Assembly: GCA_020721905.1 (NCBI GenBank)
Contig: DYLU01000001.1
Coordinates: 32,439 to 96,438, forward strand
DNA from: Leptospira biflexa
Lineage (GTDB): Bacteria; Spirochaetota; UBA4802; UB4802
DNA length: 64,000 nt
Reading direction: 5' to 3'
Every line of letters begins with the position of its first letter. Within the stretch, counting starts at the first letter, position 1. The notes beneath the pieces were generated by a model. That model had not been told where the DNA came from. It did not search any database and saw only the letters and a list, made by a program, of their open reading frames with translations. The position numbers and the translations under genes were made by a program. This document shows, in pieces, positions 1 to 64,000 of the stretch.

Positions 1-224
1 AAGTCGATGTATATTTAATATACCCTCACAAAAAAAAGGAAAGCTCATTAACGCAATAAACAGGAATAAAATTTTAAAAGAATGCATGCATATAGTCTTT
101 TGACAGTCTTACTTCATTTTTTAAGTAATATTTGTGTATTCAGGCCATTCTTAGCAAAAAATATTTTTTGGTGATTTTTGCCTTAATAAGAAGTGTTTGG
201 GCAGGAAAATACTATATTGACCTT

Positions 225-1130
225 TCACAATGTAATCATACCTTTACTTACAAACTTTTTACACTGCTCATATTCTTCATGAGTCATCCATCTGGTTAAT
301 GCTTCATCTATTTTTGCATCACTTCCAATCTTCATGCATTTCTCAGGCCATAATGGATTATACCGTAAAAGCTCAACGGTATCAACACCATGCTGGTGCA
401 AAAACTGTGCAATGCCTGTAAGATTCTTTTCCGTTGCAGTAATTCCCGGAACAAGCGGAGTGCGCACAACAACCTGAATTCCCATGCTTTGCGATAGCTG
501 TATAAGCTTTTTGAAATTTGATATTATTTTTGTATTTGAAACGCCGCAGTACTTTTTGTGGTCTTCTTCATCAATTAATTTAATATCATAATACACGGTG
601 TCACAATATGGTGCAATGCAGGTTTCAAATTCATCCCAGTTAAAATATCCGCTTGTTTCCACAAGGGTATGAATTGCATTATTTTTACATTGCTTCAATA
701 GCTCTGATGCAAATGGTATCTTCATCAAAGGCTCACCACCTGAAAGGGTCACACCGCCACCTGACGTATCAAAAAACGGCTTATCCTTTAAAACATGCTG
801 CATTATATCTTCAACAGTCAAAAGCTTGCCTACGGTACTCATAGCACCTGATGGGCACACATCAACACATCCAAAACACAGCGTGCATTTTTTTCTATCC
901 ACAAAGTTTTGATTGTGCACATCAATAGCATGTTCAGGACATACCTTTGCACAGCTCAGGCAGGCAATACATTCATTTTTATCCCAGGATAATTCAATGG
1001 CAGCTTTTTTACTTTCTGGATTATGGCACCATACACAGTTTAGAGGACAGCCTTTAAAAAACACAACTGTTCGTATACCGGGACCATCATCAAGTGAATT
1101 GCCTTTAATTTCCAGTATTAATGTTTTCAT
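225..1130 (-). CDS. Glycyl radical enzyme activating enzyme (radical SAM; two extra ferredoxin-like 4Fe-4S clusters)
   Basis: Translation has the radical SAM motif GCPLNCVWC (Cx3Cx2C) near the N-terminus plus two CxxCxxCxxxCP ferredoxin motifs (CIACLSCAKVCP, CTLCFGCVDVCP). It starts 18 nt downstream of the GRE gene on the same strand. Confidence 0.85.
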   Translation of the reverse strand: MKTLILEIKGNSLDDGPGIRTVVFFKGCPLNCVWCHNPESKKAAIELSWDKNECIACLSCAKVCPEHAIDVHNQNFVDRKKCTLCFGCVDVCPSGAMSTVGKLLTVEDIMQHVLKDKPFFDTSGGGVTLSGGEPLMKIPFASELLKQCKNNAIHTLVETSGYFNWDEFETCIAPYCDTVYYDIKLIDEEDHKKYCGVSNTKIISNFKKLIQLSQSMGIQVVVRTPLVPGITATEKNLTGIAQFLHQHGVDTVELLRYNPLWPEKCMKIGSDAKIDEALTRWMTHEEYEQCKKFVSKGMITL

Positions 1131-1148
1131 ATATTTTTTATCGTACGT

Positions 1149-4136
1149 TTATATTCCGTATTCAGCACGCTCAATGAGTTCTAATTGCATCTGACGGTTT
1201 AATGTAACAAAATATGCATTGTATCCTGAAATACGCACAATAAGGTTGCGATAGTTTTCGGGATGGGCCATTGCATCGCGCAATACTGCCGATGTAACCA
1301 CATTCATCTGCATCTGCATCCCACCCAATGTGAAATAGGTCTTCACATACGAGAACATATCATTCACGGTCTTTTCCCGTGATTCTATTGCAGAAGGCAC
1401 AACCTTAACATTAAAAGCGATATTATTGGTAAGGTTAACCGGAACCAATTTTGCAACATCCCTGATATTGTCTAACAAATTTTTTGAAGCAAACGGCTGA
1501 GGTGTTAAACCTGGTGTAAACGGTTTTCCTGCCAATCTTCCCGAAGGGAGAGCCCCGGTAAGCGTGCCAAAGGCAACATGATTTGACATTGACCAGAAGC
1601 CCGTAGTATATATACCACCACGGTAATGCGGAATGCCGGCAAAATAATCATGCGCCCATTTAGCAATCCTGTTTGCCATTGCACAGGCTTCTTCATTTCC
1701 TGAACCAAACAGCGGAACTTTTTTGTGAACGGTTTCAAGCAATACCGTATCATTTTGAAAATTACTGTCAATAGCTTTCTTTATATCAGCAAATGTGTAT
1801 TTCTTTTCGTCATATATAAGCTTTTTTATAACCATCATGGAATCAGTTACGTCAGCAAGTCCAATGATTGCAGTACCGGAGCTATTATACTTTGCCCCAC
1901 CTTCTGTTACATCCCTGCCTTTTTCTAAACAGCCTTCAATCAAGGATGAAAGTAGCGGTGTTGGCCGCAGATATTTATGAGCTTCAGCCAGCTTATTATT
2001 ATAATCAATTGACTGGTCAATAATAAAGGCAAACTGTTTGGTAAATGCATCAAAGAAATCATCAAAGGTTTTAAAAACGCCATCTTCAGGCTTTCCCGTC
2101 TTTGGTCCAATATCCAGCCGTGTCAGTGGATGATAGCCATTGTAAAGTGCCATTTCCAGAGCTGCCACCATATTCATCATCTGCATGTTGGTATGTCCAA
2201 AATGCTTATGCGAGAGTGTGGGTTCAACACAGCCTGTTGCTGACCAATCACGAATATCATTGATGTCATACCCCATTGGGGTCAGAGCCTTTATGATTGC
2301 AGCATCATTGTGCATTGATGGAGTAGCTGCGGTAATAAGGTTTACTTCACAAAGGCGTTTTAAATAGGTATCACTGTTGACACCTGGCATATAGCGGGCA
2401 TTGACGTTGGGATCACGAATGGCAAGCATCTCTGTTACTTTTAAGAAAATATACGTCATATCATTAACTGCGTCTTTGCCATCCGGTGTTACACCACCTA
2501 ATGTAATAGCCTGATCAGATGAACTTCCGCCAAAATAGAAGTTGGCTAAATCAGGAGTAAGGGGAAAATGGTCGGTGCAGCGCATATAAAAATCGGCAAC
2601 AAGTTCTATTGCCTGTTTTATATATTCTTCCCGCTTCTCTGGCGGAGTGTTTTTCATATCATTGATAAAATATGGCTGTAGCCACTGATCAAGTCTACCC
2701 AGTGAAAGACCAGCATTTAAGCTTTCGTTGTGTAGTGCAATCCAGGTAATCCACATTGCGGTCAGTGCTTCATGCAGCGTTGTGCATGGATTGGCTGGAA
2801 TACGGCTGCAAATATCAGCTATTTTCAGCAATTCCTGTTTGCGTATTAGATTCGTTTCCTGGTTACTATCGACGAGAGCCTGCTGTGAAAGATTTTTTGC
2901 ATACGCATTAATACCTTCAAGGCAGGCAATCATAGCATTAAGAAGATTTCGTTTACTCTGCGAGCAATCTTTAGTAAGCTCGGCTTTTATTTCATCAATC
3001 ATCCCTGCTGTTCCCATTGCCATCACTTTTGGAAAATCTGGAATGGTATGTGAGATAGTTGCCTGCTTCCAGTCAAAGTACAGGGCAAACCGTTCATCAA
3101 GCTGCTCACACAGGGGATTATTATATTTTTCTCTGACCCATTCCTTAAAATTGCGATGCAACCAGAATGGCAGTATTTCAAAATGTAAGACTTCACGAAT
3201 CCGGTCATCAATATCAAAAGGATTGTATGTTCTGTATGGAATGGTGAGCAATTCATTCCATATCATGATGCCGGTACTGTCAGGAAAAATGGGGCTTCCT
3301 ATGGGTTTGCTGGTGGTTGTTCCCGGCAACAGTGAATCCTTTTGTATCACGGGCTTTTTATGTTCCATCATATATTTATATGCATATGCATTGCGCAGCA
3401 CCGGCTCCCAGGGGTTGCCGTTATTGTCCTTGTCAAAGCCATGTTCCCTGTACCACTGAGTTAAATAAATTGCCCTTTCAGCACAGATAGCTGGTTTTTT
3501 AGTTAAATGGTCATTAAGAAATTTTTTGATTCGCGGGAAATCATCAAGACAATAGTGCGAAAGATACGGGTCCTCCAGAAATAAAACATTGGGTTCTTCT
3601 TTTTTTCCTTTAAGGCGCTCTTTTCGTCTTTTTGCAATCTCGTCGCTCAGTTCTTTTTGTGGTTTTGGATTTTCCTTTTTAACCTTCTTTTCATCAATCT
3701 TTCGCTCCTTTTTCATTGCACGTTTCTGAACATTATGAAAAAGCAGTGAAATAAAAAATGAGAATATATTGGAATAGGTAATACTGCCATCAATACGCAC
3801 ATCGCTCTTTAACAGCATATAAATAATATCGGTGGGTGTTCCCAGTAATAGCTTACGTGCAGCATTTTCATTTTTAAAAATCAAAATGGCATTAGCATCA
3901 GGGGCGATAGTTCCTGAAACGGTAACCCTGCCATCAATAAAAGAAATGCTGCAGACAATAGCATTGTCTTCCGTACGCAAACCAATGATAAAATTGAGAT
4001 AGCCATCTTTTGTTTTAAGGTAGCGATTGAGTGATGTGCGGTTATTAAAATTAAATGCAATGAATTTTAAAAATGATTTTATAAAAATAGAAGTGCCCAT
4101 TGTGCTGAATCTGCTCTGTGATGTGAAAAGTAACAT
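1149..4136 (-). CDS. Glycyl radical enzyme (PFL-like, Cys-x-Glu dehydratase/lyase/decarboxylase class) with an N-terminal SCP2-like domain fused through a Lys/Glu-rich linker
   Basis: C-terminal glycine-radical motif RVSGYNAYFVTL. Active-site loop is GCVEP (Cys-x-Glu). Residues ~12-135 resemble the SCP2 sterol-carrier fold (ILIFKNENAARKLLLGTPTDIIYMLLKSDVRIDGSI aligns with SCP2 [32 protein letters not shown]). The reading frame is open from the first ATG, which has a GGAGGG SD 5 nt upstream; an alternative internal Met at 3716 has no SD. Confidence 0.8.
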   Translation of the reverse strand: MLLFTSQSRFSTMGTSIFIKSFLKFIAFNFNNRTSLNRYLKTKDGYLNFIIGLRTEDNAIVCSISFIDGRVTVSGTIAPDANAILIFKNENAARKLLLGTPTDIIYMLLKSDVRIDGSITYSNIFSFFISLLFHNVQKRAMKKERKIDEKKVKKENPKPQKELSDEIAKRRKERLKGKKEEPNVLFLEDPYLSHYCLDDFPRIKKFLNDHLTKKPAICAERAIYLTQWYREHGFDKDNNGNPWEPVLRNAYAYKYMMEHKKPVIQKDSLLPGTTTSKPIGSPIFPDSTGIMIWNELLTIPYRTYNPFDIDDRIREVLHFEILPFWLHRNFKEWVREKYNNPLCEQLDERFALYFDWKQATISHTIPDFPKVMAMGTAGMIDEIKAELTKDCSQSKRNLLNAMIACLEGINAYAKNLSQQALVDSNQETNLIRKQELLKIADICSRIPANPCTTLHEALTAMWITWIALHNESLNAGLSLGRLDQWLQPYFINDMKNTPPEKREEYIKQAIELVADFYMRCTDHFPLTPDLANFYFGGSSSDQAITLGGVTPDGKDAVNDMTYIFLKVTEMLAIRDPNVNARYMPGVNSDTYLKRLCEVNLITAATPSMHNDAAIIKALTPMGYDINDIRDWSATGCVEPTLSHKHFGHTNMQMMNMVAALEMALYNGYHPLTRLDIGPKTGKPEDGVFKTFDDFFDAFTKQFAFIIDQSIDYNNKLAEAHKYLRPTPLLSSLIEGCLEKGRDVTEGGAKYNSSGTAIIGLADVTDSMMVIKKLIYDEKKYTFADIKKAIDSNFQNDTVLLETVHKKVPLFGSGNEEACAMANRIAKWAHDYFAGIPHYRGGIYTTGFWSMSNHVAFGTLTGALPSGRLAGKPFTPGLTPQPFASKNLLDNIRDVAKLVPVNLTNNIAFNVKVVPSAIESREKTVNDMFSYVKTYFTLGGMQMQMNVVTSAVLRDAMAHPENYRNLIVRISGYNAYFVTLNRQMQLELIERAEYGI

Positions 4137-4148
4137 AATGACCCTCCA

Positions 4149-4787
4149 TTATTCTATGTCCAGAGGAACATACCTATGTGAAATTACATCCACATAACTA
4201 TCGACAAAAGATTGCGGGTTATCATAAACTTCACGGATAAGCCTGCTGTTATATAAACTCACAACGCCGTTACATTCTATCCATAATTGAAGAGCGGTTA
4301 TATATGCACCATCAGGATCAAGCTCACAATGGTGCTGCAGCTTCTCTATAACAAACGCAAACGGTTTTAAGGCTATTTCCTTTTCTTTGGCGCCAACTTC
4401 TTCCAATGATGTCCCGATGCAATCCATAAACTTTGGCACATTCCTGTTTAAAAACATAACTTCATAATAATCAGGATATTGAATGCCAAATTCAATGTAT
4501 GAAGCAATCATAGATTTTATTTTATCCCTGTTAGTTGTAGCGGATGTATATGCCTTTTCAAAAAGTCCATAGAGCATTTCAAAACCACGTATGCGAATAT
4601 AAAAATACAATTCATCCTTATTTGTGTAATAGTTGTACAATGTCGTAGCAGTCACACCCAATGCAGCCCCAATCTTTCTCATGCTAAGCCTATGAAAACC
4701 TTCACTGATAACTATTTTTACCGCCGCATCAAGTATGTGCTGTTTGAAAATATCCACTTCTTCACTATTACGGGCTATACGCGGCAT
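4149..4787 (-). CDS. TetR/AcrR family transcriptional regulator
   Basis: N-terminal HTH RLSMRKIGAALGVTATTLYNYYTNKDELY is typical of TetR. Its stop lies 12 nt before the GRE start, so it is probably co-transcribed. Confidence 0.8.
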   Translation of the reverse strand: MPRIARNSEEVDIFKQHILDAAVKIVISEGFHRLSMRKIGAALGVTATTLYNYYTNKDELYFYIRIRGFEMLYGLFEKAYTSATTNRDKIKSMIASYIEFGIQYPDYYEVMFLNRNVPKFMDCIGTSLEEVGAKEKEIALKPFAFVIEKLQHHCELDPDGAYITALQLWIECNGVVSLYNSRLIREVYDNPQSFVDSYVDVISHRYVPLDIE

Positions 4788-5033
4788 TTGTTATAACTCC
4801 CCCACGCTGTTATTAATGAATCATCATTTGGTGCCTGACATGGAATCCATTGTTATACTGAAGTTGCTCCACTCCAGATTAATATTATTAAGCATTTACA
4901 AATAACACTCTGTTTACCTGCAATAAATCACTTTTCATTTATTATAATAACAATGTTAATCTAACAGTGTTAACTTTATTTGTCAATAAAAAAAAATAAA
5001 AATTTTTCAAAATTTTTATATCCTTGAGAGGAA

Positions 5034-5636
5034 ATGGAACCAGCAAAGCGACGAAGAGATATTCCTATTTTTTTGCTTCATGATATAGATCCTCAATGGG
5101 AATTGCATGAACAAAAAGCAGCACAAATACTTATTAATGAATTACAGAATGAAGGTCACAGAGTTGTTGACGTTCAGGTTACTCATCATTCATTAGAAAC
5201 AGTATTAAAATCTTACAACCCTGACGATTATATTCTCTTCAACTGGTGTGAAAGTCTGCCTGGCGATGATCATAGCGAACACATCGTCACTACGATTCTT
5301 GAAAATAAGCAATTTATATATACTGGTTCGCCTTCAGATATTCTTTTCTTTTCCTGGAATAAAGCTGCTATAAAAAAATTATTACAAATCAAAAACATTC
5401 CAACACCAGACGGTATAGTAACCTATAATTCAAAATTCAAACCTGGCACATCAGATTATGAAAATATCACGATAAAAATTCCTGCACAACTGGACAACTC
5501 CCAGTTTACACAATTGAATAAAACAGCGTTAAAAGCATATAGAGCTCTGGGCTGTCAGGATTATGCACGCATTGATATTCGTTTAAAAGATGGTACTTTC
5601 TATATTCTTGACATTAACCCTAACCCCCGACTTTAG
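5034..5636 (+). CDS. D-Ala-D-Ala ligase-like ATP-grasp protein lacking the central ATP-binding segment (possible degenerate remnant)
   Basis: The N-terminal pre-ATP-grasp region and the C-terminal motif AYRALGCQDYARIDIRLKDGTFYILDINPNP match Ddl (consensus LGCRGWARVD....EVNTxPG). About 100 residues normally found between them are absent, so the protein is 200 aa against ~300+ for Ddl. Confidence 0.5.
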   Translation: MEPAKRRRDIPIFLLHDIDPQWELHEQKAAQILINELQNEGHRVVDVQVTHHSLETVLKSYNPDDYILFNWCESLPGDDHSEHIVTTILENKQFIYTGSPSDILFFSWNKAAIKKLLQIKNIPTPDGIVTYNSKFKPGTSDYENITIKIPAQLDNSQFTQLNKTALKAYRALGCQDYARIDIRLKDGTFYILDINPNPRL

Positions 5637-5653
5637 CTATGATACATCAACAG

Positions 5654-5687
5654 CATACGAAAGCCGGGCATGCCGGGCTTTCGTATG
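5654..5687. terminator. Stem-loop (12-bp stem CATACGAAAGCC/GGCTTTCGTATG) between convergent genes; no T-tract
   Basis: Perfect inverted repeat read directly from the sequence. Both flanking genes end here. It lacks a U-run, so it may be rho-dependent or simply structural. Confidence 0.4.
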
Positions 5688-5781
5688 GTGCATTTGCAAG
5701 CTGTCTGGTAAATTTAGCAGCATTGCGCCATCCCGTTTACGGAGAAAAATATCAATATAATGTATTATAATATCCTCCATT

Positions 5782-6756
5782 TTATTGTTTTTCACAATAC
5801 CGCTTATAGGCCTCTTCTATGGCATCAAGCCACTGCTTGCGTATACCTTTGGGACTTATGACCTCAGCATATTTTCCATAGCGCAACACTTTTCCTAACA
5901 ATTCCTGAGGATGATGTACCGGCAATTGTAATTCAATATAATACCCATACTGAACATGTGAACCTTCTTTGATTTGTTGTTTGTTATGCCATATCTGCTT
6001 TCGTACAATATTGCACACAGGTTCATAAAAACGCACACAAACAATTTGACCTGTTTTCCCTTTGTAAATGCCATAGGTTGATTTAATGAACTCCTGTATT
6101 TCATTGGCAGTCAAGTGTTTGGATCGTTTTTTATTTGTATGCTCTGTTTGTATAATGCGGGACAATAAAAAAGTACGTATGCCTTTTTTATCTTCATCAT
6201 ATGCAATAACATACCATCTACCTTCATAATGTATAAAATGTTCAGGGGCGATAGTTCTTGTAGTAAGCTTCCCCTGTGCATCAGAATAGTGAATAGTAAC
6301 AACATAATCATTTCGCAGTACAGAAAACAACTTACTAAAAAGGGTCATATCTAATTCTTCCCACTCATCGATTTCGTACGTTATTTTTGAAATAAGAGGC
6401 AAGAACTGCGGTAAAATTGATCGCCTGATTATATCCGAAATACTTTTATCAACAAACGGAAAGTGTGTTGGACTGTTCATTAATTTCATTAAAAATACAT
6501 AGAACAGAAGCATTCGCTCATCACGATAGGTAAAATAATCAAACGGCAATGAGTAGCAATACCCTTTTTTATGAGGTATATACTGTATGGGGGCATTCAT
6601 TCTTTCTCTGAGATATTCAATATCACGTTTCACCGTACGTGGTGTAACCTCAAATTTACTGGCTACCTCCTGTACCGTAACTATTCCTTTTTCTCGAATG
6701 GCGGTGTCTATATACTGCAACCGTTCATTCTGGCTCAATGCAAACCTCTGCTCCAC
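5782..6756 (-). CDS. WYL-domain transcriptional regulator (wHTH-WYL-WCX architecture, PafBC/BrxR/CapW-like)
   Basis: N-terminal HTH IVTVQEVASKFEVTPRTVKRDIEYL and a central WYL motif region RWYVIAYDEDKKGIRTFLLSRI. Length 324 aa. Confidence 0.7.
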   Translation of the reverse strand: MEQRFALSQNERLQYIDTAIREKGIVTVQEVASKFEVTPRTVKRDIEYLRERMNAPIQYIPHKKGYCYSLPFDYFTYRDERMLLFYVFLMKLMNSPTHFPFVDKSISDIIRRSILPQFLPLISKITYEIDEWEELDMTLFSKLFSVLRNDYVVTIHYSDAQGKLTTRTIAPEHFIHYEGRWYVIAYDEDKKGIRTFLLSRIIQTEHTNKKRSKHLTANEIQEFIKSTYGIYKGKTGQIVCVRFYEPVCNIVRKQIWHNKQQIKEGSHVQYGYYIELQLPVHHPQELLGKVLRYGKYAEVISPKGIRKQWLDAIEEAYKRYCEKQ

Positions 6757-7011
6757 TATGGTTTTTAAATTTGAATGAAGATTATTATAACATATTTAGA
6801 TATAATGTCAATTATAATTTATCTATATACATTTATATCTCATAATATCACTTTCTTCCCATTGTAACATAGAGTGAGATTGCAATGTCATGAATCTACA
6901 CATGCTTACAATAACTTCGTAAACATTGCATGCATCTTTATTCTGTCGGGATAATAGCCGATAGCTGTATTGTCACAGATATCCTATGACATATAAGTAT
7001 ATCAATTACCA

Positions 7012-7024
7012 GTAACTATCGCCC
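7012..7024 (-). repeat. Copy of the GGGCGATAGTTAC motif (reverse orientation) in the WYL/ilvB intergenic region
   Basis: See the motif finding. Confidence 0.7.
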
Positions 7025-7185
7025 ATACTATAACGTGAACAGTGCTTATAAATTATTAAATGTTTATATTATATTTTATATATTCATTTGTATTTTTTGA
7101 TGTTTAAGAAAAAATTATGTTGCAATAAAAATAGCTGGTATATTTAGATATACATTCATATACTTTTTTGTGCGAGGTGTTATTG

Positions 7186-8865
7186 GTGAAACTGACAGGT
7201 GCACAGATAATTGTTGAATCGCTTATTAAAGAGAAGGTTGAAATCATGTTTGGCTATCCCGGCGGGGTGGTCATCCCCATATTTCATCATCTTTTCAATG
7301 CACCTATTAAATTTATTTTAACCAGGCATGAACAGGGTGCAGTACATGCAGCTGACGGGTACGCACGTGCAACCGGCAAGCCTGGCGTTGTTATTGCCAC
7401 ATCAGGTCCTGGCGCTACCAACCTGGTTACAGGTATTGCTACAGCCAATATGGATTCTGTTCCGCTTGTTATCTTCACCGGTCAGGTTTCAACTACAGTT
7501 ATTGGCAATGATGCATTCCAGGAAGCAGATACAACCGGAATAACACGGCCAATTACCAAGCATAATTATCTTGTCAATGATGTCAAAGACCTTGCACGCA
7601 TTATTAAAGAAGCATTCTATATTGCTACAACCGGAAGGCCGGGCCCGGTATTAATTGATGTACCGGTAAATATTTCAAATGCAGAAACTGAATATCATTA
7701 TCCCGAAACGGTCCATCTCAGAAGTTATAAACCAGTTATACACGGACATGCTGGCCAAATTCAGAAAGCATGCAAATTAATTGAGCAGTCAAAACGCCCT
7801 ATTGTATATGCCGGTGGGGGTGTTATCTCTTCCAATGCATCCGAAGAATTGCACACATTTGTTAAAAAAACTGGCATACCCATTACCACAACCTTACTTG
7901 GACAGGGAGCATATCCTGAAACCGACAGGCTTTCGCTCAAAATGTTAGGGATGCATGGAACCTACTATGCCAATCATGCAATGCACCAGTCGGACCTGGT
8001 TATAGCTGTTGGGGCACGCTTTGATGACAGAGTTACAGGGAAGATTGATGAGTTTATACCTCATGCAAAAGTTATACATATTGATATTGATCCATCATCA
8101 GTCAGTAAAAGTGTAGCAGTTGATGTGCCGATAGTTGGTGATGCAAAACATGTTCTTGCTGAAATGAACAAAATCGTTAAGGCTCCTAAAATAGATGAAT
8201 GGGTTGCCTATGTCCTTAAAATGAAAGATGAAAACCCATTAACATACAAAGACAGTGATGTAAAGATAAAACCGCAGTATGTTGTGGAAAAAATTTACGA
8301 ACTCACCAAAGGTGATGCCATTATCTGTACTGAGGTTGGGCAGAACCAGATGTGGGCATCACAGTTTTACAATTTTTCCAGGCCACGGACATTTATTTCA
8401 TCAGGAGGGCTGGGTACCATGGGATTTGGGTTTCCTGCAGCAATTGGTGCTCAATTGGGCCAACCAGGTAAACGTGTTATAGATATTGCTGGTGACGGCT
8501 CAATCCAGATGAATATACAGGAACTCATTGTTGCTGTACAGCACCGTTTACCCATAATTATCGCTATACTCAATAATGGTTTCTTAGGCATGGTACGGCA
8601 GTGGCAGCAACTCTTTTACAATAAACGTTATTCATATACCTGTATTAACTTTCAGCCTGATTTTGTTAAACTGGCCGAAGCATATGATGCCATTGGCCTT
8701 CGTATTGAAAAGAAGGCAGATGTTATACCAGCAATAGAAAAAGCTTTATCCATTACCAATAAACCTATTGTCCTGGATTTCCATGTGGACAGGGAAGAGA
8801 ATGTATACCCAATGATACCTGCCGGAAAATCGGTAAAAGATATGATGATGAGGGAATTAGCATGA
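7186..8865 (+). CDS. ilvB: Acetolactate synthase large subunit
   Basis: FGYPGG thiamine-diphosphate enzyme signature plus the GDG...N TPP-binding motif (IAGDGSIQMN) across ~560 aa. Proposed start is GTG at 7186 (SD GAGGTG 6 nt upstream); the ORF-track start at 7168 is TTG. Confidence 0.85.
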   Translation: MKLTGAQIIVESLIKEKVEIMFGYPGGVVIPIFHHLFNAPIKFILTRHEQGAVHAADGYARATGKPGVVIATSGPGATNLVTGIATANMDSVPLVIFTGQVSTTVIGNDAFQEADTTGITRPITKHNYLVNDVKDLARIIKEAFYIATTGRPGPVLIDVPVNISNAETEYHYPETVHLRSYKPVIHGHAGQIQKACKLIEQSKRPIVYAGGGVISSNASEELHTFVKKTGIPITTTLLGQGAYPETDRLSLKMLGMHGTYYANHAMHQSDLVIAVGARFDDRVTGKIDEFIPHAKVIHIDIDPSSVSKSVAVDVPIVGDAKHVLAEMNKIVKAPKIDEWVAYVLKMKDENPLTYKDSDVKIKPQYVVEKIYELTKGDAIICTEVGQNQMWASQFYNFSRPRTFISSGGLGTMGFGFPAAIGAQLGQPGKRVIDIAGDGSIQMNIQELIVAVQHRLPIIIAILNNGFLGMVRQWQQLFYNKRYSYTCINFQPDFVKLAEAYDAIGLRIEKKADVIPAIEKALSITNKPIVLDFHVDREENVYPMIPAGKSVKDMMMRELA

Positions 8866-9338
8866 GTCAACATGTAATCTCAGTTAAAGTAGAAAACAAA
8901 TTTGGTGTCCTTGCACGCGTTGCGGGTCTTTTCTCTGCTCGCGGCTACAATATTGACTCTCTTGCTGTAAGTGAAACTGAATCGCCTGATGTCTCAGTTA
9001 TGACAATTGTTGTAAGCGGTGATGACAGGATCATTGAACAGGTAAAAAAACAGCTCAACAAGCTCATCGATGTAATAAAAGTCACTGACCATAATCCTGA
9101 TAATGCCGTTCAACGCGAAATAGTTTTAGCCAGGCTTAATGTAACTCCATCAAAACGCAATGAAGTCTATCAATTAGCTCAGATATTTGGTGCACGCATA
9201 TCGGGAGTATCAAATAAAACTATTATACTGGAAATGGTTAGTAACCCAGAAACGATTGACAACTTTATTGAGCTCCTGCGTCCTTATTCCATTAAGGAAC
9301 TGATCCGCACAGGAAGGGTATCAATTTTAAAAGAATAG
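8862..9338 (+). CDS. ilvN: Acetolactate synthase small (regulatory) subunit, ACT domain
   Basis: ACT-domain N-terminus ISVKVENKFGVLARVAGLFSARGYNIDSLAV. Overlaps the ilvB stop by 4 nt (ATGA). Confidence 0.85.
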   Translation: MSQHVISVKVENKFGVLARVAGLFSARGYNIDSLAVSETESPDVSVMTIVVSGDDRIIEQVKKQLNKLIDVIKVTDHNPDNAVQREIVLARLNVTPSKRNEVYQLAQIFGARISGVSNKTIILEMVSNPETIDNFIELLRPYSIKELIRTGRVSILKE

Positions 9339-9397
9339 TTTTAATTCTTTGTTACTATCGTAAAAATAAATTTCATTCTTTGTTATGTATATTATTC

Positions 9398-10486
9398 CTA
9401 AATTTTTCTTTTAATCTCATCTAAATCTGATTTATTTATCCTGGTAATTTTTAGTATCGTTTTTTCATCAAATCCGCTGCGAAGCATTTTTCGAGCAATA
9501 TTCATTCTTTCTTGTGAAACTCCGAGTGACAGCCCTTCTTTTTTACCTTTAACCATGCCTTGTATCAATCCTTTTTGTAATCCTTTTTGTAATCCTTTTT
9601 GTAATCCTTTTTGCAATCCCTCTTCCAATCCCTTTTGCAACCCAGTTCTTATACCCTTTTGAATACCTTCCTGGATTCCTAATTTCAACCCTTCTTCATA
9701 TCCTTCCTTCCTTAAATCCTTTTTTAACTGCTCCAATGTTTTAGACAGCATAGTATATGTCTCCTTTGGGTGTATTGTTTCCTCAAGAAATGGCTCTACA
9801 TTATCAATAATGCTGTGAGTCTTAAGATATTGTAAAAGCCAGATGAGTAATGTTCTTATGATAGTACTATCCTTATCATAAAACTGCATCAATTTTTGTA
9901 TTCTGTCAACAGTTTTTAAAAATTTTTCTTTATCACTACTTTCAAACAGAAATATAGTTGCTACTATATTCATCATATTTTCCAGATCATATTGTGAAAG
10001 TTCATTTTCTATAATTGGATAATATTGAAACTTTGGTATATATGGATTAATTTGTGATAGCTTATCCGGAATTTCAATCAATTGCTGTAACTCAGTTACT
10101 GCTGTCCACTTATGATCGCCATTATAAATAAGAAGTGGAAATACGACAGGCAATTTCTTTTGTCCGTGTTGATAAATGAGTTCTCGATATAATTCCATAA
10201 TATAATTAAGCATCCTGAAAGCCATGAACTGATCAACCGTTGATTGGAATTCTATTAGAAGATACAAATATATCTCACTATTACTTAATCGAAGTTTGTA
10301 AATGATGTCTGCTTCATATTCTTTGTATTCATCATTTATATAACTCTTATTAATTAACTGGGCAGTTGTAAAATCTATTTCTTTTACCCAATCCATGGAT
10401 ATAAATGACTCTAACAGCTCTTTGACAATTAATGGATTAGAAAACAAGTATTTGTACGCTTTATCATGAATATTATATTTTGGCAT
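9398..10486 (-). mobile_element. Rpn-family recombination-promoting nuclease / putative transposase (PD-(D/E)XK, YhgA-like) with a C-terminal (Q/E)KGL repeat tail
   Basis: N-terminal MPKYNIHDKAYKYLFSNPLIVKELLESF plus the D...E.K core is typical of the Rpn/transposase_31 family. The C-terminus carries GLQKGLQKGLQKGLQKGL repeats. It sits on the opposite strand between ilvN and ilvC, with AT-rich flanks. Confidence 0.65.
9567..9638. repeat. Tandem 12-bp repeat (AATCCTTTTTGT x4 near-perfect, plus 2 degenerate units) encoding the (QKGL)n tail of the Rpn protein
   Basis: Tandem units can be read directly at 9567, 9579, 9591, 9603, 9615 and 9627. Confidence 0.8.
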
Positions 10487-10740
10487 TATAATACCTCAAT
10501 AGTGGATTTTTAATAATTAATACGCTTTCTATAGAAAAAATTAACAGATTTAATAAAATTATTTTGTTTTTTTTATGTTTTTTAAAGAAAGTTTGTCATT
10601 TTTATGGGATGCGATAAAAGAAAATAAAAAATTAATTTTTTATTGCATATTATAAACACTACAATACACTATGTACTAATATCCACTTCATAGAAGAGTA
10701 TTGCTAACTCTGAAATAAAAATTTTAAACGAGGTAATGTT

Positions 10741-11742
10741 ATGGCAAAGATGTATTACGATAATGATGCCGATTTATCGGTAGTTTCAGGGAAAACTATT
10801 GCCGTCATAGGATATGGCAGTCAGGGTCACGCACAGGCACAAAATTTGCGTGATAGTGGCTGTAAAGTAATTGTTGCAGAACTTCCTGGCACACCTAATT
10901 ATGATTTAGCTGTTTCACATAATTTTAAACCCGTCAGTGCAAAAGAAGCTGCAGAAAAAGGCGATATCATTCAGATTCTGGCTCAGGACCATGTACAGGC
11001 TAAACTGTATGAAACAGATGTAAAACCTCATCTTAAAAAAGGAAAAACTCTTGTTTTTTCCCATGGTTTCAACATCCATTTTGGGCAGATAGTTCCTCCT
11101 GCAGATGTAGATGTCATCATGGTTGCACCTAAGGGACCGGGCCATTTAGTACGCAGCGAATATGAAAAAGGTGGTGGAGTTCCATGTCTTATTGCTATTC
11201 ATAATGATGCCACTGGTAAAGCAAAAGAAACAGCTCTTGCATACGCAAAAGGTATTGGAGCAACCCGCGCAGGAGTTATTGAAACAACTTTTAAAGAAGA
11301 AACTGAAACTGATCTATTTGGCGAGCAGTGTGTATTGTGTGGAGGTGTGTCTGAACTTGTAAAAGCCGGATTTGATACTCTGGTTGAAGCCGGATATCAG
11401 CCAGAGATTGCCTATTTTGAATGTATGCATGAACTTAAGCTTATTGTTGACCTCTTCTATCAGGGCGGTATTAATTACATGCGCTATTCGGTTTCTGATA
11501 CTGCAGAATACGGCGATTACATGGTTGGGAAACGTATCGTGACATCTGAAACCCGTAAAGAAATGAAAAAGGTTCTGGAAGAAATACAATCAGGCCAGTT
11601 TGCCCGCCAGTGGATACTTGAAAATTTAGCTGGTCGACCGCAATTCAATGCAATTAAAAAACGTGAACGCGATCACCTTATCGAGCGGGTTGGTCGTGAA
11701 TTACGAAAAATGATGAAATGGATTGATAGTAAAGAAGCTTAA
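10741..11742 (+). CDS. ilvC: Ketol-acid reductoisomerase
   Basis: Rossmann motif [18 protein letters not shown] and the conserved KARI C-terminal domain. SD GAGG lies upstream. Confidence 0.9.
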
Positions 11743-11748
11743 TTCCTT

Positions 11749-11794
11749 CAGGGTGCAATTATTTTGCAATTGCACCCTGGTATTTATTTTTTTG
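11749..11794 (+). terminator. Rho-independent terminator after ilvC
   Basis: 12-bp stem CAGGGTGCAATT/AATTGCACCCTG with a 7-nt loop, followed by a T-rich run (TATTTATTTTTTT). Confidence 0.8.
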
Positions 11795-11909
11795 CAACCT
11801 CTCTCCTATTACTCCTGTCTATAATAATAACCATACAATATCACATACTGTTCTCTATATAGAAACAATACATAAATTCTTAATTTACATAAAATACCAG
11901 GAGTTTATT

Positions 11910-13520
11910 ATGAATAAAAAAGTTAAAAAAGTATTATTGGTATATCCGGAAATTCCCCTGACATATTGGAGCTTTAAATATTCACTGGAATTTATAGGCA
12001 AAAAATCCGTATTCCCGCCATTAGGACTTCTTACTGTTGCTGCCATATTACCACGGGAATGGGAAATTGAACTTATTGACTTAAATACTACAACTCTTGA
12101 TCCAGAAATTTTGCCGCAATATGATATGGTTTTCCTGTCAGCAATGCTTGTTCAGCAAGAATCTTTTGCTACAGTAGCCAGTTTATGTAAACATTACAAT
12201 GTACCTGTGGTTGCGGGAGGACCGTATCCAACATCTTTATGGCAAACTATCCCGGATGTAAGTTATTTTGTGCTTAACGAAGCTGAAGTTACATTACCAC
12301 TATTTTTACATGATTTGCAGTATGGGAACCCCAACCACGTATACAGCTCTGATGAAAAACCGGCTCTTGATAAAACACCTGTACCTCGCTTTGATATTAT
12401 TGATTTAACACCCTATGCCAGTGTACCATTACAATTTTCACGAGGATGCCCCTTTAACTGTGAATTTTGCGATATTATCTCACTTTTTGGCCGTATACCA
12501 CGCACAAAATCACCAGAACAATTCCTTGCAGAACTTGATGCTGTATATGCAACTGGATTCAGGGAATCAATCTTTATTGTAGATGATAATTTTATTGGAA
12601 ACAAAATAAAAGCAAAGGAACTACTTAAAGAAATAATTCAATGGCAAAAAGAACATTCCTATCCTTTTTCATTTCAAACTGAGGCAAGTGTTAACTTAGC
12701 ACACGATAAAGAACTTATGGAACTGATGTATAAAGCTGGTTTTGATATGGTATTTTTGGGAATTGAAACGCCGGTAATTTCTTCTCTGGAAGGCGCCGGG
12801 AAAACACAAAATACCAAAGAAGATTTGCTTTCAAATGTTGCAACCATTCAACAGCATGGAATGGAAGTCAGTGGAGGATTTATTGTAGGATTTGATGATG
12901 ATCCCGAAGATGTGTTTGAATTACAAAAGAATTTTATTCAAGCCTCAGGTATACCAATGGCAATGGTTGGTATATTAGATGCTCTTCCTCATACACGCTT
13001 ATATAATCGCTTGCAACAGGAAGAAAGATTGTTATGCGAGTCAAATGGCAATAACACACATAAATTAGCACCAAATTTCATACCAAAAATGCCAGTAAAA
13101 ACACTCATCGATGGCTATATTAATCTATTAAAAACAATTTACCAACCAAAAAACTATTTTTCACGCTGTATTACATTACTGCAAAGAATTCCTGATAAGC
13201 GAATGGTATACCGACAATTTACTTTCAAAGAATTTAAAGCGCTTATACTATCGCTTATAAAACAGGGCTTTTCAAGTTATAATATACATTACTTTAAATT
13301 TTTACTGACTACATTACGCATACGTCCAAAGCTTTTTTCCGAAGCTATTGCATTTGCAATCAAAGGATACCATCTTTTTAAAATTACTGAAATATTGCTG
13401 GATGAATATAATAAATCCTTGAAAGAAGAAGAACATACTGATACATTGGCACCATCATTTGCTGACACATTTACATCCAGTACTGACAGCACTGGATTAG
13501 CACATACTGATAATCCATAG
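11910..13520 (+). CDS. B12-binding-domain radical SAM protein (class B) with a DUF4070-like C-terminal region
   Basis: An N-terminal cobalamin-binding-like Rossmann region is followed by a radical SAM cluster motif CPFNCEFC (Cx3Cx2C). 536 aa; SD AGGAG upstream. Confidence 0.7.
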   Translation: MNKKVKKVLLVYPEIPLTYWSFKYSLEFIGKKSVFPPLGLLTVAAILPREWEIELIDLNTTTLDPEILPQYDMVFLSAMLVQQESFATVASLCKHYNVPVVAGGPYPTSLWQTIPDVSYFVLNEAEVTLPLFLHDLQYGNPNHVYSSDEKPALDKTPVPRFDIIDLTPYASVPLQFSRGCPFNCEFCDIISLFGRIPRTKSPEQFLAELDAVYATGFRESIFIVDDNFIGNKIKAKELLKEIIQWQKEHSYPFSFQTEASVNLAHDKELMELMYKAGFDMVFLGIETPVISSLEGAGKTQNTKEDLLSNVATIQQHGMEVSGGFIVGFDDDPEDVFELQKNFIQASGIPMAMVGILDALPHTRLYNRLQQEERLLCESNGNNTHKLAPNFIPKMPVKTLIDGYINLLKTIYQPKNYFSRCITLLQRIPDKRMVYRQFTFKEFKALILSLIKQGFSSYNIHYFKFLLTTLRIRPKLFSEAIAFAIKGYHLFKITEILLDEYNKSLKEEEHTDTLAPSFADTFTSSTDSTGLAHTDNP

Positions 13521-13534
13521 GAGGCATTTGAACC

Positions 13535-13873
13535 ATGTCAACACCTTCAGAAGCTGTTCAGATATTAGTGACCGTTATTCCCATAGTTGGTATTATAGCA
13601 GGAGCTGTTGTCATCTTCTTCTTCCTGTATTTCAATTATAAACAGAAGATGCTCCTTATTGAAAAAGGATTGTATCAAAAAATATCATTTGATTTTGATG
13701 CATTTAGCCTTTTCAGCGGATTTCTGCTAACCGGTGCCGGAGCTGCACTAACTATTTTCTTTGTTCTTAAAGATGGCATATCGTATGCCCTTATAGGGGG
13801 GCTGGTCCCATTGGGATTGGGCATCAGTTTCATTATGTATTACTTTACCAAAATGAAAACAATTACAAAATGA
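13535..13873 (+). CDS. Small integral membrane protein (3 predicted TM helices), unknown function
   Basis: Strong SD AGGAGG. Hydrophobic helices are obvious. The stop overlaps the ECF sigma start (ATGA). Confidence 0.55.
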   Translation: MSTPSEAVQILVTVIPIVGIIAGAVVIFFFLYFNYKQKMLLIEKGLYQKISFDFDAFSLFSGFLLTGAGAALTIFFVLKDGISYALIGGLVPLGLGISFIMYYFTKMKTITK

Positions 13874-14427
13874 CAGCACAACATGATGAGTACATTGTAC
13901 AACAGATTCTTAAAGGCAAGCAGGAGTTATTTAGAATTATTGTTGAGCGTTACCAGAACCATATATTTACACTGGGAATGCGGTTTTTTAAAAATTATGA
14001 TGATGCAGCAGATTTCACCCAGGAGGTTTTTGTAAAAGTGTACAACAATTTAGCTTCATTCAAAGGGCTTGCATCATTTAAAAGCTGGCTTATGAAAGTT
14101 GGGTACAACCATGCTGTTAACAAGCTTAACAGTTCAAAAAACAATAATTCTGACGAATATAATGACAGTATTGATAATTGCCCCAACCCGGAAATGCAGA
14201 CGATGCAGAATGAACTACAAGCAATTCTTGAAAAAGCTATTAACACTCTACCCCAAGAATACAGGATATGCATTGACCTTTATTTTTATGTAGGATTGCC
14301 ATTTAAAGAAATTTCCAATATAACAGGTTATCCTGTTAATACCATCAAGTCATATGTCTTCAGAGCAAAGCAGCAACTACGACATGCATTAAAAGGCACC
14401 ATAGCGGAGGAATACCATGAGATGTGA
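13870..14427 (+). CDS. RNA polymerase sigma-70 factor, ECF subfamily
   Basis: Region 2 (DFTQEVFVKVY) and region 4 HTH (FKEISNITGYPVNTIKSYVFRAKQQL) are present. 185 aa. Confidence 0.8.
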   Translation: MTAQHDEYIVQQILKGKQELFRIIVERYQNHIFTLGMRFFKNYDDAADFTQEVFVKVYNNLASFKGLASFKSWLMKVGYNHAVNKLNSSKNNNSDEYNDSIDNCPNPEMQTMQNELQAILEKAINTLPQEYRICIDLYFYVGLPFKEISNITGYPVNTIKSYVFRAKQQLRHALKGTIAEEYHEM

Positions 14428-14866
14428 AAAAGCCATTGAAAAGTACTTAAGCCTTGATAACAATCAATCCATGCCATTGTCACTAATGTTCCATCTTTTT
14501 ACATGTAAACAATGCAAGAAAGAAATTGAAGATCTGCGCACTACATTTACAGCCTTACGCAATCCACCTTATACCATATTGCTGGGAAATGAAATCATGC
14601 AGCAGATAATGTTACACAAAGCATACTATCAAACGGTATCCAATTTTAACTGGATTGCTGCCGGCCTTATTATTATATTGAGTATTGGGAGTATATCATA
14701 CAGTGATACACTGCAATGGTTAAGCCAGTACTTTGGCAATAAAATCCTGGTACCGCTGTATCTTGTGATGGGATGTATAATATCAGGCTTTATTGGCAGT
14801 TACGTTGCAACACATCTAAAAAAATTAGAGGCAATAGCTCATAGCATTATGTCATTACTTCGATGA
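14417..14866 (+). CDS. Anti-sigma factor, zinc-finger (ZAS-like Hx3Cx2C) with a C-terminal TM segment
   Basis: HLFTCKQCKK zinc-binding motif immediately downstream of the ECF sigma gene, overlapping it by 11 nt. Hydrophobic C-terminus. Confidence 0.6.
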   Translation: MRCEKAIEKYLSLDNNQSMPLSLMFHLFTCKQCKKEIEDLRTTFTALRNPPYTILLGNEIMQQIMLHKAYYQTVSNFNWIAAGLIIILSIGSISYSDTLQWLSQYFGNKILVPLYLVMGCIISGFIGSYVATHLKKLEAIAHSIMSLLR

Positions 14867-14928
14867 GCGTGAATTCATTTTTTCTGGTAAATATTGCACA
14901 CACATAAATGTGTACAGTAATTCCTTTA

Positions 14929-17625
14929 TCAATAAGCCTCAGCCCAGTTTTTGGCCCAACCCACATCTACAACAACCGGTACGTCAAGTGTGATTGCACT
15001 TTTCATTTCACTTACCACAATGCCTTCAACAATATCCTTTTCATCTTCAGGAACTTCAAACACCAGTTCATCATGTACCTGAAGAATCATCCTGCTTTTC
15101 AATTTTTTATCAACAAATGTCTTGTGAATGGCAATCATTGCCACCTTGATCATATCAGCCGATGTTCCCTGAATGGGTGTATTGATTGCAATTCGTTCTG
15201 CACCTTCGCGCCTGAACTGATTGCTTGATGTAATTTCGGGGATATAGCGCTTTCGCCCCAATAATGTTTGCACATACCCATATTTTCGGGCAAAAGCAAT
15301 GGTACTTTCAATGTACTCTTTTATCTTTGGATATGCACTGAAATATTTTTCAATAAATCGTGTTGCATCTTCAAATGAAATATCAGCCTGCTGTGAAAGC
15401 CCATACGGCGATACACCATAAATAGTAGCAAAGTTTATAATCTTTGCCTGTCTCCGCATTGCATCCGTAACCCTTTCCAGTGGTACATTGAACACTGCTG
15501 AGGCTGTTTGAGCATGAATATCTATACCTTTATGAAACGCTTCAATCATGGTGGTATCCCCTGACAGATGTGCAGCTAAACGCAACTCAATCTGTGAATA
15601 ATCAGCTGATAACATAAGGTAATCTTTTTCCACTACAAAGCCTGCCCGTATATTTTTGCCAAATTCATCACGCACCGGAATATTTTGCAAATTGGGATCG
15701 GATGATGAAAGCCTGCCTGTTGCAGTCACTGTCTGATTAAAGGATGTGTGAATTCTACCGGTTTTTGGATTAACCAGTGCAGGCAGTGTATCAACATATG
15801 TTGTCTGTAATTTGCTAAGTGTTCGGTACTCAATCAAATAATCAATAATCTCGTGCTGTCCCTTCAAAGCTTCCAGCACCTGAATATCAGTGGAAAATCC
15901 AGTTTTTGTTTTCTTCACGGGTTTAAGCCCAATCTTTTCAAATAATATGTGCGATAGTTCCCGCGTTGAGTTGATATTAAAAGAAAGCCCTGCCAGTGAG
16001 TAAATTCTTTCTTCTGTTTGTTTAATTTTATGCGATAGTTCCTTAGATAGAGTTTCAAAATGTTCAAGGTCAATCTTTACCCCGTAATATTCCACGTACG
16101 CAAGCACGGTAACAAGCGGCATTTCAACATTGAAAAACAATTCAAGCAGGTTTTCCTTTTCTAACTTTTTATTCAGTATATGGTATAAACGCAACGCAAT
16201 ATCAGCATCTTCAATAGCGTAGCGCGATAGCTTCTGCATTGGAACCTGCGTGATATGCTGTACCTTTTTACCCTCTTTTACCAGTTCATCATATGTTATC
16301 TTTGTATAATTGAGATATTCTGATGCCAAATCATCTAAATTATGCCGCCGTAATCCGGGATTGAGTAAATATGAGGCAACCATGGTATCAAAATAAATGC
16401 CTGTAAGCGTAATACCACAGTTGAGCATAATCAGCATGTCATACTTTATATTCTGACCAATTTTCTTTATTGTTTCATCTTCAAGGATAGTTTTAATTTT
16501 TAGAAGCATTTGATCTTTGGGTACTGCATTATAGCTCCAGAGGGAACTATCGCCCACTGGAATAAACCATCCTGACTCAGGTGCAACAGAAAACGATACG
16601 CCCACAAGCTCTGCTTCCATTGGTTTTGATGATGTAGTTTCGGTATCAAATGACACAAGTCCTGCTTTTTTTATTGCTTCAATAACATTGTTCAGCGAAT
16701 CAATATCAGTTACTGTGGAATATCCTGCTATTTCCTTAACTGAAATTGATTTTTCTGTAACGCCCAATTCTCGGGCAATTGAATCCATTTCTAAAATTTT
16801 AAAAATCTGCCTTACCTTTTCATTGTGCAGGTCAGGGGTCAGAGCCTTTTCAATGGAAAGTGGCAATGGTATATCAGTCTTTATGGTCACAAGCTGGCGA
16901 GAAAGATATGCTGAGTCTTTCTGTGATTCAATCTGTTCCTTGATTTTCCCGGTAAGCTCATGCAAATGCATATAAATATTATCTAACGTTCCATACTGCT
17001 GCAAAAGTTTTGATGCAGTTTTTTCGCCAATACCTTTTACACCCGGGATATTATCAACAGCATCACCGGTGAGTGCCATATAGTCAATGATTTGCTCAGG
17101 TTTCACGCCTATTTTTTCAATAACAGTATCAGCATCAATGCTTTCAAATTCAGTGATGCCTTTTTTCCCGGCATAAATTGAGACATTCCTATCGCTCAAA
17201 AGCTGGTAAGCGTCCTTATCACCGGTAACAAGTACCACTCTGTATCTATCCGAATACTGACTAGCAATAGAACCAAGCACGTCATCAGCTTCATAATCAT
17301 CCATAATGACAACGGTAAATCCCATATCCCGCAATATTACTTTGATTTCTTCAATCTGGCTGCGCAAGTCATCTGGCATTTTTGCTCGCTGCGCTTTATA
17401 CTCAGGATAAATAGAAAATCGAAAAGATTTTTTTGGCGGGTCAAACGCTATTATTGTGTAATCAGGCTGCTGCGTTTGCAATAAACGAAGTAGCATCCTG
17501 AAAAAACCATAGATTGCTGATACATTTTGCCCTTTGCTATTAATTAAAGGATTCCGTTGAAATGCAAAATATGCCCTATAGCATAATGCATGACCATCAA
17601 CTACGTATAGTGTTTTTCCCTGCAT
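14929..17625 (-). CDS. polA: DNA polymerase I
   Basis: 5'-3' exonuclease N-terminus (LYVVDGHALCYRAYFA), a 3'-5' exonuclease domain, and polymerase motifs RRQAKIINFATIYG and HDELVFE. 898 aa. Confidence 0.95.
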   Translation of the reverse strand: MQGKTLYVVDGHALCYRAYFAFQRNPLINSKGQNVSAIYGFFRMLLRLLQTQQPDYTIIAFDPPKKSFRFSIYPEYKAQRAKMPDDLRSQIEEIKVILRDMGFTVVIMDDYEADDVLGSIASQYSDRYRVVLVTGDKDAYQLLSDRNVSIYAGKKGITEFESIDADTVIEKIGVKPEQIIDYMALTGDAVDNIPGVKGIGEKTASKLLQQYGTLDNIYMHLHELTGKIKEQIESQKDSAYLSRQLVTIKTDIPLPLSIEKALTPDLHNEKVRQIFKILEMDSIARELGVTEKSISVKEIAGYSTVTDIDSLNNVIEAIKKAGLVSFDTETTSSKPMEAELVGVSFSVAPESGWFIPVGDSSLWSYNAVPKDQMLLKIKTILEDETIKKIGQNIKYDMLIMLNCGITLTGIYFDTMVASYLLNPGLRRHNLDDLASEYLNYTKITYDELVKEGKKVQHITQVPMQKLSRYAIEDADIALRLYHILNKKLEKENLLELFFNVEMPLVTVLAYVEYYGVKIDLEHFETLSKELSHKIKQTEERIYSLAGLSFNINSTRELSHILFEKIGLKPVKKTKTGFSTDIQVLEALKGQHEIIDYLIEYRTLSKLQTTYVDTLPALVNPKTGRIHTSFNQTVTATGRLSSSDPNLQNIPVRDEFGKNIRAGFVVEKDYLMLSADYSQIELRLAAHLSGDTTMIEAFHKGIDIHAQTASAVFNVPLERVTDAMRRQAKIINFATIYGVSPYGLSQQADISFEDATRFIEKYFSAYPKIKEYIESTIAFARKYGYVQTLLGRKRYIPEITSSNQFRREGAERIAINTPIQGTSADMIKVAMIAIHKTFVDKKLKSRMILQVHDELVFEVPEDEKDIVEGIVVSEMKSAITLDVPVVVDVGWAKNWAEAY

Positions 17626-20041
17626 AATTATTTAACACACCTTTTGTTTTATGGACTATTTCATGAACATCATACATCTTTTGCCAAACCTCGCAGGCTC
17701 CCATACGCATTAATTGCTCTTTCATTGTATCATCATAATAGCCGCTCATCATTACAACTGGTATATCAGGATGATTATTTTTCATGTAATTCAGGACATC
17801 TTCACCGGTAACTACCGGCATTCGCACATCGCTTATAACCAGTTTTACAGTATCAGTATGGGAATCAATATATGCAAATGCTTCGTTGGGATTGGTAAAT
17901 GTCATTGCTTGCAAGTCACCTAATTTCAAGGATTCCTGATATAATGAGCAAATATTATCATCATCGTCAATAATAATTATAGTGCCACTGGTTGCCTGCA
18001 GTGCCTGGTTGTTTTTTTCTTCAGTTAGTTTTTGCAAAGACTTTACAGGCAAATAAATATAAAAGCTTGTACCAGAACCCGGTGTTGAAATGACATCAAT
18101 AAAACCTTTATGCCGCTTAACAATAGCATACACTATAGCCAATCCCAACCCGCTTCCCTTTTCTTTTGTAGTATATAGAGGCTCAAAAATATGTTCAAGG
18201 TGTTCAGGGGCAATTCCTGTTCCTGTATCGCTTATCTTCAGGAATATATAATCACCAGCAGGTATAGTTTCTACTAAACCCGCTTTTTCATGTGCCACTG
18301 TGGTATTTTCAGTCTGTATGGTAATGGTGCCACCTTGAGGCATGGCTTCAGCAGCATTAATCATAAGATTCATGATTACCTGCTGCATTTCAGTGGCATC
18401 ACCGGATATAATATCATTAAACGCATGTAATAACTGGACAACCTCACAATTTTTTGATAAAGCAGTATGCAGTAACGAAACAGTATTGGGGATCATAATA
18501 TGCAGATGTATATCACTGGCATGGAATGCCTTTTTATGTGAAAACGTCAGAAGTTTTGCCACAAGATCTTTGGCATGATTGCCAGCCTGGATAATTTTCT
18601 CAATGGCAGGTTTTTTCTTATCTTCAATGGATGTTTCGACAAGATGGGCATACCCTAATATCACGGTAAGGATATTATTGAAATCATGCGCTATGCCTCC
18701 TGCTATCTTTCCAATAATTTCTAATTTTTGTGATTGTAACAACTCCCCTTTTAACTGTTCCTGTTTTACAAGCAAATGAGTAAGCTCCGTGGTATCGCTC
18801 ACCACACACTCAAATGCCTCCTGTCCCATCCATATTGCAGGCCGTATCCTGAACAACAAAGTCAGATTAACACCATCCTTTCTTTTCCACACTGCTTTGT
18901 GAATATGCTGGCCGTATAACAATTCCTTCATTGTATCAAACGATGAATACTGTGCTTTTGATTCCCCTTCAACAGAATAGTCATCAAAATAATCATCCAA
19001 TGTTTTTCCCATTATAGATTCTACCGAGGTGCCAGCAATGCGTGCGCCTTCATAATTTGTAAGGACAATTGCGTTTTTTTGCAGTATATATACTCCAACA
19101 TTCAAATCATTAATCAGATTTCTGAAATATGTTTCAAGTAATTGAAGTTTGTGTATTTTTTTTCTTCGCTCATATAGTTGAAATACAAGAAATGAAAAAA
19201 GTACTGTAATAACAACTGTTCCAATATACATTATCACACGTTTAGAAACATCAGGCGGGGGCATAACGGCAAACCATTTCCAGTACAGCATATCAATAAA
19301 ATTCTGAGATTTTAATTCATGGATACTATCACTTATAATTGTTACTAATTCTTTATTGTGAAATGAAACAGGAAATGCAATTTTTTTACGGTCATATACT
19401 ATATCACCCCATTTACCTTTTGCAATTTTAATACTGCCCAAAAAAAATTTATTAAGTAAATACACTGAATTGAGATAATCATTTAAAACAGCATCCAGCC
19501 TGCCATTCACAAGCGCATTAAATGATTCAACGGTATCCTGAAAGCGGACTATGGTAATATCATAATCCTTCGCCATCAGCCTGGCAGCATATTTATCACC
19601 GGAAGCATCTTTTTTAACACCTACGGTCATATTTGCAAGATCATAAATTGTGCGGACACTGCTTCCTGCAGGAAGCACCAGCACCAGGCCACCTTCCAGA
19701 TAGTTATCGGAAAAATTAAACCAGTGTTCCCGTTCCTCAGTAACATAGATACAGCCAATAGCCATATCAGCTTTCCCTTCCCTAACCTGTTGAAGCATAT
19801 CCTGGAATGAAGTTATGGTTATCGTGTAACTAATATTATTGAGTTTGCATATTTCGTTAAGAAGGTCAATATCAAAGCCGGTAAGTTTTCCATCCTTGTA
19901 CATTATAAAGGGCTCATAAATAGCAGTAACAACATGAATATGTTTTTGACGTTTGTTTTGGTGGGTATCAGCAAATAATGCACTACATACAACAAGTGCG
20001 ATAGTTACTGATAAAAAAATTTTTGCCATGAATTTACTCAT
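17597..20041 (-). CDS. Hybrid sensor histidine kinase (periplasmic solute-binding domain - TM - PAS - HisKA/HATPase - receiver)
   Basis: H-box IAHDFNNILTVI, ATPase G-boxes (ISDTGTGI, GSGLGLAIV) and a C-terminal receiver domain (IIIIDDDD...D). The N-terminal domain resembles an SBP_bac_3 binding protein. Overlaps polA by 29 nt. Confidence 0.8.
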   Translation of the reverse strand: MSKFMAKIFLSVTIALVVCSALFADTHQNKRQKHIHVVTAIYEPFIMYKDGKLTGFDIDLLNEICKLNNISYTITITSFQDMLQQVREGKADMAIGCIYVTEEREHWFNFSDNYLEGGLVLVLPAGSSVRTIYDLANMTVGVKKDASGDKYAARLMAKDYDITIVRFQDTVESFNALVNGRLDAVLNDYLNSVYLLNKFFLGSIKIAKGKWGDIVYDRKKIAFPVSFHNKELVTIISDSIHELKSQNFIDMLYWKWFAVMPPPDVSKRVIMYIGTVVITVLFSFLVFQLYERRKKIHKLQLLETYFRNLINDLNVGVYILQKNAIVLTNYEGARIAGTSVESIMGKTLDDYFDDYSVEGESKAQYSSFDTMKELLYGQHIHKAVWKRKDGVNLTLLFRIRPAIWMGQEAFECVVSDTTELTHLLVKQEQLKGELLQSQKLEIIGKIAGGIAHDFNNILTVILGYAHLVETSIEDKKKPAIEKIIQAGNHAKDLVAKLLTFSHKKAFHASDIHLHIMIPNTVSLLHTALSKNCEVVQLLHAFNDIISGDATEMQQVIMNLMINAAEAMPQGGTITIQTENTTVAHEKAGLVETIPAGDYIFLKISDTGTGIAPEHLEHIFEPLYTTKEKGSGLGLAIVYAIVKRHKGFIDVISTPGSGTSFYIYLPVKSLQKLTEEKNNQALQATSGTIIIIDDDDNICSLYQESLKLGDLQAMTFTNPNEAFAYIDSHTDTVKLVISDVRMPVVTGEDVLNYMKNNHPDIPVVMMSGYYDDTMKEQLMRMGACEVWQKMYDVHEIVHKTKGVLNNYAGKNTIRS

Positions 20042-20118
20042 GGCAAAACTATAAAAGTAAACTGGTAATTTGTCAAAAAGAAAATTACAGCAATACGTTT
20101 TCTAACCAAAAACGAAAA

Positions 20119-20628
20119 TTATCGCTTCAGCCCTTCAAGGATAAGCCTTCGTGGCAAAGGAGGAATACGATTCTTTTCTACAAATTCATTTAACTTTTCA
20201 GGAGAAACAACTGCAGTTCCATCTTTCCATATAACATATATCCAATTATCCGGAGTATTGAAAGGTCTTCCTTTTACCATTGCCCATCCCTGTATAATCT
20301 GCTCATTTGTTAAAGCTTCCTGTAGGTGTGGGCAGAGTGCCTGTATATCTGCATCATTATCCGGGAAATAGCCATCATTGCCCCATATATATTTGCGCAT
20401 ATAAAAATTGTACGTTTTACCATCAACAATAACTGTCATAAAATTATCAGGCACCACATACCCATCCACCTTAAGATAACCACTGCGCGCCTCTGATCTT
20501 GTCCCTTTATTTGAATATTTTATCCAGTGTTCTATGTGGGGCTTTTTACTCTTCCCCATAGAAGAACCATTTGTAATAAATAAATATACACTCAAAAATA
20601 TCATTACAAAATATAATAATCTCTTCAT
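20119..20628 (-). CDS. Secreted hypothetical protein
   Basis: N-terminal signal/TM segment (LLYFVMIFLSVYLFI). No recognisable domain. Confidence 0.4.
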   Translation of the reverse strand: MKRLLYFVMIFLSVYLFITNGSSMGKSKKPHIEHWIKYSNKGTRSEARSGYLKVDGYVVPDNFMTVIVDGKTYNFYMRKYIWGNDGYFPDNDADIQALCPHLQEALTNEQIIQGWAMVKGRPFNTPDNWIYVIWKDGTAVVSPEKLNEFVEKNRIPPLPRRLILEGLKR

Positions 20629-20719
20629 AGACCCTCTTTACTGGTATTGTAGTATTTTCATAAATTAATTAAGTATAGATGGATTTTCAAGGCATAAAAA
20701 GAATCCATCTGCACTGTGT

Positions 20720-22255
20720 TTAATATTGATATATATTAAGATTATTTGAATCAGTGCCATTTGAAATATCAAACCAGCTATCTAAAAGCTCAAACCAATT
20801 TTCAACTGTATTATTGCCAGCTGTTGCACCATCCTTGCACCAGAAAAGATTGCCATAAACGCTGTAATAAGCCTGATAATTACTTAAATCCAGTGCATTA
20901 TACCACCATTGAATATACCAGTGACGAAATGAATTTCCTTCTATATCCACAGTAGCATCTCCATCAGGGAAGAAAATATGAACTCCACTTTTACCTGTTT
21001 CAAATCCAAATATATTAAAATTACTATTTGCAAACGAATACAACACCATTGCATCAACCGCATTCATAACATTTAACGCATCATTTTTGACTTCATCATT
21101 AAAATTTGTGCTTTCATTTATAGCTTTGGCAAGATTATAGAGATCAAAAAACGGAAATAGAATCCATTCATTTTCATCAGTTTCATCAAAATAATTCAGC
21201 AATGGAATAATACTTCCATAGCCACGTAGATTTTCCATGTCAACTTTTTCACTATTTAGCTTTTTAGCAAGGGAATCAACAGCATCTTTTACAGCCCTGA
21301 CCTTAGACAAATCAGAACATGTTAGTGATTGAGAACTGTCATATTTTGTGGAATCCCTTTGCTCTTCAACTATTATCGCTCCAAAAGTTTCTGCAGTCAA
21401 GGATGCTGGGTCATAGTATTTTTCCATCCCACCAAGAGTTTGGTCATCTTCACCATTATCTCCCGATTTTGCCTGTAATCTCTGGAAAATATTATAATAA
21501 TCCCATCCATCAGCACCTTCCGGCGGAGCAGATGCAATCATGTAATTAGCTTTAAATCCACTATTTGAACTATCATTCCTAAACTGATACGCAACCTCTA
21601 CTGATGACATTAAGCATGCATCAAATCCTAAAAGATCAACCGACTCAGCAGATGAAAGGACATTGCTAATCTCTCCCATATAAAGAGCATCATCATCATC
21701 TGTTTCATCAACGCATATTTCCTTGAATACATTAGTTTTTTGGGCTTTTTCATCAGTTAAAGACTTTTTTCTTGAACCTCCTCCGTGGTTTGAAAGTATT
21801 AAAGCGTAATGATCAGCTGGATAATTTGCCTTGCAAAATTGAATAAATTTTTTTAAAGTATTGGCATCACCCATATTTGCTTCATAATAGAAATTAGTTT
21901 GTATCTCTGGAAATTGTTCTCCTCCATCAAGCCTTTCCACGTTACCTGATGTTATACGGTAAAGTCTTGTATCTATAAAATTTTCGCCAAAAGTGCTTGA
22001 ATCGTTTGAATAAAAACCTCTGTCAAAAAGAACTATTAAATTTATACCTTGATCATTAACAAAGCCATCTTTCATTTCCTGTATATCTTCAAGAAGATAA
22101 GGCTCAAGGTTACAATCTGCATCACCGTAATACATTATAGTCCATTTGGCGCTGTTGGCATCATCAGAAGCGCCATTTGAGCATGATATAGCAAATGTCA
22201 TAATAAAGAACAAGAAACATGATAGTAATACATTACTCTTAAATATTTTTTTCAT
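20720..22255 (-). CDS. Clostripain-like cysteine peptidase (family C11) lipoprotein
   Basis: His-Gly (ALILSNHGGGS) and Asp-Ala-Cys (LLGFDACLMSS) catalytic dyad motifs characteristic of C11. Lipobox AISCSNG follows a signal peptide. Confidence 0.65.
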   Translation of the reverse strand: MKKIFKSNVLLSCFLFFIMTFAISCSNGASDDANSAKWTIMYYGDADCNLEPYLLEDIQEMKDGFVNDQGINLIVLFDRGFYSNDSSTFGENFIDTRLYRITSGNVERLDGGEQFPEIQTNFYYEANMGDANTLKKFIQFCKANYPADHYALILSNHGGGSRKKSLTDEKAQKTNVFKEICVDETDDDDALYMGEISNVLSSAESVDLLGFDACLMSSVEVAYQFRNDSSNSGFKANYMIASAPPEGADGWDYYNIFQRLQAKSGDNGEDDQTLGGMEKYYDPASLTAETFGAIIVEEQRDSTKYDSSQSLTCSDLSKVRAVKDAVDSLAKKLNSEKVDMENLRGYGSIIPLLNYFDETDENEWILFPFFDLYNLAKAINESTNFNDEVKNDALNVMNAVDAMVLYSFANSNFNIFGFETGKSGVHIFFPDGDATVDIEGNSFRHWYIQWWYNALDLSNYQAYYSVYGNLFWCKDGATAGNNTVENWFELLDSWFDISNGTDSNNLNIYQY

Positions 22256-22351
22256 AAATGCCCTCCATGATTACAGCTGAGCTGGGAAATATTTTCCATA
22301 CATAAAACAAACAGCAAGTAATTGTGTTATCTATTTATAACGACTTATTTA

Positions 22352-22982
22352 TTAAACCTCACTCAAACCATATTCTAAAGCATCAATAAATTCCGAAGTT
22401 ACATCAACACCATCAACGTATACGCTGCCATTATAGCTAAAACCGGATATTTCGTAAGTATTTGGATCTACTTCAAAGCTTATGTCAAGATTATCATATT
22501 GAAATGAACCTGTTTCTTTACCACTGAAATTAACTGTACCATTCAAAATCATTTGTTCAGATAATCCTGTAATTTGTCCTCCACTCCATTGCATTGTAAT
22601 AGTATAATTGTTCATTAAACATGCCATTTAATGTATAACCATCACTGGTATAATTGTTTAATGTTGCAACCATAGATATTTCAGATATCCATTCATTAGG
22701 ATTATCAGTATTAATGGACCCACTAATTTCAACTTCAAAACCTTGTTCAATTTGAATTGTTTCACTAGGAATTGGTATTACATCGCGTGATTGAATTGCT
22801 CTACTCACACTTCTATCTGATCTACTATAACCAGCTTCACCTTCACCCATAGCATTCATTGTGTTGAGTACATCCACCATTACATCAAACTTTGATTTTT
22901 CCTGAGAGCTGGTGATGTCACTACATCCTGAAAGCCACAGAGCAACAATAAAACTAACCGCAGTACAAACAATTTTTTTCAT
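22352..22982 (-). pseudogene. Lipoprotein gene split into two overlapping frames (22557-22982 and 22352-22627); possible frameshift or sequencing error
   Basis: The upstream ORF begins with a lipoprotein signal MKKIVCTAVSFIVALWLSGC. The downstream ORF continues 70 nt before the first stops, in another frame. Both share a similar NNYT(S/I) segment. Confidence 0.4.
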
Positions 22983-23245
22983 AAAACCTCCCTCATTTAT
23001 ATAATTTTGTAGGTATTAAATACGTGCAAGGATATAAAAAATTGTAATAAATAACAATGAGTAGTACCATAATTGATACACATTAAGCTTTTATTATTTT
23101 TTCACTTAAACCGCTTTGCTAATACACATACGTGCTTTCTTTATAAACAAATGAGCTGGGAAATCCCTACCTGCATTTCGATTATCACTTACAACAAATA
23201 GTTAATTTAGTCAAGCATTTTTTTATTTATTGTATTAAAATTATA

Positions 23246-25213
23246 TTATTTGTTTTTTTTAGTTCCAAATAATTCTTCAATAGCCAATTCTTTTAGTTTA
23301 GTAGCAGTTGGGCCGCCAGTTTCAGGTTCCCATCCGGTTATAACATACAATTCATTGAGCAGTTCATTAATGGGAACTGTAACCCCTTTTAATGGGCCTT
23401 CCTGTAGTGGTGGCTTGCCCTGTGCACGATCAGGGATAATTGTGTTCTTAACATATAATCCTTCCCGTACATTGAAAGCTTTTCGCATAGCAAGGATACG
23501 CTCACCGGTAGTTAAATACTCATCGGCAGGCAAATCCCATCCAGTCACTGCGTTAATATAATCAACCAGTGGTATTGAACCACTTAAAAAACCAAACTGG
23601 CACATACCACAGCCGTTAAAAAGATTGGCAAAATACATTGATGCTGCTGTCAGTGTTAAGCGTTTTGCAAAGCTACTGTTTGCAGTTTTCAGCATTTTCT
23701 TAACCCTGGGAAATTGCTTTTTAGTCCTGTACAGATGATTGTATAAATTTGATGCAATGGTATGGCGCCCTGGTGTTGCTTCAGAAGAATATGTAACAGC
23801 AAACCCATCATCCAGCCGGCTATCATGCATGGGAAGCTCCTGACCGCCGGCATGAATGGCAAAGCTTTCAGAACCTTTGCCTATTTTTTTAGCAGCACGC
23901 ATAACTCCATCAGCCAGTATGTTGCCAATTCCTTTCCTGTTAATTATCATCTCTGTTAATGCAAGTATGTCTTTAGCTTTGCCCCAGCCTAACTCCAATC
24001 CGCCCGTATCTTTCTTTGTTAATATCCCATGCTCATAGCATTCAATAGCAAATGCAACAGCAGTACCAGTAGATATGGTGTCAATACCAGCCCTGTTGCA
24101 TAATTCATTTATTTCCATTATTGTATCTAAATCATCAAGTAAAAGCATACCGCCAAAAGAACCCAGAGTTTCATATTCCGGCTTGTGTCCTTCAGTGCCC
24201 TTATATCTTCCGGCTTTTATGTCAACAATGCCACCACATCCAAGCGGACATGACTGGCATGCATATCGCTTCTTTTGATGTGCTACCACGCTTTCATCTG
24301 AAATTTTTTGAACACCTGGAAAATCTGAATACCCAACACCAGCCCAGTTTTTGATTGGCATATCACCGGTAAACGCAGAATACACTGTTGTTCCGCTTGT
24401 ACCATACCGTTTAAATATTTCACGTACTGTAGAAGGCTGTGTTGGTACCGATACTCTTGTCCGTGCTATAATCTGGCTTAAAAAATTCATCATATTGACT
24501 GTGGCTTTATCGATGGGACTGGTTGACTTAAAACCTGATAAAAATTTTTTATTAATTTCCTTTAAAACATCAGGTTTTGCAACCGGTATTTTCTTTGTTC
24601 CTTTTATGGCAATTGCCTTTAACTTCTTGCTTCCCATGACCGCGCCCAATCCACTGCGTGCAGCAATTCTTCCGTCATCGGTTACAATACCTGATATGAG
24701 CGATAGTTTCTCTGCAGCAGGCCCTATGCAGGCAACCTGATACTTATCATCTTTAAGTTCTTTTTTTATGAGTTCTTCTGTTTCAATAGCATCCTTCCCC
24801 CACAACTTTCTTGCATTTTTTATCTGTATTTTACCATCATCGATGACTATATATACCGGCGTTTTTGCCTTGCCGGTAACAAATAGTGCATCAAATCCGG
24901 CGCGCTTGATTTCTATGGAAAAGAACCCTCCGCAGTTACTATCGCCCCATCCTCCGGTTAATGGCGATTTACCAACCACCATAAACCTCCCGGCAAAATA
25001 CGCACCGGTACCGGTTAAAAGACCTGAACAAAATCCAAGTACGCTTTCAGGCGATAATGGATTGACTTTTGGCTTCTGCAATTGTGCAATAATGGCAGCA
25101 CCAAGGCCATAGCCTGCTAAATACTTTTTGTAAAAATCATCAGAAAGTTTTTTAATAGTGGATTTACCAGTAGACAAATTTATTATGACATATTGACCCA
25201 TATAACCGCCCAT
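23246..25213 (-). CDS. Aldehyde:ferredoxin oxidoreductase (tungsten-containing AOR family)
   Basis: AFOR_N-type N-terminus (VIINLSTGK...GGWGDSNCGGFF), 4Fe-4S ligand motif CQSCPLGC (CxxCxxxC), and the pterin-binding motif GIDTISTG. Confidence 0.85.
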   Translation of the reverse strand: MGGYMGQYVIINLSTGKSTIKKLSDDFYKKYLAGYGLGAAIIAQLQKPKVNPLSPESVLGFCSGLLTGTGAYFAGRFMVVGKSPLTGGWGDSNCGGFFSIEIKRAGFDALFVTGKAKTPVYIVIDDGKIQIKNARKLWGKDAIETEELIKKELKDDKYQVACIGPAAEKLSLISGIVTDDGRIAARSGLGAVMGSKKLKAIAIKGTKKIPVAKPDVLKEINKKFLSGFKSTSPIDKATVNMMNFLSQIIARTRVSVPTQPSTVREIFKRYGTSGTTVYSAFTGDMPIKNWAGVGYSDFPGVQKISDESVVAHQKKRYACQSCPLGCGGIVDIKAGRYKGTEGHKPEYETLGSFGGMLLLDDLDTIMEINELCNRAGIDTISTGTAVAFAIECYEHGILTKKDTGGLELGWGKAKDILALTEMIINRKGIGNILADGVMRAAKKIGKGSESFAIHAGGQELPMHDSRLDDGFAVTYSSEATPGRHTIASNLYNHLYRTKKQFPRVKKMLKTANSSFAKRLTLTAASMYFANLFNGCGMCQFGFLSGSIPLVDYINAVTGWDLPADEYLTTGERILAMRKAFNVREGLYVKNTIIPDRAQGKPPLQEGPLKGVTVPINELLNELYVITGWEPETGGPTATKLKELAIEELFGTKKNK

Positions 25214-25454
25214 ATATCACCTCCAGATTTTTCTATTATGACAGGAATTTAAATATAAATGAATTAATTTTACAAGAAGAATTTTGTATTGAAAAAATTA
25301 TTTTTACAATGATCGTTTGGTGATTTTAACAATATTTTTTTATATACATCCTATACTTTTGATAGATCATTCTTGCACAACATATTATTGCTTTAATAAT
25401 TAATACATAACCATCCGATATTATATTACAGAAATATAAACCCGTAGCTCATGC

Positions 25455-25478
25455 AAAAAAAAGGGGATCCCTTTTTTT
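25455..25478. terminator. Palindromic bidirectional terminator (A8-GGGGATCCC-T7)
   Basis: A-run and T-run flank a GC core. Located directly downstream of the outer membrane protein gene on the minus strand. Confidence 0.6.
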
Positions 25479-25556
25479 GGAATCCCAAATTCAATCACTC
25501 CATAAATCTACGGTATAACGTAGATATAATAGGGGGCTGGAATAACAGCTATGAAA

Positions 25557-26753
25557 TTAAATTTTATAACCTACCTGAACTCCGATGACATTCCTATCTT
25601 TGTTAAGCTTTTGGGTTGCAATCTTGCCTTCCATAAAGAACGTATATGAATATGACAGCCCTACATTAAGATTTTCATCAATACTATACGCACCTCCTAT
25701 CCCTATAGCAATCTCATCAAGTGCCGGATTAGCGTCGTTTGACGGACCAACATAATCATCCTTTGTACCTTTATAAGCATACTGCAGCCCTAAACTAAAA
25801 CGCAACTGTGGATTCAAATACTGCGTTAAAGCTAACATGTATATTATGTCATTATCATAATCATCTTCTGCACCTTCCCAATCTGCCTGGTTATTGAAAA
25901 TATAATTTACCTGTAATGCTATTATAGTACCAGTCACGGGCATACCAGCAACAGTCAATGTTGCCATCGCAGGAAGGTCTTCCCGTACTTTTTCACCATC
26001 TTCTGCTTCCAACACTGCTTCAGCTAATGCATTTGGGTGTGTTGCCTTCTGGTCTATTTCAAATTCCCTTTTAACTGCAGTTGCATAGGTCAGGCCAATA
26101 AGCCATCCATGTGTTGGAACAACATTAAACCCAATAACACCGCCAAAACCATTGGCAGTTTCTGTTGTTTCCTGTGATGCATCACCCGGATTTAACACAG
26201 TGCCATCCCACTTAGAAGTTGTTTCTGATATGACATACCTGCCGCCAAGAGCAACCGAAAACATGTCATTTATTTTATACGAACCACCTAATGTTACGTT
26301 ATATGTTGCAGACTCAGCCTCAAGGGAAACATTGGTTACACCAACTGCCGCTACTACAGCATTAACAACTGCAGTTCCATCATCCCACTTTAAGCTTGCA
26401 AATGGTGCTCCATCCAGTACATTAAAATATACAAATCCTGCAAACTCTGCCTGTTTGTATGTAACTGCTATTGAAGGAACAGCCCAGGCATTTACTGATC
26501 CTTCATAGGTAGTACCATTTTTCTCTTCAATACTATCTAAAACCGTAAGGTTACTCACATTAATGTAAATTCCATCTTTCAGCCATGCAGTGCTGGCAGG
26601 ATCATACATTGCTGTTTCATCACCGGTGTTGTCGTTCATACCAGCTACGTGTTTTGCCGTATAATGACTGGACATGACAATACCATTTGCATAAGCAAAT
26701 GTGCACATACCTACAACACCCAGTGCTACTATTAAAACTAAAAGTTTCTTCAT
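25557..26753 (-). CDS. Outer membrane beta-barrel protein (porin-like)
   Basis: Signal peptide MKKLLVLIVALGVVGMCTFAYA. The body alternates hydrophobic beta-strand pattern with Gly/Tyr-rich stretches, and the C-terminus is aromatic (VGYKI). Start chosen at 26753, which has a GGAGGT SD 8 nt upstream; the ORF-track start at 26768 has none. Confidence 0.6.
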   Translation of the reverse strand: MKKLLVLIVALGVVGMCTFAYANGIVMSSHYTAKHVAGMNDNTGDETAMYDPASTAWLKDGIYINVSNLTVLDSIEEKNGTTYEGSVNAWAVPSIAVTYKQAEFAGFVYFNVLDGAPFASLKWDDGTAVVNAVVAAVGVTNVSLEAESATYNVTLGGSYKINDMFSVALGGRYVISETTSKWDGTVLNPGDASQETTETANGFGGVIGFNVVPTHGWLIGLTYATAVKREFEIDQKATHPNALAEAVLEAEDGEKVREDLPAMATLTVAGMPVTGTIIALQVNYIFNNQADWEGAEDDYDNDIIYMLALTQYLNPQLRFSLGLQYAYKGTKDDYVGPSNDANPALDEIAIGIGGAYSIDENLNVGLSYSYTFFMEGKIATQKLNKDRNVIGVQVGYKI

Positions 26754-27303
26754 AAAATAAACCTCCAATTATTTTAGTTATTTTTACCGCAATGCGGTTT
26801 ACATCCCTTTATAAACGCGGAACATAATAAATTTTATAAATTTCGTTTATACGATAACAAGTATAAGCTATTAATGTTCATACATTAATTTAATTAATGT
26901 ATATTCATTAATATGTCAACCATTATTTTTTTATTTATATCAATTTATAAAATTAATTTTATTTATCATAAATTGATTTTTGTTTAGTATCTGTTTATAT
27001 ATTAATGGCTAACATCTTTTCTAAATTTTATTACATTAATAAAAATAATTATTACTTATCTTTTTTAATAAATAATATTACTTAAAAAATTTTCCAATAC
27101 ACTAATTCAGCTAAAATAAAGTAAATTTCATACCACCATTTAAACCTGGATTAATTTTTTAATTTATAAGTTATTCGATAGAAAATTAATAATTGAGTTT
27201 TTTTAATTTTTAGTATTTTTTACTTGACTTTTAAGCAATTTAGTATATATTTAATTTATAAAGTATGATTTTTTTTATCCTTAGTTAATCAGGGAAAATT
27301 ACT

Positions 27304-27375
27304 ATGAAAGCAAACACCTATTGTATAGATACTCATTGTTCTTACTGGAGAAATGTTGAAGATCTTTATTCATAA
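27304..27375 (+). CDS. Possible small Cys-containing peptide (23 aa, MKANTYCIDTHCSYWRNVEDLYS)
   Basis: Short ORF with AGGGAAA 8 nt upstream of ATG, inside a 780-bp AT-rich intergenic region. No homology support. Confidence 0.15.
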   Translation: MKANTYCIDTHCSYWRNVEDLYS

Positions 27376-27484
27376 TTAGTAGCAAAGAATGGAAATTTAA
27401 GAAATAAGATTTTTGGTTCCAGAAGTTTTATAGCTGCAGAGTAACCGCATACGAGCAGACCATAGAAGCCTCAGTTGTAACAAT

Positions 27485-27516
27485 AAAAAAGGCTGGCAAT
27501 ATACCAGCCTTTTTTA
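27485..27516. terminator. Bidirectional rho-independent terminator (A6-GGCTGG-loop-CCAGCC-T6)
   Basis: Read directly from the sequence. Immediately downstream of the minus-strand gene 27547-28023. Confidence 0.75.
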
Positions 27517-27546
27517 TATAATTCATTATTGTAACGTAACTACTGT

Positions 27547-28023
27547 CTATGCTATTGCTTTAGCATTTTCATTTTCTATTTTGTCAATAAGTTTAAGATA
27601 ATATTCGTTGGTAAAAAACTTGTACATGCTAATCCTTGAATCTTCAAATGCGTGCAATATTTTTTTATACTGACTCTCCTGGTTTTCATCACCAATACAT
27701 ATACCGTGCCTTTTACCATATCCGCACTTTACACATATAGGATTTTTCAGAGCTTTATAGCATCCATTATGTTCATATCCGTAATAATGGCAAAATGGAC
27801 ACAATTCGTAACGCAAACCCGAACAATTCAACTTGAAAATATTGTGTTTAATCTTTTCCCATACTTTTGCTGCTTCTTCATTGGTCCAGGATTTGATTTC
27901 TTGCTCGTCGCCCTCATTAAAATACCAGTTACCTGGTACATTTAACTCTTTTTCCATACGATTAGCTTTAGACTTCATGAAATCAACAATTGCTTGCTGG
28001 AAATTGAGTGATTTTTGTTTCAT
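27547..28023 (-). CDS. Cys-rich hypothetical protein (putative zinc-binding; CPFCH...GC...CVKCG...GIC)
   Basis: 158 aa with a cluster of 8 Cys and several His in a ~45-aa core. No recognised family. Confidence 0.45.
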   Translation of the reverse strand: MKQKSLNFQQAIVDFMKSKANRMEKELNVPGNWYFNEGDEQEIKSWTNEEAAKVWEKIKHNIFKLNCSGLRYELCPFCHYYGYEHNGCYKALKNPICVKCGYGKRHGICIGDENQESQYKKILHAFEDSRISMYKFFTNEYYLKLIDKIENENAKAIA

Positions 28024-28223
28024 AACAATATCCCTTTTATTGTATTCTGCAAATTATATATCTCACTTTTAATATATCTATCTGACTTATACATTCAAAT
28101 CCATCAGGATAAAAATACATCAAAAGAATATATTAATTTGCAGTACCTACTTCAGTTTAATAAAGTATAACCATTCGGTATTTTTTCAAGTAATTTTTTA
28201 TAAAAATAATAAATATTTAGGTT

Positions 28224-28679
28224 TCAGAGCCTTGCTATTGTTTCTTCATTCTCTGTTATAATTAATTCAATAATATAGTCAATACTTTTTTGTACTGATA
28301 CACTCAACACATCCCCCACAGCCACATTCTCAGGTTGAATCCCTATAAAAGTGATATTTGCTGTAATCTCTTTCAATTTCTGCAAGAGTATTCCAAACGG
28401 CATACTATGCGTTGCAACAATACCCGAGTGGATTTTAGAAATATCTATAATCCTTACCTCTCCGGGGGATAGCGCCACATCACAAGCATCAACAATGATA
28501 AGCTTCTGCACATCTTTTCGCTTAATTACCCCAATGAAATTCTCTGGCATAAACTCAGCGTCAATGCTGCAAACCCCCATGTTGGATAATCTTTGAGCAA
28601 TGACACTTCCCGCCATATCATCACTGCGCAAATGATTACCAATACCAAGGACCAATCTTTTGCACTGTTTATTTTTCAT
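28224..28679 (-). CDS. Hydrogenase maturation protease (HycI/HyaD/HybD family)
   Basis: Family signature LVLGIGNHLRSDDMAGSVIA (GxGNxxxxDDGxG). 151 aa. Confidence 0.7.
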   Translation of the reverse strand: MKNKQCKRLVLGIGNHLRSDDMAGSVIAQRLSNMGVCSIDAEFMPENFIGVIKRKDVQKLIIVDACDVALSPGEVRIIDISKIHSGIVATHSMPFGILLQKLKEITANITFIGIQPENVAVGDVLSVSVQKSIDYIIELIITENEETIARL

Positions 28680-28681
28680 CA

Positions 28682-28761
28682 GTAACTATCGCCTAAACTT
28701 TTTTAATATTTTACTTGCATTAAAAAGCTTTGCAAGTTTTATTTTTGCAAGCGATAGTTAC
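28682..28761. promoter_or_regulatory. Nested palindromes in a divergent promoter: GTAACTATCGC...(CTTGCA-N11-TGCAAG)...GCGATAGTTAC
   Basis: An inverted pair of the window-wide over-represented motif sits 57 bp apart and brackets a second inverted repeat. One copy directly abuts the ATG of the hydrogenase-protease gene. Confidence 0.5.
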
Positions 28762-28776
28762 TAAAGGATTATTTCA

Positions 28777-29976
28777 ATGATTACAAAAGGCTTAATTGAA
28801 AAAATTTTTCAGGCAGCAAGCATACAGCGGTGGAATGACCACGTGCGCCCAACAGAACTTACTGAGATTGACAAACAGTCGCATAAGATGATTATTGCCT
28901 ATACCATTGCCAGGTTTCAGGAAGAAGAAAAACCCGGTAGTATAAACTGGCAATTGTTAATTGAAGGCGGTATTATTGAACTGTTACATAGAGTGATAGT
29001 TACTGACATCAAACCCCCGGTGTTTCACAAAATAATGAAAGAAAAGGGCAAAGAACTTAATGAATGGGTATTCAATCAACTGGAAGCTGATATTGCGCCC
29101 ATTAAAGGTAACTTTTTGCACACATGTAAAAAATATTTATTTGACGATACCTTTGCTGCTTTTGAAAAAAAGATTTTACAGGCTTCACACTACCTGGCTA
29201 CAAACTGGGAATTTCAGATTATCTACCATTCCAACAAATTCATCTATGGGATTGAACACACAAAAGCCGAAATAGAAAACCAGATTGAGTATCATATTGA
29301 CCTTACCGGCGTGCAAAAAATTCTACTGCATCGCAGTATTTCAGGATTTATAAATCTTTGCGGCCAATTGCGATTTCAGCAGCGATGGGCGCAAACACCC
29401 CGTATCCCAAAAACATCAGTTCTGGGACACATGTTCATTGTTGCAATACTATCGTATTTTTGCTCAAAAGAACTTGGCGCATGCAACAAGCGTGTGTATA
29501 ATAATTTCTTTGCATCATTATTCCATGATCTGCCTGAAGTGCTTACCCGTGATATTGTTTCGCCCATCAAGCGCTCAATACAGGGATTGGATGAACTTAT
29601 TAAGCAGTATGAAATCAGCGAAACAAACAATCGTATCTTCCCGCTAATTCCACAAAACTGGCATGACGAAATACGCTACTATATATTTGATGAATTTGAA
29701 AACAAAATCTGGAAAAACAACTCCATTATAAAAGGACTATTGCCTGAGGACATCAACACAAACTACAATCATGACATGTATAATCCCCTGGATGGAACAA
29801 TGTTAAAAGCCTGCGACGACTTTGCTGCATTTTTAGAAGCGTCCTTTTCAATAAATTACGGGGTAAAACCCAAAGCCCTGGAATTTGCAAAACGCAATAT
29901 TTACAATAAGTATAAACGCAATAATCCTAAACTTGGTGATATGGAATTTATTATACTATTTGATTATTTTAATTGA
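28777..29976 (+). CDS. Tandem HD-domain protein (YfbR-like 5'-deoxynucleotidase fold x2; the N-terminal copy is degenerate with HD replaced by HR)
   Basis: The C-terminal half has H(MFIVA)...LFHDLPEVLTRDIVSPIK, matching YfbR MYHDASEVLTGDLPTPVK. The N-terminal half has the same spacing but LLHRVIVTDIKPPV. Confidence 0.55.
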   Translation: MITKGLIEKIFQAASIQRWNDHVRPTELTEIDKQSHKMIIAYTIARFQEEEKPGSINWQLLIEGGIIELLHRVIVTDIKPPVFHKIMKEKGKELNEWVFNQLEADIAPIKGNFLHTCKKYLFDDTFAAFEKKILQASHYLATNWEFQIIYHSNKFIYGIEHTKAEIENQIEYHIDLTGVQKILLHRSISGFINLCGQLRFQQRWAQTPRIPKTSVLGHMFIVAILSYFCSKELGACNKRVYNNFFASLFHDLPEVLTRDIVSPIKRSIQGLDELIKQYEISETNNRIFPLIPQNWHDEIRYYIFDEFENKIWKNNSIIKGLLPEDINTNYNHDMYNPLDGTMLKACDDFAAFLEASFSINYGVKPKALEFAKRNIYNKYKRNNPKLGDMEFIILFDYFN

Positions 29977-30010
29977 TATTGTCCCTGATGTAAGGGATTT
30001 GTAAACAATA

Positions 30011-30406
30011 ATGAAAACAACGATAAAAAATATATTTTTTGATTTACGAGATACTATTGGTGCTTTTTTTGTTGCACTAAAGTCACCTGATGTTTCGTTG
30101 CTATCCAAAATTTTAATTGTAATAGCTATTGCTTATGCACTATCGCCAATAGACCTTATACCTGACTTTATCCCATTTGCCGGCTACATTGATGATGCCA
30201 TTATTGTGCCTTTTTTAGTTTTCATAGCCATTAAAAGTATACCAAAACCTATATATGAAGAATGTAAACAAAAAGCAAGTTTAAGCTTCAAAAAGGGCAT
30301 AGGTTTTATTGCATTGGGTATACTTATGGTACTTTTACTCTGGGGAATAGTTGGTTTTGCACTATATGCATTATTCTCATTTGCCCTGCGTCTATTGCGG
30401 TTATGA
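30011..30406 (+). CDS. DUF1232 (YkvA-like) membrane protein
   Basis: Signature YALSPIDLIPDFIPFAGYIDDAIIVP. Confidence 0.7.
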   Translation: MKTTIKNIFFDLRDTIGAFFVALKSPDVSLLSKILIVIAIAYALSPIDLIPDFIPFAGYIDDAIIVPFLVFIAIKSIPKPIYEECKQKASLSFKKGIGFIALGILMVLLLWGIVGFALYALFSFALRLLRL

Positions 30407-31119
30407 TTGCCATTATAAATCCACAAACACCACAACCCATTATTGACGGCCTTATTAACCACAACTTTACACCTGTTTCTATTCCGCTTTGCCCTGATGT
30501 TGAACAACCAATAGCTGGCCATCCTGAAATACAACTATGTATTATTGGCAGTACAATCATATATCAGCCCCGGATTAACAGCTCATTTTTAGAGATTTTA
30601 ACGCATTCACACTATACACTGGTAAGGGGTCAGAGCCTTTTACAAAAACAATATCCTTATGACTGTGCTTATAATATAGCCTATACCGGAAACATAGCAT
30701 TCCATAACACAAAAGCTACCGATAGCTCTGTAAAAGAAGCTGTTTATCAAGTGCATAAAGGCTCTGACCCCTTTATTCATGTACATCAAGGCTACACCAG
30801 ATGTTCTACCTGCATTGTTGACTCACATGCCATTATTACCGCGGATAGGTCCATTCACAATGCTGCCATAAAAAATTCTATTGATTCACTGCTCATACAG
30901 CCGGGATATATTGAACTTCCCGGCTACCGATACGGTTTTATTGGCGGCGCAAGTGGCACATGCTCTGACACCGTTTACTTCACGGGACGTTTACAGCACC
31001 ACCCTGATTACAGCAATATTGTGAATTTTATTGAAAACCACAACAAAAACATTGCCTTTTTATCAGATCTCCCTGCAATTGATATTGGCTCAATCTTTTT
31101 TATTGACATGATGATATGA
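30403..31119 (+). CDS. Hypothetical protein (238 aa), no recognised domain
   Basis: Start overlaps the upstream gene's stop (ATGA). Conserved-looking stretches are GYTRCSTC and GFIGGASGTC. Resemblance to the pentein GGG(x)HC motif is weak and unverified. Confidence 0.4.
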   Translation: MIAIINPQTPQPIIDGLINHNFTPVSIPLCPDVEQPIAGHPEIQLCIIGSTIIYQPRINSSFLEILTHSHYTLVRGQSLLQKQYPYDCAYNIAYTGNIAFHNTKATDSSVKEAVYQVHKGSDPFIHVHQGYTRCSTCIVDSHAIITADRSIHNAAIKNSIDSLLIQPGYIELPGYRYGFIGGASGTCSDTVYFTGRLQHHPDYSNIVNFIENHNKNIAFLSDLPAIDIGSIFFIDMMI

Positions 31120-31178
31120 CCTGTTATCCCTGTAGCATATACATTAAATGAAATCATATACCACTATGGATACTTTTC

Positions 31179-31724
31179 ATGAATATTCCTGACATAACAA
31201 CATGTTTAGCGCTATTGCAAAAGCATGACATCCTGCCCAATGTGCTGGAACATTCATTGCAGGTACATAAGGTTGCCTGTGCCATCGTTGATCATCTCAA
31301 CGGCAGTGTTACAATCAACCGTGATTTAGTATGTGTTGCAGCACTGCTTCATGACATCACCAAATCCCGTTCCTTAAAAACAGGTGAAAAGCACGACATT
31401 TCCGGCAAAGAACTTTTAGAATCTTTAGGATATCCGGAAATAGCCGATATCGTAGGACAGCATGTCTTTTTACGCGATACTTCAGCCGATTCACCTCTCA
31501 ATGAAGCAGATATAGTGTATTATGCCGATAAACGCGTTATGCATAATGAGATTGTAACAGTTGACCGCCGCATTGAAGACCTGCTCATACGCTATGGCAC
31601 CACACCGGAACGCTGTAACAAAATTCTTGAAAACAAAGACATTATTATAATCATTGAAAAAAAATTAACCAGACACCTTATAAAACCTCTGGAAGATATT
31701 ATTGCATCATTACGGCATGAATAA
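31179..31724 (+). CDS. HD/HDIG-domain phosphohydrolase (YqeK-like)
   Basis: LEHSLQVHKVA...AALLHDITK...YYADK pattern is typical of HDIG/YqeK. 181 aa. Confidence 0.65.
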   Translation: MNIPDITTCLALLQKHDILPNVLEHSLQVHKVACAIVDHLNGSVTINRDLVCVAALLHDITKSRSLKTGEKHDISGKELLESLGYPEIADIVGQHVFLRDTSADSPLNEADIVYYADKRVMHNEIVTVDRRIEDLLIRYGTTPERCNKILENKDIIIIIEKKLTRHLIKPLEDIIASLRHE

Positions 31725-33366
31725 ACAATACTGCATTCTTGATTGTTACGTGGACGAACCCGCGTGTTTTGGTGTACCGCCGTTTGTTTCGCCCTACCCG
31801 CGCTATGTGTATGGTGCACTTCTTGATGCCGGCATATACGATGATGAAATTGTGTATCTTACCATTGATGTTCTTCGCAAAGCCGAATACAGGCTACCGC
31901 ATAGTTTTCATTATGTTTTTTTAATTGGGGGGGCGATAGTTCCTGGTAAATACCTTGGCTTTAAAATAGGAACTGTCCCTGAAATAACAAAAATCATTGC
32001 AACAAACAAACGCCAAAATTTTGCCATTGGCGGTATGATAGCTCACTTAGTTAAGGATTTTACCAATACAACACTGGTAACTGGTGATATTGAACAGTTT
32101 GCATTTGATGTTGCACGCGGCAACAAGCCTTTACCGGATAACTATCGCACATATAAAAATCTTTCCCGATGGGCTGTAGCAGGAAGTCACATGGTAAAAC
32201 TTCATCCACAATTCCCCAACCTTATCTGTGAGATAGAAACTTACCGAGGATGCCCACGCCGCAATCACTGCTCATTTTGTGCTGAAGGATTAATGCAATC
32301 TGTTGATTTCAGAGATGAAGAAGATATCTTACATGAAATAGATGCCCTTATTGCTCAAGGGATTTTTAGATTCAGGATAGGAAGGCAGGCTGATATTATT
32401 GCTTATAAATCACATCTGCAAGATTTTGTTCACGGGTTCCCGCGGCCAGATCCTGCTATAGTCATTAATCTTTTTACTGAATTGCAAAGGCGAATAAATG
32501 AAGGGCATATCAGTATGCTCAATATTGACAATGCAAATCCCGGTACCATCTTTTACTTTCCTCACGAATCACAGGCCATTATTGATTGCATTGCTCATAC
32601 GGTAACACCGGGCGATACTATGCCGCTGGGCGTTGAATCATTTGATCCGGCAGTCATTCCAAAAAACAATCTTAAATTGCACAAAGATCAGGTTATACAG
32701 GTTGTACAATTAATAAACGATGCCGGTGGCACAACAATTAATGGTATCCACAGGCTTTTACCTGGTATCAATCTCATTCATGGGCTTATTGGTGAAACTT
32801 CTGACACATTTAAAATCAACTATGAATCGCTGGCGGAAATCCTTGACAGAGGACTGCTTTTGAAAAGGATCAATATACGCAGTTTGTTCCCCTTCCCGGG
32901 AACTATCGCCGCACAAAAACAAACACACAATACAATGATTGAAAACCGTTACCGTTTTTACCGTGAAAAAATACGAAGCGACATTGACCATACCATGATT
33001 GCCAAACTATTCCCCATAGGTACTGTCATGTATCATATGCAGGTACTGTCATGTATGCATGGATATTCGTACGCAAAAGAGATTAGAAGCTACGCCATAA
33101 CAGCAAAAATTCCTGTAAGCTTACCGCTTTTTAGTTTTGTTGACTGCATTGTTGTTGGTCATCAGGAACGTTCGCTTCTGTGCCTTCCATATCCAATACG
33201 CATTAACACACTGCCGCAAAAAGCTTTAGAAGGCATACCGGGCATTGGGAAGAAAGGCGCATCAGCAATCATTGTGCATCGCCCCTTTGCAGGCATGGAT
33301 GATGTCAGGCCGTATCTGGAACACATTCCGGAAAATATTGTACAGGCAATTGCGGAAGGATTTTAA
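31702..33366 (+). CDS. Radical SAM-like protein with a non-canonical Cx5Cx2C cluster motif and a C-terminal helix-hairpin-helix
   Basis: YRGCPRRNHCSFCAEG (C-x5-C-x2-C) at ~aa 185. The N-terminus has a CILDCYVDEPAC Cys triad. The C-terminus has LEGIPGIGKKGASAII (HhH GIG motif). Overlaps the upstream HDIG gene by 23 nt. Confidence 0.55.
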   Translation: MHHYGMNKQYCILDCYVDEPACFGVPPFVSPYPRYVYGALLDAGIYDDEIVYLTIDVLRKAEYRLPHSFHYVFLIGGAIVPGKYLGFKIGTVPEITKIIATNKRQNFAIGGMIAHLVKDFTNTTLVTGDIEQFAFDVARGNKPLPDNYRTYKNLSRWAVAGSHMVKLHPQFPNLICEIETYRGCPRRNHCSFCAEGLMQSVDFRDEEDILHEIDALIAQGIFRFRIGRQADIIAYKSHLQDFVHGFPRPDPAIVINLFTELQRRINEGHISMLNIDNANPGTIFYFPHESQAIIDCIAHTVTPGDTMPLGVESFDPAVIPKNNLKLHKDQVIQVVQLINDAGGTTINGIHRLLPGINLIHGLIGETSDTFKINYESLAEILDRGLLLKRINIRSLFPFPGTIAAQKQTHNTMIENRYRFYREKIRSDIDHTMIAKLFPIGTVMYHMQVLSCMHGYSYAKEIRSYAITAKIPVSLPLFSFVDCIVVGHQERSLLCLPYPIRINTLPQKALEGIPGIGKKGASAIIVHRPFAGMDDVRPYLEHIPENIVQAIAEGF

Positions 33367-33686
33367 TAACGTTTGCGTTCCTTGTCGTGGTTGAGTTTGT
33401 TCATGACATACACTGCTGCATATCCGCCTATAAACGCGGCAATAATGTTGACACCGGTATCATACACCAAAAATCGCAGTATTTTTATTGTTATATCAAG
33501 CAACAGCTTATCAAGAATGAATCCGCCTATCAGTGCACCAATAACACCTATAACCATACCGCCTATAAATCCGCCAAATAAATCCCTGCGTTTTAAATTA
33601 TAAAATATCCACGACACCAGCGCACCCATGGCTATATAAATAGCAATGGCAAGTAGTTTCATCAAAAAGCTAATAAATGCATCCAT
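33363..33686 (-). CDS. GlsB/YeaQ/YmgE-family small membrane protein
   Basis: Gly-rich TM segments GGFIGGMVIGVIGALIGGFIL characteristic of the family. Confidence 0.7.
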   Translation of the reverse strand: MDAFISFLMKLLAIAIYIAMGALVSWIFYNLKRRDLFGGFIGGMVIGVIGALIGGFILDKLLLDITIKILRFLVYDTGVNIIAAFIGGYAAVYVMNKLNHDKERKRY

Positions 33687-33692
33687 GGCTGC

Positions 33693-34310
33693 TTACTCCT
33701 CCTCAATAAAAAAGATTTCACCTTTGCCTTTGCGGACAATCTGTATGTCGCCACCAGAAAAGTCAACAACAGTTGATGGATCACTCACCTTTGGCCCGCA
33801 ACTTAATATCATGTCAACCGCATTCCGGTATTCTTTGTCTAAATCAACCGGATCAATTACATAATCCCCTTCTTTGGTGCTGACACTTGCTGTCATTATT
33901 GGATGGCCCAATGCCTGTACAAGTTCAAGCGCAATGGTATTATCAGGAATCCTGACACCTATTGTCTTTTGATTGGTTATGGCAATCTTTGGCACCAACT
34001 TAGATGCCTGGAAAATAAACGTATAGGGACCCGGAAAAGCTTTTTTCATAATTTTAAAAGCCTGATCTGAAACATTGCGTACATACTGTGAAATTGCCGA
34101 AATGTCCGAAAATATAAAACTGAGTGGTTTATTTCTGGGAATTCGTTTTATATGATACAACCGTTCAATTGCCCGTCTATCATTGATATCGCACCCATAC
34201 GCATACACAGTATCAGTAGGGAAAATGATAATACCCCCTTCTTCAAGAATCTCTTTGGCTTTCTTGATAAATCGCTTTTGTGGATTGATTTCATTAATTA
34301 ATACTATCAT
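33693..34310 (-). CDS. tsaC: L-threonylcarbamoyladenylate synthase (YrdC/Sua5 family)
   Basis: IIFPTDTVYAYGCD matches the YrdC PTDTVYGLG motif. 205 aa. Confidence 0.8.
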   Translation of the reverse strand: MIVLINEINPQKRFIKKAKEILEEGGIIIFPTDTVYAYGCDINDRRAIERLYHIKRIPRNKPLSFIFSDISAISQYVRNVSDQAFKIMKKAFPGPYTFIFQASKLVPKIAITNQKTIGVRIPDNTIALELVQALGHPIMTASVSTKEGDYVIDPVDLDKEYRNAVDMILSCGPKVSDPSTVVDFSGGDIQIVRKGKGEIFFIEEE

Positions 34311-34374
34311 AGCTATTATTATACTTTAATTAACGGAATTTTCATTTATTTAATTTAATGTATTGATTGCGGAG

Positions 34375-34424
34375 AGCCTTATAAAATATAAGGCTTTTGC
34401 AGGAGTGCCTGCTGCAAAAGCCTT
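34375..34424. promoter_or_regulatory. Two overlapping, mutually exclusive hairpins (9-bp stem 34375-34395; 13-bp stem 34390-34424) in the tsaC/relA divergent region
   Basis: AGCCTTATA-AAA-TATAAGGCT and AAGGCTTTTGCAG-N9-CTGCAAAAGCCTT share nucleotides 34390-34395. On the minus strand the larger hairpin is followed by AUAUUUUAU. Confidence 0.4.
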
Positions 34425-34751
34425 CAACCCGGTAAATGTGCGAATAGGAGTGTCTTTTAATTATCAACCATTATAATCATCGGAATTTTTTTTAAAACTT
34501 AAAGAATTTTTATGGAAATAATGAGATATTATTCACTGCAAGCTTCAGGTGTTCCAATGATATATAACCGTAAAACCTTATACAGAAACCTTCATTTACT
34601 GAATATCCAGCAGCCATACCAATATGGAGATAATTTTAAAACGGTGGTGACATAATGAATGAAAAAATAGTTTTTAAATTGTCATATTTGTATTATATTA
34701 TAATAAATGTACTATACTTTAGTATTAAATTATTTATGATATGATAAAACA

Positions 34752-36779
34752 ATGTCACTTATAGATTTAAAAATAAAAAGCAGGGATATTGATACCCTTA
34801 TTTCTGTTATTAAGGAAAATAATCCTGAAATACATATTGAAAACATCAGAAAAGCATATGAAATAGCCAGCGAAGCTCATAAAGATCAACAACGTTTATC
34901 GGGCGAACCATATATTGTACATCCCATGGAAGTAGCCATTATCCTGGCTAACCTTAAAATGGATGAAACCACCATTATAGCCGCATTGCTTCATGATGTT
35001 GTTGAAGATACTCCAATCAACTTAGATAAAGTCAGAGAACTATTTGGCCAGGAAGTAGCAACGCTTGTTGATGGTGTTACAAAAATATCATCGTTAAAAA
35101 AACATACAAAGCAAAAAGAACAGGCCGAAACACTGCGTAAGATGTTACTGGCAACTATTCAGGATGCCCGTGTAATAATTATTAAATTAGCTGACAAACT
35201 GCACAATATGCGTACTATCATGTTCCAGCCTGAATATAAACAAAAATATATTGCACAGGAAGTGCTTGATATTTATGCACCCTTAGCAGGGCGCCTGGGC
35301 ATGTCCAAAATCCGCAGCGAACTGGAAGACCTTGCATTTAAAATAGTGTATCCAGATGACTATAATGCTATCCTTGAACACATAAAGGCTCGTAGAAGCG
35401 AACTGGAAGCATTTATTGATTCTATACGCGTTGTATTGCAACAACGATTGAAAGAGCTAAACATTGAAGCTCAGATTCAAGGCAGAATCAAACATCATTA
35501 TTCAATCTTTAAAAAGCTTCAACAGGGAAGAACATTTGACGATATTTTTGACCTCAGGGCTATCAGAATTATTACCAATGAAGTAAAGGATTGCTATGGG
35601 ATTTTAGGTATAGTTCATACCATATGGACTCCCATTCCTTCCCGGTTTAAAGATTATATAGCTGTACCAAAGTCAAACATGTATCAATCATTGCATACAA
35701 CAGTGATTGGGCCGGATGGGCACCCGCTTGAAATTCAGATACGGACATGGGATATGCATGCCACCGCAGAGATGGGGATTGCTGCTCACTGGTTATATAA
35801 AGAAGGCATTAAATCATTCAAGCCCAAATATAAAAATATTACAATTCTCAATAACATTCATGAATGGCAGAATGAAATCAATGACACGCGTGAATTCATT
35901 AAAGAACTCAAGATGGACCTGTATGAAGATGAAATTTTTGTCTTCACTCCTAAAGGCAAAATTATAAAACTGGCCAGGGGCTCTACTCCTGTTGATTTTG
36001 CGTACCTTATACATACTGAAATTGGCAATCACTGCACAGGCGCTAAAGTGAATAATCAGCTGGTTCCTCTTAAAACTGAATTGAAAAGCGGAGATATTGT
36101 TGAGATATTAACCAGCAAAAAAGGCCACCCGTCACCTGCATGGCTTAAATTTGTCAAATCATCAAATGCCCGATATAAAATACGAAACTGGTTACGAAAG
36201 AACTTAGAACCTGAAGACGAACATGCTGATAAAGAAGAAAAGGAAAAGAAAGAAAAGATTGCCAGCGTCAGTATACCCGAAAAAGAACTTGTAAAACTTA
36301 AAAGCTTTCCCAACAAAAAGAAAGTTGGAATAACCATAGATGGCACAAATAATGTGCTGATACGCCTTTCACAATGCTGCCAGCCAATCCCAGGGGATGA
36401 TGTTGTAGGATTTATTACCAGAGGCCGGGGAATCACTGTCCATAAACGTAATTGCCCTGCCCTGCAACGATTACAAAATGAAAGCGAGCGGTTTGTGGAT
36501 ATACAATGGGAGCAGTCAGAAAGCACCTATCCTGTGAAGATTGCAGTTGAAGCAATGGATAGGACTAATTTACTGAAGGATGTTGCTGACGAAATATCCT
36601 TAACAAAAACAAATATTATCAAAGCCGAAGCTTCCGTAGTTGCTAAAGATCAGGCATTGCTTAAATTTGTTCTTGAAGTTAAAAGCTTAAACCATCTTAA
36701 TGATATAATGAAACGACTGAAACAGATAAAAAATGTAACCAGAGTTTTCAAGCTTAATGAAAAAGTAATTCTTAAATAA
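34752..36779 (+). CDS. rel: Bifunctional (p)ppGpp synthetase/hydrolase RelA/SpoT
   Basis: HD hydrolase domain (IAALLHDVVEDT), synthetase domain (DLRAIRIITNE...YQSLHTTV), TGS domain, and a C-terminal ACT domain. Confidence 0.9.
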   Translation: MSLIDLKIKSRDIDTLISVIKENNPEIHIENIRKAYEIASEAHKDQQRLSGEPYIVHPMEVAIILANLKMDETTIIAALLHDVVEDTPINLDKVRELFGQEVATLVDGVTKISSLKKHTKQKEQAETLRKMLLATIQDARVIIIKLADKLHNMRTIMFQPEYKQKYIAQEVLDIYAPLAGRLGMSKIRSELEDLAFKIVYPDDYNAILEHIKARRSELEAFIDSIRVVLQQRLKELNIEAQIQGRIKHHYSIFKKLQQGRTFDDIFDLRAIRIITNEVKDCYGILGIVHTIWTPIPSRFKDYIAVPKSNMYQSLHTTVIGPDGHPLEIQIRTWDMHATAEMGIAAHWLYKEGIKSFKPKYKNITILNNIHEWQNEINDTREFIKELKMDLYEDEIFVFTPKGKIIKLARGSTPVDFAYLIHTEIGNHCTGAKVNNQLVPLKTELKSGDIVEILTSKKGHPSPAWLKFVKSSNARYKIRNWLRKNLEPEDEHADKEEKEKKEKIASVSIPEKELVKLKSFPNKKKVGITIDGTNNVLIRLSQCCQPIPGDDVVGFITRGRGITVHKRNCPALQRLQNESERFVDIQWEQSESTYPVKIAVEAMDRTNLLKDVADEISLTKTNIIKAEASVVAKDQALLKFVLEVKSLNHLNDIMKRLKQIKNVTRVFKLNEKVILK

Positions 36780-36784
36780 AAAAT

Positions 36785-37378
36785 ATGAATATTATACTCG
36801 GCTCTTCATCTCCACGAAGGAAATATCTGCTTCAAAGCCTGTTCAATACCATAACTATTATTCATCCTGACGTTGAAGAAATACCATATTCGTGTGAAAA
36901 ACCTCTGGATTTTGTTCAACGCGCCTCCGGTGATAAGCTTTTTACCATACGCACAAAGATATCTACCAACCCTTCACTCATCATAACCTGCGACACCATA
37001 GTAACTATCGACAATGAAATTTTAGGAAAACCTGCTGACTTTGACCATGCGTATTATATGCTATCAACATTATCAGGAAGAACACATCATGTCATATCAG
37101 CAATAAGCCTGCAGTATACCAATAAAAACGATATCCGCCAACATAATGACTATGAAATAACACAGGTAACATTTAAGAAACTCAATAAAAACGATATTAC
37201 CACATACTTATCGCATATAAATTATACGGATAAAGCCGGTGCATATGCAGTGCAGGAATACGGCACCATGATCATAGAAAAAATGATTGGATCAATTACC
37301 AATGTTATTGGTTTCCCATTGCGTTGCTTTTTCAGGATGATAGCCGATATGGATATAATCCAAAAACTTTTTCAATAA
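36785..37378 (+). CDS. maf: Maf-like nucleoside triphosphate pyrophosphatase
   Basis: ILGSSSPRRKYLL matches the Maf N-terminal signature (LASxSPRRxxLL). 197 aa. Confidence 0.75.
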   Translation: MNIILGSSSPRRKYLLQSLFNTITIIHPDVEEIPYSCEKPLDFVQRASGDKLFTIRTKISTNPSLIITCDTIVTIDNEILGKPADFDHAYYMLSTLSGRTHHVISAISLQYTNKNDIRQHNDYEITQVTFKKLNKNDITTYLSHINYTDKAGAYAVQEYGTMIIEKMIGSITNVIGFPLRCFFRMIADMDIIQKLFQ

Positions 37379-37430
37379 TTTAAAATTTTAAGATTGACAT
37401 ATTAAAAAAACAGATTATCATTTATATTTA

Positions 37431-38006
37431 TTGAATTTTAAAAAATTAAAAAAAAGGTGTTTTACCATGAGTCAGAGAAAACAATACATCATAAACAAAA
37501 AATTTCAGCTTAAGACAACATTTTCTGTCATTGCTATTGTTTTTGTCATAGTTGCTATAATAATTGCTGCTATAGGCGTCAATGCTGCAGCTAACAACAA
37601 ACGTCTTATTCATATTATTCAAATACAGGATAATATAGTTGAAGCACTTATTGCATATTCACAATCGCCCCATGATTCAGACCAAAAATTAGCAATTCAG
37701 AATATTGCTAATGACCATGTGAATAATATCAATACAATAAAGAAGATTATAGAATTAAACAATATACTATTAATCATCATTATTGCCTTTGTAATCCTTC
37801 AGGGAATAATACTCTATTTTGTATTGATCCGCAAAACACACAAGATTGCAGGGCCTATCTATGTTATGTCAAACTATTTTAATGATATTATTAAAGGCAA
37901 TATACCCAATCCCCGTCCTTTGCGCAAAAATGATGAATTACAGGATTTTTATGAATTATTTATAAAAATGGTTGATGCCATACGAACAAGGCAGGGAGAA
38001 AAATAA
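37431..38006 (+). CDS. Membrane protein, two TM segments, unknown function
   Basis: Hydrophobic segments (VIAIVFVIVAIIIAAIGV; ILLIIIIAFVILQGIILYFVLI). Followed by a terminator. Confidence 0.4.
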   Translation: MNFKKLKKRCFTMSQRKQYIINKKFQLKTTFSVIAIVFVIVAIIIAAIGVNAAANNKRLIHIIQIQDNIVEALIAYSQSPHDSDQKLAIQNIANDHVNNINTIKKIIELNNILLIIIIAFVILQGIILYFVLIRKTHKIAGPIYVMSNYFNDIIKGNIPNPRPLRKNDELQDFYELFIKMVDAIRTRQGEK

Positions 38007-38024
38007 TATACATTTACAAAATAT

Positions 38025-38058
38025 AAAAAACCCTGCATTAAAAGCAGGGTTTTTTATA
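38025..38058. terminator. Bidirectional rho-independent terminator (A6-CCCTGC-loop-GCAGGG-T6)
   Basis: Read directly from the sequence, between convergent genes. Confidence 0.8.
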
Positions 38059-38079
38059 TTTTGTTACCAGGGAAAATAT

Positions 38080-38829
38080 TTATTCCACCATCTTTAAAAG
38101 TTCTTCAACTACATCTGCTATATATTTATCCGTTGTATCTTTACAGTATACTGAATAACTCAATGGCGGTGATATTTTAGTTCTGTAGAGTTTATAATAG
38201 TATGTAGTAAAAATCAGGTCATATTTCCCTTCTTTTTTGCCAAAGAAAAATTCCCCAGCAATTGTTGTTGGCGCATCAGGGTCATACATTTTTACCGAAT
38301 ACCCATGTTTAAAACGATAGACATCTCTGCCCGTTTTAAGTTTAGCCTTAAGTAATGGTAAAGAATACATTTTATATGAGTAGTTTACTGAGAAAATATC
38401 ACCATATAGAATTTCTTTTTTTAACTCATCAATATTTTTATAAAACCCTGTTGTTGGTTTTAAAGGATTTGTCAGCTTTTTTATTTCAGGGAAAAATTCA
38501 TATACTTCATCAGCCTTTCCGTCACCATTGGTATCTTTTGCAAGGCTTATTAGTTTTTCAGTGCCGGTAAAATCGCCTATTAACACTGATACTGTATTGC
38601 CTAAACACTGTAAAACGAAATAATTTCTGAAATCTTCGGTAACAGGCATAAACTGCAATCTGTCTGGGGATATATCTGTTTGAATAAATTCATTGCTTTT
38701 AAACATTTGCTGGGAATAAAGATATGTACCAAAAATGCAGAGGATAAGTACCAGAATAAATAAAACAAAATGTATATTTTTATGTTTCATAATGATAACC
38801 CCAATGTTATGATTTACATACCCTTTCAC
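38080..38829 (-). CDS. Secreted/membrane-anchored hypothetical protein
   Basis: N-terminal TM/signal segment (FVLFILVLILCIFGTYLY). Contains a DTNGDGKADE Ca-binding-like loop. No family assigned. Confidence 0.4.
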   Translation of the reverse strand: MKGYVNHNIGVIIMKHKNIHFVLFILVLILCIFGTYLYSQQMFKSNEFIQTDISPDRLQFMPVTEDFRNYFVLQCLGNTVSVLIGDFTGTEKLISLAKDTNGDGKADEVYEFFPEIKKLTNPLKPTTGFYKNIDELKKEILYGDIFSVNYSYKMYSLPLLKAKLKTGRDVYRFKHGYSVKMYDPDAPTTIAGEFFFGKKEGKYDLIFTTYYYKLYRTKISPPLSYSVYCKDTTDKYIADVVEELLKMVE

Positions 38830-38915
38830 TATTTATTTTATTTCAAACAAATAGTGAAGTCAATAACAAAAAATTATTTTATTACTTTTTTAGCTTTTAA
38901 TTTTATACTGAATAC

Positions 38916-40085
38916 ATGACGTGTGCTACTATTAGCATATACCATAATTACGGAATCAACTCTATGCGAAGTTCAATGTTTTATATCATCTTCATAGCAA
39001 TTCTGATAATCTATTTTACAGCCAATTTTTACGTGCTGCAACGCATACAAAAACTGGTACCCTATCAGTATAAAATTTTGACCGCAACTTTTATAAGCAT
39101 CCTTGCTCTTTCGTTTTTAGTTGGCAGAATACTTGAACGCTATACTGTTTGTGCAGTCAGTAACTTCCTCATCTGGATTGGGGCGCTGTGGTTAGGCATT
39201 TTTACATATCTGTTTTTGGGGTTTATTATTGGCGATAGTATCCAGGGAATAATTCATCTTTTTACAAGAGCACTTAATATTCAAAAGACAGCCTATGCTC
39301 TCGTCATTATTGTAAGTATGGTTATCACATCTATAGGATTTATTAACGCGCGAACACCTCAAGTAAAGGAAATAGCCATACATATTAATAAGCCTTCATC
39401 ATTAAAGCACCTGAAAATTGCGTATGTCAGCGATATCCATCTGGGGTCAATCATAGCAAATTCTCGTTTACAAAACCTGGTAAGGCTTATAAATAATGCA
39501 CAGCCAGATCTCATCATTTTTGGGGGTGATATACTGGATGAAGATATCAAACCCGTCATTGAAAATAATTTAGGTGAACTACTGGTACAATTGAAAGCCA
39601 GATACGGCATAATTGCGGTACCCGGAAACCATGAATATATTGGGGGAATACAGAATGCTATTAATTATATTAAAGATCATAATATACAGGTTTTAAGGGA
39701 TGAAGTGTATTCCATTGGCGATATACAGATTATAGGGCGCGATGACAGAAGCAAATTTGCATTTACCGGTTTTAGGCGTTTATCATTAGAAAATTTAATA
39801 AAACAGGTAAATGTTTCAAAACCAGTTATAGTCATTGACCATCAACCATTTAAACTATCACAAACATCTTTATATCCTGTTGACATTCTTCTTTCGGGCC
39901 ACTCACATCATGGTCAATTATTCCCATTTAACTATATCACAAAAAAACTTTACAAGATCAGCTGGGGATACAAAGTAATTCATAATACTCACGTGTATGT
40001 ATCAAGTGGATATGGTACATGGGGACCTCCAATACGAACCAACAGCTATCCTGAGATAGTTATATTTAATTTACATTTTAAATAA
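38916..40085 (+). CDS. Membrane-anchored metallophosphoesterase (calcineurin-like, YkuE-type)
   Basis: Metallophosphatase motifs DIHLG, GGDILDE, GNHEY and SGHSHHGQ. N-terminal TM helices. The true start may be the internal Met at ~38964. Confidence 0.7.
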   Translation: MTCATISIYHNYGINSMRSSMFYIIFIAILIIYFTANFYVLQRIQKLVPYQYKILTATFISILALSFLVGRILERYTVCAVSNFLIWIGALWLGIFTYLFLGFIIGDSIQGIIHLFTRALNIQKTAYALVIIVSMVITSIGFINARTPQVKEIAIHINKPSSLKHLKIAYVSDIHLGSIIANSRLQNLVRLINNAQPDLIIFGGDILDEDIKPVIENNLGELLVQLKARYGIIAVPGNHEYIGGIQNAINYIKDHNIQVLRDEVYSIGDIQIIGRDDRSKFAFTGFRRLSLENLIKQVNVSKPVIVIDHQPFKLSQTSLYPVDILLSGHSHHGQLFPFNYITKKLYKISWGYKVIHNTHVYVSSGYGTWGPPIRTNSYPEIVIFNLHFK

Positions 40086-40357
40086 AATATAACACCGTAT
40101 TACCGGTCAGTGACAATTTATCCTGCTTGCAGTATTTATCATTTATTCTTTTCCTTATTCTAAGCAGGAAAAGAATGATTATCCCCACTACCAGTTTCAG
40201 CAATTTTATATATTTCATAACTTTATACTTAAAATCATTTTGTGGGAATTATTATTGTAACATTTATTATTTTTTTACTAAAATCTCTTGACACATTATT
40301 ATAACAGGTGTTTACCGTATGCACATAAAATTTTCTTCATCAGGAGATATACTTATG

Positions 40358-42307
40358 AAGAAGCTTTTAAAAATTTCCTTCTGGATTGTAATATCATTAT
40401 TATTTGCCCTATCCTTTGCTATAGTCACACAGATTTACAATCCTCAGGAAAAAATTAATGCGTTATGGATAGTTACAGCAGCTGCCACATTCTATATGTT
40501 AGCATATCGTTTTTATGGTGCTTTTTTAGCTGCAAAGGTGCTGACACTTGATAAAACCCGTGTTACACCAGCTTATAGATTGAACGATAACACCAACTAC
40601 TATCCTACAAATAAATGGGTATTATTTGGCCATCATTTTGCTGCAATAGCCGGTGCAGGCCCATTAATTGGTCCGGTACTTGCAGCACAGTTTGGCTATC
40701 TACCAGGATTTTTATGGATACTCATTGGTTCAGTATTTGCAGGCGGCGTTCATGACATGGTAATACTTGTTGCATCAATCCGCAAAGATGGCAAATCGCT
40801 GGCTGAGATTGCTAAAGAAGAAATTGGGCCGGTGACAGGGCTTGCGGCTTTATTTGCAGTACTATTTATTTTAATAGTTGCTATCGCCGGGCTTGGCCTT
40901 GTTGTAGTAAACTCTTTATATAATAATCCATGGGGCACTTTTATCATAGCAATGACCATACCCATTGCACTGCTTATGGGTGTATACATGAAATCCATAC
41001 GCCCCGAAAAAGTTTTTGAAACATCGCTTATTGGAATTGCGTTACTGCTAATAACCGTTATTTATGGCAGGTATATCCTTGGTACAAGCATTGAAGGATT
41101 CTTTACATTAAATCAGCATAATCTGGCAATAGCTCTTGCCATCTATGGCTTTATAGCCAGTGTGTTGCCAGTATGGCTCCTCCTTGCCCCCCGTGATTAC
41201 CTGTCATCTTTTATGAAAATTGGTGTTATTTTACTGCTGGCTATTGGCGTAGTTGCTGTCCATCCCAATCTTCATCTGCCGGCATTGACACAATTTATCC
41301 ACGGCAATGGACCAATCATTCCAGGAAAACTATTCCCATTTGTATTTATAACGATAGCTTGTGGTGCTATTTCAGGATTTCACTCACTTATTTCATCTGG
41401 TACAACACCCAAGATGATAGAAAACGAAAAGTATGCATTACCCATTGGTTACGGTGCCATGCTTACTGAAGGGTTTGTATCAATGATGGCACTTATTGCT
41501 GCCGCAGTACTCATCCCCGGTGATTATCTTGCAATCAACACTCACCTGTCATTTGATACACTGGCTCAGATGGGATTCCCGGTGGACAAAATCAATGACC
41601 TGTCAAAACTTGTTGGCATTGATTTAGCAGGCCGCCCCGGTGGTGCTGTTTCACTTGCCGTGGGCATGGCATATATCTTTTCATCCATACCTTTCTTAAA
41701 CCATTTGATGGCATACCTGTATCAGTTTGCCATCATGTTTGAAGCGCTATTTATTTTAACTACCATTGATGCCGGTACCCGTGTTGCCCGGTATGTTGTA
41801 CAGGAATTGGGCGGCTATATCTATAAACCGTTTGGTGAATTACGATCACTTCCAAGTAATTTCATTGCAAGTTTGCTTGTTGTAATAGCATGGGGTTATT
41901 TTATTTACACAGGTTCAGTTCAAACAATCTGGCGAATGTTTGGCACAGCAAATCAGCTTTTAGCCATGTTAGCTCTGTGCATTGGTACTACGGTTATCAT
42001 CAAAATGGATAAAATAAAATACATCTGGGTTACGCTGTTACCCATGCTCTTTATGCTCAGCACCACCTTCACCGCAGCCATAACCCTTATAATTGAATAT
42101 GTACCAAAAGCACTTTCATCACAGCCTGATGCATACAGTTTTATGATTAATATCTTTTTACTGGGGCTTATGATTCTTTTAGCTCTGTTTATTCTTCTGG
42201 ACTCTGTGTATAAATGGTATGGATTTATTACCGGAAAACGCCCTATTGGAAACAATAAAAGCCAGCCATCACAGTATTCAAAAGAATTTCCAAAAATGAG
42301 TGATTAA
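40358..42307 (+). CDS. cstA: Carbon starvation protein A family transporter
   Basis: Polytopic membrane protein of ~650 aa with the characteristic CstA N-terminus and conserved GPL...HD...GSGT blocks. Start chosen at the Met with an AGGAG SD; the ORF-track start is 40319. Confidence 0.75.
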   Translation, partial: KKLLKISFWIVISLLFALSFAIVTQIYNPQEKINALWIVTAAATFYMLAYRFYGAFLAAKVLTLDKTRVTPAYRLNDNTNYYPTNKWVLFGHHFAAIAGAGPLIGPVLAAQFGYLPGFLWILIGSVFAGGVHDMVILVASIRKDGKSLAEIAKEEIGPVTGLAALFAVLFILIVAIAGLGLVVVNSLYNNPWGTFIIAMTIPIALLMGVYMKSIRPEKVFETSLIGIALLLITVIYGRYILGTSIEGFFTLNQHNLAIALAIYGFIASVLPVWLLLAPRDYLSSFMKIGVILLLAIGVVAVHPNLHLPALTQFIHGNGPIIPGKLFPFVFITIACGAISGFHSLISSGTTPKMIENEKYALPIGYGAMLTEGFVSMMALIAAAVLIPGDYLAINTHLSFDTLAQMGFPVDKINDLSKLVGIDLAGRPGGAVSLAVGMAYIFSSIPFLNHLMAYLYQFAIMFEALFILTTIDAGTRVARYVVQELGGYIYKPFGELRSLPSNFIASLLVVIAWGYFIYTGSVQTIWRMFGTANQLLAMLALCIGTTVIIKMDKIKYIWVTLLPMLFMLSTTFTAAITLIIEYVPKALSSQPDAYSFMINIFLLGLMILLALFILLDSVYKWYGFITGKRPIGNNKSQPSQYSKEFPKMSD

Positions 42308-42315
42308 ATGGCTTC

Positions 42316-43332
42316 ATGCCCAAAACACATGTAACAATACCATTCTTTATACCACATTCTGGTTGCAGGCACCGATGTGTGTTCTGCAACCAGATATACA
42401 CCAGCAATACACGATCTCTTCCTGATGAAGAATATATGGTTAAAAAAATTGAACAATACTTGCAAACCATAAAAACTGGTGTAACACACATTGAAATTGC
42501 TTTTTTTGGCGGAAGCTTTACCGGCCTTGATGAAGAAATTCAAAAAAATTATCTGGCTATAGCTCATTCTTATCACTCTTTGCATAAAATTGACGGCATA
42601 CGCTTATCAACTCGTCCTGACTATATAACCCATAGAACGCTTTCATTGCTCAGGGAATATCACGTTACAACGGTTGAATTAGGTGCTCAATCGATGCACG
42701 CTGATGTACTCCAACAATCACAACGGGGTCATACAGTACAGGATATAATAGATGCTTCAAAGCTCATTAAAGAATATGGTTTTAATCTTGTAATTCAGCT
42801 TATGCCAGGCCTCCCCTCCGATTCATTTGAAAAATCAATTGAAACAGCATATAAAACAGTATTATTACAGCCTGATGGCGTACGTATCTATCCAACTGTT
42901 GTCATTAAAGATACCCAATTAGAAACATTATACAAAGAAGGAAAATATATGCCTTTATTATTGGATGAAGCTATTGAATTATGTGCTCACATATACAGCC
43001 TGTTTACCACAAACAATATTCCGGTGATCAGAATGGGTTTACATCCATTTGATGATGCTGTAGCTGACACCATCATTGCCGGACCATATCATCCATCATT
43101 TGGCTACTTAGTAAAATCACGATACTTTCGCAATACTTTAGAAGATAGGATTAAAACCTTTTTACAAAACAACAGCACACAAACGTTAGCCATAGAATTG
43201 CCGCAACACAATATTGCAGAATATTATGGCCCGCATAAAGAAAATATTGCTTTTTTACGTATCGTGTTTAATACTGTTACATTGCAATTTCATTCTGCTG
43301 ATACACAAGAACCGGTACTATTGAAAGCATAA
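42316..43332 (+). CDS. Radical SAM protein (Elp3/YhcC-like small radical SAM)
   Basis: HSGCRHRCVFCNQ (Cx3Cx2C) near the N-terminus. 338 aa. Begins 9 nt after the cstA stop. Confidence 0.65.
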   Translation: MPKTHVTIPFFIPHSGCRHRCVFCNQIYTSNTRSLPDEEYMVKKIEQYLQTIKTGVTHIEIAFFGGSFTGLDEEIQKNYLAIAHSYHSLHKIDGIRLSTRPDYITHRTLSLLREYHVTTVELGAQSMHADVLQQSQRGHTVQDIIDASKLIKEYGFNLVIQLMPGLPSDSFEKSIETAYKTVLLQPDGVRIYPTVVIKDTQLETLYKEGKYMPLLLDEAIELCAHIYSLFTTNNIPVIRMGLHPFDDAVADTIIAGPYHPSFGYLVKSRYFRNTLEDRIKTFLQNNSTQTLAIELPQHNIAEYYGPHKENIAFLRIVFNTVTLQFHSADTQEPVLLKA

Positions 43333-43374
43333 TTCAGAATAACTCCACTAAAATCCTATTACCAGGAGCGCACC

Positions 43375-45249
43375 ATGCAACATCATCAGAAAGTATTCTT
43401 CATAGACCTTTCCACCGGTTACTATCGCCTGGCACGATACCCTATTGGTGATTTTTTTGGGCCTGTTGATCTGGGCCTTCACATTGCACAGCGCTACTAT
43501 ACCACCAATATCGGCGTTGGAATGTTAGCTGGTTCAATCTTCCCTGGCTCAAACCGCCTTTTTATCAATGGATATTCACCCTGCTGGAACAGCTTCTTTA
43601 TTTCATCTATGGGTGGTGCAGGCTTAGTGTTTGATAACTTAGGTATAAACATGATTGCTCTTTCCAAAAAAGCCCTAACACCTTCGGTGCTGTATCTTAA
43701 CCGTATTCATGGCGAAGAAATTGAAATTGAAATAAAACCCATTGATATATTCAGGATATGGGAAAGCGGACATGGTGGTGTGTATTCCCTGATGCATGAA
43801 GTTTTAACCATGTTTGCCGGTAAATATTTAACTGATCCGCGCGTATTAGCCACTGGTCCTGCTTCATATGCAACCGATTTTGGCGCACTGTGTTCAGCAT
43901 CTGTGAAAGACGGCACGCTCACCTGGGTTGATACATGGGCCGGGCGTGGCGGATTTGGATCAAAGCTTTTCCGTGAACATGGTATTGCCGCTATTATTTA
44001 CGGCGGTACATATATCGATGAAGACTTCAGAGACCGTAAAGTTGCCGACGAATGGTTTATTGATAAATACAGCAAAAAGCTGGCAGCCAAAGACTTAGAA
44101 GCAACAACTAAGTATCGCTTTGACCCGCAGTTTAATACCGGTGGTACATTTGGCGTTAATTTTGCTACTATTGGCGGGAAGCTGCTTGCATTTAACTATC
44201 GCTCAATTTATATGACCGAAGAAGAAAGACTTGCCATTCATCAAAAGCTTGTTGTTGATCATTACCTGAAACAATTTAATGAAGAAACTATCTCCACCAA
44301 AAGCATGAAAACCTGCGGTGAGCCCTGTACTGCCGTTTGCAAAAAGATGCGCGATATTTACAAAAAAGATTACGAGCCGTATCAGGCAATGGGACCTCTA
44401 TGCGGTATTTTTGATCAAAGATCAGCTGAGATGCTGATCCACAAAGCCGATATGTATGGGTTTGATGCCATTTCAGTTGGTGGTGTGCTGTCGTGGCTTA
44501 TGGAATGCCTTGATAAAAAATTAATAAAACCTGAAGAAGCCGGTGTAACTCATCTTCCTGTTTTTTCGCATGTTAACTTCAGTGCCCAAACTGATTCAAA
44601 ACACAACGCTGAAATTGGAAGCCAGCTTTTAGATACAATCATTCATAAAAAAGGAATCCTTGATTTCACCGAGGGGGCACGCAAATTTGCCCGCAAATTA
44701 GCTCGAGAAAAAAGCAAGGATATAATTGATTGCTTTGTGTATAACGCCAACGCACGTAAAGGCTGGATTGTTCCCAACCAGTACTGGGTTCCAGGGGTAC
44801 TATCGCCCATGCCTATTATGGGTAAGTATTACATGTACTACGGGTATGATTTTTTACCGCCACGTGAGTTAGGCCGCAAAAACGCACATCGTATGATCAA
44901 GGAGCTTATGCTTGACAACACCGGTTTTTGCCGTTTTCACAGGCTGTGGGCTGAAGACATGATCCCTGAAATCATCAATTCACTGTATGGTATGCATAAA
45001 GAATTTTTAACAAATCTTAACATGACCGCAAGCAGAATTAACAGCCGCAACGTATCAATTTACTGGGAATCGACTCGAAACATTGATTTTATTAAAATGT
45101 ATTTAAAGCGACAGCATGATGTTGAAAACGTCAATGATAAAGAATTACTGCACTGGATCATGCAATTTGAACAAAACCCGCACGAAGCTGCATACAACTA
45201 CTGGTTTGAAATTTTAAAAGGTGTGCATGAATCATTACGTGAATTTTAA
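43375..45249 (+). CDS. Divergent aldehyde:ferredoxin oxidoreductase-family protein (non-canonical Cys spacing)
   Basis: The AFOR_N-like N-terminus (KVFFIDLSTGYYR...GMLAGSIFPGSNRLFINGYSP) and DxxG motif region (DMYGFDAISVGG) resemble AOR. The cluster motif is CGEPCTAVC (Cx3Cx3C), not the canonical CxxCxxxC. Confidence 0.55.
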   Translation: MQHHQKVFFIDLSTGYYRLARYPIGDFFGPVDLGLHIAQRYYTTNIGVGMLAGSIFPGSNRLFINGYSPCWNSFFISSMGGAGLVFDNLGINMIALSKKALTPSVLYLNRIHGEEIEIEIKPIDIFRIWESGHGGVYSLMHEVLTMFAGKYLTDPRVLATGPASYATDFGALCSASVKDGTLTWVDTWAGRGGFGSKLFREHGIAAIIYGGTYIDEDFRDRKVADEWFIDKYSKKLAAKDLEATTKYRFDPQFNTGGTFGVNFATIGGKLLAFNYRSIYMTEEERLAIHQKLVVDHYLKQFNEETISTKSMKTCGEPCTAVCKKMRDIYKKDYEPYQAMGPLCGIFDQRSAEMLIHKADMYGFDAISVGGVLSWLMECLDKKLIKPEEAGVTHLPVFSHVNFSAQTDSKHNAEIGSQLLDTIIHKKGILDFTEGARKFARKLAREKSKDIIDCFVYNANARKGWIVPNQYWVPGVLSPMPIMGKYYMYYGYDFLPPRELGRKNAHRMIKELMLDNTGFCRFHRLWAEDMIPEIINSLYGMHKEFLTNLNMTASRINSRNVSIYWESTRNIDFIKMYLKRQHDVENVNDKELLHWIMQFEQNPHEAAYNYWFEILKGVHESLREF

Positions 45250-45264
45250 GGGGCGATAGTTACC
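45250..45264 (+). repeat. Copy of the over-represented GGGGCGATAGTTACC motif, ending at the hslO start codon
   Basis: See the motif finding; one of ~23 strong copies in the window. Confidence 0.7.
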
Positions 45265-46155
45265 ATGGAAGATAATCTAAGCTTACGATACATCTGTGAC
45301 GAATACAATCTCAGGATCTATGCTGTACTGACTAAACATGTATTGCAGGAGATGATAAGCATTCACAACACAACACCGCATGCTACTATAGCATTTGGAC
45401 GCACACTGAATGCTGCCCTGCTTATGGCTGCTTCTTCAATTAAACCGCATTTTCATGATACGTTGAGTATTAATATAAGCTGCAGCGGACCATTAAAGGA
45501 GATAGTAGTTCAGGTTGACGGCAATGGAAATGTACGGGGATATGTTGGCAATCCCAATGTTGACCTGGAACTGCAGTCAGAAACGCTGAATATATCTAAA
45601 GCGCTGGGTGCTGGTGTCATTACCGTAACACGTGATCTGGGTTTGAGGGAGCCCTATAAAAGTGTTTGGCCCATCATCTATGGTGACATAGCAAAAGATA
45701 TTGCCAACTACTTACTGGAATCAGAGCAAATACCTTCAGCACTGATACTTGCGGTTAATTGGAACAAAGAAGGGGCTATTACTCGTTCAGGGGGGATTTT
45801 AATACAAACATTTCCCACCACCCCATCATATGTTGTAGAATTAATTGAAAGCAGGTTGCAAAGCGGCTTTTCGCTTGATAAAAAGCTTGAAGAAGAAAAA
45901 TCAATTAAGGCCATTATTGAAGAGCTTATTGGCAAAGAAACTAAAGAACTTGGCGCATTACCCTTGCAGCACCACTGCAGGTGCACAAAAGAACTGTTAG
46001 CAGCCATACTGGAATCGGTTGATACACATGAGCTGGAAGACATGATACAAAAAGATCATGGTGCACATATCACCTGCGCTTTTTGTAAAAAAGAATACAG
46101 GTTTACCCGCGAAGAATTGCAAAAGATAGTCTTAAAGAAAGAAAAGGTACATTAA
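45265..46155 (+). CDS. hslO: Redox-regulated chaperone Hsp33
   Basis: C-terminal zinc centre CRCTKE...CAFCKKEY (CxC...CxxC). Confidence 0.85.
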   Translation: MEDNLSLRYICDEYNLRIYAVLTKHVLQEMISIHNTTPHATIAFGRTLNAALLMAASSIKPHFHDTLSINISCSGPLKEIVVQVDGNGNVRGYVGNPNVDLELQSETLNISKALGAGVITVTRDLGLREPYKSVWPIIYGDIAKDIANYLLESEQIPSALILAVNWNKEGAITRSGGILIQTFPTTPSYVVELIESRLQSGFSLDKKLEEEKSIKAIIEELIGKETKELGALPLQHHCRCTKELLAAILESVDTHELEDMIQKDHGAHITCAFCKKEYRFTREELQKIVLKKEKVH

Positions 46156-46160
46156 CTTCC

Positions 46161-47573
46161 CTATAATATATACCGTGATAAATCCTTATTCTTTATGGTT
46201 GGGCCTAATTTGGCTTTAACAAATTCAGCATTGATAACAAAATTTTTATGGGCATCGTCTAAATCTGGCGCATCAAAGAGTATATCTTCCAGAAGCTTTT
46301 CCATAATGGTGTGAAGTCTTCGTGCACCTATGTTTTCATGCTCTTCATTGAGTATCTGTGCTGTCTTTGCAATTTCAGCAATACCGTCATCCGAAAACTC
46401 AATGGTTACACCTTCGGTTTTAAGAAGCTCTTTATATTGAAGGGTAAGTGAATTTTTTGGCACTGTAAGTATTTTTCTAAAGTCATCCTCGGTTAATGAA
46501 GCCAGCTCAACCCGTATTGGGAAACGCCCCTGCAATTCAGGAATAAGGTCTGAAGGCTTTGAAATATTAAATGCACCTGCTGCAATAAATAGTATATGAT
46601 TGGTTTTTACAGGACCATATTTTGTATTGACTGTTGTGCCTTCAACAATGGGCAGTAAATCTCTCTGTACCCCCTGACGGGATACATCAGGCCCTGTTTT
46701 TGATTCGGCACCAGCAATTTTATCTATTTCATCTATAAAGACTATCCCCATATCTTCAACTCGCCGTATAGCTTCACTGGTAACTTTTTCCATATCTATA
46801 AGCTTTTCTGTTTCTTCGGCAATAAATATACGCAGAGCATCCTTCACGGTACTTTTTTTCCGTTTGGATTTTTTTGGCATCATATCGCCCAGCATGGATT
46901 GAATCTGAAGATCAATATCCTCAAGGCCAGAACCACCCATAATTGACATAACCGGTATAACATTGGATGCTTCAGATTCATATTCAATCTCAATATCATC
47001 CAATTTGCCGCTTTTTAAATCTTCAATATATTGTGCGCGCATCTGCTCATACAATGTATCCGACTCAAAAATTGATTCTCTGTCTACATGAAAGCCTGAA
47101 ATCTGCCGCTCATCTAATTCAAATCCTTTTTTAGGAATGATGATATCAACTATCTTGTCATAGGCATTTTTTAAAGCTTTACCCTCAACCATTGCACTGT
47201 ATTCCTTTTTTACCATATTCACTGCAATGGAAGTTAAATCGCGTATCATGGATTCAACATCCCGGCCCACATACCCCACCTCGGTATACTTTGTAATCTC
47301 CACTTTAACAAATGGTGCATTAACCAGCCGGGATAATCGCCGTGCAATTTCTGTTTTTCCTACTCCTGTGGGTCCTATCATGATTATATTTTTGGGTGCA
47401 ATTTCTTCCTGCAACTCGGGATCCAATTTCTTCCTGCGGCTTCTGTTCCTGAGAGCTATCGCCACACATTTTTTTGCCATATGTTGTCCAATAATATATT
47501 TATCCAGTTCACTGACAATCTGTCGTGGAGTAAGGTCACCATCTTCGGGAAACTGTATGTTAATATCACTCAT
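46161..47573 (-). CDS. hslU: ATP-dependent protease ATPase subunit HslU
   Basis: Walker [15 protein letters not shown], the I-domain, and a conserved C-terminal region. 470 aa. Confidence 0.9.
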
Positions 47574-48139
47574 TATGCTTTGATCTCCTCAATTATAATG
47601 TTGCTGTTTGAATAAATGCAGATTTCTGATGCAATTATCAATGATTGCTTTACAATGTCAAACGCATTCAACGTAGTATTACGTATAAGTGCCCGTGCTG
47701 CTGCCAGCGCATAGGTTCCACCCGAACCAATACCAATGATGCCGTCATCAGGCTCAATAATTTCACCATTACCGCTGATCAAATAAAGATATTGCTGGTT
47801 ACCAACAATCAGTACTGCTTCCAGCCTGCGCAAAGCCCTGTCCAAACGCCAGTCGCGTGCAAGCTCCACCACACTTCTTGGAATATTGCCGGAATACGAT
47901 TCTAACTTTTGTTCAAGCCTTTCAAACAGTGTCAGTGCATCAGCCACCGAACCCGCAAAACCAGTAAGTATTTTATCATCATACACCTTGCGAATTTTCA
48001 CTGCTTTGCTTTTAATCACCGTATCACCTAACGTGACCTGTCCGTCACAACCCATGGCAATAGTATTGTCTTTTTTAATTGCCAGTACTGTAGTGCCACG
48101 CATTGAAGTATTATTCATCATCATGTCTCCTGTGTGCAT
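47573..48139 (-). CDS. hslV: ATP-dependent protease subunit HslV
   Basis: [12 protein letters not shown]-terminal Thr-protease signature. The real start is probably the internal Met preceding TTVLA. Confidence 0.85.
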
Positions 48140-49019
48140 GGGGATGATATTTATGATATAATTCTTTTAAACGTTCTATTGTGGTGTGAGTATATTTCTG
48201 TGTTGTAGAAATACTCGCATGCCCCAACATATCCTGCACAGCCCTGATATCAGCACCTCTGTTGAGCAATTCGGTTGCAAAGCTGTGTCGCAACACATGC
48301 GGAGTAACCGATTTCCATAATTGTGCCATGTTTGCTCTTTTATCAATAATATAAAAAATACCCCGTGTTGTCAATCGTTTGCCATTATTATTTACAAATA
48401 AGGGATTGGTTAAACAATTGAATTTTTTTTTGCGTTCATTCATATATTCCTGCAATGCCGTGACAGCAGTATCATTCAAAAACACAATTCTTTCTTTTGA
48501 CCCTTTGCCCAGCACCTTTAACCTTCCGGTTTTATAATCACAATCATCAATGTCAGCATATGTTATTTCCGAAACGCGAGCCCCTGTGGAATAGAACACT
48601 TCCAGCAGTGCTTTGTCGCGATAGTCACCAAAACTTTTGCATTCAAATGCAACCAGTGCCTGAATCTGTTCAAAGGTTAAAAAAACCGGCAAACAATTCT
48701 TTTGTTTAGAGTAATGGATGTCGCGGGCAGGATTACCGTTTCTATAGTTATGAAATTCCAGATACTTAAAAAAAGATTTTAACGTTGCAACCTTTCGTTC
48801 AATTGTTGAAAGTTCATTTCCTTTTTCAAAGCAGTAATCAATAAAATCACGTATATCATTTGCTGTTATAGCAGCGATAGTAACTGATTCAGGGTCAACT
48901 GCTTCATATAAAAATTCCATGAATTGATTCAGGTCTTTGCTATATGATTCAACAGTCAGAGGTGAGGCATTTTTCTCAGCAATAAGGTACTGCATGAATT
49001 TATCAATATAGTGATCCAT
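48111..49019 (-). CDS. xerC: Tyrosine recombinase XerC/XerD (CodV-like)
   Basis: Catalytic R...HxxR...Y motifs (TPHVLRHSFATELLNRGADIRAVQDMLGHASISTTQKYTH). Position upstream of hslVU mirrors the Bacillus codV-clpQ-clpY arrangement. Confidence 0.8.
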   Translation of the reverse strand: MDHYIDKFMQYLIAEKNASPLTVESYSKDLNQFMEFLYEAVDPESVTIAAITANDIRDFIDYCFEKGNELSTIERKVATLKSFFKYLEFHNYRNGNPARDIHYSKQKNCLPVFLTFEQIQALVAFECKSFGDYRDKALLEVFYSTGARVSEITYADIDDCDYKTGRLKVLGKGSKERIVFLNDTAVTALQEYMNERKKKFNCLTNPLFVNNNGKRLTTRGIFYIIDKRANMAQLWKSVTPHVLRHSFATELLNRGADIRAVQDMLGHASISTTQKYTHTTIERLKELYHKYHPHAHRRHDDE

Positions 49020-49024
49020 ACGTA

Positions 49025-51127
49025 TCAGCTTATATGTGCCTGTGCATCTGTTTTATCTTCATCTAACAGTGTTACTGTATATCCACACTGTTCATTCAAA
49101 CATACAAGCATCTCGCCTTTTTTCTTTATTTTCCGTATAAAAAGCAAACTTCCGCATTTGGGACATGCGTGTTCTGATGCCTGCTCACGGGTAGCAAAAT
49201 CACACTCTGGATATCTATTACATGCATAAAATGTGCCGCGTCGCTTTGATGAGCGTTTGATTACATCGCCGCCACACTTAGGGCATTTACCAAGCGGCAA
49301 AGGTTTTGCATTGGAACATTTTGGAAACGCAGAACATGCCAGAAAGAATCCATATTTCCCTAACCGCTTGACCATTTTGCTGCCGCATTTTTCGCATACC
49401 AGATCAGTTTCTTCATCCAGTATGTTTTTCACATCTTCAATATGTTCTTCGGCGTGATGTACGGTTAACTTGAAGGGTTCGTAAAATTCCTTAATCATAC
49501 TCACCCAGTCATTATGCGCTTCTTCAATTAAATCTAATTTTTCTTCCATCTTTGCAGTAAAATCAATATTTATCAGTGATTCAAAGTATGAAACTATGAT
49601 GTCATTAACCAGCCTTCCCAAAACAGTAGGTACCAGCTGTTTACCATGTTTGGTCACATAATACCGCTTTAACAGTGTATTTATGGTTGGGGCATACGTG
49701 GAAGGCCTGCCAATACCTGATTCTTCCAGAAACTTTACCAGCGATGCTTCATTGTACCGTGGAGGTGGTGAAGTAAAATGCTGCTGGGGATCAAAAGATT
49801 CTGGAAAAAGAACCTGCCCAACTTCTAAAGGAGGCAGCACCTTCTTTTCGGCACCTTCTTCTTTTTCTATTACAGTGAAGCCATTAAACAAAATCCTGCT
49901 ACCTGTTGCCCTGAATTCAAAATTTTCAACATTCATGACAACAGTAACCACTAAAGAAACTTCCGGCGTCATTTGCGATGAAACAAACCGCTTCCATATC
50001 AATGAATACAACTTGTACTGGTCAGGTGTTAAATCGTTTTTAATTGATTCGGGATCCCTGAATACATTGGTTGGTCGTATTGCTTCATGTGCATCCTGTG
50101 CACCCTTTTTGTTTGGATAAAAATTTGGTGATTCCGGGATATACTCTTTGGAAAATTTTTTGCCAAGATAATCCCTTACTGAAGCAAGTGCAGCCGGAGC
50201 CACCCGTGTTGAATCTGTACGCATGTAGGTAATTAAACCAACCTGACCCTCACCTGATATTGTAACACCTTCATACAACTGTTGTGCCACCATCATGGTC
50301 TTACTTGCGGAAAACCCTAAACGTCTGGCAGCATCCTGCTGCAATTTGCTGGTAATGTATGGAGCCTGAGGTTTTCTTCTTCTTTCTTTATGTTCAACAT
50401 TACTTACAGTAAATGGTTTGCCTTCTACAAGGCTTAATACCCTGTCAACATCGTTCTTTGTTTTTAGCTCAATTTTATTTCCGTTTTCTGAAAAAAGCGA
50501 TGCCACAAACTCCTGCTTATGATGTTCAAACAGTGCATCAAGAGTCCAATATTCCTGCGGAATAAAATTTTCAATTTCTTTTTCTCGTTCACAGATAACC
50601 CGCAACGCAACCGACTGCACTCTTCCCGCTGACAAGCCCTTCTTAACCTTCTTCCATAATATTGGACTCAAATAGTAACCCACAAGCCTGTCCAGAATAC
50701 GTCGTGCCTGCTGTGCATTTACCAGATCCATATTAATGTCACGGGCTTTTTCAACAGCTTCTTTTATTGCTTCTTCGGTTATCTCATGAAATTCAATACG
50801 CTTTATATCCGGATTTTTTTCTTTCAAGACATTGGATAGATGCCATGATATTGCTTCACCTTCACGGTCAGGGTCAGTTGCAAGTAAAACATTGCTGGAT
50901 TGGCTTGCTTTCTTTTTTAAATCGTTTATTAACTTTGCCTTACCGCGTATAGGGATATATTCAGGCTTGAAATCATTATTCACATCAACTGCTAACCGTG
51001 ATTTGGGCAAATCAATGATATGACCCATCGACGAAGCTATGATATAGTCTTTTCCTAAATATTTATGTATTGTTTTTGCTTTTGTAGGTGACTCAACAAT
51101 CACGAGGGTTTTCTTATGATCAGCCAT
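49025..51127 (-). CDS. topA: DNA topoisomerase I
   Basis: TOPRIM N-terminus (LVIVESPTKAKTI), active-site Tyr region (GLITYMRTDS), and C-terminal C4 zinc-ribbon repeats. Confidence 0.95.
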   Translation of the reverse strand: MADHKKTLVIVESPTKAKTIHKYLGKDYIIASSMGHIIDLPKSRLAVDVNNDFKPEYIPIRGKAKLINDLKKKASQSSNVLLATDPDREGEAISWHLSNVLKEKNPDIKRIEFHEITEEAIKEAVEKARDINMDLVNAQQARRILDRLVGYYLSPILWKKVKKGLSAGRVQSVALRVICEREKEIENFIPQEYWTLDALFEHHKQEFVASLFSENGNKIELKTKNDVDRVLSLVEGKPFTVSNVEHKERRRKPQAPYITSKLQQDAARRLGFSASKTMMVAQQLYEGVTISGEGQVGLITYMRTDSTRVAPAALASVRDYLGKKFSKEYIPESPNFYPNKKGAQDAHEAIRPTNVFRDPESIKNDLTPDQYKLYSLIWKRFVSSQMTPEVSLVVTVVMNVENFEFRATGSRILFNGFTVIEKEEGAEKKVLPPLEVGQVLFPESFDPQQHFTSPPPRYNEASLVKFLEESGIGRPSTYAPTINTLLKRYYVTKHGKQLVPTVLGRLVNDIIVSYFESLINIDFTAKMEEKLDLIEEAHNDWVSMIKEFYEPFKLTVHHAEEHIEDVKNILDEETDLVCEKCGSKMVKRLGKYGFFLACSAFPKCSNAKPLPLGKCPKCGGDVIKRSSKRRGTFYACNRYPECDFATREQASEHACPKCGSLLFIRKIKKKGEMLVCLNEQCGYTVTLLDEDKTDAQAHIS

Positions 51128-51157
51128 AATTACTTCCTTACGTTCTAATTTTTTAAG

Positions 51158-51170
51158 CGATAGTTACTGA
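51158..51170 (+). repeat. Copy of the GCGATAGTTACTG motif in the topA 5' untranslated region
   Basis: See the motif finding. Confidence 0.7.
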
Positions 51171-51201
51171 TAATTGAAACTCAATGTATATTGTATACCC
51201 C

Positions 51202-51813
51202 TTATTTTTTGTCAAACAGTTCCTTTATTTCTTTGTATGGATTCCATCTGATAACAACAAACAACAAAATGCTGATTGCAAACGTTATAATCGTGAAAAG
51301 TATTATTCGTTCTGAAGTATAGTAAATATAACCATCAAAAGGAATTGCATACGTTATGACGCCCAACAATGGTTTGTGTGAAGGCTGATGACAAAAATTA
51401 CATTCTGATTTACGGTAAATCGGTATTATGCCATGATATAGTCTTCCCTTTACTGTAAATTGAGGTTGTGGTTTTATATCGCTGCATACATTCATAACAG
51501 CACTATTGTTACCCATTTCGGTCATACCCGGTGCTTTAATAAGGTTGCCCTGTTCATCATACACCGTGATGCTTATACCAGAACGTTTCTGCAAATCATT
51601 CAGATATATCCAGGCATATTCTGGTTTTGTCATTGTTTTAATGTGCAGAAAACTATCGGTTATAATATACATATTTCTTTCAAGTTCTTTAAAATAGCCC
51701 GATTTATATATGCCAAATATATCGCCAATATATGGTGGCACAGAAAAAATCTGGATAAAGCTAATACCCCATAACACTGCAAGCACAATAATGAGCACTC
51801 GTTTTACTATCAT
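51202..51813 (-). CDS. Membrane-anchored protein with a single CxxCH heme-c-type motif, unknown function
   Basis: TM helices at both termini. ECNFCHQ motif in the periplasmic-looking middle domain. Confidence 0.4.
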   Translation of the reverse strand: MIVKRVLIIVLAVLWGISFIQIFSVPPYIGDIFGIYKSGYFKELERNMYIITDSFLHIKTMTKPEYAWIYLNDLQKRSGISITVYDEQGNLIKAPGMTEMGNNSAVMNVCSDIKPQPQFTVKGRLYHGIIPIYRKSECNFCHQPSHKPLLGVITYAIPFDGYIYYTSERIILFTIITFAISILLFVVIRWNPYKEIKELFDKK

Positions 51814-51827
51814 ACCATAATCAACTT

Positions 51828-52916
51828 TTATAATAAAGAAATAGTATTCCCCGATCTAACGATAACGCCCTCAAGCTCCAGTATAGCAATTTTTTCAAGA
51901 ACTTCATTACTACTTTTGCCCAACTGGCGTATCAATGTATCAATGTCCATAGACCCGCTTTGTAACGTTTTAACGATATCATCATTTTCATATACTGAAA
52001 TCTTTGACCTTTCCTGAATTCCCTGATTTTTCTCAACTTTATCAAATAGTGTTGGCTGCCTGTATAATTTGTCAACACTAAGAACTTCCAGGATATCCTG
52101 CTCATCAAAAACAGGATGTGCACCTTCCTTCAACAGCTTATAGCACCCTTTGTAACCTTCATCAAAAGAATGTCCGCAACATACAAATAATTCCCTGTTG
52201 TGTTCAAGGGCATACCGGGCAGTAATAAGTGCTCCGCTTTTTTCACCTGCTTTAATGACAATGACCCCCTTTGATAATCCGCTTATAATTCTATTCCTGC
52301 GTACAAATGTCCACCTGGTGATACGCACTTTTGGAGGATATTCCGACAAAACACATCCATTGCCTGAATTAATAATATCAGTGTAAATATCCCGATTGCT
52401 TGCCGGATACAACATATCAATACCATTTGCCATGACCCCTATTGTCGATCCACCTGCTTTTAATGCCCCTATATGCGCTCTTCGGTCAATCCCAATAGCA
52501 AGCCCGCTTACAATGGCAATGTCGTATTGTGCCAACAAACCGGAAAGCTTTTCAGCTATTGAACCCGACTGAAGATCATCATTTCTGGTACCAACAATAG
52601 CAAGGGATAATTTCTGAGGCAGATTGCCTCGAACATATAGAACGGCTGGAGGATATGGAATTTCTTTTAATAAGGCTGGATAATCCTGATCCCAGTAGGA
52701 AATTAAATTCGCATTCATTTTGCTACATAACTCAATAATTTTATCTGCTTCTTCAAGTGGAGACATTGAATACCAGCTTGTATAGTATTCCTGAATTTTT
52801 CTATCATCAGCCGATACATACTCATGATAAATTATTTCCGGATCATTTTTTTCATAAAGATGCCACAAACCGGAACTCATCAATGATAAAGCCACAGCAT
52901 ATTTTTTTTTGTCCAT
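51828..52916 (-). CDS. dprA: DNA processing protein DprA (Smf)
   Basis: Rossmann-like DprA core SGLAIGIDRRAHIGALKAGGSTIGVMANGID and a C-terminal wHTH. 362 aa. Confidence 0.85.
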   Translation of the reverse strand: MDKKKYAVALSLMSSGLWHLYEKNDPEIIYHEYVSADDRKIQEYYTSWYSMSPLEEADKIIELCSKMNANLISYWDQDYPALLKEIPYPPAVLYVRGNLPQKLSLAIVGTRNDDLQSGSIAEKLSGLLAQYDIAIVSGLAIGIDRRAHIGALKAGGSTIGVMANGIDMLYPASNRDIYTDIINSGNGCVLSEYPPKVRITRWTFVRRNRIISGLSKGVIVIKAGEKSGALITARYALEHNRELFVCCGHSFDEGYKGCYKLLKEGAHPVFDEQDILEVLSVDKLYRQPTLFDKVEKNQGIQERSKISVYENDDIVKTLQSGSMDIDTLIRQLGKSSNEVLEKIAILELEGVIVRSGNTISLL

Positions 52917-52920
52917 ATAA

Positions 52921-53640
52921 TTACCGTGCTAACTCTGTAGTTATTCTTTGAATATTTTCTTTACACGCCTGTTTATATTCCTTTGCTAACGGCGTATCCA
53001 CTTTTTCAAGATCAGTATAAAGATCCTGATATACCGATAGTGACTTATTAAGGTCTTTATTTTCGTAATAAAACCTTCCCAGTGCAAACCGTGCTCTGTA
53101 AAACGAAGGTTTTTGTTGTGTTATCTCCTCCATCAGTTGCACAGCTTTTGATCTGTTATCTTTCTGATAAAACAAAAGAATTGCCATACCATACTTTGCC
53201 TCAGTAAAGTTGGGATCCATCTGCAATGCTTTTTCATAATGAATATGTGCTTTATCAATATCATCTTTATTTTCCAGCTGTGTTCCCCTGTTTGCATACG
53301 CAATTGCTAACTGGTAATGTACAAAAGGAGTATTTCTTCCATACCCCAGAGCTTTATGTAATGCATCAATGGCAGGGTCCCATGCACCCTTTTCATTATA
53401 TTTGCCTCCTAAATTTTGATACAGTACGCCTATCTTATTAACCACTTCAGGATTTGTTGCACTTTTTGAAGTTAGCTCAGATAATTCTTCTTCCATACGC
53501 TTAATCTCGCCCTGTGTAACAACCCTTACAGATTTTAACACAAAAATCTTTTTTAGTATCTTTCCATCAAAAATAATTATTAATGCAACGATACTGCTTA
53601 TGACCAATAACGTTAAAGTGATTTTTCTTAACTTTGACAT
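52921..53640 (-). CDS. TPR-repeat protein with an N-terminal membrane anchor
   Basis: N-terminal TM (LTLLVISSIVALIIIF) followed by TPR-like repeats (AxxxY..AL..DP). Confidence 0.5.
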   Translation of the reverse strand: MSKLRKITLTLLVISSIVALIIIFDGKILKKIFVLKSVRVVTQGEIKRMEEELSELTSKSATNPEVVNKIGVLYQNLGGKYNEKGAWDPAIDALHKALGYGRNTPFVHYQLAIAYANRGTQLENKDDIDKAHIHYEKALQMDPNFTEAKYGMAILLFYQKDNRSKAVQLMEEITQQKPSFYRARFALGRFYYENKDLNKSLSVYQDLYTDLEKVDTPLAKEYKQACKENIQRITTELAR

Positions 53641-53942
53641 TGTATCACCTCGTTTTATGTACTACAATGAAGTGCTAAAATGAATGAATATAATTATATA
53701 TTTTTGTAAAATACTTGACAACCATTTTATAAATTTCAAGTGGTTTTTATATATTCTGGGCTTTGCAATGACTTTTTTTTGTCACTGCAAGCAAAGCACT
53801 TGCCCTGATCCTGTGATAGGATGGCACCTAAGTAGTTTAACAGGCGGTCACTTGACCCACTCAAAGTGATCATCATACCCCTGTCACAGTGCTGATTATC
53901 ATAGCAATTTTCACAAAATGATATTTTAAGGAGGATGAATAT

Positions 53943-54137
53943 ATGCTTCCCCATCAGATGCGCGCTGGTGATTTTACATGTTTGCTGTGCGGCTCAAAAT
54001 TAAATTTAAAAATTAATGAACTTTCCATAGGCGTTAATAGCGGAACATGCCCCATGTGCGGAGAACCTTTTACAATAAAATTAAATAAAAAAGATCTGGA
54101 ATTACTTCTTGAAGCAGAAGAAATAGCAAAGCAATAA
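53943..54137 (+). CDS. Small zinc-ribbon protein (64 aa)
   Basis: Strong SD AAGGAGG 7 nt upstream of ATG. Two CxxC pairs (CLLCGSKL...CPMCGEPF). Confidence 0.6.
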   Translation: MLPHQMRAGDFTCLLCGSKLNLKINELSIGVNSGTCPMCGEPFTIKLNKKDLELLLEAEEIAKQ

Positions 54138-54217
54138 GTATGATATAGTATAAACCTACACTGCAGCTGATACAAGTGTTTACAGGTTAATGTGATAAAT
54201 TAATTTTCAATAAATAT

Positions 54218-54733
54218 TTAATGATTACTATTAAATTTTTTTTTTAATCGTTCACATACATCATGGGGATCAACTACCATAACCCGTGTATGTGAAATCA
54301 CATCAAGAAATCCTAACTCATTAGGGAAACGTGGAACAATATGCAGGTGAATATGCGATATACTTGCCCCACTCCATGACCCCAAATTGTATCCAACATT
54401 AAATCCTGATGGCTTAAATTCTTCTTTTAATATATCTATAGTTTTTATAGTTAACCTGTGCAGTGCTAAAACATCATCCTCAGATAAATCATGCAAATTT
54501 TCTATATGCTGTAAAGGAAATATCATGCAATGGCCGGGATTAAAAGGATATAAATTTACCGAGACAATAAATGTATCTGTACGATATATTTCAAGACTTA
54601 CCACATCTTCTGAATGGTCACGTATTGCGCACAGTATACATGCATGCTTTTCATTTTTTTTACCAACATATTTGATTTTTTCGGTATTGAAAAGATACCA
54701 GCGTTTAAATCTTTCAAAATAACTGTCTGCCAT
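54218..54733 (-). CDS. HIT-family hydrolase/transferase (GalT-like, with an N-terminal CxxC)
   Basis: Histidine-triad motif HIHLHIVPR. Start chosen at MADSY so as not to overlap the upstream cytochrome gene. Confidence 0.65.
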   Translation of the reverse strand: MADSYFERFKRWYLFNTEKIKYVGKKNEKHACILCAIRDHSEDVVSLEIYRTDTFIVSVNLYPFNPGHCMIFPLQHIENLHDLSEDDVLALHRLTIKTIDILKEEFKPSGFNVGYNLGSWSGASISHIHLHIVPRFPNELGFLDVISHTRVMVVDPHDVCERLKKKFNSNH

Positions 54734-54746
54734 AATTATATTTTTT

Positions 54747-55613
54747 TTACCTTGACTGGAAGTTTTTTTGTATCTTTGACCGCCTTCGTCTGACAAGAGC
54801 TATATATACTGTAAAAAGTATAATGACACCAATACTGAATGCACTGGTTAAAATATAAATGATGTCAAGACGCTTGATAGAAGCTATTTTACTTTGCAGC
54901 TCTTTGTCAAGATATTCTATCTCAACTTCAACTAACTTTTTGGTAAAATCTATTTCCTGTTGTGAAAAAACATGCACAAGCTGGTGAAAATAACTTTTAA
55001 GCTCATTATACCGCTTTGTCATGTCCTTACTTTCTACATTTTTTTCATTCATGTAATCAAGTGATTTTTCAATATCTTCAATATTTTTCTCAATTGATAT
55101 AATTGAATTTACCAGATCACGTGAATATTCAACACTATGACAGCTTGAACATGTTTTACTGGTAATAATATGATACGTTGACTGCGCTACATTGTGGTCG
55201 CCATGGCAATCAACACAGTTTGGGCTGCCTATTTTTAAAACTGAATGATAGTGAGGACCTTTTTTTAGCTGTGCCAGTGCCTGATCATGGCAACCTTCTC
55301 TTCCGCAAAACTCTGGTATATCTTTCTTTGTTGGTTTTCCAATAAAATTTGCTTTTTTATCCTTTGCAGCTTTAGCATCATCTGCATCGGGATTTCCACC
55401 ATGGCATACCTGGCATTCAAGATTACTTTTTGCATGTACGCTATTTTCCCATTCCAGAACTACCGCACGAGGTTTACCATTAAGCTTAATATGGCATTCT
55501 ATACAGTAATTTTTTTTATGAGAGCTGTTGCCCATTGTCTTTTGAGCAAACGCACTATAAAAAGTTAAAAGTACAATAGCAAAAATTATAATAAAAGTAC
55601 AACCTCGCTTCAT
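54747..55613 (-). CDS. Multiheme c-type cytochrome (at least 4 CxxCH plus one Cx4CH), signal peptide and C-terminal TM anchor
   Basis: CIECH, CQVCH, CVDCH and CSSCH motifs plus CGREGCH. N-terminal signal (IIFAIVLLTFYSAFA). C-terminal hydrophobic helix. Confidence 0.75.
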   Translation of the reverse strand: MKRGCTFIIIFAIVLLTFYSAFAQKTMGNSSHKKNYCIECHIKLNGKPRAVVLEWENSVHAKSNLECQVCHGGNPDADDAKAAKDKKANFIGKPTKKDIPEFCGREGCHDQALAQLKKGPHYHSVLKIGSPNCVDCHGDHNVAQSTYHIITSKTCSSCHSVEYSRDLVNSIISIEKNIEDIEKSLDYMNEKNVESKDMTKRYNELKSYFHQLVHVFSQQEIDFTKKLVEVEIEYLDKELQSKIASIKRLDIIYILTSAFSIGVIILFTVYIALVRRRRSKIQKNFQSR

Positions 55614-55673
55614 AGGTTACCTCAAAGCACGTTTTATTGTATGCCTAATTCCTTTTTCGACACCCTGTACTCA

Positions 55674-56153
55674 TTACACAAGTACAATCCCATAAACTTT
55701 CATGATAACCATAATAATGGTAATAGTAATGTTAGCATACACTCCTGCAATGATATCATCAATCATTATCCCAAGACCACCATGAAAATGCTCCAATGTG
55801 TGTATTGGGTAAGGTTTCATAATATCAAACAGTCTGAAAAAAAAGAAACCCAGAACTGCTGTGCTCCAGCTAAACGGATGAAACAGCATGGTAACCCAGA
55901 AACCAAGCATCTCATCAAGAACAACTTCCTGCGGGTCTTTTCGTGCAAAATAAATTTCCGCATCATCACCCAGTTTGATTGCAGGATAAGTTATAAGCGC
56001 CACAAGAACAACATTTGCTACAATCCCGTATTTACCAAAAAGCTGATGTAAAATTACATACAGCAGCAAAGCTAACATCGCACCAACAGTACCCGAACCC
56101 TTGGGGAAGTAGCCAGTATAAAGCCCTGTAAACAAAAACTCTTTCCAGTTCAT
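55674..56153 (-). CDS. pgpA: Phosphatidylglycerophosphatase A
   Basis: PgpA-family N-terminus LFTGLYTGYFPKGSGTVGAMLAL. 159 aa. Confidence 0.75.
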   Translation of the reverse strand: MNWKEFLFTGLYTGYFPKGSGTVGAMLALLLYVILHQLFGKYGIVANVVLVALITYPAIKLGDDAEIYFARKDPQEVVLDEMLGFWVTMLFHPFSWSTAVLGFFFFRLFDIMKPYPIHTLEHFHGGLGIMIDDIIAGVYANITITIIMVIMKVYGIVLV

Positions 56154-56159
56154 ATAAAT

Positions 56160-56813
56160 TTATTTAGCATCCTTTTGTGTATATGGTGGTATAAATAAAT
56201 GCCAGTTGGTTATAATGTATCGCAGTCCTGATAGAGCTGTTAAGAAGGTTACCACAGCCATAATAAGATAGGGGCATACTATAAGCCATTTATGAACTAA
56301 ATTTGAATTAAGAATCTCAACAACAGTTTCAAGTTTCAGTGCGCTTAACTGATTGATTTCAAGTTGTACATTTTTTATGGAATTACGGACAATAAACACC
56401 ATTATGATAACGATAATGCCAATCATCTGGAAGGCTGTTTTAAATTTACCTAACTTGCTGGTGCGCAACATTGACCCTTTTTTGATAGACAAATAGCGCA
56501 TCAATGTTATCAAAAGGTCCCGCGCAATGATAACAATAACCATCCATAGCGGGATAAGTGGATCAAGGAATAAAAATGCAATGAGCGCCGAAATAACCAG
56601 AAACTTATCAGCCAGCGGGTCCAGAAATTTTCCTGTATCAGTTTCCTGGCGCAACCTGCGGGCTGTCCATCCATCTAAAAAGTCAGTAAGCGATGCTATG
56701 ATAAAAATCAAGAGCGCCCAGATTCTATGTTCTACAGTTGGCGTAAAGATTAAATATAAGAATAATGGTATGAGTATTATCCGTGATAATGTTAATAAAT
56801 TAGGTATATTCAA
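56160..56813 (-). CDS. pgsA: CDP-diacylglycerol--glycerol-3-phosphate 3-phosphatidyltransferase
   Basis: CDP-alcohol phosphatidyltransferase motif DFLDGWTARRL...GKFLDPLADK. Confidence 0.85.
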   Translation of the reverse strand: MNIPNLLTLSRIILIPLFLYLIFTPTVEHRIWALLIFIIASLTDFLDGWTARRLRQETDTGKFLDPLADKFLVISALIAFLFLDPLIPLWMVIVIIARDLLITLMRYLSIKKGSMLRTSKLGKFKTAFQMIGIIVIIMVFIVRNSIKNVQLEINQLSALKLETVVEILNSNLVHKWLIVCPYLIMAVVTFLTALSGLRYIITNWHLFIPPYTQKDAK

Positions 56814-58120
56814 ATTATTTCTCCTATACGGTCATATTCCAATGTGTCGGTTATCTTAGCTGTAACGATATCATTGACAGGTACGTTGTGTGCGGTCAAG
56901 AAAAAAATGCCGTCTATTTCAGGAGCATCGTACTGAGTTCTTCCAATATAATTATAATCATCCACTTTCTCTTCCACAAGCACCTGAACTGTAGTACCAA
57001 TAGTTTCCCTTAACTTTTGTTGCGAAATTTCCTGCTGTAATTTCATCAGTGTATTGTAGCGCTTTTTCTTTGTTGACTTTTTCACCGTATCCCCTTTTGC
57101 AAATGCGCGTGTACCTTCCTCAGGTGAATACATAAACACACCAACTCTATCTAATTGTGCTTCTTTAATAAAGTCCATTAATAATTTGAAATCATTTTCA
57201 TCTTCATCAGGAAATCCCACCATGATTGTGGAACGTATAGCTATATCAGGAATTGCTTTTCTCAATCCAGCAACAAGTTTCAAATAGCTGTCTGCATCAC
57301 CTTTCCTGTTCATTGATTGCAAAACTTTTTTGCTTGCATGCTGAAAAGGAATATCAATGTAATGCACAACCTTTGGCACCGCTACCAGTGCCTCAATAAG
57401 CCTGTCGTCAATATGATCAGGATGGCAATACATAAGCCTGATCCAGAAATCACCATCCAGGTTATTTATCATGTGCAATATATCCCAGATTTTTTTATCA
57501 TCATAGTGATATACTGCCGTATCCTGCGCCACTACAATGAGTTCTTTAACGCCATGGTTCAGCGCTTCACGAGCATCCGCCAAAATCATGGATGGCGGGA
57601 AAGCATTAAATCTGCCCCGTATCAGGGGAATAGCGCAGTAGCTGCAGAAATTGGAACACCCTTCTGCTATTTTAATATATGCATATGGAAGATTATCAAT
57701 AAGCGGTTTTCTTTTCCGGGCGATAGTTCTTTTAATCAGTGCAATATTGAATAAGCGGGCAATTTCATCTACTAAAGAGCTATCGTACAAACCCCATACC
57801 AGATCTATTTCAGGTATTTCCTGCAGTATTTCCTGTTTATACCGCTGGGTGAGACAGCCCAACACAACCAATCGTTTTTTAAAGATCTTGGTTTGCTGTG
57901 ATGTATAATCTAATGCATCAAGTATAGTTTCAACAGATTCTTTCTTTGCTGCTTCAATAAATCCACAGGTATTGATAAATAGTATATCCGCTTCATCAAT
58001 CTCGCGTGCTTCCACAAAACCAGCGTTGTGCATATCAGCATTAAGATGCTCGGAATCCACCTCATTTTTTGGGCAGCCTAATGAAATAATATAGTATGAA
58101 ATGTCCTCAGATGAAAACAC
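56810..58120 (-). CDS. rimO: MiaB-like methylthiotransferase, probably ribosomal protein S12 methylthiotransferase RimO
   Basis: MTTase N-terminal domain (IISLGCPKNEVDSE), radical SAM motif CSNFCSYC, and a C-terminal TRAM domain. 436 aa. Confidence 0.7.
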   Translation of the reverse strand: MFSSEDISYYIISLGCPKNEVDSEHLNADMHNAGFVEAREIDEADILFINTCGFIEAAKKESVETILDALDYTSQQTKIFKKRLVVLGCLTQRYKQEILQEIPEIDLVWGLYDSSLVDEIARLFNIALIKRTIARKRKPLIDNLPYAYIKIAEGCSNFCSYCAIPLIRGRFNAFPPSMILADAREALNHGVKELIVVAQDTAVYHYDDKKIWDILHMINNLDGDFWIRLMYCHPDHIDDRLIEALVAVPKVVHYIDIPFQHASKKVLQSMNRKGDADSYLKLVAGLRKAIPDIAIRSTIMVGFPDEDENDFKLLMDFIKEAQLDRVGVFMYSPEEGTRAFAKGDTVKKSTKKKRYNTLMKLQQEISQQKLRETIGTTVQVLVEEKVDDYNYIGRTQYDAPEIDGIFFLTAHNVPVNDIVTAKITDTLEYDRIGEII

Positions 58121-58121
58121 A

Positions 58122-59255
58122 TCACCAGTCTTTTACTTCAAGCTTGTATTTGTTGGGATCCTGCGGGTCTTTACGCCAGGTAATTACCTTATTGGCAACC
58201 TGACCAGGCAGGCCAAACATATAGTCCGTGCCATTAATTTTAACTTTGACGCCTCCAGCATTGCCTATCTTAACCTGGATAAATTCTGATGCTTCCCACC
58301 GTTCTTTTGTGCCAGCAGGCATCATGCCCCTGACGCGCTCATTGCCATCTAAATAAAGTTCAAAATATGTTTTCTGCACAAACTCGGCTTCAAATACTAT
58401 TTTTAAATTTTTCTGGTCATGCGTGACCACTTCAGCAGGCGGTGTAACTGGAGTTGTTACAGTAACAGCTTCCTCAGGCTTCTCCTGCTCTACAGTAGCC
58501 AGTTGCACTTTGATTTTTGCCCTGTTTTCAGTCAAACCTTTTAACGTTAACATAATATTCCTGGAGGATTCCATTGGGCTGCATATCACAGGCTTTTCCA
58601 TTTCCAGAACATATTTCTTTGAATCAGGTAAAAACTCAACTATCACTGAATTATCTTTAATATCACTTAATACAAATAAAATTTCTTTATTGTCTACCAG
58701 AAACTGGCATGCCTCATCATTATATAACAGCACAATTCCACTATCATTGGTGAGCTGTAACGGCCATATGTTTTTAATGGCAATCTTTTTGCCCTGGGTT
58801 CGGTAATATTCCTCCTGAATTGCCTTAATGGAATCATCACTTCCTACATGTACATCCGAAGTAATAAGGCTTATAAACAGTGAAATAACAATAAGGACAG
58901 CAATACCAATACCTGCAACATATAAGATATTACGATACTGCTGAGCATACATTCGTAACTGAGCAACTATTGATAAACCAGTAGGCCTGGTTAACTCTTC
59001 AAGTGGTGTTGAACTTTCGCCAATCTTATATCCTTTATATGCCTGAATTAACTCATCAGCATCCAATTTAAGGTATTCAGCATACGAACGTAAAAAACCC
59101 AGCAGGTATGTTTCACTGGGAAATTTGTCAAAATCTTCATTTTCAAGTGCTTCCAGATATTTAACAACAATATTAGTATCTTTGGATACATCCTTTAACG
59201 TTAAACGTTTAGCTTCACGTGCATTGCGTAATGTTTCACCAATTCCTGCCACCAT
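58122..59255 (-). CDS. rodZ: RodZ-like cytoskeleton protein (HTH-XRE, TM, DUF4115)
   Basis: N-terminal HTH LRNAREAKRLTLKDVSKDT, one TM helix, and a C-terminal beta-rich domain. Confidence 0.65.
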   Translation of the reverse strand: MVAGIGETLRNAREAKRLTLKDVSKDTNIVVKYLEALENEDFDKFPSETYLLGFLRSYAEYLKLDADELIQAYKGYKIGESSTPLEELTRPTGLSIVAQLRMYAQQYRNILYVAGIGIAVLIVISLFISLITSDVHVGSDDSIKAIQEEYYRTQGKKIAIKNIWPLQLTNDSGIVLLYNDEACQFLVDNKEILFVLSDIKDNSVIVEFLPDSKKYVLEMEKPVICSPMESSRNIMLTLKGLTENRAKIKVQLATVEQEKPEEAVTVTTPVTPPAEVVTHDQKNLKIVFEAEFVQKTYFELYLDGNERVRGMMPAGTKERWEASEFIQVKIGNAGGVKVKINGTDYMFGLPGQVANKVITWRKDPQDPNKYKLEVKDW

Positions 59256-59258
59256 ACG

Positions 59259-59954
59259 TTATTCCTCTGCCAACATTGGATTTTTAATTATTCTGGCGTT
59301 TGAAGGAGGATCAAATTTAAAAAAACCTTTTTTTAAATCTACTTTAGTATTTATGTTTTTGAGTTCAATTGTAATGTTTTTGCCATTTGCTGTTTCACCA
59401 GCAGCTTTTGTTATAAAATACTGTTCGTTAACCCACAGTTTCATAGTTCTGAATCCGCTTCGTGTTTCCTTTTGTTTTAAGAATAACACATAATATTTAT
59501 TGTTGTTTTCCACACGTGGCTGTTCTTTGCCGTCAAATTTATAATGATATTTTGAAAAAAGCCTGTTTAAACCTGAACCGGTACCAATTGCAAACATTGA
59601 ACTGTTTAAATCCTGCTCAGCAACCACATTGATGGAAGGAATATAAATCCACACCTGTTTGCCATCTGAAACAACTTTCTGACCATATGGCACATCAAAA
59701 TCTATTCTGAGATAATGCGGCGACATATACCATAGGGTACCGCTCTGACTTTGAGGCTTTCCCATTTTATCCGAAATCATAACAAAATTTGCCTGGTAGC
59801 TTTCAACATCCGAAAAGGTTTTCTTTATCTGCTTGACAATATCATTGACTGTCACAAAATCAAATTTATAGGAATATCCTGTCATAACACACAGTAATAC
59901 AATTACTTGAGCTATCGCCAAATATAATAATTTTTTGTTACGTATACCCAACAT
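59259..59954 (-). CDS. lolA: LolA-like outer-membrane lipoprotein carrier protein
   Basis: Signal peptide plus the LolA-family pattern (GTLWYMSPHYLRIDF...DGKQVWIYIP). Confidence 0.65.
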   Translation of the reverse strand: MLGIRNKKLLYLAIAQVIVLLCVMTGYSYKFDFVTVNDIVKQIKKTFSDVESYQANFVMISDKMGKPQSQSGTLWYMSPHYLRIDFDVPYGQKVVSDGKQVWIYIPSINVVAEQDLNSSMFAIGTGSGLNRLFSKYHYKFDGKEQPRVENNNKYYVLFLKQKETRSGFRTMKLWVNEQYFITKAAGETANGKNITIELKNINTKVDLKKGFFKFDPPSNARIIKNPMLAEE

Positions 59955-60216
59955 AGTGCCCCGTACAAATTTCTATTTAAACTGATAATGCATACACTTT
60001 TTTGAAAACAACATGAAAAGAATGTTTGCCGTTTAACATTGCATAGACATATTTTTTACAATATATATGCGGTTGTCAAACTAAAAAGCTTTTTCAAAAA
60101 GTCAATACAAAAAATCAAAAAGATTTTGAGCTTAAAAATTTTATATTTTTTTTGTGTAGACAAAATTGTGCTATAAACATACTATTTAATTAACCTGATA
60201 TTTGAGGAAATATAAC

Positions 60217-60390
60217 ATGGATACAATAAAACAACCCGGCAAACAACCCAAAGAAAAGCAACATCCAGAAACCATCGTCTCACAGTGGAATAATTTTAAA
60301 CTTTTAGAATCACAGCACATTTATTTCTCTGTAGGCAAGGCCACTATCAAACATATACTTATCAAAAGAGAACCACTGATTGGCGCATGA
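60217..60390 (+). CDS. Possible small protein (57 aa)
   Basis: GAGGAA SD 8 nt upstream of ATG. No homology support. Confidence 0.2.
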   Translation: MDTIKQPGKQPKEKQHPETIVSQWNNFKLLESQHIYFSVGKATIKHILIKREPLIGA

Positions 60391-60626
60391 GTATATTACT
60401 CTTTTAAAACATTTTGGATTACTAATTCTTATTGCTTTATTTAATGAACTTTACCGACACATTAAAACACATTACAGTTTTTCTATACTTTATTTTAACT
60501 CAAATCATTTATAAACCTTTAAAAATATTTATTTAATAAATATATATTTTGTTTTTGCATTATATATGAAATACCTTTAGACTGCTATTCATTAAAAAAT
60601 AATTTAAATATCGAGGAGGCTACTAT

Positions 60627-60956
60627 ATGGCCGGTAAATTTGAAGTTTACAAAGATAAAGGGGGAATGTACCGATTCCGTCTTAAAGCGGGTAATGGTCA
60701 GGTTATACTGACAGGTGAAGGATATAATTCAAAAAGTTCCTGTCTTGACGGTATTGAATCAGTAAAGAAAAATTCAAAAAAAGATTCGTCGTTTGAAATT
60801 TATCAGGATAAAAAAGGCGAGTACCGTTTCAGACTTAAAGCAACAAATGGGGAAACAATTGGCCATGGTGAAGGCTACAGCAAAAGAAGCGGATGTACGC
60901 GAGGGATTGAATCAATTAGAAAGAATGTTGCCAATGCAAAAATTGTAGAAATTTAA
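60627..60956 (+). CDS. YegP/UPF0339 (DUF1508) tandem-repeat protein
   Basis: Two copies of the F(E/V)(V/I)Y(K/Q)DKxGxYRFRLKAxNG...GEGY repeat. SD GAGGAGG upstream. Confidence 0.8.
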   Translation: MAGKFEVYKDKGGMYRFRLKAGNGQVILTGEGYNSKSSCLDGIESVKKNSKKDSSFEIYQDKKGEYRFRLKATNGETIGHGEGYSKRSGCTRGIESIRKNVANAKIVEI

Positions 60957-61134
60957 ATTTGTATCAATAGTATTTATACATAGTATTCAACACCATAATT
61001 ACTATCAATATGATTATACAAGTAAGGAGGTGTATTTTTGTTACAATAAGCATCAAAAAATAATTTACTTGCAAAAGTTTTGTATCTTTTGTAAACTTTC
61101 CCATAAAGATTGGCATGTATCAGGGAAACATATC

Positions 61135-61653
61135 ATGATTAAAAAATTCATAAAGTACTATATAATTTTATTTCTCTTATTGCAATCAGCATGGGCACAA
61201 CTTACCACCACAATAATAGAAGAAAACAGAGAATTCTGGACTGCATTGATTCAAAACATAACACTGGCAAATAAAAACCTTCTTTACGCCAGTTATGTTG
61301 CCTATAAAGACAAACTATACGATTTGTCAATTGACTCATTTCAGGAATGCATAACTCAGAATACTGATAATCAGGTTATTCAAGGTATTGCTAATTATTA
61401 TATTGGAAAAAATTTTTATAATTTAGGTGAATATAAAAAAGCAGTGTTATATTTTTTGGCCACCGAGCGCTATACAATGGATCAATACACGTATATAAAG
61501 GCAGCAGCACTGATAAATGCATCAGTTTGTTACATCCAGCTTAATGATACAGTAATGGCAAAAACCTATTTGCAAAAATCCATGCAATATGATACAGAAG
61601 GTTCATACAAAACTACCATTGAAACACTCATGCAATCACTGAAAAATAATTAA
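61135..61653 (+). CDS. Secreted TPR-like protein
   Basis: Signal peptide MIKKFIKYYIILFLLLQSAWAQ. TPR-like repeats (IANYYIGKNFYNLGEYKKAVLYF). Confidence 0.5.
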   Translation: MIKKFIKYYIILFLLLQSAWAQLTTTIIEENREFWTALIQNITLANKNLLYASYVAYKDKLYDLSIDSFQECITQNTDNQVIQGIANYYIGKNFYNLGEYKKAVLYFLATERYTMDQYTYIKAAALINASVCYIQLNDTVMAKTYLQKSMQYDTEGSYKTTIETLMQSLKNN

Positions 61654-61704
61654 ATGATAGTATATTCCCTGCTGTTGCAGTTGTACAAATATTTCTGGTG
61701 ATAA

Positions 61705-62712
61705 TTAAACCTTATAATACTCTTTATACCATAGTACAAATTTATGCAACCCCTCTTCTATTGTAGTTATTGGTCTATAGCCTACTGCTTCAGTAAGTTC
61801 ATCAATATCAGCAAATGTAGCAAGCACATCACCCGGTTGCATGGGTAAAAAATTTATCATAGCCTTTTTACCTGTTTCCTGTTCCAAAATCGTTATGAAA
61901 TGCATCAACGAAACGGGTTTATTGTTTCCAATGTTATAAATTTTGTAAGGTGCACTGCTTGAAGCAGGATCAGGATGCATGGTATCAAAATCAGGTTGAC
62001 CTTGTGGTATTTTGAAGGTTATTCGGTATATACCTTCAACAATATCATCAATAAAGGTAAAATCACGTTCCATATCACCAAAGTTATATACATCAATGGG
62101 CTTATTTTCAAAGATTGCTTTTGTAAATTTGAAATATGCCATATCGGGCCTGCCCCATGGACCATATACGGTAAAAAAGCGCAACCCGCTTGATGGGATT
62201 GAATATAAATGTGAGTAGCAATGTGCAAAAAGTTCATTTGACTTTTTAGTTGCAGCATACAATGAAACCGGATGATCAACATTGTCATGTACCGAAAACG
62301 GAACACACGAATTCATACCATACACCGAACTTGATGACGCATACACAAGGTGCTTAACAGAATAGTGCCTGCAACATTCAAGTATATTCATAAATCCAAC
62401 AATATTGCTGTGAACATAATCAAACGGATGTTCCAGACTATAGCGCACACCTGCCTGCGCAGCTAAATGTACTACGCAGTCACATGTATGTTTTTTAAAT
62501 ATGTTCGATAGTTCCTGATAATTGGCTATATCGCTTTGATAAAAGATATAATTATCATTTTGCTTCAAAATATTATTACGCGCCTCTTTGAGCGATACAT
62601 CATAATAACTGTTCAAGTTATCAATACCAATAACAGTATGCCCTTCCTGTAAAAATCGCAATGCAGTATAAAAACCAATAAACCCTGCTGTACCAGTTAT
62701 AAGAATGTTCAT
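61705..62712 (-). CDS. NAD-dependent nucleotide-sugar epimerase (UDP-glucuronate 4-epimerase-like)
   Basis: GTAGFIGF Rossmann motif and catalytic YxxxK (YAATKKS). 335 aa with the extended-SDR fold pattern. Confidence 0.8.
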   Translation of the reverse strand: MNILITGTAGFIGFYTALRFLQEGHTVIGIDNLNSYYDVSLKEARNNILKQNDNYIFYQSDIANYQELSNIFKKHTCDCVVHLAAQAGVRYSLEHPFDYVHSNIVGFMNILECCRHYSVKHLVYASSSSVYGMNSCVPFSVHDNVDHPVSLYAATKKSNELFAHCYSHLYSIPSSGLRFFTVYGPWGRPDMAYFKFTKAIFENKPIDVYNFGDMERDFTFIDDIVEGIYRITFKIPQGQPDFDTMHPDPASSSAPYKIYNIGNNKPVSLMHFITILEQETGKKAMINFLPMQPGDVLATFADIDELTEAVGYRPITTIEEGLHKFVLWYKEYYKV

Positions 62713-62829
62713 GCAATGTTACCTCTAAAATACTAGTTTACAATATTGTACTTAAAAAAAAGTGATTGACATAACTTTAAATTTGTAATATTTTCAATTA
62801 CATCCATCCAGCTTCAAGAAATTTTTTAG

Positions 62830-63486
62830 ATGAGGTCCCGTATGAATAAAATAGTAACGTTCATTATTCTTTTTCTAAGTCAACCATTATTTGCTCAGGA
62901 ACTATCGCCCAATTCATCCAATTTATGGACTACCTTTAAGCAGGGTGGAATTCTGATGTGGCCTATACTGTTTTTAGGTATAGTAGGTTTAACCATTATT
63001 ATAGAACGTTCTTTATTTTATTTCAAAATCAAAATATGGGATACAGTACATATTGAAAATAAATTGAACGAATTACTCAATCAAAACACATACAGGTTCC
63101 GTGAAGAAGCAATAGATGACCTTGAAAAAAATATGCAGATTTATTATAATGAGCTGGAAAAAGGACTGGTACTGCTTAATGCTGTGGGTAATTTATCACC
63201 AATCATTGGATTTTTTGGTACCGTGCAGGGGATGATTGCAGCATTTGCTTCAATTGCAGCAGCAACAACAGTTAACGCAAAAGTGGTTGCTGTTGGTATA
63301 CAGATTGCCCTTATTACAACTGCAGGCGGATTATCCGTAGCTGTACCCACATTAGCATTTTACCATTTCTATGTACACATCTTACAAAACATATACGCTA
63401 AAACATCTGAACTTATTATCCTTAAAACAAAACAATTGCCACGATATTCGCAGATTGAAAATACTACAACACTGGAAGGTGTATAA
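62830..63486 (+). CDS. exbB: MotA/TolQ/ExbB proton-channel protein
   Basis: Conserved C-terminal TM block GTVQGMIAAFASIAA...VAVGIQIALITTAGGL. Confidence 0.75.
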   Translation: MRSRMNKIVTFIILFLSQPLFAQELSPNSSNLWTTFKQGGILMWPILFLGIVGLTIIIERSLFYFKIKIWDTVHIENKLNELLNQNTYRFREEAIDDLEKNMQIYYNELEKGLVLLNAVGNLSPIIGFFGTVQGMIAAFASIAAATTVNAKVVAVGIQIALITTAGGLSVAVPTLAFYHFYVHILQNIYAKTSELIILKTKQLPRYSQIENTTTLEGV

Positions 63487-63908
63487 TGTACTGGTTGGGG
63501 CGTAAAAACAAACCACAGCAAAATCAATCACGGCTCATTGAGTTTGATACAACGCCAATTGCAGATTTATCGTTTAACCTTTTGATATTTTTTATTGTCA
63601 CCGCTTCATTTATTATGCGCCAGGGAGTATTCTTAAGCCTTCCATCGTTAAGTGCCGGAACGGTAAAAGTTGAACCATCGCAGGTTATTGAAATTTATCC
63701 TCAGGATAACGGATTTATTGCCGATGGGAAAACGTTAGGCAGAAAAGAACTTTTGCAGTACTTAACGGTACGCAAAATGCAAACAAATGAACCTGTATCA
63801 ATTATTTACATGAAGCCCACTGTCAAATATGAAAGACTTGTAGATACTCTCAGTGCCATTCGTGAAAGCGGTTTATCCAGAATATCATTAAAATATAATG
63901 AAAGGTAA
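63486..63908 (+). CDS. exbD: ExbD/TolR biopolymer transport protein
   Basis: Single N-terminal TM (LIFFIVTASFIM) and an ExbD periplasmic domain. Start overlaps the exbB stop. Confidence 0.75.
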   Translation: MYWLGRKNKPQQNQSRLIEFDTTPIADLSFNLLIFFIVTASFIMRQGVFLSLPSLSAGTVKVEPSQVIEIYPQDNGFIADGKTLGRKELLQYLTVRKMQTNEPVSIIYMKPTVKYERLVDTLSAIRESGLSRISLKYNER

Positions 63909-63911
63909 GTA

Positions 63912-64000
63912 TGGTACAAAGCCCCTTTTTAAAAAAATTGCGTCCGTTTTCCCTGGGAGCTTCAGCAGCTGATATGGCCATGCTGCTTTTGGTATTTTTT
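63912..64000 (+). CDS. Second ExbD/TolR-like protein (5' partial; runs off the window)
   Basis: MVQSPFLKKLRPFSLGASAADMAMLLLVFF matches the ExbD N-terminal pattern. Confidence 0.5.

Follow-up and report, generated by a model that had tools for sequence, protein, structure and literature searches.

What writes one asymmetric 15-base word, GGGCGATAGTTMCYG, into the DNA of an uncultured spirochaete genus at about 20 times its chance frequency? Here we analyse a 64-kb stretch of DNA (the window) from a metagenome-assembled genome of an uncultured member of the Spirochaetota, an organism known from such assemblies only, together with its flanks and with related genomes.

The core of the word, GCGATAGT, has 27 exact copies in the window, 14 on the plus and 13 on the minus strand, or 1 per 2.4 kb (4.2 per 10 kb, which would scale to some 400 exact cores per Mb), where 0.90 ± 0.89 copies are expected from dinucleotide shuffles, 1.25 from an order-3 Markov model and 1.5 from base composition. 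A sequence-only reading of this DNA had put the excess at about 15-fold and had proposed a Markov comparison as a check; within the window this comparison confirms that the hyperabundance is real, and at 18-30-fold it is stronger than had been estimated. At every word length from 6 to 12, GCGATAGT is the most over-represented word of the window, and its 9-mer form GCGATAGTT is found 52 times with at most one mismatch against 10.6 expected. The perfect core is far more frequent than any of its one-mismatch variants, the commonest of which are transitions, including the CpG-decay forms GTGATAGT and GCAATAGT, and none of the one-mismatch precursor words is depleted. A logo of 44 non-orthologous sites is asymmetric over 15 positions, corresponding to a full motif GG-GCGATAGT-T-(A/C)-C-(T/C)-G of about 19 bits, and shows neither dyad nor direct-repeat symmetry. 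Its information falls to zero beyond positions -3 to +17; the flanks of the copies are unrelated (about 0 bits), and the word is therefore not a fragment of a larger repeat. Two subtypes can be told apart, TTCCTG, which is mainly coding, and TTACTG, which is mainly intergenic. The extended forms GGGGCGATAGTTCC, GGGCGATAGTTCC and GCGATAGTTACTG have 2, 4 and 4 exact copies, so that the four copies previously given for GCGATAGTTACTG stand and the three given for GGGGCGATAGTTCC become two. In 18.4 kb flanking the window there are fewer copies, 3, a difference from the window that is not significant.

Our literature search returned only primers and unrelated sequences, and no described motif that matches the word or its reverse complement. 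Presumably GGCGATAG resembles the RfaH ops element, and GTTAC the EbfC site GTnAC. Rfam and tRNA scans of the window gave no match, and a scan of viral contigs with GGGCGATAGTTCCYG gave 56 single matches, which is chance level, with the 8-mer at no more than 3 copies per contig among these.

The exact copies are listed below, followed by the commonest one-mismatch variant, GCGATAGC; L numbers denote relatives. The coordinates of the sequence-only reading agree with ours to within 0-11 nt, except that those it lists at 62505 and 37001 carry one mismatch (TCGATAGTT) and that it missed the exact copy at 13247(-).

1248..1255 (+), GTT-GCGATAGT-TTTCG: glycyl-radical (PFL-like) gene 1149-4136(-), antisense
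3904..3911 (+), GGG-GCGATAGT-TCCTG: PFL-like gene 1149-4136(-), antisense, reads TIAP
6248..6255 (+), GGG-GCGATAGT-TCTTG: WYL/HTH regulator 5782-6756(-), antisense; exact core kept in L005, L006, L007
7015..7022 (-), TGG-GCGATAGT-TACTG: intergenic, 145 nt upstream of ilvB (7168); kept in L003, L007
13247..13254 (-), TAA-GCGATAGT-ATAAG: B12/radical-SAM gene 11910-13520(+), antisense
15951..15958 (+), TGT-GCGATAGT-TCCCG: polA 14929-17625(-), antisense, reads ELSH; GCGATAGC there in distant species
16032..16039 (+), TAT-GCGATAGT-TCCTT: polA, antisense, reads ELSH; stepwise gain from TTGATAGC through GCGATAGC to GCGATAGT
16546..16553 (-), TGG-GCGATAGT-TCCCT: polA, sense, reads GDSS; kept in L003, L006, L007
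19998..20005 (+), AGT-GCGATAGT-TACTG: sensor kinase gene 17597-20041(-), within the first 15 codons, antisense
24700..24707 (+), TGA-GCGATAGT-TTCTC: aldehyde:ferredoxin oxidoreductase gene 23246-25213(-), antisense
24938..24945 (-), GGG-GCGATAGT-AACTG: same aldehyde:ferredoxin oxidoreductase gene 23246-25213(-), sense, reads GDSN
28685..28692 (-), TAG-GCGATAGT-TACTG: intergenic, 5 nt upstream of the hycI start (28679); kept in L003, L007, L008
28751..28758 (+), CAA-GCGATAGT-TACTA: intergenic, 18 nt upstream of the HD-domain gene start (28777); kept in L003, L007, L008
30139..30146 (-), TTG-GCGATAGT-GCATA: DUF1232 gene 30011-30406(+), antisense; lineage-specific gain, GAGACAGT in relatives
31933..31940 (+), GGG-GCGATAGT-TCCTG: radical-SAM gene 31702-33366(+), sense, reads AIVP; kept in L007, L008
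32141..32148 (-), TGT-GCGATAGT-TATCC: same radical-SAM gene 31702-33366(+), antisense; kept in L007, L008
32902..32909 (-), GCG-GCGATAGT-TCCCG: same radical-SAM gene 31702-33366(+), antisense; kept in L007
39232..39239 (+), TTG-GCGATAGT-ATCCA: metallophosphoesterase gene 38916-40085(+), sense
43421..43428 (-), CAG-GCGATAGT-AACCG: AFOR-like gene 43375-45249(+), antisense
44195..44202 (-), TGA-GCGATAGT-TAAAT: same AFOR-like gene 43375-45249(+), antisense
44799..44806 (-), TGG-GCGATAGT-ACCCC: same AFOR-like gene 43375-45249(+), antisense
45253..45260 (+), GGG-GCGATAGT-TACCA: within the 15 nt separating the AFOR-like gene from hslO, 4 nt upstream of the start of hslO (45265)
48618..48625 (+), GTC-GCGATAGT-CACCA: xerC 48111-49019(-), antisense; kept in L083, L084, absent from L095
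48874..48881 (+), GCA-GCGATAGT-AACTG: xerC, antisense; kept in L083, L084, absent from L095
51157..51164 (+), TAA-GCGATAGT-TACTG: intergenic, between gene 51202-51813 and topA (both -), antisense to both; kept in L083, L084
57720..57727 (+), CGG-GCGATAGT-TCTTT: MiaB-like radical-SAM gene 56810-58120(-), antisense; kept in L084
62901..62908 (-), TGG-GCGATAGT-TCCTG: exbB 62830-63486(+), antisense
16224..16231 (+), GCGATAGC: the exact word at the orthologous position of L006
491(+), 40880(-), 47455(-), 59911(-): four further copies of GCGATAGC

At what level does this signal arise? Most copies (22 of 27, 81%) lie inside genes, conserved housekeeping genes among which they occupy five classes of frame and orientation, and the peptides previously read from them (AIVP, TIAP, ELSH twice in polA, GDSS) are correct. 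When codons are shuffled synonymously the 22 coding copies drop to 1.55 ± 1.18, with a maximum of 6 in 1000 shuffles, and the word is realised at 22 of the 78 peptide positions compatible with it (28%), where 1.6 are expected. The copies moreover use the rare codons CTA (6%), TCG (10%) and GCG (8%). The proposal that the signal lies in the DNA and is not a peptide repeat is thus strongly supported. Within genes the reverse complement is preferred (18 antisense versus 4 sense copies, P = 0.004), a bias that is explained by coding compatibility, as 58 antisense and 20 sense positions could carry the word and the fractions realised do not differ (Fisher P = 0.40). We rejected a role at the RNA level or linked to transcription, which the 18:4 bias might have indicated, on the same comparison of fractions. 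Copies are spread along the full length of genes, and a bias toward their 5' ends is not significant (KS P = 0.13).

The word is limited to one genus-level clade. Its presence in relatives, which the sequence-only reading had proposed to check, extends to six other GTDB species (PolA 81-94% identical), at 3.2-5.9 per 10 kb; the word-bearing relatives counted are L003-L008, L083 and L084. It is close to zero in L009, L010, Leptospira and 40 TopA relatives at ≤67% identity, and relatives whose PolA or TopA is ≤67% identical, sisters of the same G+C included, have essentially no copies. The onset is sharp, between lineages about 60% and about 80% identical in PolA. A gene between dprA and topA was considered as a clade-specific factor and rejected, as it is also present in L085, which is without the word.

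Inside the clade, copies are retained above background. In L007, 8 of 12 orthologous copies are conserved against a background of 10.5% (P = 5e-6), and in L003 9 of 11 against 31%; over all orthologous comparisons 27 of 47 are conserved where about 9 are expected, and the intergenic copies at 7015, 28685 and 28751 are kept as well. Core positions are 94-100% identical in orthologous copies versus about 76% in the flanks. In the comparison of copies for depletion in non-conserved segments, 91% of the comparable region aligned. Stepwise and lineage-specific gains are also seen, including some with amino-acid changes at variable residues; the copy at 13247..13254(-) is restricted to the sub-lineage of the window, L003 and L004, and is therefore a gain.

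A second exact 15-mer, GGGGTCAGAGCCTTT, is unrelated to GGGCGATAGTTMCYG, is likewise hyperabundant and behaves in the same way. The two words were also tried as one degenerate pattern, GGGYNANAGYYYY, which we rejected since it yielded only 2 further matches, a chance level.

What could maintain such a word? Judged by its anatomy, a tag resembling a DNA uptake sequence fits best, and we favour this reading tentatively. GG-GCGATAGT-T-M-C-Y-G would then be a genus-specific tag in double-stranded DNA, kept wherever coding constraints permit by a directional force that would act on the DNA itself, regardless of strand, gene and frame. A putative DNA receptor of a transformation machinery would bind the word over its asymmetric 13-15 bp, fragments of same-genus DNA bearing the word would be preferentially taken up and recombined, and this uptake bias (a molecular drive, possibly together with selection) could build up copies by stepwise substitution and restore decayed ones. 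The hyperabundance, its origin at the DNA level, the restriction to one clade, the conservation, the stepwise gains and the lack of strand skew are shown by the data; biased uptake and recombination as the force behind them, and the existence of a receptor, we infer. An intact dprA (51828-52916) is present in the window, as had been pointed out before; DprA is widespread and does not count as evidence for uptake. It was the only such gene seen in 82 kb: Pfam scans of the window genes and Pfam annotations of the two flanks revealed no pilus, comEA or comEC genes. We know of no description of natural transformation in Spirochaetota, and a literature search on spirochaetes, competence and uptake sequences returned work on Neisseria only. 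The hyperabundance of GGGGTCAGAGCCTTT is not predicted by a model with one tag. Furthermore, every sequence-level property listed for the uptake model is also found in HIP1, whose function is not uptake, and uptake-like and HIP1-like behaviour explain the same data about equally well.

HIP1, the cyanobacterial word GCGATCGC, has been unexplained since the 1990s. Its excess is 15-300-fold, and both inside ORFs and between them its sites are retained to a degree that codon and peptide effects do not explain; forms with one mismatch show weak conservation, and certain lineages have variant motifs in its place (PMC5861425). No function is established for it (PMC5861425, PMC4390886). A non-palindromic motif of this kind is nearly as likely as an uptake tag here, and possible on its own terms: some abundant factor of the chromosome, for instance a nucleoid-structuring protein or an orphan methyltransferase, would bind or modify the word, with selection keeping the density of the word for chromosome organisation or maintenance and with no role in uptake. 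The over-representation, conservation and mismatch properties of HIP1 (PMC5861425) are all seen here, the core has GCGAT in common with GCGATCGC, and a second hyperabundant word is easier to fit with several DNA-binding factors; against this stand the asymmetry and length (13-15 nt) of a word whose counterparts are palindromic, its genus-level distribution and the lack of a methyltransferase gene within the window. It is rather improbable that a process of a new type, neither uptake tag nor HIP-like, writes and maintains several exact 15-nt words (GGGCGATAGTTMCYG, GGGGTCAGAGCCTTT) in housekeeping genes in any frame; it might take the form of a packaging or transfer signal of a self-spreading gene-transfer agent or transducing particle, or of short-patch templated conversion from an abundant nucleic-acid template. 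We consider it unlikely that the word is itself functionless and arises neutrally from a mutation or repair bias with sequence specificity, for example repair of the very-short-patch type coupled to a cytosine methyltransferase, or short-patch gene conversion by which the word is restored. The prevalence of transitions and CpG-decay forms among its one-mismatch variants would suit such a bias, as would its stepwise build-up against codon preference. Known VSP-type systems recognise 4-6 bp, however, which an 8-bp core with 15 informative positions exceeds; no precursor word is depleted, and whole sites are positionally conserved over about 30% nucleotide divergence. For HIP1, positional conservation of sites was read as evidence of selection (PMC5861425).

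The sequence-only reading had also considered a global regulator and had noted copies immediately 5' of start codons. This is true for hycI, the HD gene and hslO, where three of the five intergenic copies lie 4-18 nt upstream of the start, and not for topA, whose copy is antisense and 29 nt away. The distance from the hycI start to the copy is 5, 10 and 8 nt in three species, and this variation makes the association look incidental; a special relation to start codons is unsupported. Intergenic DNA, 10% of the total, holds 5 of the 27 copies, about twice the coding density, an excess that is not significant (P = 0.13). Of the inverted pairing of intergenic copies that had been suggested as a check, a single case is found: the copies at 28685 and 28751, 66 bp apart, flank a dyad in the divergent hycI/HD promoter region and are kept in three species. 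A search for hairpins and inverted partners in the window revealed no terminator-type inverted pairs and no copies in terminator-like hairpins. An operator or promoter element of a global transcription regulator could account for that promoter region and for the copies near starts, but with 22 of 27 copies in genes along their full length, and no dyad or direct-repeat symmetry in the word, it is quite unlikely; copies written in rare codons inside polA make no regulatory sense. Still less probable is a polar chromosome motif, either a Chi-like recombination hotspot, as had been raised earlier, or a KOPS/SRS-like guide for a translocase. An asymmetric 8-nt core over-represented on core housekeeping genes would be in keeping with it, but the cumulative GC skew of the window falls monotonically, which indicates a single replichore, and across the window the 14:13 strand split differs from a 75:25 skew (P = 0.008); this lack of strand skew argues against Chi or KOPS, and we reject a Chi-like site. 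An excess of 20-30-fold is also much larger than known Chi or KOPS words show. Finally, the copies do group into two subtypes, as pieces of one dispersed repeat, MITE or IS might; this reading, for which the earlier report had asked for a check, and an artefact of peptide or codon usage are both refuted by the unrelated flanks, which mark an independent word, by the five frame and orientation classes in conserved housekeeping genes, by the loss of the signal upon synonymous shuffling and by the lack of Rfam or tRNA matches.

The gene responsible, be it for a receptor, a methyltransferase or a binding protein, could be sought by presence and absence across the sharp onset, which provides a natural comparison. 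If the uptake tag is true, natural transformation in which own DNA is recognised would follow for uncultured Spirochaetota; if the word is HIP-like, such motifs need not be palindromes. In either case contigs of this genus can be binned cheaply by means of the word.

How does the word compare with known systems? Dispersed repeats such as REP elements, MITEs and IS fragments differ in that the copies here have no flank similarity and no hairpins and lie in CDS in 22 of 27 cases. Chi (GCTGGTGG and its equivalents) and KOPS/SRS are likewise built on an asymmetric 8-nt core enriched in core genome DNA, whereas the present word has no replication-oriented skew (14:13) and a far larger excess. With HIP1 it shares a large excess in coding and non-coding DNA, conservation beyond codon and peptide constraints, and the GCGAT half common to GCGATAGT and GCGATCGC; yet HIP1 and its described variants are palindromic octamers, whereas this word is asymmetric with 13-15 informative positions, belongs to a genus-level clade as opposed to a phylum, and has no known linked methyltransferase. 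HIP1 itself has 0 copies in the window.

To our knowledge, marking of a bacterium's own DNA by uptake sequences occurs in two families only, the Neisseriaceae (DUS, ATGCCGTCTGAA) and the Pasteurellaceae (USS, core AAGTGCGGT). At the level of sequence, the resemblance that the sequence-only reading saw to these words holds for density, use of strands, asymmetry, clade restriction, conservation and in-gene orientation bias, and fails for terminator-type inverted pairs, which are mainly a Neisseria feature. The anatomy used for comparison is that described in PMC2346458, PMC3630211 and PMC1939737, and USS and DUS also show an in-gene orientation bias (PMC2346458). In its sequence, GGGCGATAGTTMCYG is unlike ATGCCGTCTGAA, AAGTGCGGT or ACAAGCGGT (PMC2346458); its exact-core density is two to three times lower than that of classical USS and DUS, a second hyperabundant word co-exists with it, and its host phylum, Spirochaetota, is without known natural transformation. 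Like DUS and USS, it is short and asymmetric, its core sharp and its flanks weaker, with hundreds to thousands of copies implied per genome, equal use of both strands, and copies mostly in genes, where the reverse complement is favoured; related species share it and lineages beyond the clade lack it, its sites are conserved in position, and its one-mismatch forms are only mildly enriched. Besides uptake sequences and HIP1 it thus represents a third hyperabundant word, of unrelated sequence and from a different phylum.

The hyperabundance of the octamer GCGATAGT is real and genus-specific, and this DNA word bears an evolutionary signature shared by uptake sequences and the cyanobacterial motif HIP1; as our search of the searchable literature found no description of it, the word is previously undescribed. 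The 64-kb window contains 27 copies; dinucleotide-preserving shuffles predict 0.90 ± 0.89, an order-3 Markov model 1.25 and base composition 1.5. The 9-nt form GCGATAGTT, allowing up to one mismatch, is found 52 times against 10.6 expected, and in an unbiased window scan the word and its overlapping extensions rank first for over-representation at each length from 6 to 12. No single one-mismatch variant exceeds 5 copies, the commonest being the transitions GCGATAGC, GTGATAGT, GCAATAGT and GCGATAAT; the HIP1 octamer GCGATCGC has 0 copies in the same 64 kb. The sites listed in the sequence-only reading were placed correctly to 0-11 nt, but two are one-mismatch copies, an exact copy at 13247(-) had been overlooked, and the subtype GGGGCGATAGTTCC, credited with three exact copies, has two.

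A logo built from 44 pooled non-orthologous copies (window and relatives) shows 15 informative positions, G G - G C G A T A G T - T (A/C) C (T/C) G, amounting to ~19 bits; a weak (A/G)A signal follows. Beyond this span the information content of the pooled sites is zero and their flanks are unrelated, so the copies form an independent short word and are not pieces of one dispersed repeat such as an IS, MITE or REP element. As a sequence the word is asymmetric; its copies pair as inverted repeats only once (28685/28751), and none of them lies in a terminator-like hairpin.

The window is unremarkable chromosomal DNA that carries housekeeping genes (a glycyl-radical enzyme, ilvBN-ilvC, polA, aldehyde oxidoreductases, hycI, relA/spoT, maf, cstA, hslO, hslUV, xerC, topA, dprA, pgsA, a miaB-like gene, rodZ, lolA and exbBD, among others) and has no RNA family or tRNA matches. 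Coding sequence holds 22 copies and intergenic DNA, roughly 10% of the window, holds 5, a two-fold excess that is not significant (P = 0.13). The coding copies span five frame/orientation classes and encode AIV, GDS, TIA, NYR/YYR or (x)LS(x). Shuffling synonymous codons across all genes leaves 1.55 ± 1.18 copies (maximum 6 in 1000 shuffles) against the 22 observed, and 22 of the 78 peptide positions able to encode the word (28%) carry it, where codon usage predicts 1.6; the copies use the rare codons CTA (6% of Leu), TCG (10% of Ser) and GCG (8% of Ala). Both a peptide repeat and codon usage are thus contradicted by direct test as sources of the word, and the earlier claim of a DNA-level signal holds.

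A special relation to start codons, also proposed from the sequence alone, is not supported. Intergenic copies lie 4 (hslO), 5 (hycI) and 18 nt (HD gene) upstream of starts, and the copy next to topA runs antisense at a distance of 29 nt; among orthologous hycI leaders the copy-to-start spacing is 5, 10 and 8 nt. Because intergenic regions here are short, we consider the association incidental. A conventional operator is contradicted by direct test. In the divergent hycI/HD-gene intergenic region (28680-28776), two inverted copies 66 bp apart flank an ACTTGCA...TGCAAGT dyad, and a promoter-like TTGCAA-17-GATAGT overlaps the right-hand copy. Both copies are kept in three related species (L003, L007 and L008), and this pair may have a local role.

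Cumulative GC skew drops monotonically over the window, indicating a single replichore, and despite this the two strands are used equally (14 plus, 13 minus). The Chi-like site offered as an alternative in the sequence-only reading is rejected, tested as a 75:25 strand skew (P = 0.008), and a polar motif of the Chi/KOPS kind is contradicted more generally. Within genes, the reverse complement lies on the coding strand in 18 of 22 copies (P = 0.004). One sense frame of the word holds TAG, and compatible peptide positions number 20 in sense and 58 in antisense frames; the shares actually used are 20% and 31%, with no difference between them (Fisher P = 0.40). The within-gene bias hence reflects protein tolerance rather than a transcription- or RNA-linked cause. 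Similar bias has been reported for USS and DUS (PMC2346458).

How widely is the word distributed? The exact PolA protein is also encoded in MAG GCA_975271725.1 and a Logan assembly. The closest GTDB relatives are six uncultured Spirochaetota species (L003-L008; PolA 81-94% identical, DNA 70-91% identical across polA and the adjacent gene), and GCGATAGT is found in every one of them, at 3.2-5.9 copies per 10 kb and with an unchanged extended consensus. Further out, in L009 (60% PolA identity), L010 (58%), Leptospira and others, the count is 0-1 per ~22 kb, and these relatives show no equivalent word instead. A metagenome scan with TopA as query gave 3.2-3.4 copies per 10 kb on contigs at 96% identity, one copy in 6 kb at 83%, and essentially none on 39 contigs at 67% or less, equal-G+C contigs included. 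The word is thus a genus-level trait. In the L005 locus (CAZDWJ010000003.1), GCGATAGC and GCGATAGT are equally frequent (5 copies each, against 5 and 27 in the window), and this species may use a relaxed dialect at position 8. No viral contig in a viral-contig scan was dense in the word. Flanks outside the window (left, L220 12453-20906; right, L219 4133-12562) contain 3 copies in 18.4 kb, fewer than the window, although the difference is not significant; two giant genes for Big_5-domain surface proteins lie there, with one copy in ~8.5 kb, and the non-significant deficit may hint that fast-evolving or accessory genes carry the word less often.

At orthologous positions the exact 8-mer is retained at 8 of 12 sites in L007 (background 10.5%, P = 5e-6), 9 of 11 in L003 (31%, P = 7e-4) and 4 of 10 in L008 (10%); the six species, pooled although not independent, retain it at 27 of 47 sites against ~9 expected. 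In the four distant species, identity is 94-100% at core positions 3-7 and at positions 9-10 and averages ~76% in the flanks; variation occurs at position 8 (T or C) and at the degenerate positions. Gains are also visible. In polA the series runs from TTGATAGC (L007/8) through GCGATAGC (L005) to GCGATAGT, through a synonymous switch to the rare codon TCG and, at a variable residue, replacement of Asn by His. At a second gained site the conserved peptide ELS is written with CTA-TCG and the next residue is replaced; a third is perfect in L006 only, with the window one step away. Close relatives share two xerC copies that are missing at 76% DNA identity. Conservation and visible gains together show a persistent directional force that creates and preserves copies, with the strength to outweigh codon preference and, where residues vary, even the identity of the amino acid.

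Four exact 15-mers of a second word, GGGGTCAGAGCCTTT, with unrelated flanks lie in three unrelated genes (a PFL-like gene, polA and, twice, DUF6873).

Copies of GGGGTCAGAGCCTTT in the window
2278-2292, plus strand, exact
16835-16849, plus strand, exact
28221-28233, plus strand, partial
30626-30640, plus strand, exact
30757-30771, minus strand, exact

The four exact copies fall in three frame/orientation classes (KALTP twice, GQSL, KGSDP), against ~0.001 expected, or 0.06 for the 10-nt core after synonymous shuffling; this hyperabundance, too, is at the DNA level. The polA copy is exact in L006, has one mismatch in L003, L004 and L005, and is absent in the most distant pair, L007/8. A single degenerate pattern uniting both words was tested and rejected. 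ATCCTGAAATAC has four exact copies in sense and antisense contexts (1223, 30521 and 34822, plus; 29336, minus; 0.05 expected), and the related TCCTGAAAT is also frequent in relatives and a Leptospira locus; a third, weaker word is one possible reading of ATCCTGAAATAC, a common peptide (PEI) the other. Within a Transposase_31/YhgA-like gene (9398-10486), the 12-nt unit AATCCTTTTTGT stands three times in tandem at 9567-9602, with a fourth TTTGTAATCCTT copy at 37788. Between dprA and topA, 51202-51813 (minus) encodes a membrane protein of 203 aa with two TM segments, which carries a CNFCH motif (haem c-type CXXCH) and matches nothing in Pfam; its gene also occurs in L085, where the word is absent, and is not clade-specific.

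What might the word do? Its asymmetry, length and genus-level onset lead us to favor, tentatively, a tag resembling DNA uptake sequences. A HIP-like chromosomal binding or modification site is a possibility nearly as likely, because we know of no natural transformation in spirochaetes, the 82 kb read showed no competence or pilus gene besides the ubiquitous dprA already seen from the sequence alone, terminator pairs are absent, density is two to three times below that of classical uptake sequences, and a second hyperabundant word accompanies the first. A neutral repair bias is a clearly less likely alternative. HIP1 itself shows 15-300-fold over-representation and a conservation that exceeds what codon and peptide effects explain, its function being unknown (PMC5861425, PMC4390886). 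DNA uptake sequences are asymmetric, 9-12 nt long with weaker flanks, unskewed at ~1 per kb, mostly intragenic with one orientation favored, clade-specific and positionally conserved (PMC2346458, PMC1939737, PMC3630211). The resemblance to them noted in the sequence-only reading falls short in terminator pairs and classical density, but extends to asymmetry, unskewed strands, clade restriction and positional conservation.

Follow-up and report, generated by a model that had tools for sequence, protein, structure and literature searches.

A TetR-associated operon encoding a glycyl radical enzyme with an N-terminal SCP2-like domain, a candidate 1,2-eliminase of hydrophobic alcohols

Introduction

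The 1,2-eliminases among the glycyl radical enzymes (GREs) are composed of dehydratases and C-N/C-S lyases and, to our knowledge, all characterised members act on small soluble molecules, namely glycerol, propanediol, choline, hydroxyproline, isethionate and sugar phosphates. In the glycerol and propanediol dehydratases (GDH and PD), His164 together with a His281/Ser282/Asp447 set binds the diol and assists the departure of the OH group. The trimethylammonium pocket of CutC is made up of Asp216, Phe395, Thr502 and Tyr506. The X-succinate synthases (BSS, ASS and MAS) have a Cys loop without Glu and are encoded alongside small beta/gamma subunits. Human SCP2, UbiJ and the insect and yeast SCP2 are true lipid or isoprenoid binders, and the oxygen-free breakdown of hydrophobic alcohols and membrane lipids is poorly understood. 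The conserved Glu is described as needed for deprotonating the substrate OH (PMC6453916), and an alpha-hydroxyalkyl radical is described as forming before elimination (PMC6386719).

Organisation of the operon

The window, i.e., the whole stretch of 64,000 nucleotides that was analysed, carries at 225-4787 on the minus strand a compact operon of three co-oriented ORFs for a TetR-family regulator, a GRE and an activase, with intergenic gaps of 12 and 18 nt. The host is an uncultured anaerobic spirochaete. The regulator (4149..4787, minus strand) is 212 aa long and matches PF00440 (3.6e-13) and, weakly, TetR_C_33. The activase (225..1130, minus strand; 301 aa) is a GRE-activating radical SAM enzyme that reaches 300.8 bits with TIGR02494 (cut-off 174); it has Radical_SAM, Fer4_12 and Fer4 matches, a two-cluster ferredoxin insert, and a CX3CX2C motif read as CPLNCVWC together with two ferredoxin-type cluster motifs. 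The ORFs and their domain matches thus confirm the TetR regulator and ferredoxin-domain activase that a preliminary description of this DNA had named as completing a three-gene module.

The GRE is a fusion protein of 995 aa (1149..4136, minus strand), described from its ORF, Pfam, NCBIfam, homologues and a full-length AF2 model. The Shine-Dalgarno sequence GGAGGG (4142..4147, minus strand), read from the sequence, lies 5 nt before the first ATG, the codon in front of which the preliminary description had placed it, and the homologues conserve the N-terminus from Met1 on. On the same strand, the protein comprises an SCP2-like domain (residues ~12-133; 3738..4103), a Lys/Glu/Arg-rich helical arm leading from this domain to the barrel (residues ~134-199; 3540..3737), the PFL-like ten-stranded barrel of the catalytic domain (residues 200-857; 1566..3539; PF02901, Foldseek and residue mapping), which includes the Cys loop G635-C636-V637-E638-P639 (C636 at nt 2229-2231), and the glycyl radical domain (residues 874-977; 1206..1517), with G971 at nt 1224-1226.

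Catalytic domain

The PFL-like match covers residues 202-857 (PF02901, 4.8e-163) and the Gly_radical match residues 874-977 (PF01228, 3.7e-23). The glycine motif V-R-I-S-G971-Y is invariant among 121 family members; it had been given as RVSGY and reads RISGY (968-972), a one-residue misreading without consequence, while the GCVEP Cys-x-Glu loop is present at residues 635-639 as described. C636, E638 and H363 are likewise invariant among the 121 members and align with C433, E435 and H164 of GDH; H363 also aligns with H160 of HypD, and C636 with the catalytic Cys of CutC (Cys793 in the chain numbering of 9f3w). The protein thus combines the barrel, radical domain with an R-[VI]-x-G-[YFW] motif, catalytic Cys and nearby activase of the GRE superfamily with the Glu two residues past the catalytic Cys (E638) that marks the 1,2-eliminases. 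Judged by its sequence, the catalytic domain is in the 1,2-eliminase class, with predicted roles for Cys636 as thiyl radical, Glu638 as general base and His363, and the enzyme is predicted to be an oxygen-sensitive radical enzyme.

The scores are graded in the same direction. The NCBIfam models for HypD, CutC and HpfG give 424, 409 and 376 bits, respectively, against 294 and 228 bits for decarboxylases and 117 bits for PFL, and none of the NCBIfam equivalog cut-offs is reached by this GRE. In sequence searches, the known eliminases are roughly equidistant at 354-374 bits, compared with 233 bits for MasD and 182 bits for BSS. Foldseek TM scores, normalised to target length, are 0.90-0.93 to HypD, PD, GDH and CutC at 27-30% identity.

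The pocket, mapped by pairwise HMMER alignments at about 28% identity, appears to lack the residues that give glycerol/propanediol dehydratase, CutC and HypD their specificity, and three assignments were rejected. For diol/glycerol dehydratase, H363 is present, but A475, G476 and N650 replace H281, S282 and D447 of GDH, and the score with TIGR01774 is 505 bits (cut-off 678). For CutC, the positions of D216, F395, T502 and Y506 are taken by H363, D541, T649 and M653, and TIGR04394 scores 409 bits (cut-off 1050). For HypD, A475 stands at the Asp278 position, and NF043068 scores 424 bits (cut-off 1100). The family-invariant polar residues predicted to line the pocket are K357, S538-S540, D541, Q542, H645, H648, N650 and H853.

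SCP2-like domain and helical arm

An SCP2-like N-terminal domain had been proposed from the residue pattern, and the modelled structure agrees with it: the best structural matches are human SCP2, UbiJ and the insect and yeast SCP2, and the predicted fold is the alpha/beta arrangement of that family, a five-stranded sheet covered by helices. Pfam (including PF02036) and NCBIfam searches with residues 1-195 gave no match even at E<=10, and the A1 profile found 0 matches among PDB sequences. The domain is tied to Pfam SCP2 at the sequence level because its relatives match that family; among the relatives found with the domain profile, P0234 (23.5 bits) and P0262 (22.2 bits) pass the gathering score (GA 21.3), and P0248, P0264, P0268 and P0245 have sub-threshold matches. 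The N-terminal region keeps 34-78% identity across 30 homologues, far beyond chance. Its N-terminal helix is hydrophobic with amphipathic character, and NLFFFLLSLL is a conserved motif of the final helix of the SCP2 domain.

The preliminary description had the two parts joined by a Lys/Glu-rich linker. The charge bias holds, with 59% charged residues at 136-186 (K15, E8, R5). The arm is no floppy tether; in the models it forms a long helix into which the final helix of the SCP2 domain runs without a break. Its helices span residues 119-155 and 161-169, with conserved KER, LSDE and R170. The pLDDT of the arm rises from 57-80 when modelled in isolation to 78-95 in the full-length model of the 995-aa protein, which has an overall pLDDT of 88.6 and a pTM of 0.90. 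Because of this pTM and the higher linker pLDDT in the full-length context, the SCP2 domain is, in the model, rigidly attached to the barrel by the long charged helix.

Distribution and gene neighbourhood

More than 120 full-length SCP2-GRE homologues were found. In species-representative genomes, the two parts are fused in 61 of the 61 loci carrying the N-terminal region, which belong to Spirochaetota, Smithellaceae/Syntrophales, Desulfobacterales and Acidobacteriota; the genomes behind them are all MAGs, with no cultured organism among them. The search for homologous fusions was therefore positive, and the fusion, earlier argued to be genuine from the single gene, is on this comparative evidence real and old. 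A literature search returned no paper on SCP2-GRE fusions, nor on lipid-binding domains or ether cleavage with GREs, in keeping with the earlier statement that no such fusion was known among characterised GREs.

Neighbouring genes were compared across the 61 loci; as the ORF caller is crude, many ORFs in GC-rich loci are antisense artefacts and were left out. The activase adjoins the GRE in at least 47 loci, in either order, and the TetR gene adjoins the module in 31. SDR reductases are found in the operon in 14 of the 61 loci, and the operon of the window has none. The extended SDRs have their best matches to HpnA, OleD and SdmB. The classical SDRs match (3R)-hydroxyacyl-CoA dehydrogenase best, with only generic SDR models in NCBIfam, and they may, as a lead only, resemble 3-ketosphinganine reductase. 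In one locus (L049), an A-B fused SDR directly follows the GRE. Acyl-CoA ligases occur in seven loci and a PLA1 gene in the Desulfatibacillum locus (L008), and L027 has both an FGGY kinase and a GlpD-like dehydrogenase. Clustering of the neighbours revealed no universal pathway partner, as nothing beyond TetR, activase and SDRs recurs in more than about 10 of the 61 loci. The SDRs, PLA1, acyl-CoA ligases and FGGY kinase with GlpD-like dehydrogenase give the neighbourhoods an apparent lipid flavour, which would count in favour of a hydrophobic substrate. The Spirochaetota-specific synteny with ilvBN, GFO/IDH and GMC oxidoreductase genes reflects relatedness, not function. A 537-aa protein encoded 3' of the GRE in two loci (f23 in L053 and L056) was considered as a PlsC-type acyltransferase and rejected for want of a Pfam match.

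A sister GRE clade (loci L070-L074; proteins P0262, P0380, P0232 and P0234) also combines an eliminase-type GRE, with the motifs YWTMTNHAGFG and VRVSGYTAYF, with an SCP2-like protein and an activase. It differs from the window in that the module follows the GRE or is a gene of its own, and in that some members pass the Pfam SCP2 threshold. The module is C-terminally fused in L070 (P0262) and L072 (P0380), and separate genes of ~145-165 aa are found in L071 (the GRE end, then SCP2), L073 (GRE, SCP2, activase) and L074 (SCP2, then activase); the SCP2 profile matches these sister-clade modules at 1e-12 to 1e-16. Most of the listed proteins of this clade (up to 541 aa) resemble fragments at contig ends, and the L072 copy is truncated and lies next to IS elements. 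The earlier caveat that homologues might carry the region as a separate upstream gene of an unrelated family is answered by L071, L073 and L074, whose modules are of the same SCP2-like family. The three arrangements, N-terminal fusion, C-terminal fusion and adjacent gene, constitute Rosetta-stone evidence suggesting that the SCP2-like module goes with GREs. That a GRE clade has recruited a lipid-carrier fold in three separate ways suggests a class of substrates not yet explored in radical enzymology.

TetR regulator and probable operator

The best NCBIfam similarities of the regulator are to FasR, the SACE_7040 family, FadR(Bacillus) and RutR, with KstR lower, all far below the cut-offs; its orthologue in the Desulfatibacillum locus is 28% identical over the full length. 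Upstream of the TetR gene lies a promoter-like region (4944..4986, minus strand) with TTGACA-17-TAGATT overlapping TTAACA-18-TATTAT. Each site has 10/12 matches to the consensus, and such sites are not enriched across the region (14 found against 19 expected), so the assignment is by position only. The repeat finder identified two tandem copies of the palindrome TAACANTGTTA (4948..4972; copies at 4948-4958 and 4962-4972), whose starts are 14 nt apart and which overlap the hexamers of the promoter. The window contains three matches against 0.24 expected, and 0 of 100 shuffles reach three. The third (49064-49074) was rejected as a regulon member, as it is a single copy inside the 3' end of topA and probably due to chance. 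The palindrome is present in 23 fetched loci, usually shortly 5' of the TetR gene, including loci from distant phyla (L008 of Desulfatibacillum, L017, L027, L034, L039 and L062). A TetR_N HTH domain together with a palindrome over the gene's own promoter-like site is what a TetR repressor is expected to show, and the tandem TAACANTGTTA is probably its operator. The conservation of this putative operator lends support to the TetR regulation of the operon proposed at the outset.

Proposed function

We favour, at a probability of roughly 55%, the reading that the operon encodes a new GRE subfamily, repressed by TetR, which acts on a hydrophobic alcohol by eliminating a group from its polar head, while the SCP2 domain handles the substrate or product; the hydrophobic nature of the substrate is inferred from the fold and the gene neighbours. 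The activase, a member of the radical SAM family that installs the radical, would place it on Gly971, and the GRE would then abstract H from the carbinol carbon to give a ketyl-type radical, which would expel the neighbouring group (OH, OR or amine) and leave an aldehyde or ketone. The polar head of the amphiphilic substrate would sit in the invariant polar pocket and its hydrophobic tail would be handled by the SCP2 domain, which may extract and present a lipid-like substrate or remove the hydrophobic carbonyl product. In the many genomes with an SDR reductase in the operon, this enzyme may then reduce, or supply, the carbonyl. The TetR repressor would bind the tandem TAACANTGTTA over the promoter and come off in response to the substrate or to a hydrophobic ligand related to it.

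A narrower version, put forward tentatively, holds that this GRE family is the first whose dedicated substrate is a lipid or resembles one, with SCP2 passing an amphiphilic alcohol on to a radical 1,2-eliminase. Candidate substrates would then be a glycerolipid backbone (a glycerol ether or another kind), a vicinal diol with a long chain, or an amino-alcohol of the sphingoid type; the cleavage of ether lipids is an attractive but speculative candidate reaction. If true, anaerobes not yet in culture from the Spirochaetota, Syntrophales and Desulfobacterales would gain an oxygen-independent means of C-O/C-N cleavage or remodelling in membrane lipids.

The invariant pocket residues are mostly polar, which is compatible with a small soluble substrate and counts against a hydrophobic one. 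It is nevertheless rather unlikely that the enzyme eliminates a group from, or dehydrates, a small soluble metabolite and that its SCP2-like domain, instead of carrying lipid, has a structural, oligomerisation or regulatory role (such as protecting the radical site or serving as a dock for the activase), given that the best structural matches are lipid or isoprenoid binders, that a diffusible carrier fits the three arrangements, including the free-standing one, better than a brace, and that the other characterised GREs all do without such a module.

It is less probable still that the main task of the SCP2-like domain, together with the amphipathic helix at its N-terminus, is to bring the enzyme to membranes or lipid inclusions without carrying substrate. 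The hydrophobic first helix and the conserved NLFFFLLSLL would suit such a role, as would a 172-aa apolipoprotein-like coiled-coil gene after the activase in the closest relatives, a weak match (34.7 bits, cut-off 90). However, no conserved transmembrane segment or membrane-partner gene was found, the stand-alone sister-clade versions suggest a soluble partner protein, and localisation and substrate hand-over can coexist.

X-succinate synthase-like addition of fumarate to hydrocarbons, or an arylacetate-type decarboxylation, on hydrophobic substrates would suit SCP2 and the hosts, which include hydrocarbon and fatty-acid degraders (Smithellaceae, Desulfatibacillum and a Desulfosudis oleivorans MAG), yet it is highly improbable: MasD and BSS score far under the eliminases, the decarboxylase models fall well short of HypD, Glu638 and His363 are invariant, and no beta/gamma-type small-subunit family recurs in the operons. 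That the fusion arose from faulty annotation or assembly, or that the extension is a microcompartment-targeting sequence as on some CutC/PD enzymes (N-terminal extensions do occur in GREs, e.g., the 1150-aa CutC 9f3w), is effectively refuted by the 61 independent genomes and >120 proteins with a conserved Met1 region and Shine-Dalgarno sequence, by the globular SCP2 fold of the N-terminus, and by the lack of BMC shell domains in any annotated locus.

The preferred reading, an eliminase of hydrophobic alcohols, may point to an anaerobic route by which such alcohols, or the lipids of membranes, are degraded or remodelled in digesters, in sediments and in consortia that degrade hydrocarbons. With three to four genes and a defined operator, the module is small and thus directly amenable to heterologous expression, and the operator/TetR pair is a possible biosensor for finding the ligand.

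Comparison with known systems

The GRE of the window shares with GDH (1r8w), PD (5i2g/9rco), CutC (5fau/5a0u) and HypD (6vxc) the ten-stranded barrel, the Gly radical loop and the Cys-x-Glu loop, and further has in common with known eliminases the His at the GDH H164/HypD H160 position and a ferredoxin-insert activase encoded alongside. Unlike them, it has no microcompartment or aldehyde dehydrogenase genes alongside, and its ~200-residue SCP2 domain and helical arm are found in none of the solved GREs (TMq 0.73). The second-best sequence match (367 bits, 30% identity) is PFL2 of Archaeoglobus fulgidus (2f3o), whose physiological substrate is unassigned. It has the Cys-x-Glu loop too, and a His where H363 stands, but differs in its length of 776 aa, in being without the SCP2 module, and in a pocket with EQA for NAG and ATN for SSD. 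Compared with known SCP2 domains, i.e., human SCP2, the C-terminal domain of MFE-2, UbiJ (6h6n) and the C-terminal domain of alkylsulfatase (4pdx), to which it is 6-15% identical, the copy in the window, with its putative ligand binding, is distinguished by fusion to a radical enzyme via a long charged helix.

Operon organization and distribution of the fusion

The glycyl radical enzyme (GRE) operon is composed of three tightly spaced ORFs on the minus strand at 225-4787, in agreement with the preliminary description. These encode a TetR-family regulator of 212 aa (4149..4787), the GRE of 995 aa (1149..4136), and an activase of 301 aa (225..1130), with gaps of 12 and 18 nt. The GRE has two Pfam-defined regions: a PFL-like barrel at residues 202-857 and a glycine radical domain at residues 874-977. 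The activase scores above the TIGR02494 cut-off and possesses a CX3CX2C motif together with a two-cluster ferredoxin insert. The Cys-x-Glu loop GCVEP reported before is found at residues 635-639, but the glycine motif reads RISGY (residues 968-972) instead of RVSGY, the sole residue in error. The Shine–Dalgarno sequence GGAGGG does precede the first GRE ATG, by 5 nt, and after position 13 the next Met is residue 107, within the folded domain.

The fusion of an SCP2-like domain to the N-terminus of this GRE is genuine, old, and widespread. Alignments to more than 120 homologues (990-1009 aa) cover 97-100% of the query, with identity down to 59%, and in a genome scan of one genome per GTDB species, ORF clustering found the GRE fused to the SCP2-like domain in all 61 loci. 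All 61 belong to metagenome-assembled genomes, and none of the organisms carrying the fusion is a cultured host. They comprise Spirochaetota/Leptospirales-like lineages, Smithellaceae and other Syntrophales, many Desulfobacterales (including a Desulfosudis oleivorans MAG), Thermodesulfobacteriota, and Acidobacteriota; a further homologue is present in Chloroflexi. In the Spirochaetota MAG that carries the nearest relative (93% identical), the local synteny is the same. One locus (L034) has two copies of the GRE/activase module. Furthermore, the representative-protein search returned two full-length SCP2-GRE paralogues, P0188 (1007 aa) and P0218 (984 aa), both with other residues in place of the catalytic Cys, Glu, and radical Gly; for instance, P0218 has AVAGDGGPVV in place of ATGCVEPTLS and VRSAGAG in place of VRISGYN. 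From their sequences, they look like catalytically dead pseudo-enzymes that retain the SCP2 domain.

The SCP2-like domain and its proposed helical arm

The N-terminal domain of the GRE matches no Pfam family, even at E<=10, and a profile built from 31 homologues matched zero PDB sequences. Its AlphaFold2 model (residues 1-200) has a core pLDDT of 86-93 and the order H-H-E-E-E-E-H-H-E-H. The domain-only profile, searched against 1.84 billion representative proteins, gave 276 matches, among them further full-length fusions that fall into different 50%-identity clusters (P0139, P0165, P0229, P0239, and P0269) and short stand-alone proteins, some of them recognizable as SCP2 by Pfam. Two matches, P0234 (23.5 bits) and P0262 (22.2 bits), pass the Pfam SCP2 gathering score of 21.3, and four more fall narrowly under it. 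Because of the modeled fold and these Pfam SCP2 matches among its relatives, the domain, which the first reading of the sequence had proposed to be SCP2-like, is assigned to the SCP2 fold class as a very divergent member. Another protein, P0122 (371 aa), has an SCP2-like N-terminus of this family followed, from just past the start of the charged linker, by an apparent polyprenyl-phosphate sugar transferase. Either a chimeric assembly or a fusion of a second type could account for it.

The Lys/Glu-rich linker described between the two parts is indeed 59% charged (residues 136-186), conserved at KER, LSDE, and R170, and predicted to be helical. In the full-length GRE model (pLDDT 88.6, pTM 0.90), helix 119-155 runs on directly from the last SCP2 helix, and the pLDDT of residues 131-190 is 78-95, compared with 57-80 in the fragment alone. 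The models thus suggest that the linker is a stiff helix lying against the barrel rather than a flexible tether.

A sister GRE clade with the same module

The SCP2-like module also accompanies a sister clade of GREs. In P0262 (locus L070), the end of a different GRE (…VRVSGYTAYF…) is followed by the SCP2 domain in one polypeptide, with an activase gene adjoining, and P0380 (L072) is a C-terminal SCP2 fusion of the same kind. The L072 GRE is truncated and lies beside IS21-type transposase genes. Three other loci encode the module separately, in a gene of 144-163 aa: 17 nt past the GRE stop in L071, between GRE and activase in L073, and with the activase directly next in L074. The hmmsearch with the profile of the N-terminal domain gave 7.5e-16 for L071, 1.1e-14 for L070, and 1.9e-12 for L073. 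The module thus occurs fused to either end of the GRE or encoded by a neighboring gene, which is classic Rosetta-stone evidence that it is a functional partner of eliminase-type GREs. An unrelated upstream gene in homologues had been named as evidence against the fusion; the opposite was found, as the separate genes encode the same module.

None of the 120 sister-clade GRE matches listed reaches 545 aa, including those on contigs of 20-40 kb, and most of them probably sit at contig ends. Downstream in L073 are a 137-aa membrane protein, a 574-aa protein without a Pfam match, and a multihaem cytochrome.

The catalytic domain

The GRE is roughly equidistant in sequence from several solved GREs: choline TMA-lyase (CutC, 374 bits), A. 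fulgidus PFL2 (367 bits), glycerol dehydratase (GDH, 361-362 bits), propanediol dehydratase (357 bits), and hydroxyproline dehydratase (HypD, 354-359 bits). Fold comparison to solved GREs gave TM-scores of 0.90-0.93 at 27-30% identity. It reaches none of the NCBIfam equivalog cut-offs, scoring well below them, and scores best to eliminases, above decarboxylases, X-succinate synthases, and PFL.

Residues were mapped by pairwise alignments, with conservation taken over 121 family members. The catalytic pair C636 and E638 is invariant. H363, equivalent to GDH H164 and HypD H160 (D216 in CutC), is also invariant, as are W356, K357, S362, S538-S540, Q542, H609, H645, H648, T649, F847, M850, S851, and H853 on active-site segments. 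The role of the Glu in eliminases and the alpha-hydroxyalkyl-radical/elimination mechanism have been described (PMC6453916, PMC6386719). Because C636, E638, and H363 are invariant, the radical-generating and OH-activating apparatus of the eliminases is intact. By contrast, none of the known substrate specificities, mapped against GDH, HypD, and CutC, has its defining residues here: A475/G476 stand at GDH H281/S282 and HypD D278, N650 at GDH D447, D541 at CutC F395, M653 at CutC Y506, and W848 at GDH Y640. On this account, the alignments place the GRE in a separate subfamily.

Regulation and gene neighborhood

The palindrome TAACANTGTTA occurs twice upstream of the TetR gene (4948-4958 and 4962-4972), both copies overlapping a promoter-like TTGACA-17-TAGATT; the window contains three copies vs. 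0.24 expected by chance. Among the fetched loci, 23 have this palindrome, in many cases in tandem copies and as a rule 20-150 nt ahead of the TetR gene. Desulfatibacillum and further Desulfobacterales are among them, with a TetR that shares only 28% identity with that of the window. The TetR gene adjoins the module in 31 of the 61 loci, a set in which many loci are truncated. Owing to this conserved palindrome and adjacency, the TetR regulation suggested earlier is well supported, through a predicted operator. The third exact copy, TAACAGTGTTA (49064-49074), is single, lies inside the 3' end of the topoisomerase I gene, just upstream of a xerC-like recombinase gene, and is probably due to chance.

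The activase (in either order) and TetR are the only constant partners of the GRE. The next commonest are in-operon SDR-type oxidoreductases (14 loci). Desulfobacterales have an extended SDR of 327-349 aa between activase and GRE, with best NCBIfam similarities, all under cut-off, to HpnA, OleD (2-alkyl-3-oxoalkanoate reductase), and the sterol demethylase protein SdmB. Spirochaetota and Smithellaceae have a classical SDR of ~280 aa after the activase, with (3R)-hydroxyacyl-CoA dehydrogenase as best PDB match, and the Desulfosudis oleivorans MAG has both types fused (614 aa) directly after the GRE. Acyl-CoA ligases neighbor the GRE in seven loci and in the Chloroflexi locus, which also has UbiA with a B12-radical SAM enzyme. 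Desulfatibacillum has genes for an outer-membrane phospholipase A1 and for an SDR nearby, and one Spirochaetes operon includes an FGGY kinase with a GlpD-type glycerol-3-phosphate dehydrogenase. Microcompartment shell and aldehyde dehydrogenase genes were found in none of the examined loci.

In the closest relatives, the activase is followed by a 172-aa protein (L001 14129-14647, just beyond window position 1) with weak apolipoprotein A1/A4/E-like amphipathic repeats (34.7 bits vs. a cut-off of 90), which may be a further lipid-related hint or a mere coiled coil. On the other side, a 200-aa D-Ala-D-Ala-ligase-like ATP-grasp ORF (5034-5636, plus strand) lacks residues ~139-225 and the last ~44 of the 342-aa orthologue in L001, the 93%-identical relative, and is probably a decayed gene. 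A WYL-domain regulator (HTH_11-WYL-WCX; 5782-6756, minus strand) lies beside an acetolactate synthase ilvB/ilvN pair (7168-9338, plus strand), a synteny common to related Spirochaetota MAGs with no evident link to the GRE operon.

Proposed function and relation to known systems

The system combines a GRE that has all the catalytic residues of an eliminase with a cognate activase, a permanently associated SCP2-fold module, and a conserved predicted operator. The in-operon SDRs fit an eliminase yielding a carbonyl product. Their resemblance to lipid-associated enzymes leans towards a hydrophobic substrate, as do the SCP2 fold and the weak FasR/FadR/KstR-like similarity of the TetR, none being decisive; the main rival, a small soluble substrate with the SCP2 fold in a structural or regulatory role, is considered unlikely. 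The preferred reading, an eliminase acting on an amphiphilic substrate, is given a probability of about 0.55 as a whole. The activase would generate the radical at Gly971, to be relayed to Cys636, which would abstract H from the carbinol carbon while Glu638 and His363 hold the OH. Loss of the vicinal group from the ketyl-type radical would leave an aldehyde or ketone that the SDRs would then reduce. The polar head of the substrate would occupy the polar family-specific pocket and its tail would be accommodated by the SCP2 domain, which may take the substrate from a membrane or micelle or carry off a hydrophobic product. The TetR would sense the substrate or a related lipid.

Both the GRE superfamily and the SCP2 fold are well known. 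No description of their combination was found in the literature, and fold comparison revealed no solved GRE with an SCP2-like module, in keeping with the earlier statement that no such fusion is known among characterized GREs. Compared with these known systems, the operon encodes a GRE of a new subfamily, whose accessory domain is also new and whose substrate is probably hydrophobic.

Follow-up and report, generated by a model that had tools for sequence, protein, structure and literature searches.

An HDIG phosphohydrolase gene and a COG1031 radical-SAM gene as the likely conserved module within a lineage-specific five-gene string of a spirochaete

The methylthiotransferases (MiaB, RimO, MtaB/e-MtaB) combine, in this order, a flavodoxin-like N-domain with three cysteines for an auxiliary [4Fe-4S] cluster, a radical-SAM core with a fixed Cx3 spacing in the cluster loop, and a TRAM barrel. 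The cobalamin-dependent class-B methylases (MgmA, TsrM, CysS, TokK, OxsB) have neither a TRAM barrel nor a helix-hairpin-helix (HhH); among them, OxsB is a four-domain cobalamin enzyme, and its gene is paired with that of the HD hydrolase OxsA in the natural-product cluster for oxetanocin-A biosynthesis. In another radical-SAM family, annotated as 'DNA modification/repair radical SAM' (bioRxiv 10.64898/2026.08.19.745780), proteins of ∼400 aa contain Fer4_12, the canonical Cx3Cx2C motif and a core followed by HHH_3, without an N-domain or TRAM. Among the HD phosphohydrolases, the YfbR-type 5'-deoxynucleotidases (YfbR, HDDC2, DatZ, Lin2634) have an H...HD...E...D motif set, and an H-HD-H-H-D ligand pattern is found in the HD domain of the DVU_1551-family NTP transferases and in small HDIG proteins, of which stand-alone and MobB-fused forms are common.

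Relatives of these proteins are encoded in a string of five plus-strand genes, g1 to g5, all of which, as proposed in the preliminary description, are present in the window, that is, the whole 64 000-nt stretch of a Spirochaetota genome analysed here (Table 1). The previously reported overlap of 4 nt between g2 and g3 stands, but that of 23 nt between g4 and g5 requires the TTG start; homologues place the start of g5 at the ATG, which yields a 549-aa protein and an 8-nt overlap with g4, ATGAATAA. No terminator-like site, a kind of site that is not enriched over shuffles, was found in the gaps between g1 and g5, and, on sequence grounds, the five genes are probably co-transcribed. The best explanation of the locus, to which, taken as a whole, we give somewhat better than even chances, is that the five genes are a lineage-specific string of three evolutionarily independent units (g1, g2-g3 and g4-g5), that g4-g5 is the sole conserved functional module among them, and that g5 would modify RNA with the HDIG protein g4 as its partner.

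Table 1. Features of the five-gene string and its surroundings (window coordinates)
Feature	Coordinates	Strand	Remarks
HycI-type hydrogenase maturation protease gene	28224..28679	-	TIGR00072, PF01750; divergent neighbour, outside the module
Divergent intergenic region	28681..28762	.	perfect 12-nt inverted repeat around a conserved core
g1	28777..29976	+	399-aa HD phosphohydrolase (HD_3/YfbR-like)
g2	30011..30406	+	131-aa DUF1232 small membrane protein
g3	30403..31119	+	238-aa DUF6873 ('GME fold') protein
g4	31179..31724	+	181-aa HDIG phosphohydrolase
g5	31717..33366	+	549-aa radical-SAM enzyme, COG1031 family; TTG alternative start at 31702
g5 N-terminal flavodoxin-like domain, aa 1-165	31717..32211	+	seen in the model; without conserved cysteines
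g5 [4Fe-4S]/SAM cluster motif C179-PRRNH-C185-SF-C188	32251..32280	+	cysteines invariant in 45 diverse members
g5 TRAM-like five-stranded beta-barrel, aa 437-491	33025..33189	+	strands in the model; aligns with methylthiotransferase TRAM
g5 C-terminal helix-hairpin-helix, aa 500-548, GIPGIGKKGA	33214..33360	+	HHH_3; helices in the model
107-aa membrane protein and TsaC/Sua5 (L-threonylcarbamoyladenylate synthase)	33363..34310	-	TIGR00057, 203 bits; convergent, context

The g5 protein belongs to COG1031, a family that is already catalogued (JGI name 'radical SAM superfamily enzyme with C-terminal helix-hairpin-helix motif') but uncharacterised, and whose members are encoded by the genomes of at least 578 species, for the most part archaeal. 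PF04055 scores 28.1 bits, just below the cut-off of 29.5, and the assignment to the radical-SAM proteins is borne out by three invariant cysteines, by motifs with aligned counterparts in methylthiotransferases and by a radical-SAM core in a confident AlphaFold (AF2) model (pLDDT 94.1, pTM 0.92), where it is accompanied by a flavodoxin-like N-domain, a barrel resembling TRAM and an additional HhH. Profile searches gave no support to a YgiQ-like or HmdB-like affiliation. The Cx5Cx2C motif described earlier is present in g5 (C179-x5-C185-x2-C188 when numbered from the ATG) but is not a fixed trait of the family, in which Cx3, Cx4, Cx5, Cx6, Cx7 and Cx8 spacings all occur, so that this loop is variable, compared with the fixed spacing in methylthiotransferases. 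An N-terminal Cys triad (C6, C10, C17) that had also been pointed out is not conserved, with only C17 found in ∼50% of the family. The three cluster cysteines are the only invariant cysteine columns and, because no others are conserved, g5 is predicted to have no auxiliary cluster. The invariant residues are G178, C179, C185, C188, R220, D271-N272, G305-x-E307, P349-G350 and G356-L357, along with D13-E14-P15...V20-P22...R29...R54...G77-Y79 in the N-domain, a region (aa 1-165) that no Pfam model matches.

The best Foldseek matches of g5 are RimO and MiaB (E 8e-18 to 6e-17, TM 0.67-0.70), and hhalign with methylthiotransferases over the core and TRAM yields 94.9% and 87% probability. The domain order is the same, and the g5 motifs G-x-Q, G-x-E-S and G-L-x-G-E-T align with their counterparts, the common forms being G-x-Q, G-x-E/Q-S and G-x-P-G-E-T. 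Unlike the methylthiotransferases, g5 lacks the three N-domain cysteines and has the extra HhH at the C-terminus; no UPF0004 Pfam match was found in g5, and a separate canonical methylthiotransferase is encoded in the window at 56810-58120. The second-tier fold matches are the class-B methylases (E 3e-15 to 1e-9). A full-length profile alignment places g5 residues 62-400 against the B12-binding domain and core of the class-B enzyme encoded in the window (78.6% probability), with residues 62-165 paired with the B12-binding region; no match to PF02310 (B12-binding) was found in g5, and its scores with the NCBIfam class-B models are 15-22 bits against cut-offs of 360-400.

The C-terminal HhH with its GIG motif, also part of the preliminary description, is retained: HHH_3 matches g5 weakly (E 0.0034), the segment is helical in the model, and the match exceeds the Pfam cut-off in three of the 10 homologues scanned (P0185, P0152 and P0246; E 2e-6 to 5e-6). 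A nucleic-acid substrate, as suggested there, is plausible in view of the TRAM-like barrel, the HhH and the basic C-terminal part of the protein. Across the family, the median net charge is +6 for residues 401-495 (helix and barrel) and +2 for the HhH, compared with about -2 for the N-domain and core. Genes for RNA- and tRNA-related functions, namely tsaC, tsaD, queA, a stand-alone TRAM, LigT and DHH-DHHA1, recur near members of the g5 family. The closest folds are those of RimO and MiaB, and the TRAM domain of RimO acts on protein, which counts against RNA as the substrate.

The assignment of g4 to the HD/HDIG proteins holds, with TIGR00277 (46 bits, cut-off 27.6) and PF01966 (48.5 bits) both above the curated cut-offs. 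The ligand set H25...H58-D59...H72...H95...D117 is complete, with all six residues invariant among 25 orthologues, and is the one to be expected for a two-metal (dinuclear) HD site. The H-HD-H-H-D pattern is that of the DVU_1551-family NTP transferases, and g4 aligns with the C-terminal HD part of NF045665, the model of this family, at E 7e-32; the NTP-transferase domain, however, is missing from g4 (110.8 bits, cut-off 315). Fusions of g4-type HD domains to aTrm56 and to MobA/MobB-type proteins also occur. Among the small HDIG proteins, only g4 of this spirochaete clade has a gene that is translationally coupled to that of a radical-SAM protein.

A g4 homologue lies directly upstream of g5, overlapping or abutting it, in each of the 28 spirochaete loci for which upstream sequence is available (49-70% identity), and an HDIG gene occupies the same position in six metagenome loci. 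In the 55 loci that come from archaea or from bacteria other than spirochaetes, no HD neighbour of the radical-SAM gene was found, and, among the 80 HDIG relatives from metagenomes, 74 are not followed by a radical-SAM gene; the HD step is therefore not essential to the core chemistry of g5. The confinement of the pairing to one clade counts against the best explanation given above. In four loci (L001, L010, L012 and L016), a SAM_HAT (SAM hydrolase-type) gene is located directly upstream of the pair, which could indicate SAM or nucleoside metabolism rather than RNA.

Accordingly, g4 and g5 might act on free nucleotides, nucleosides or SAM-derived metabolites, with g5 catalysing a radical rearrangement or modification and the HD protein trimming phosphates, by analogy with OxsA/OxsB; we regard this as unlikely. 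The combination of an HD protein with a radical-SAM enzyme has a precedent there, OxsB is among the fold matches of g5, and both the SAM_HAT genes and the fusion of HDIG relatives to MobA-like and MobB nucleotide-handling proteins point in the same direction. OxsA is also the best solved-structure match of g1; its resemblance is to g1 and not to g4, the conserved partner. Furthermore, the likeness to OxsB is weaker than that to MiaB/RimO, no B12-binding Pfam domain was detected on the N-domain of g5, and the TRAM-like barrel and HhH, with their conserved positive charge, suit a polymer substrate. The locus itself is chromosomal and housekeeping-like, in contrast to a natural-product cluster, and the g5 family is of a housekeeping type, broadly conserved in archaea without an HD neighbour or a natural-product context.

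The preliminary description assigned all five genes to a single pathway of nucleotide or nucleic-acid modification or signalling, with each gene contributing a step. The coupling of g5 to an HD phosphohydrolase survives from this proposal but the membership of g1-g3 does not, and the single pathway is distinctly unlikely. It would agree with the co-directional, tightly spaced layout without terminator-like sites in the gaps, and with the conservation of the whole set in relatives. However, the complete set is confined to relatives of 70% identity or more (70-87%), where it reflects general synteny, because the flanking genes are equally conserved. On co-occurrence, set beforehand as the refuting test, three of the five genes (g1-g3) fail to accompany g5 in other genomes: in ∼25 other spirochaete loci, g4-g5 are kept and none of the three was found near g5, and the same holds for all 55 non-spirochaete loci. 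In L096 (55% identity), the order hycI/g1/g4/g5/107-aa/tsaC is preserved and g2-g3 are missing. The order g1-g4-g5 is also present in L006, so that g1 directly precedes the pair in two more distant loci, an arrangement that leaves room for a functional tie to g1. Members of the g1 and DUF6873 families are, for the most part, encoded in genomes and gene neighbourhoods that lack this radical-SAM gene.

Indeed, g1 is an independent, widespread gene, with 6961 family matches, at 57-60% identity, in Desulfobacterota, Nitrospirae and Alphaproteobacteria; in other phyla its homologues are solitary or adjoin tmk, dUTPase or thyX, all three in Desulforhabdus. Its HD_3/YfbR-like assignment is secure: residues 195-368 match PF13023 at E 1.4e-33, above the curated cut-off, and the AF2 model (pLDDT 89) retrieves OxsA, YfbR, DatZ and Lin2634 in Foldseek. 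The C-half is an intact YfbR-like HD_3 domain, with the H...HD...E...D motif set and a fold similarity of TM 0.66-0.70 to the YfbR-type 5'-deoxynucleotidases, from which g1 differs in its double length and in the degenerate repeat at its N-terminus; its score with the YfbR equivalog model is 32 bits, the cut-off being 122. Of the tandem HD architecture claimed for g1, Pfam recognizes only the C-half domain; the two halves align colinearly but weakly (hhalign E 0.17), and the N-half repeats the secondary-structure pattern of the C-half in the model. The N-half is thus a probable degenerate duplicate without an HD dyad, although not one decayed to HR as had been thought: in this weak alignment, the dyad position corresponds to E68-L69, and H71 is not conserved. 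On this evidence, g1 would be a YfbR-type phosphohydrolase of (deoxy)nucleotides with a housekeeping role, its N-terminal domain being a degenerate duplicate.

For g2, the DUF1232 assignment is confirmed (PF06803, 53.6 bits against a cut-off of 23); this gene adjoins g3 in close relatives only and was not found near g5 in any of 84 other loci. The g3 protein, previously taken for an orphan, matches DUF6873 (PF21778) at E 4.2e-70, has relatives named 'DUF6873 family GME fold protein' by NCBI, and contains the invariant residues H40, Q129, C134, D148, H200 and D227. A DUF6873 gene lies 1.3-7.5 kb from g5 in five of 29 spirochaete loci (one match weak, E 3e-4), which would fit the single pathway; elsewhere the family is found in gene contexts unrelated to g4-g5. 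Together, g2 and g3 appear to be a DUF1232 membrane protein and an enzyme-like DUF6873 protein inserted in this lineage.

The flanks of the string are themselves partly conserved. Upstream, the divergent gene does encode a HycI-type protease (TIGR00072, 90.7 bits against a cut-off of 47.45), syntenic in L085, L086, L095 and L096; its orphan status is supported in so far as no hydrogenase subunit was found among the 39 window ORFs scanned against Pfam, a set that leaves out 16 smaller ORFs (≤249 aa). The palindrome-rich character of the region shared with g1 is evident as well: its 97 nt hold TTGCAA palindromes and a perfect inverted repeat (arms at 28681-28692, AGTAACTATCGC, and 28751-28762, GCGATAGTTACT) around the core AATATTTTACTTGCATT...CAAGTTTTATTTT. 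Arms and core are conserved in L085 and L086, and the arms are copies of a motif over-represented throughout the window. Downstream, the 107-aa/tsaC pair follows g5 in 12-13 of 29 spirochaete loci; L085, L086 and L096 also have this arrangement. The locus is not a defence system, because PADLOC returned no match above noise.

That g5 is a DNA repair or modification enzyme, akin to spore photoproduct lyase (SPL) or to the 'DNA modification/repair radical SAM' family, with g4 as a nuclease or phosphatase on DNA, seems very doubtful. HHH_3 motifs of the ComEA type are characteristic of proteins that bind DNA non-specifically, the annotated family shares with g5 the core followed by HHH_3, and there are nucleases among the HD domains; nevertheless, g5 matches neither the model of that family nor SPL in NCBIfam/Pfam, the fold and profile likeness, TRAM included, is to tRNA/protein methylthiotransferases, and the neighbours in other lineages are the tRNA and RNA genes tsaC, tsaD, queA, TRAM and LigT, not repair genes. 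It is equally improbable that the g4-g5 overlap is a mere inherited gene order of unrelated housekeeping genes, as might be suggested by the abundance of each family without the other and by the synteny of the 107-aa gene and tsaC in many loci, because the stop-start adjacency persists in all the loci sampled, the most distant of which has 49% identity, and all other neighbours, tsaC included, are lost in more than half of these loci, the pattern expected under selection for co-expression.

Most likely, then, g5 is a radical-SAM enzyme that modifies nucleic acid (RNA) and is coupled, in this clade, to a dinuclear HD phosphoesterase. Sequence and fold suggest that a single [4Fe-4S] cluster on C179, C185 and C188 would cleave SAM to the 5'-deoxyadenosyl radical. 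The architecture is that of a methylthiotransferase with an appended HhH, in which an invariant acidic/basic motif takes the place of the three auxiliary-cluster cysteines, so that g5 could not methylthiolate; instead of an Fe-S cluster, the likely ligand of the N-domain would be a cofactor or the substrate. We infer a different radical modification, most likely on RNA or tRNA held by the basic TRAM-like barrel and the HhH. The translationally coupled g4, with its putative two-metal site, would be a partner acquired by g5 in this spirochaete clade, and may hydrolyse a phosphoester on the substrate, the product or a nucleotide co-substrate of g5.

The five plus-strand ORFs that the preliminary description joined into an operon (28777-33366; here g1 to g5) were all found in place, with 34 nt between g1 and g2, an overlap of 4 nt between g2 and g3, 59 nt between g3 and g4, and overlapping ends of g4 and g5. 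The 23-nt overlap proposed for the last pair is real as an overlap, but that length requires a TTG start at 31702, whereas the alignment with the g5 homologues, 549 aa long, begins at the ATG at 31717, leaving 8 nt (ATGAATAA). A consensus scan of the intergenic gaps within the string yielded zero terminator-like sites, so that co-transcription of the five genes appears plausible from the sequence; neither promoter-like nor terminator-like sites were enriched relative to shuffles. The segment is chromosomal, with a low GC content (about 37%) across the window, and the sequences most similar to its proteins are from Spirochaetota metagenome-assembled genomes. The whole window gave no matches in Rfam and tRNA scans.

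The interpretation of the five genes as a single operon and pathway does not withstand comparison of gene neighborhoods, which covered 80 genomic loci around relatives of the radical SAM gene g5 and several metagenomic look-ups (84 radical SAM loci tested), 80 loci around relatives of the HDIG gene g4, and targeted look-ups. Only relatives that are at least 70% identical have the complete set, and their flanks are conserved equally (a gene for a Cys-rich 158-aa protein, the divergent hydrogenase maturation protease gene hycI, a 107-aa gene, tsaC, relA and maf). One locus at 55% identity (L096) contains hycI, g1, g4, g5, the 107-aa gene and tsaC, with g2 and g3 missing; locus L006 shows the arrangement g1-g4-g5, and about 25 more spirochaete loci retain g4-g5 alone. 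Conservation of all five genes is accordingly rejected beyond close relatives: the string is one conserved two-gene module, g4-g5, accompanied by passengers, so that the original observation was largely real but over-interpreted. Membership in a known anti-phage defense system is dismissed as well, the sole match of the cluster proteins to PADLOC models being that of g4 to a dGTPase at 19 bits.

The passenger g1 (399 aa) had been read as a tandem HD protein. Pfam detects one domain only, of the HD_3/YfbR-like type (residues 195-368), which exceeds the cut-offs of PF13023 (116.6 bits) and PF12917 (63.7 bits), whereas the protein scores 32 bits against the YfbR equivalog NF003009 (cut-off 122). 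Nevertheless, a degenerate N-terminal duplicate is likely, because the two halves align colinearly, if weakly (hhalign E 0.17), over 154 columns that include a common QRW...H motif, and the AlphaFold model (pLDDT 89.2) shows a helix, a beta-bridge and the start of a long helix at residues 4-51 that are repeated at 186-232. In Foldseek searches, YfbR, OxsA, DatZ and Lin2634 were matched by one domain. The reading of the 'HR' sequence as a decayed HD dyad is rejected: H71 is variable, and in the profile alignment it is E68-L69 that faces the HD dyad. Members of the g1 family maintain about 58% identity across phyla (6961 matches at 57-60% identity over Desulfobacterota, Nitrospirae and Alphaproteobacteria), and their genes are elsewhere solitary. 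In Desulforhabdus (L087/L088, 6001-9694), a double HD gene of this type is convergent to the genes for thymidylate kinase (tmk), dUTPase and ThyX, a context that agrees with a role in the deoxynucleotide pool.

The two other passengers belong to catalogued families of domains. The product of g2 is a DUF1232 protein (PF06803, 53.6 bits; cut-off 23), and that of g3, initially considered an orphan, is a clear member of DUF6873 (PF21778, 236.1 bits; cut-off 27; E 4e-70), with relatives named 'DUF6873 family GME fold protein' by NCBI. Judged by its composition, the invariant residue set of g3 (H40, Q129, C134, D148, H200 and D227) looks enzyme-like. DUF6873 genes elsewhere occur in contexts unrelated to g4-g5, and a literature search found no functional study of this domain.

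The divergent core between hycI and g1 (28693-28750; AATATTTTACTTGCATT...CAAGTTTTATTTT) and both inverted-repeat arms that bracket it are conserved in two related loci (L085, 4730-4830; L086, 4700-4790), where the proteins are 70-84% identical, which suggests a regulatory element common to the two genes. The 12-nt arms (28681-28692 and 28751-28762) are copies of a motif that is over-represented in the window: GCGATAGTTACT occurs 32 times at no more than two mismatches, compared with 3.25 expected and a maximum of 11 in shuffles, and the core GCGATAGT is present in 27 copies per 64 kb. The intergenic copies have the form GCGATAGTTACTG, and some are located 0-14 nt ahead of start codons (hycI, g1 and the Hsp33 gene); the genic copies have the form gGGCGATAGTTCC[TC], are antisense to the gene in 18 of 21 cases and fall in all three frames. 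The density of the motif is about 5 per 10 kb in the close relatives L085, L086 and L095, whereas all remaining loci have 0.14-0.36 per 10 kb. The motif could be a regulator site, an uptake-like sequence or a REP-like sequence. Next to hycI lies the gene for the 158-aa cysteine-rich protein (27547-28023, minus strand; CPFCHYYGYEHNGCY...CVKCGYGKRHGIC), which is conserved and syntenic in the same three loci and has no significant match in Pfam, NCBIfam or PADLOC.

The HDIG protein encoded by g4 exceeds the cut-offs of TIGR00277 (46 vs 27.6 bits) and PF01966 (48.5 vs 22 bits), and H25, H58-D59, H72, H95 and D117 are invariant across 25 orthologues. An H...HD...H...H...D set of this kind provides the ligands of two-metal HD sites. 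In each of the 28 spirochaete loci (49-70% identity) for which upstream sequence exists, an HDIG gene is located directly 5' of the radical SAM gene and abuts or overlaps its start, with all other neighbors variable, and the same arrangement is found in six metagenomic loci. The radical SAM gene has no HDIG neighbor in any of 55 loci from Brevinematales, methanogens, ANME, Desulfurobacteriaceae, Thermotogota and Clostridia; the coupling is a clade-specific addition. The HDIG subfamily is not exclusive to this partnership, given that 74 of 80 HDIG relatives have no radical SAM gene beside them. Some relatives are fused to MobB, the molybdopterin-guanine dinucleotide synthesis protein B (L173, 3063-4136), or to an EamA transporter (L098, 1-1341); among NCBIfam models, the HDIG type also appears at the C-terminus of the MobA-like 'DVU_1551 family NTP transferase', on which no functional study was found in the literature, and fused to aTrm56. 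In four spirochaete loci (L001, L010, L012 and L016), a gene of the SAM hydroxide adenosyltransferase type (SAM_HAT, DUF62) is directly 5' of the HDIG-radical SAM pair, and a three-gene SAM-related unit is possible.

The radical SAM protein g5 belongs to a family that is catalogued but functionally uncharacterized. Homologues that share 52-84% identity with it across 98-99% of the length, as well as distant members (32-39% identity), are named 'radical SAM superfamily enzyme with C-terminal helix-hairpin-helix motif' by JGI; going by this COG name, we take the family to be COG1031. NCBI labels its members just 'radical SAM protein', and a dedicated NCBIfam model does not exist. The family comprises 142 clusters at 50% identity (E < 1e-30) and is represented in at least 578 species genomes, most of them archaeal (including Methanosarcinales, Methanomicrobiales, Methanocellales, haloarchaea, Thermoplasmatota and Asgard archaea); the bacterial carriers, besides spirochaetes, include Thermotogota, Aquificota, Bacillota and Synergistota. 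In a 2008 study, COG1031 is listed among the archaeal signature genes that also occur in Thermotoga maritima (PMC2464742). A search of the literature on COG1031 and on combinations of radical SAM with helix-hairpin-helix (HhH) domains found no functional study.

Against PF04055, g5 scores 28.1 bits (cut-off 29.5), compared with 34-43 bits for its homologues. In an alignment of 45 diverse members, C179, C185 and C188 are the only invariant cysteines; the Cx5Cx2C motif noted at the outset is present in g5, but its first loop varies from 3 to 8 residues across the family. An N-terminal Cys triad had also been noted. Residues 1-170 contain no conserved cysteines in the same alignment (C17 reaches 53%), which rules the triad out as an auxiliary cluster. 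The invariant residues of the N-domain are instead D13-E14-P15, V20, P22, R29, R54 and G77-Y79, located at the C-terminal ends of the first three strands; these ends presumably correspond topologically to the positions of the auxiliary-cluster cysteines in methylthiotransferases. Conserved putative SAM-binding motifs (FRxGxQ with R220 and G222, G305-x-E307-S, and G356-L357-x-G359-E360-T) align with their methylthiotransferase equivalents, so that the radical SAM assignment, which the preliminary description had made contingent on such motifs, stands. The AlphaFold model (pLDDT 94.1, pTM 0.92) contains the radical SAM core with a partial (beta/alpha)6 TIM barrel, and more than 25 solved radical SAM enzymes match the model in Foldseek at a probability of 1.00. 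The segment formed by the helix and the five-stranded barrel is basic throughout the family (median charge +6). Thus, g5 has a bona fide radical SAM fold with a single conserved cluster site, without auxiliary-cluster ligands and with an extra HhH. Natural domain fusions provide no informative clue to function; a single chimera with a histidine kinase was seen and is probably artefactual.

The closest structural matches of g5 are the methylthiotransferases RimO and MiaB (E 8e-18, TM 0.67-0.70), and hhalign extends the similarity through the core and the TRAM region (probabilities of 94.9% and 87%). The domain order is the same, although the g5 barrel has no Pfam match to TRAM. Nevertheless, g5 is not a methylthiotransferase, because the domain that defines these enzymes, the three-cysteine UPF0004 domain with its auxiliary [4Fe-4S] cluster, was searched for without a match; the score against the equivalog TIGR01578 is 23.3 bits, with a cut-off of 314.7. 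The next Foldseek matches are the cobalamin-dependent enzymes MgmA, TsrM, CysS, TokK and OxsB, and residues 62-400 align with the B12-binding radical SAM enzyme encoded in the same window (hhalign 78.6%), weakly so in the B12 region. With no PF02310 B12-binding domain detected at E up to 10, g5 is not demonstrably a class B enzyme. The affinities to HmdB or YgiQ (UPF0313) raised initially found no support either, since Pfam and NCBIfam searches (E up to 0.01) matched neither an HmdB model nor the YgiQ-specific N-terminal domain, and the Cx5 spacing differs between family members. The architecture of g5 is a new variant among radical SAM enzymes. Apart from g5, the window abounds in radical enzymes (see the table).

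Features of the window and predicted domains of g5 (nt, window positions; aa, residues of g5)
Feature	Position	Strand	Remark
N-domain of g5	aa 1-135		model
Radical SAM core of g5	aa 170-400		model; long helix after core
Five-stranded barrel of g5	aa 437-491		model
HhH of g5	aa 500-548		model
Further copies of the 12-nt motif	nt 7011-7022, 19998-20009, 45253-45264, 51157-51168		about 20 more sites
Glycyl-radical enzyme and its activase	nt 225-4136		
B12-binding radical SAM enzyme with DUF4070	nt 11910-13520		
Radical_SAM_C-type enzyme	nt 42316-43332		adjoins divergent AFOR-like gene
Canonical UPF0004-radical SAM-TRAM methylthiotransferase	nt 56810-58120		
Two aldehyde:ferredoxin oxidoreductase-family genes	nt 23246-25213, 43375-45249		
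YhgA-like (Transposase_31) gene	nt 9398-10486	-	not adjoining g1-g5
XerC/D-type tyrosine recombinase gene	nt 48111-49019	-	not adjoining g1-g5

Outside Spirochaetota, no universal neighbor of the COG1031 gene was identified, and each lineage has neighbors of its own: PBP1 in Brevinematales, IlvD or Thi4 in Methanosarcinales, TrkA and a Na/H exchanger in Desulfurobacteriaceae, a spermidine-synthase-like gene and LigT in Clostridia. Within Methanomicrobiales (L070, 7379-8011; L074, L077 and L083), an MptE-like gene (PF01973) overlaps the start of the COG1031 gene and itself follows a TrkA_N-DHH-DHHA1 phosphoesterase gene, in a three-gene arrangement conserved in that order. The tsaC gene (33693-34310, minus strand, in the window) is convergent with the radical SAM gene in 12-13 of 29 spirochaete loci. 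In one Brevinematales locus, tsaD is located 1.2 kb downstream of the COG1031 gene (L031, 10839-11867); in Mesotoga, it is the second gene upstream, and queA is near (L175/L176, 3726-4727). Stand-alone TRAM genes adjoin the COG1031 gene in Halovivax (L177) and another euryarchaeote (L076). The phosphoesterase and RNA genes among these neighbors (LigT, DHH-DHHA1, tsaC, tsaD, queA and TRAM) are weak contextual support for the mechanism proposed below.

We propose that g5 would generate a 5'-deoxyadenosyl radical and, in a reaction that is not methylthiolation, modify a nucleic acid (most likely RNA), with the N-domain holding a cofactor or a substrate; in the spirochaete clade, the two-metal HDIG phosphoesterase would act on the same substrate, on the product or on a nucleotide co-substrate. 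The SAM_HAT gene at four loci is a hint against modification of RNA. A more specific and quite improbable version casts the COG1031 enzyme as the missing radical SAM catalyst of a tRNA position-37 modification of the t6A family, such as C-methylation of the t6A threonyl side chain to give hn6A; the N-domain would then be a site for cobalamin or another cofactor, and TRAM and HhH would grip the tRNA. The resemblance of the TRAM half to MtaB/e-MtaB, the lack of an auxiliary cluster, the likeness to cobalamin-dependent C-methylases and the proximity of tsaC or tsaD in three bacterial lineages all speak indirectly for this version, and so does the distribution of COG1031 (archaea plus Thermotoga), hn6A being known from archaea, T. 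maritima and T. commune (PMC6313347). The nucleoside has been found in Methanosarcina acetivorans (PMC10702137), and the genus carries the COG1031 gene. However, haloarchaea also have this gene, the HDIG partner is left unaccounted for, and the literature prefers a route in which TsaC/TsaD incorporate free hydroxynorvaline, itself an amino acid of unknown origin (PMC7430679).

For annotation, the implication is that the five genes should not be read as a single pathway; the main interest lies in a widely conserved, uncharacterized radical SAM family rather than in the cluster as a whole. Having the methylthiotransferase architecture minus the auxiliary cluster and plus an HhH, COG1031 is predicted to catalyze chemistry unlike that of any characterized relative. 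The translationally coupled HDIG partner offers a second biochemical handle (co-purification, coupled assays), and, with tractable carriers such as Methanosarcina, the function of the family is testable by nucleoside mass spectrometry.
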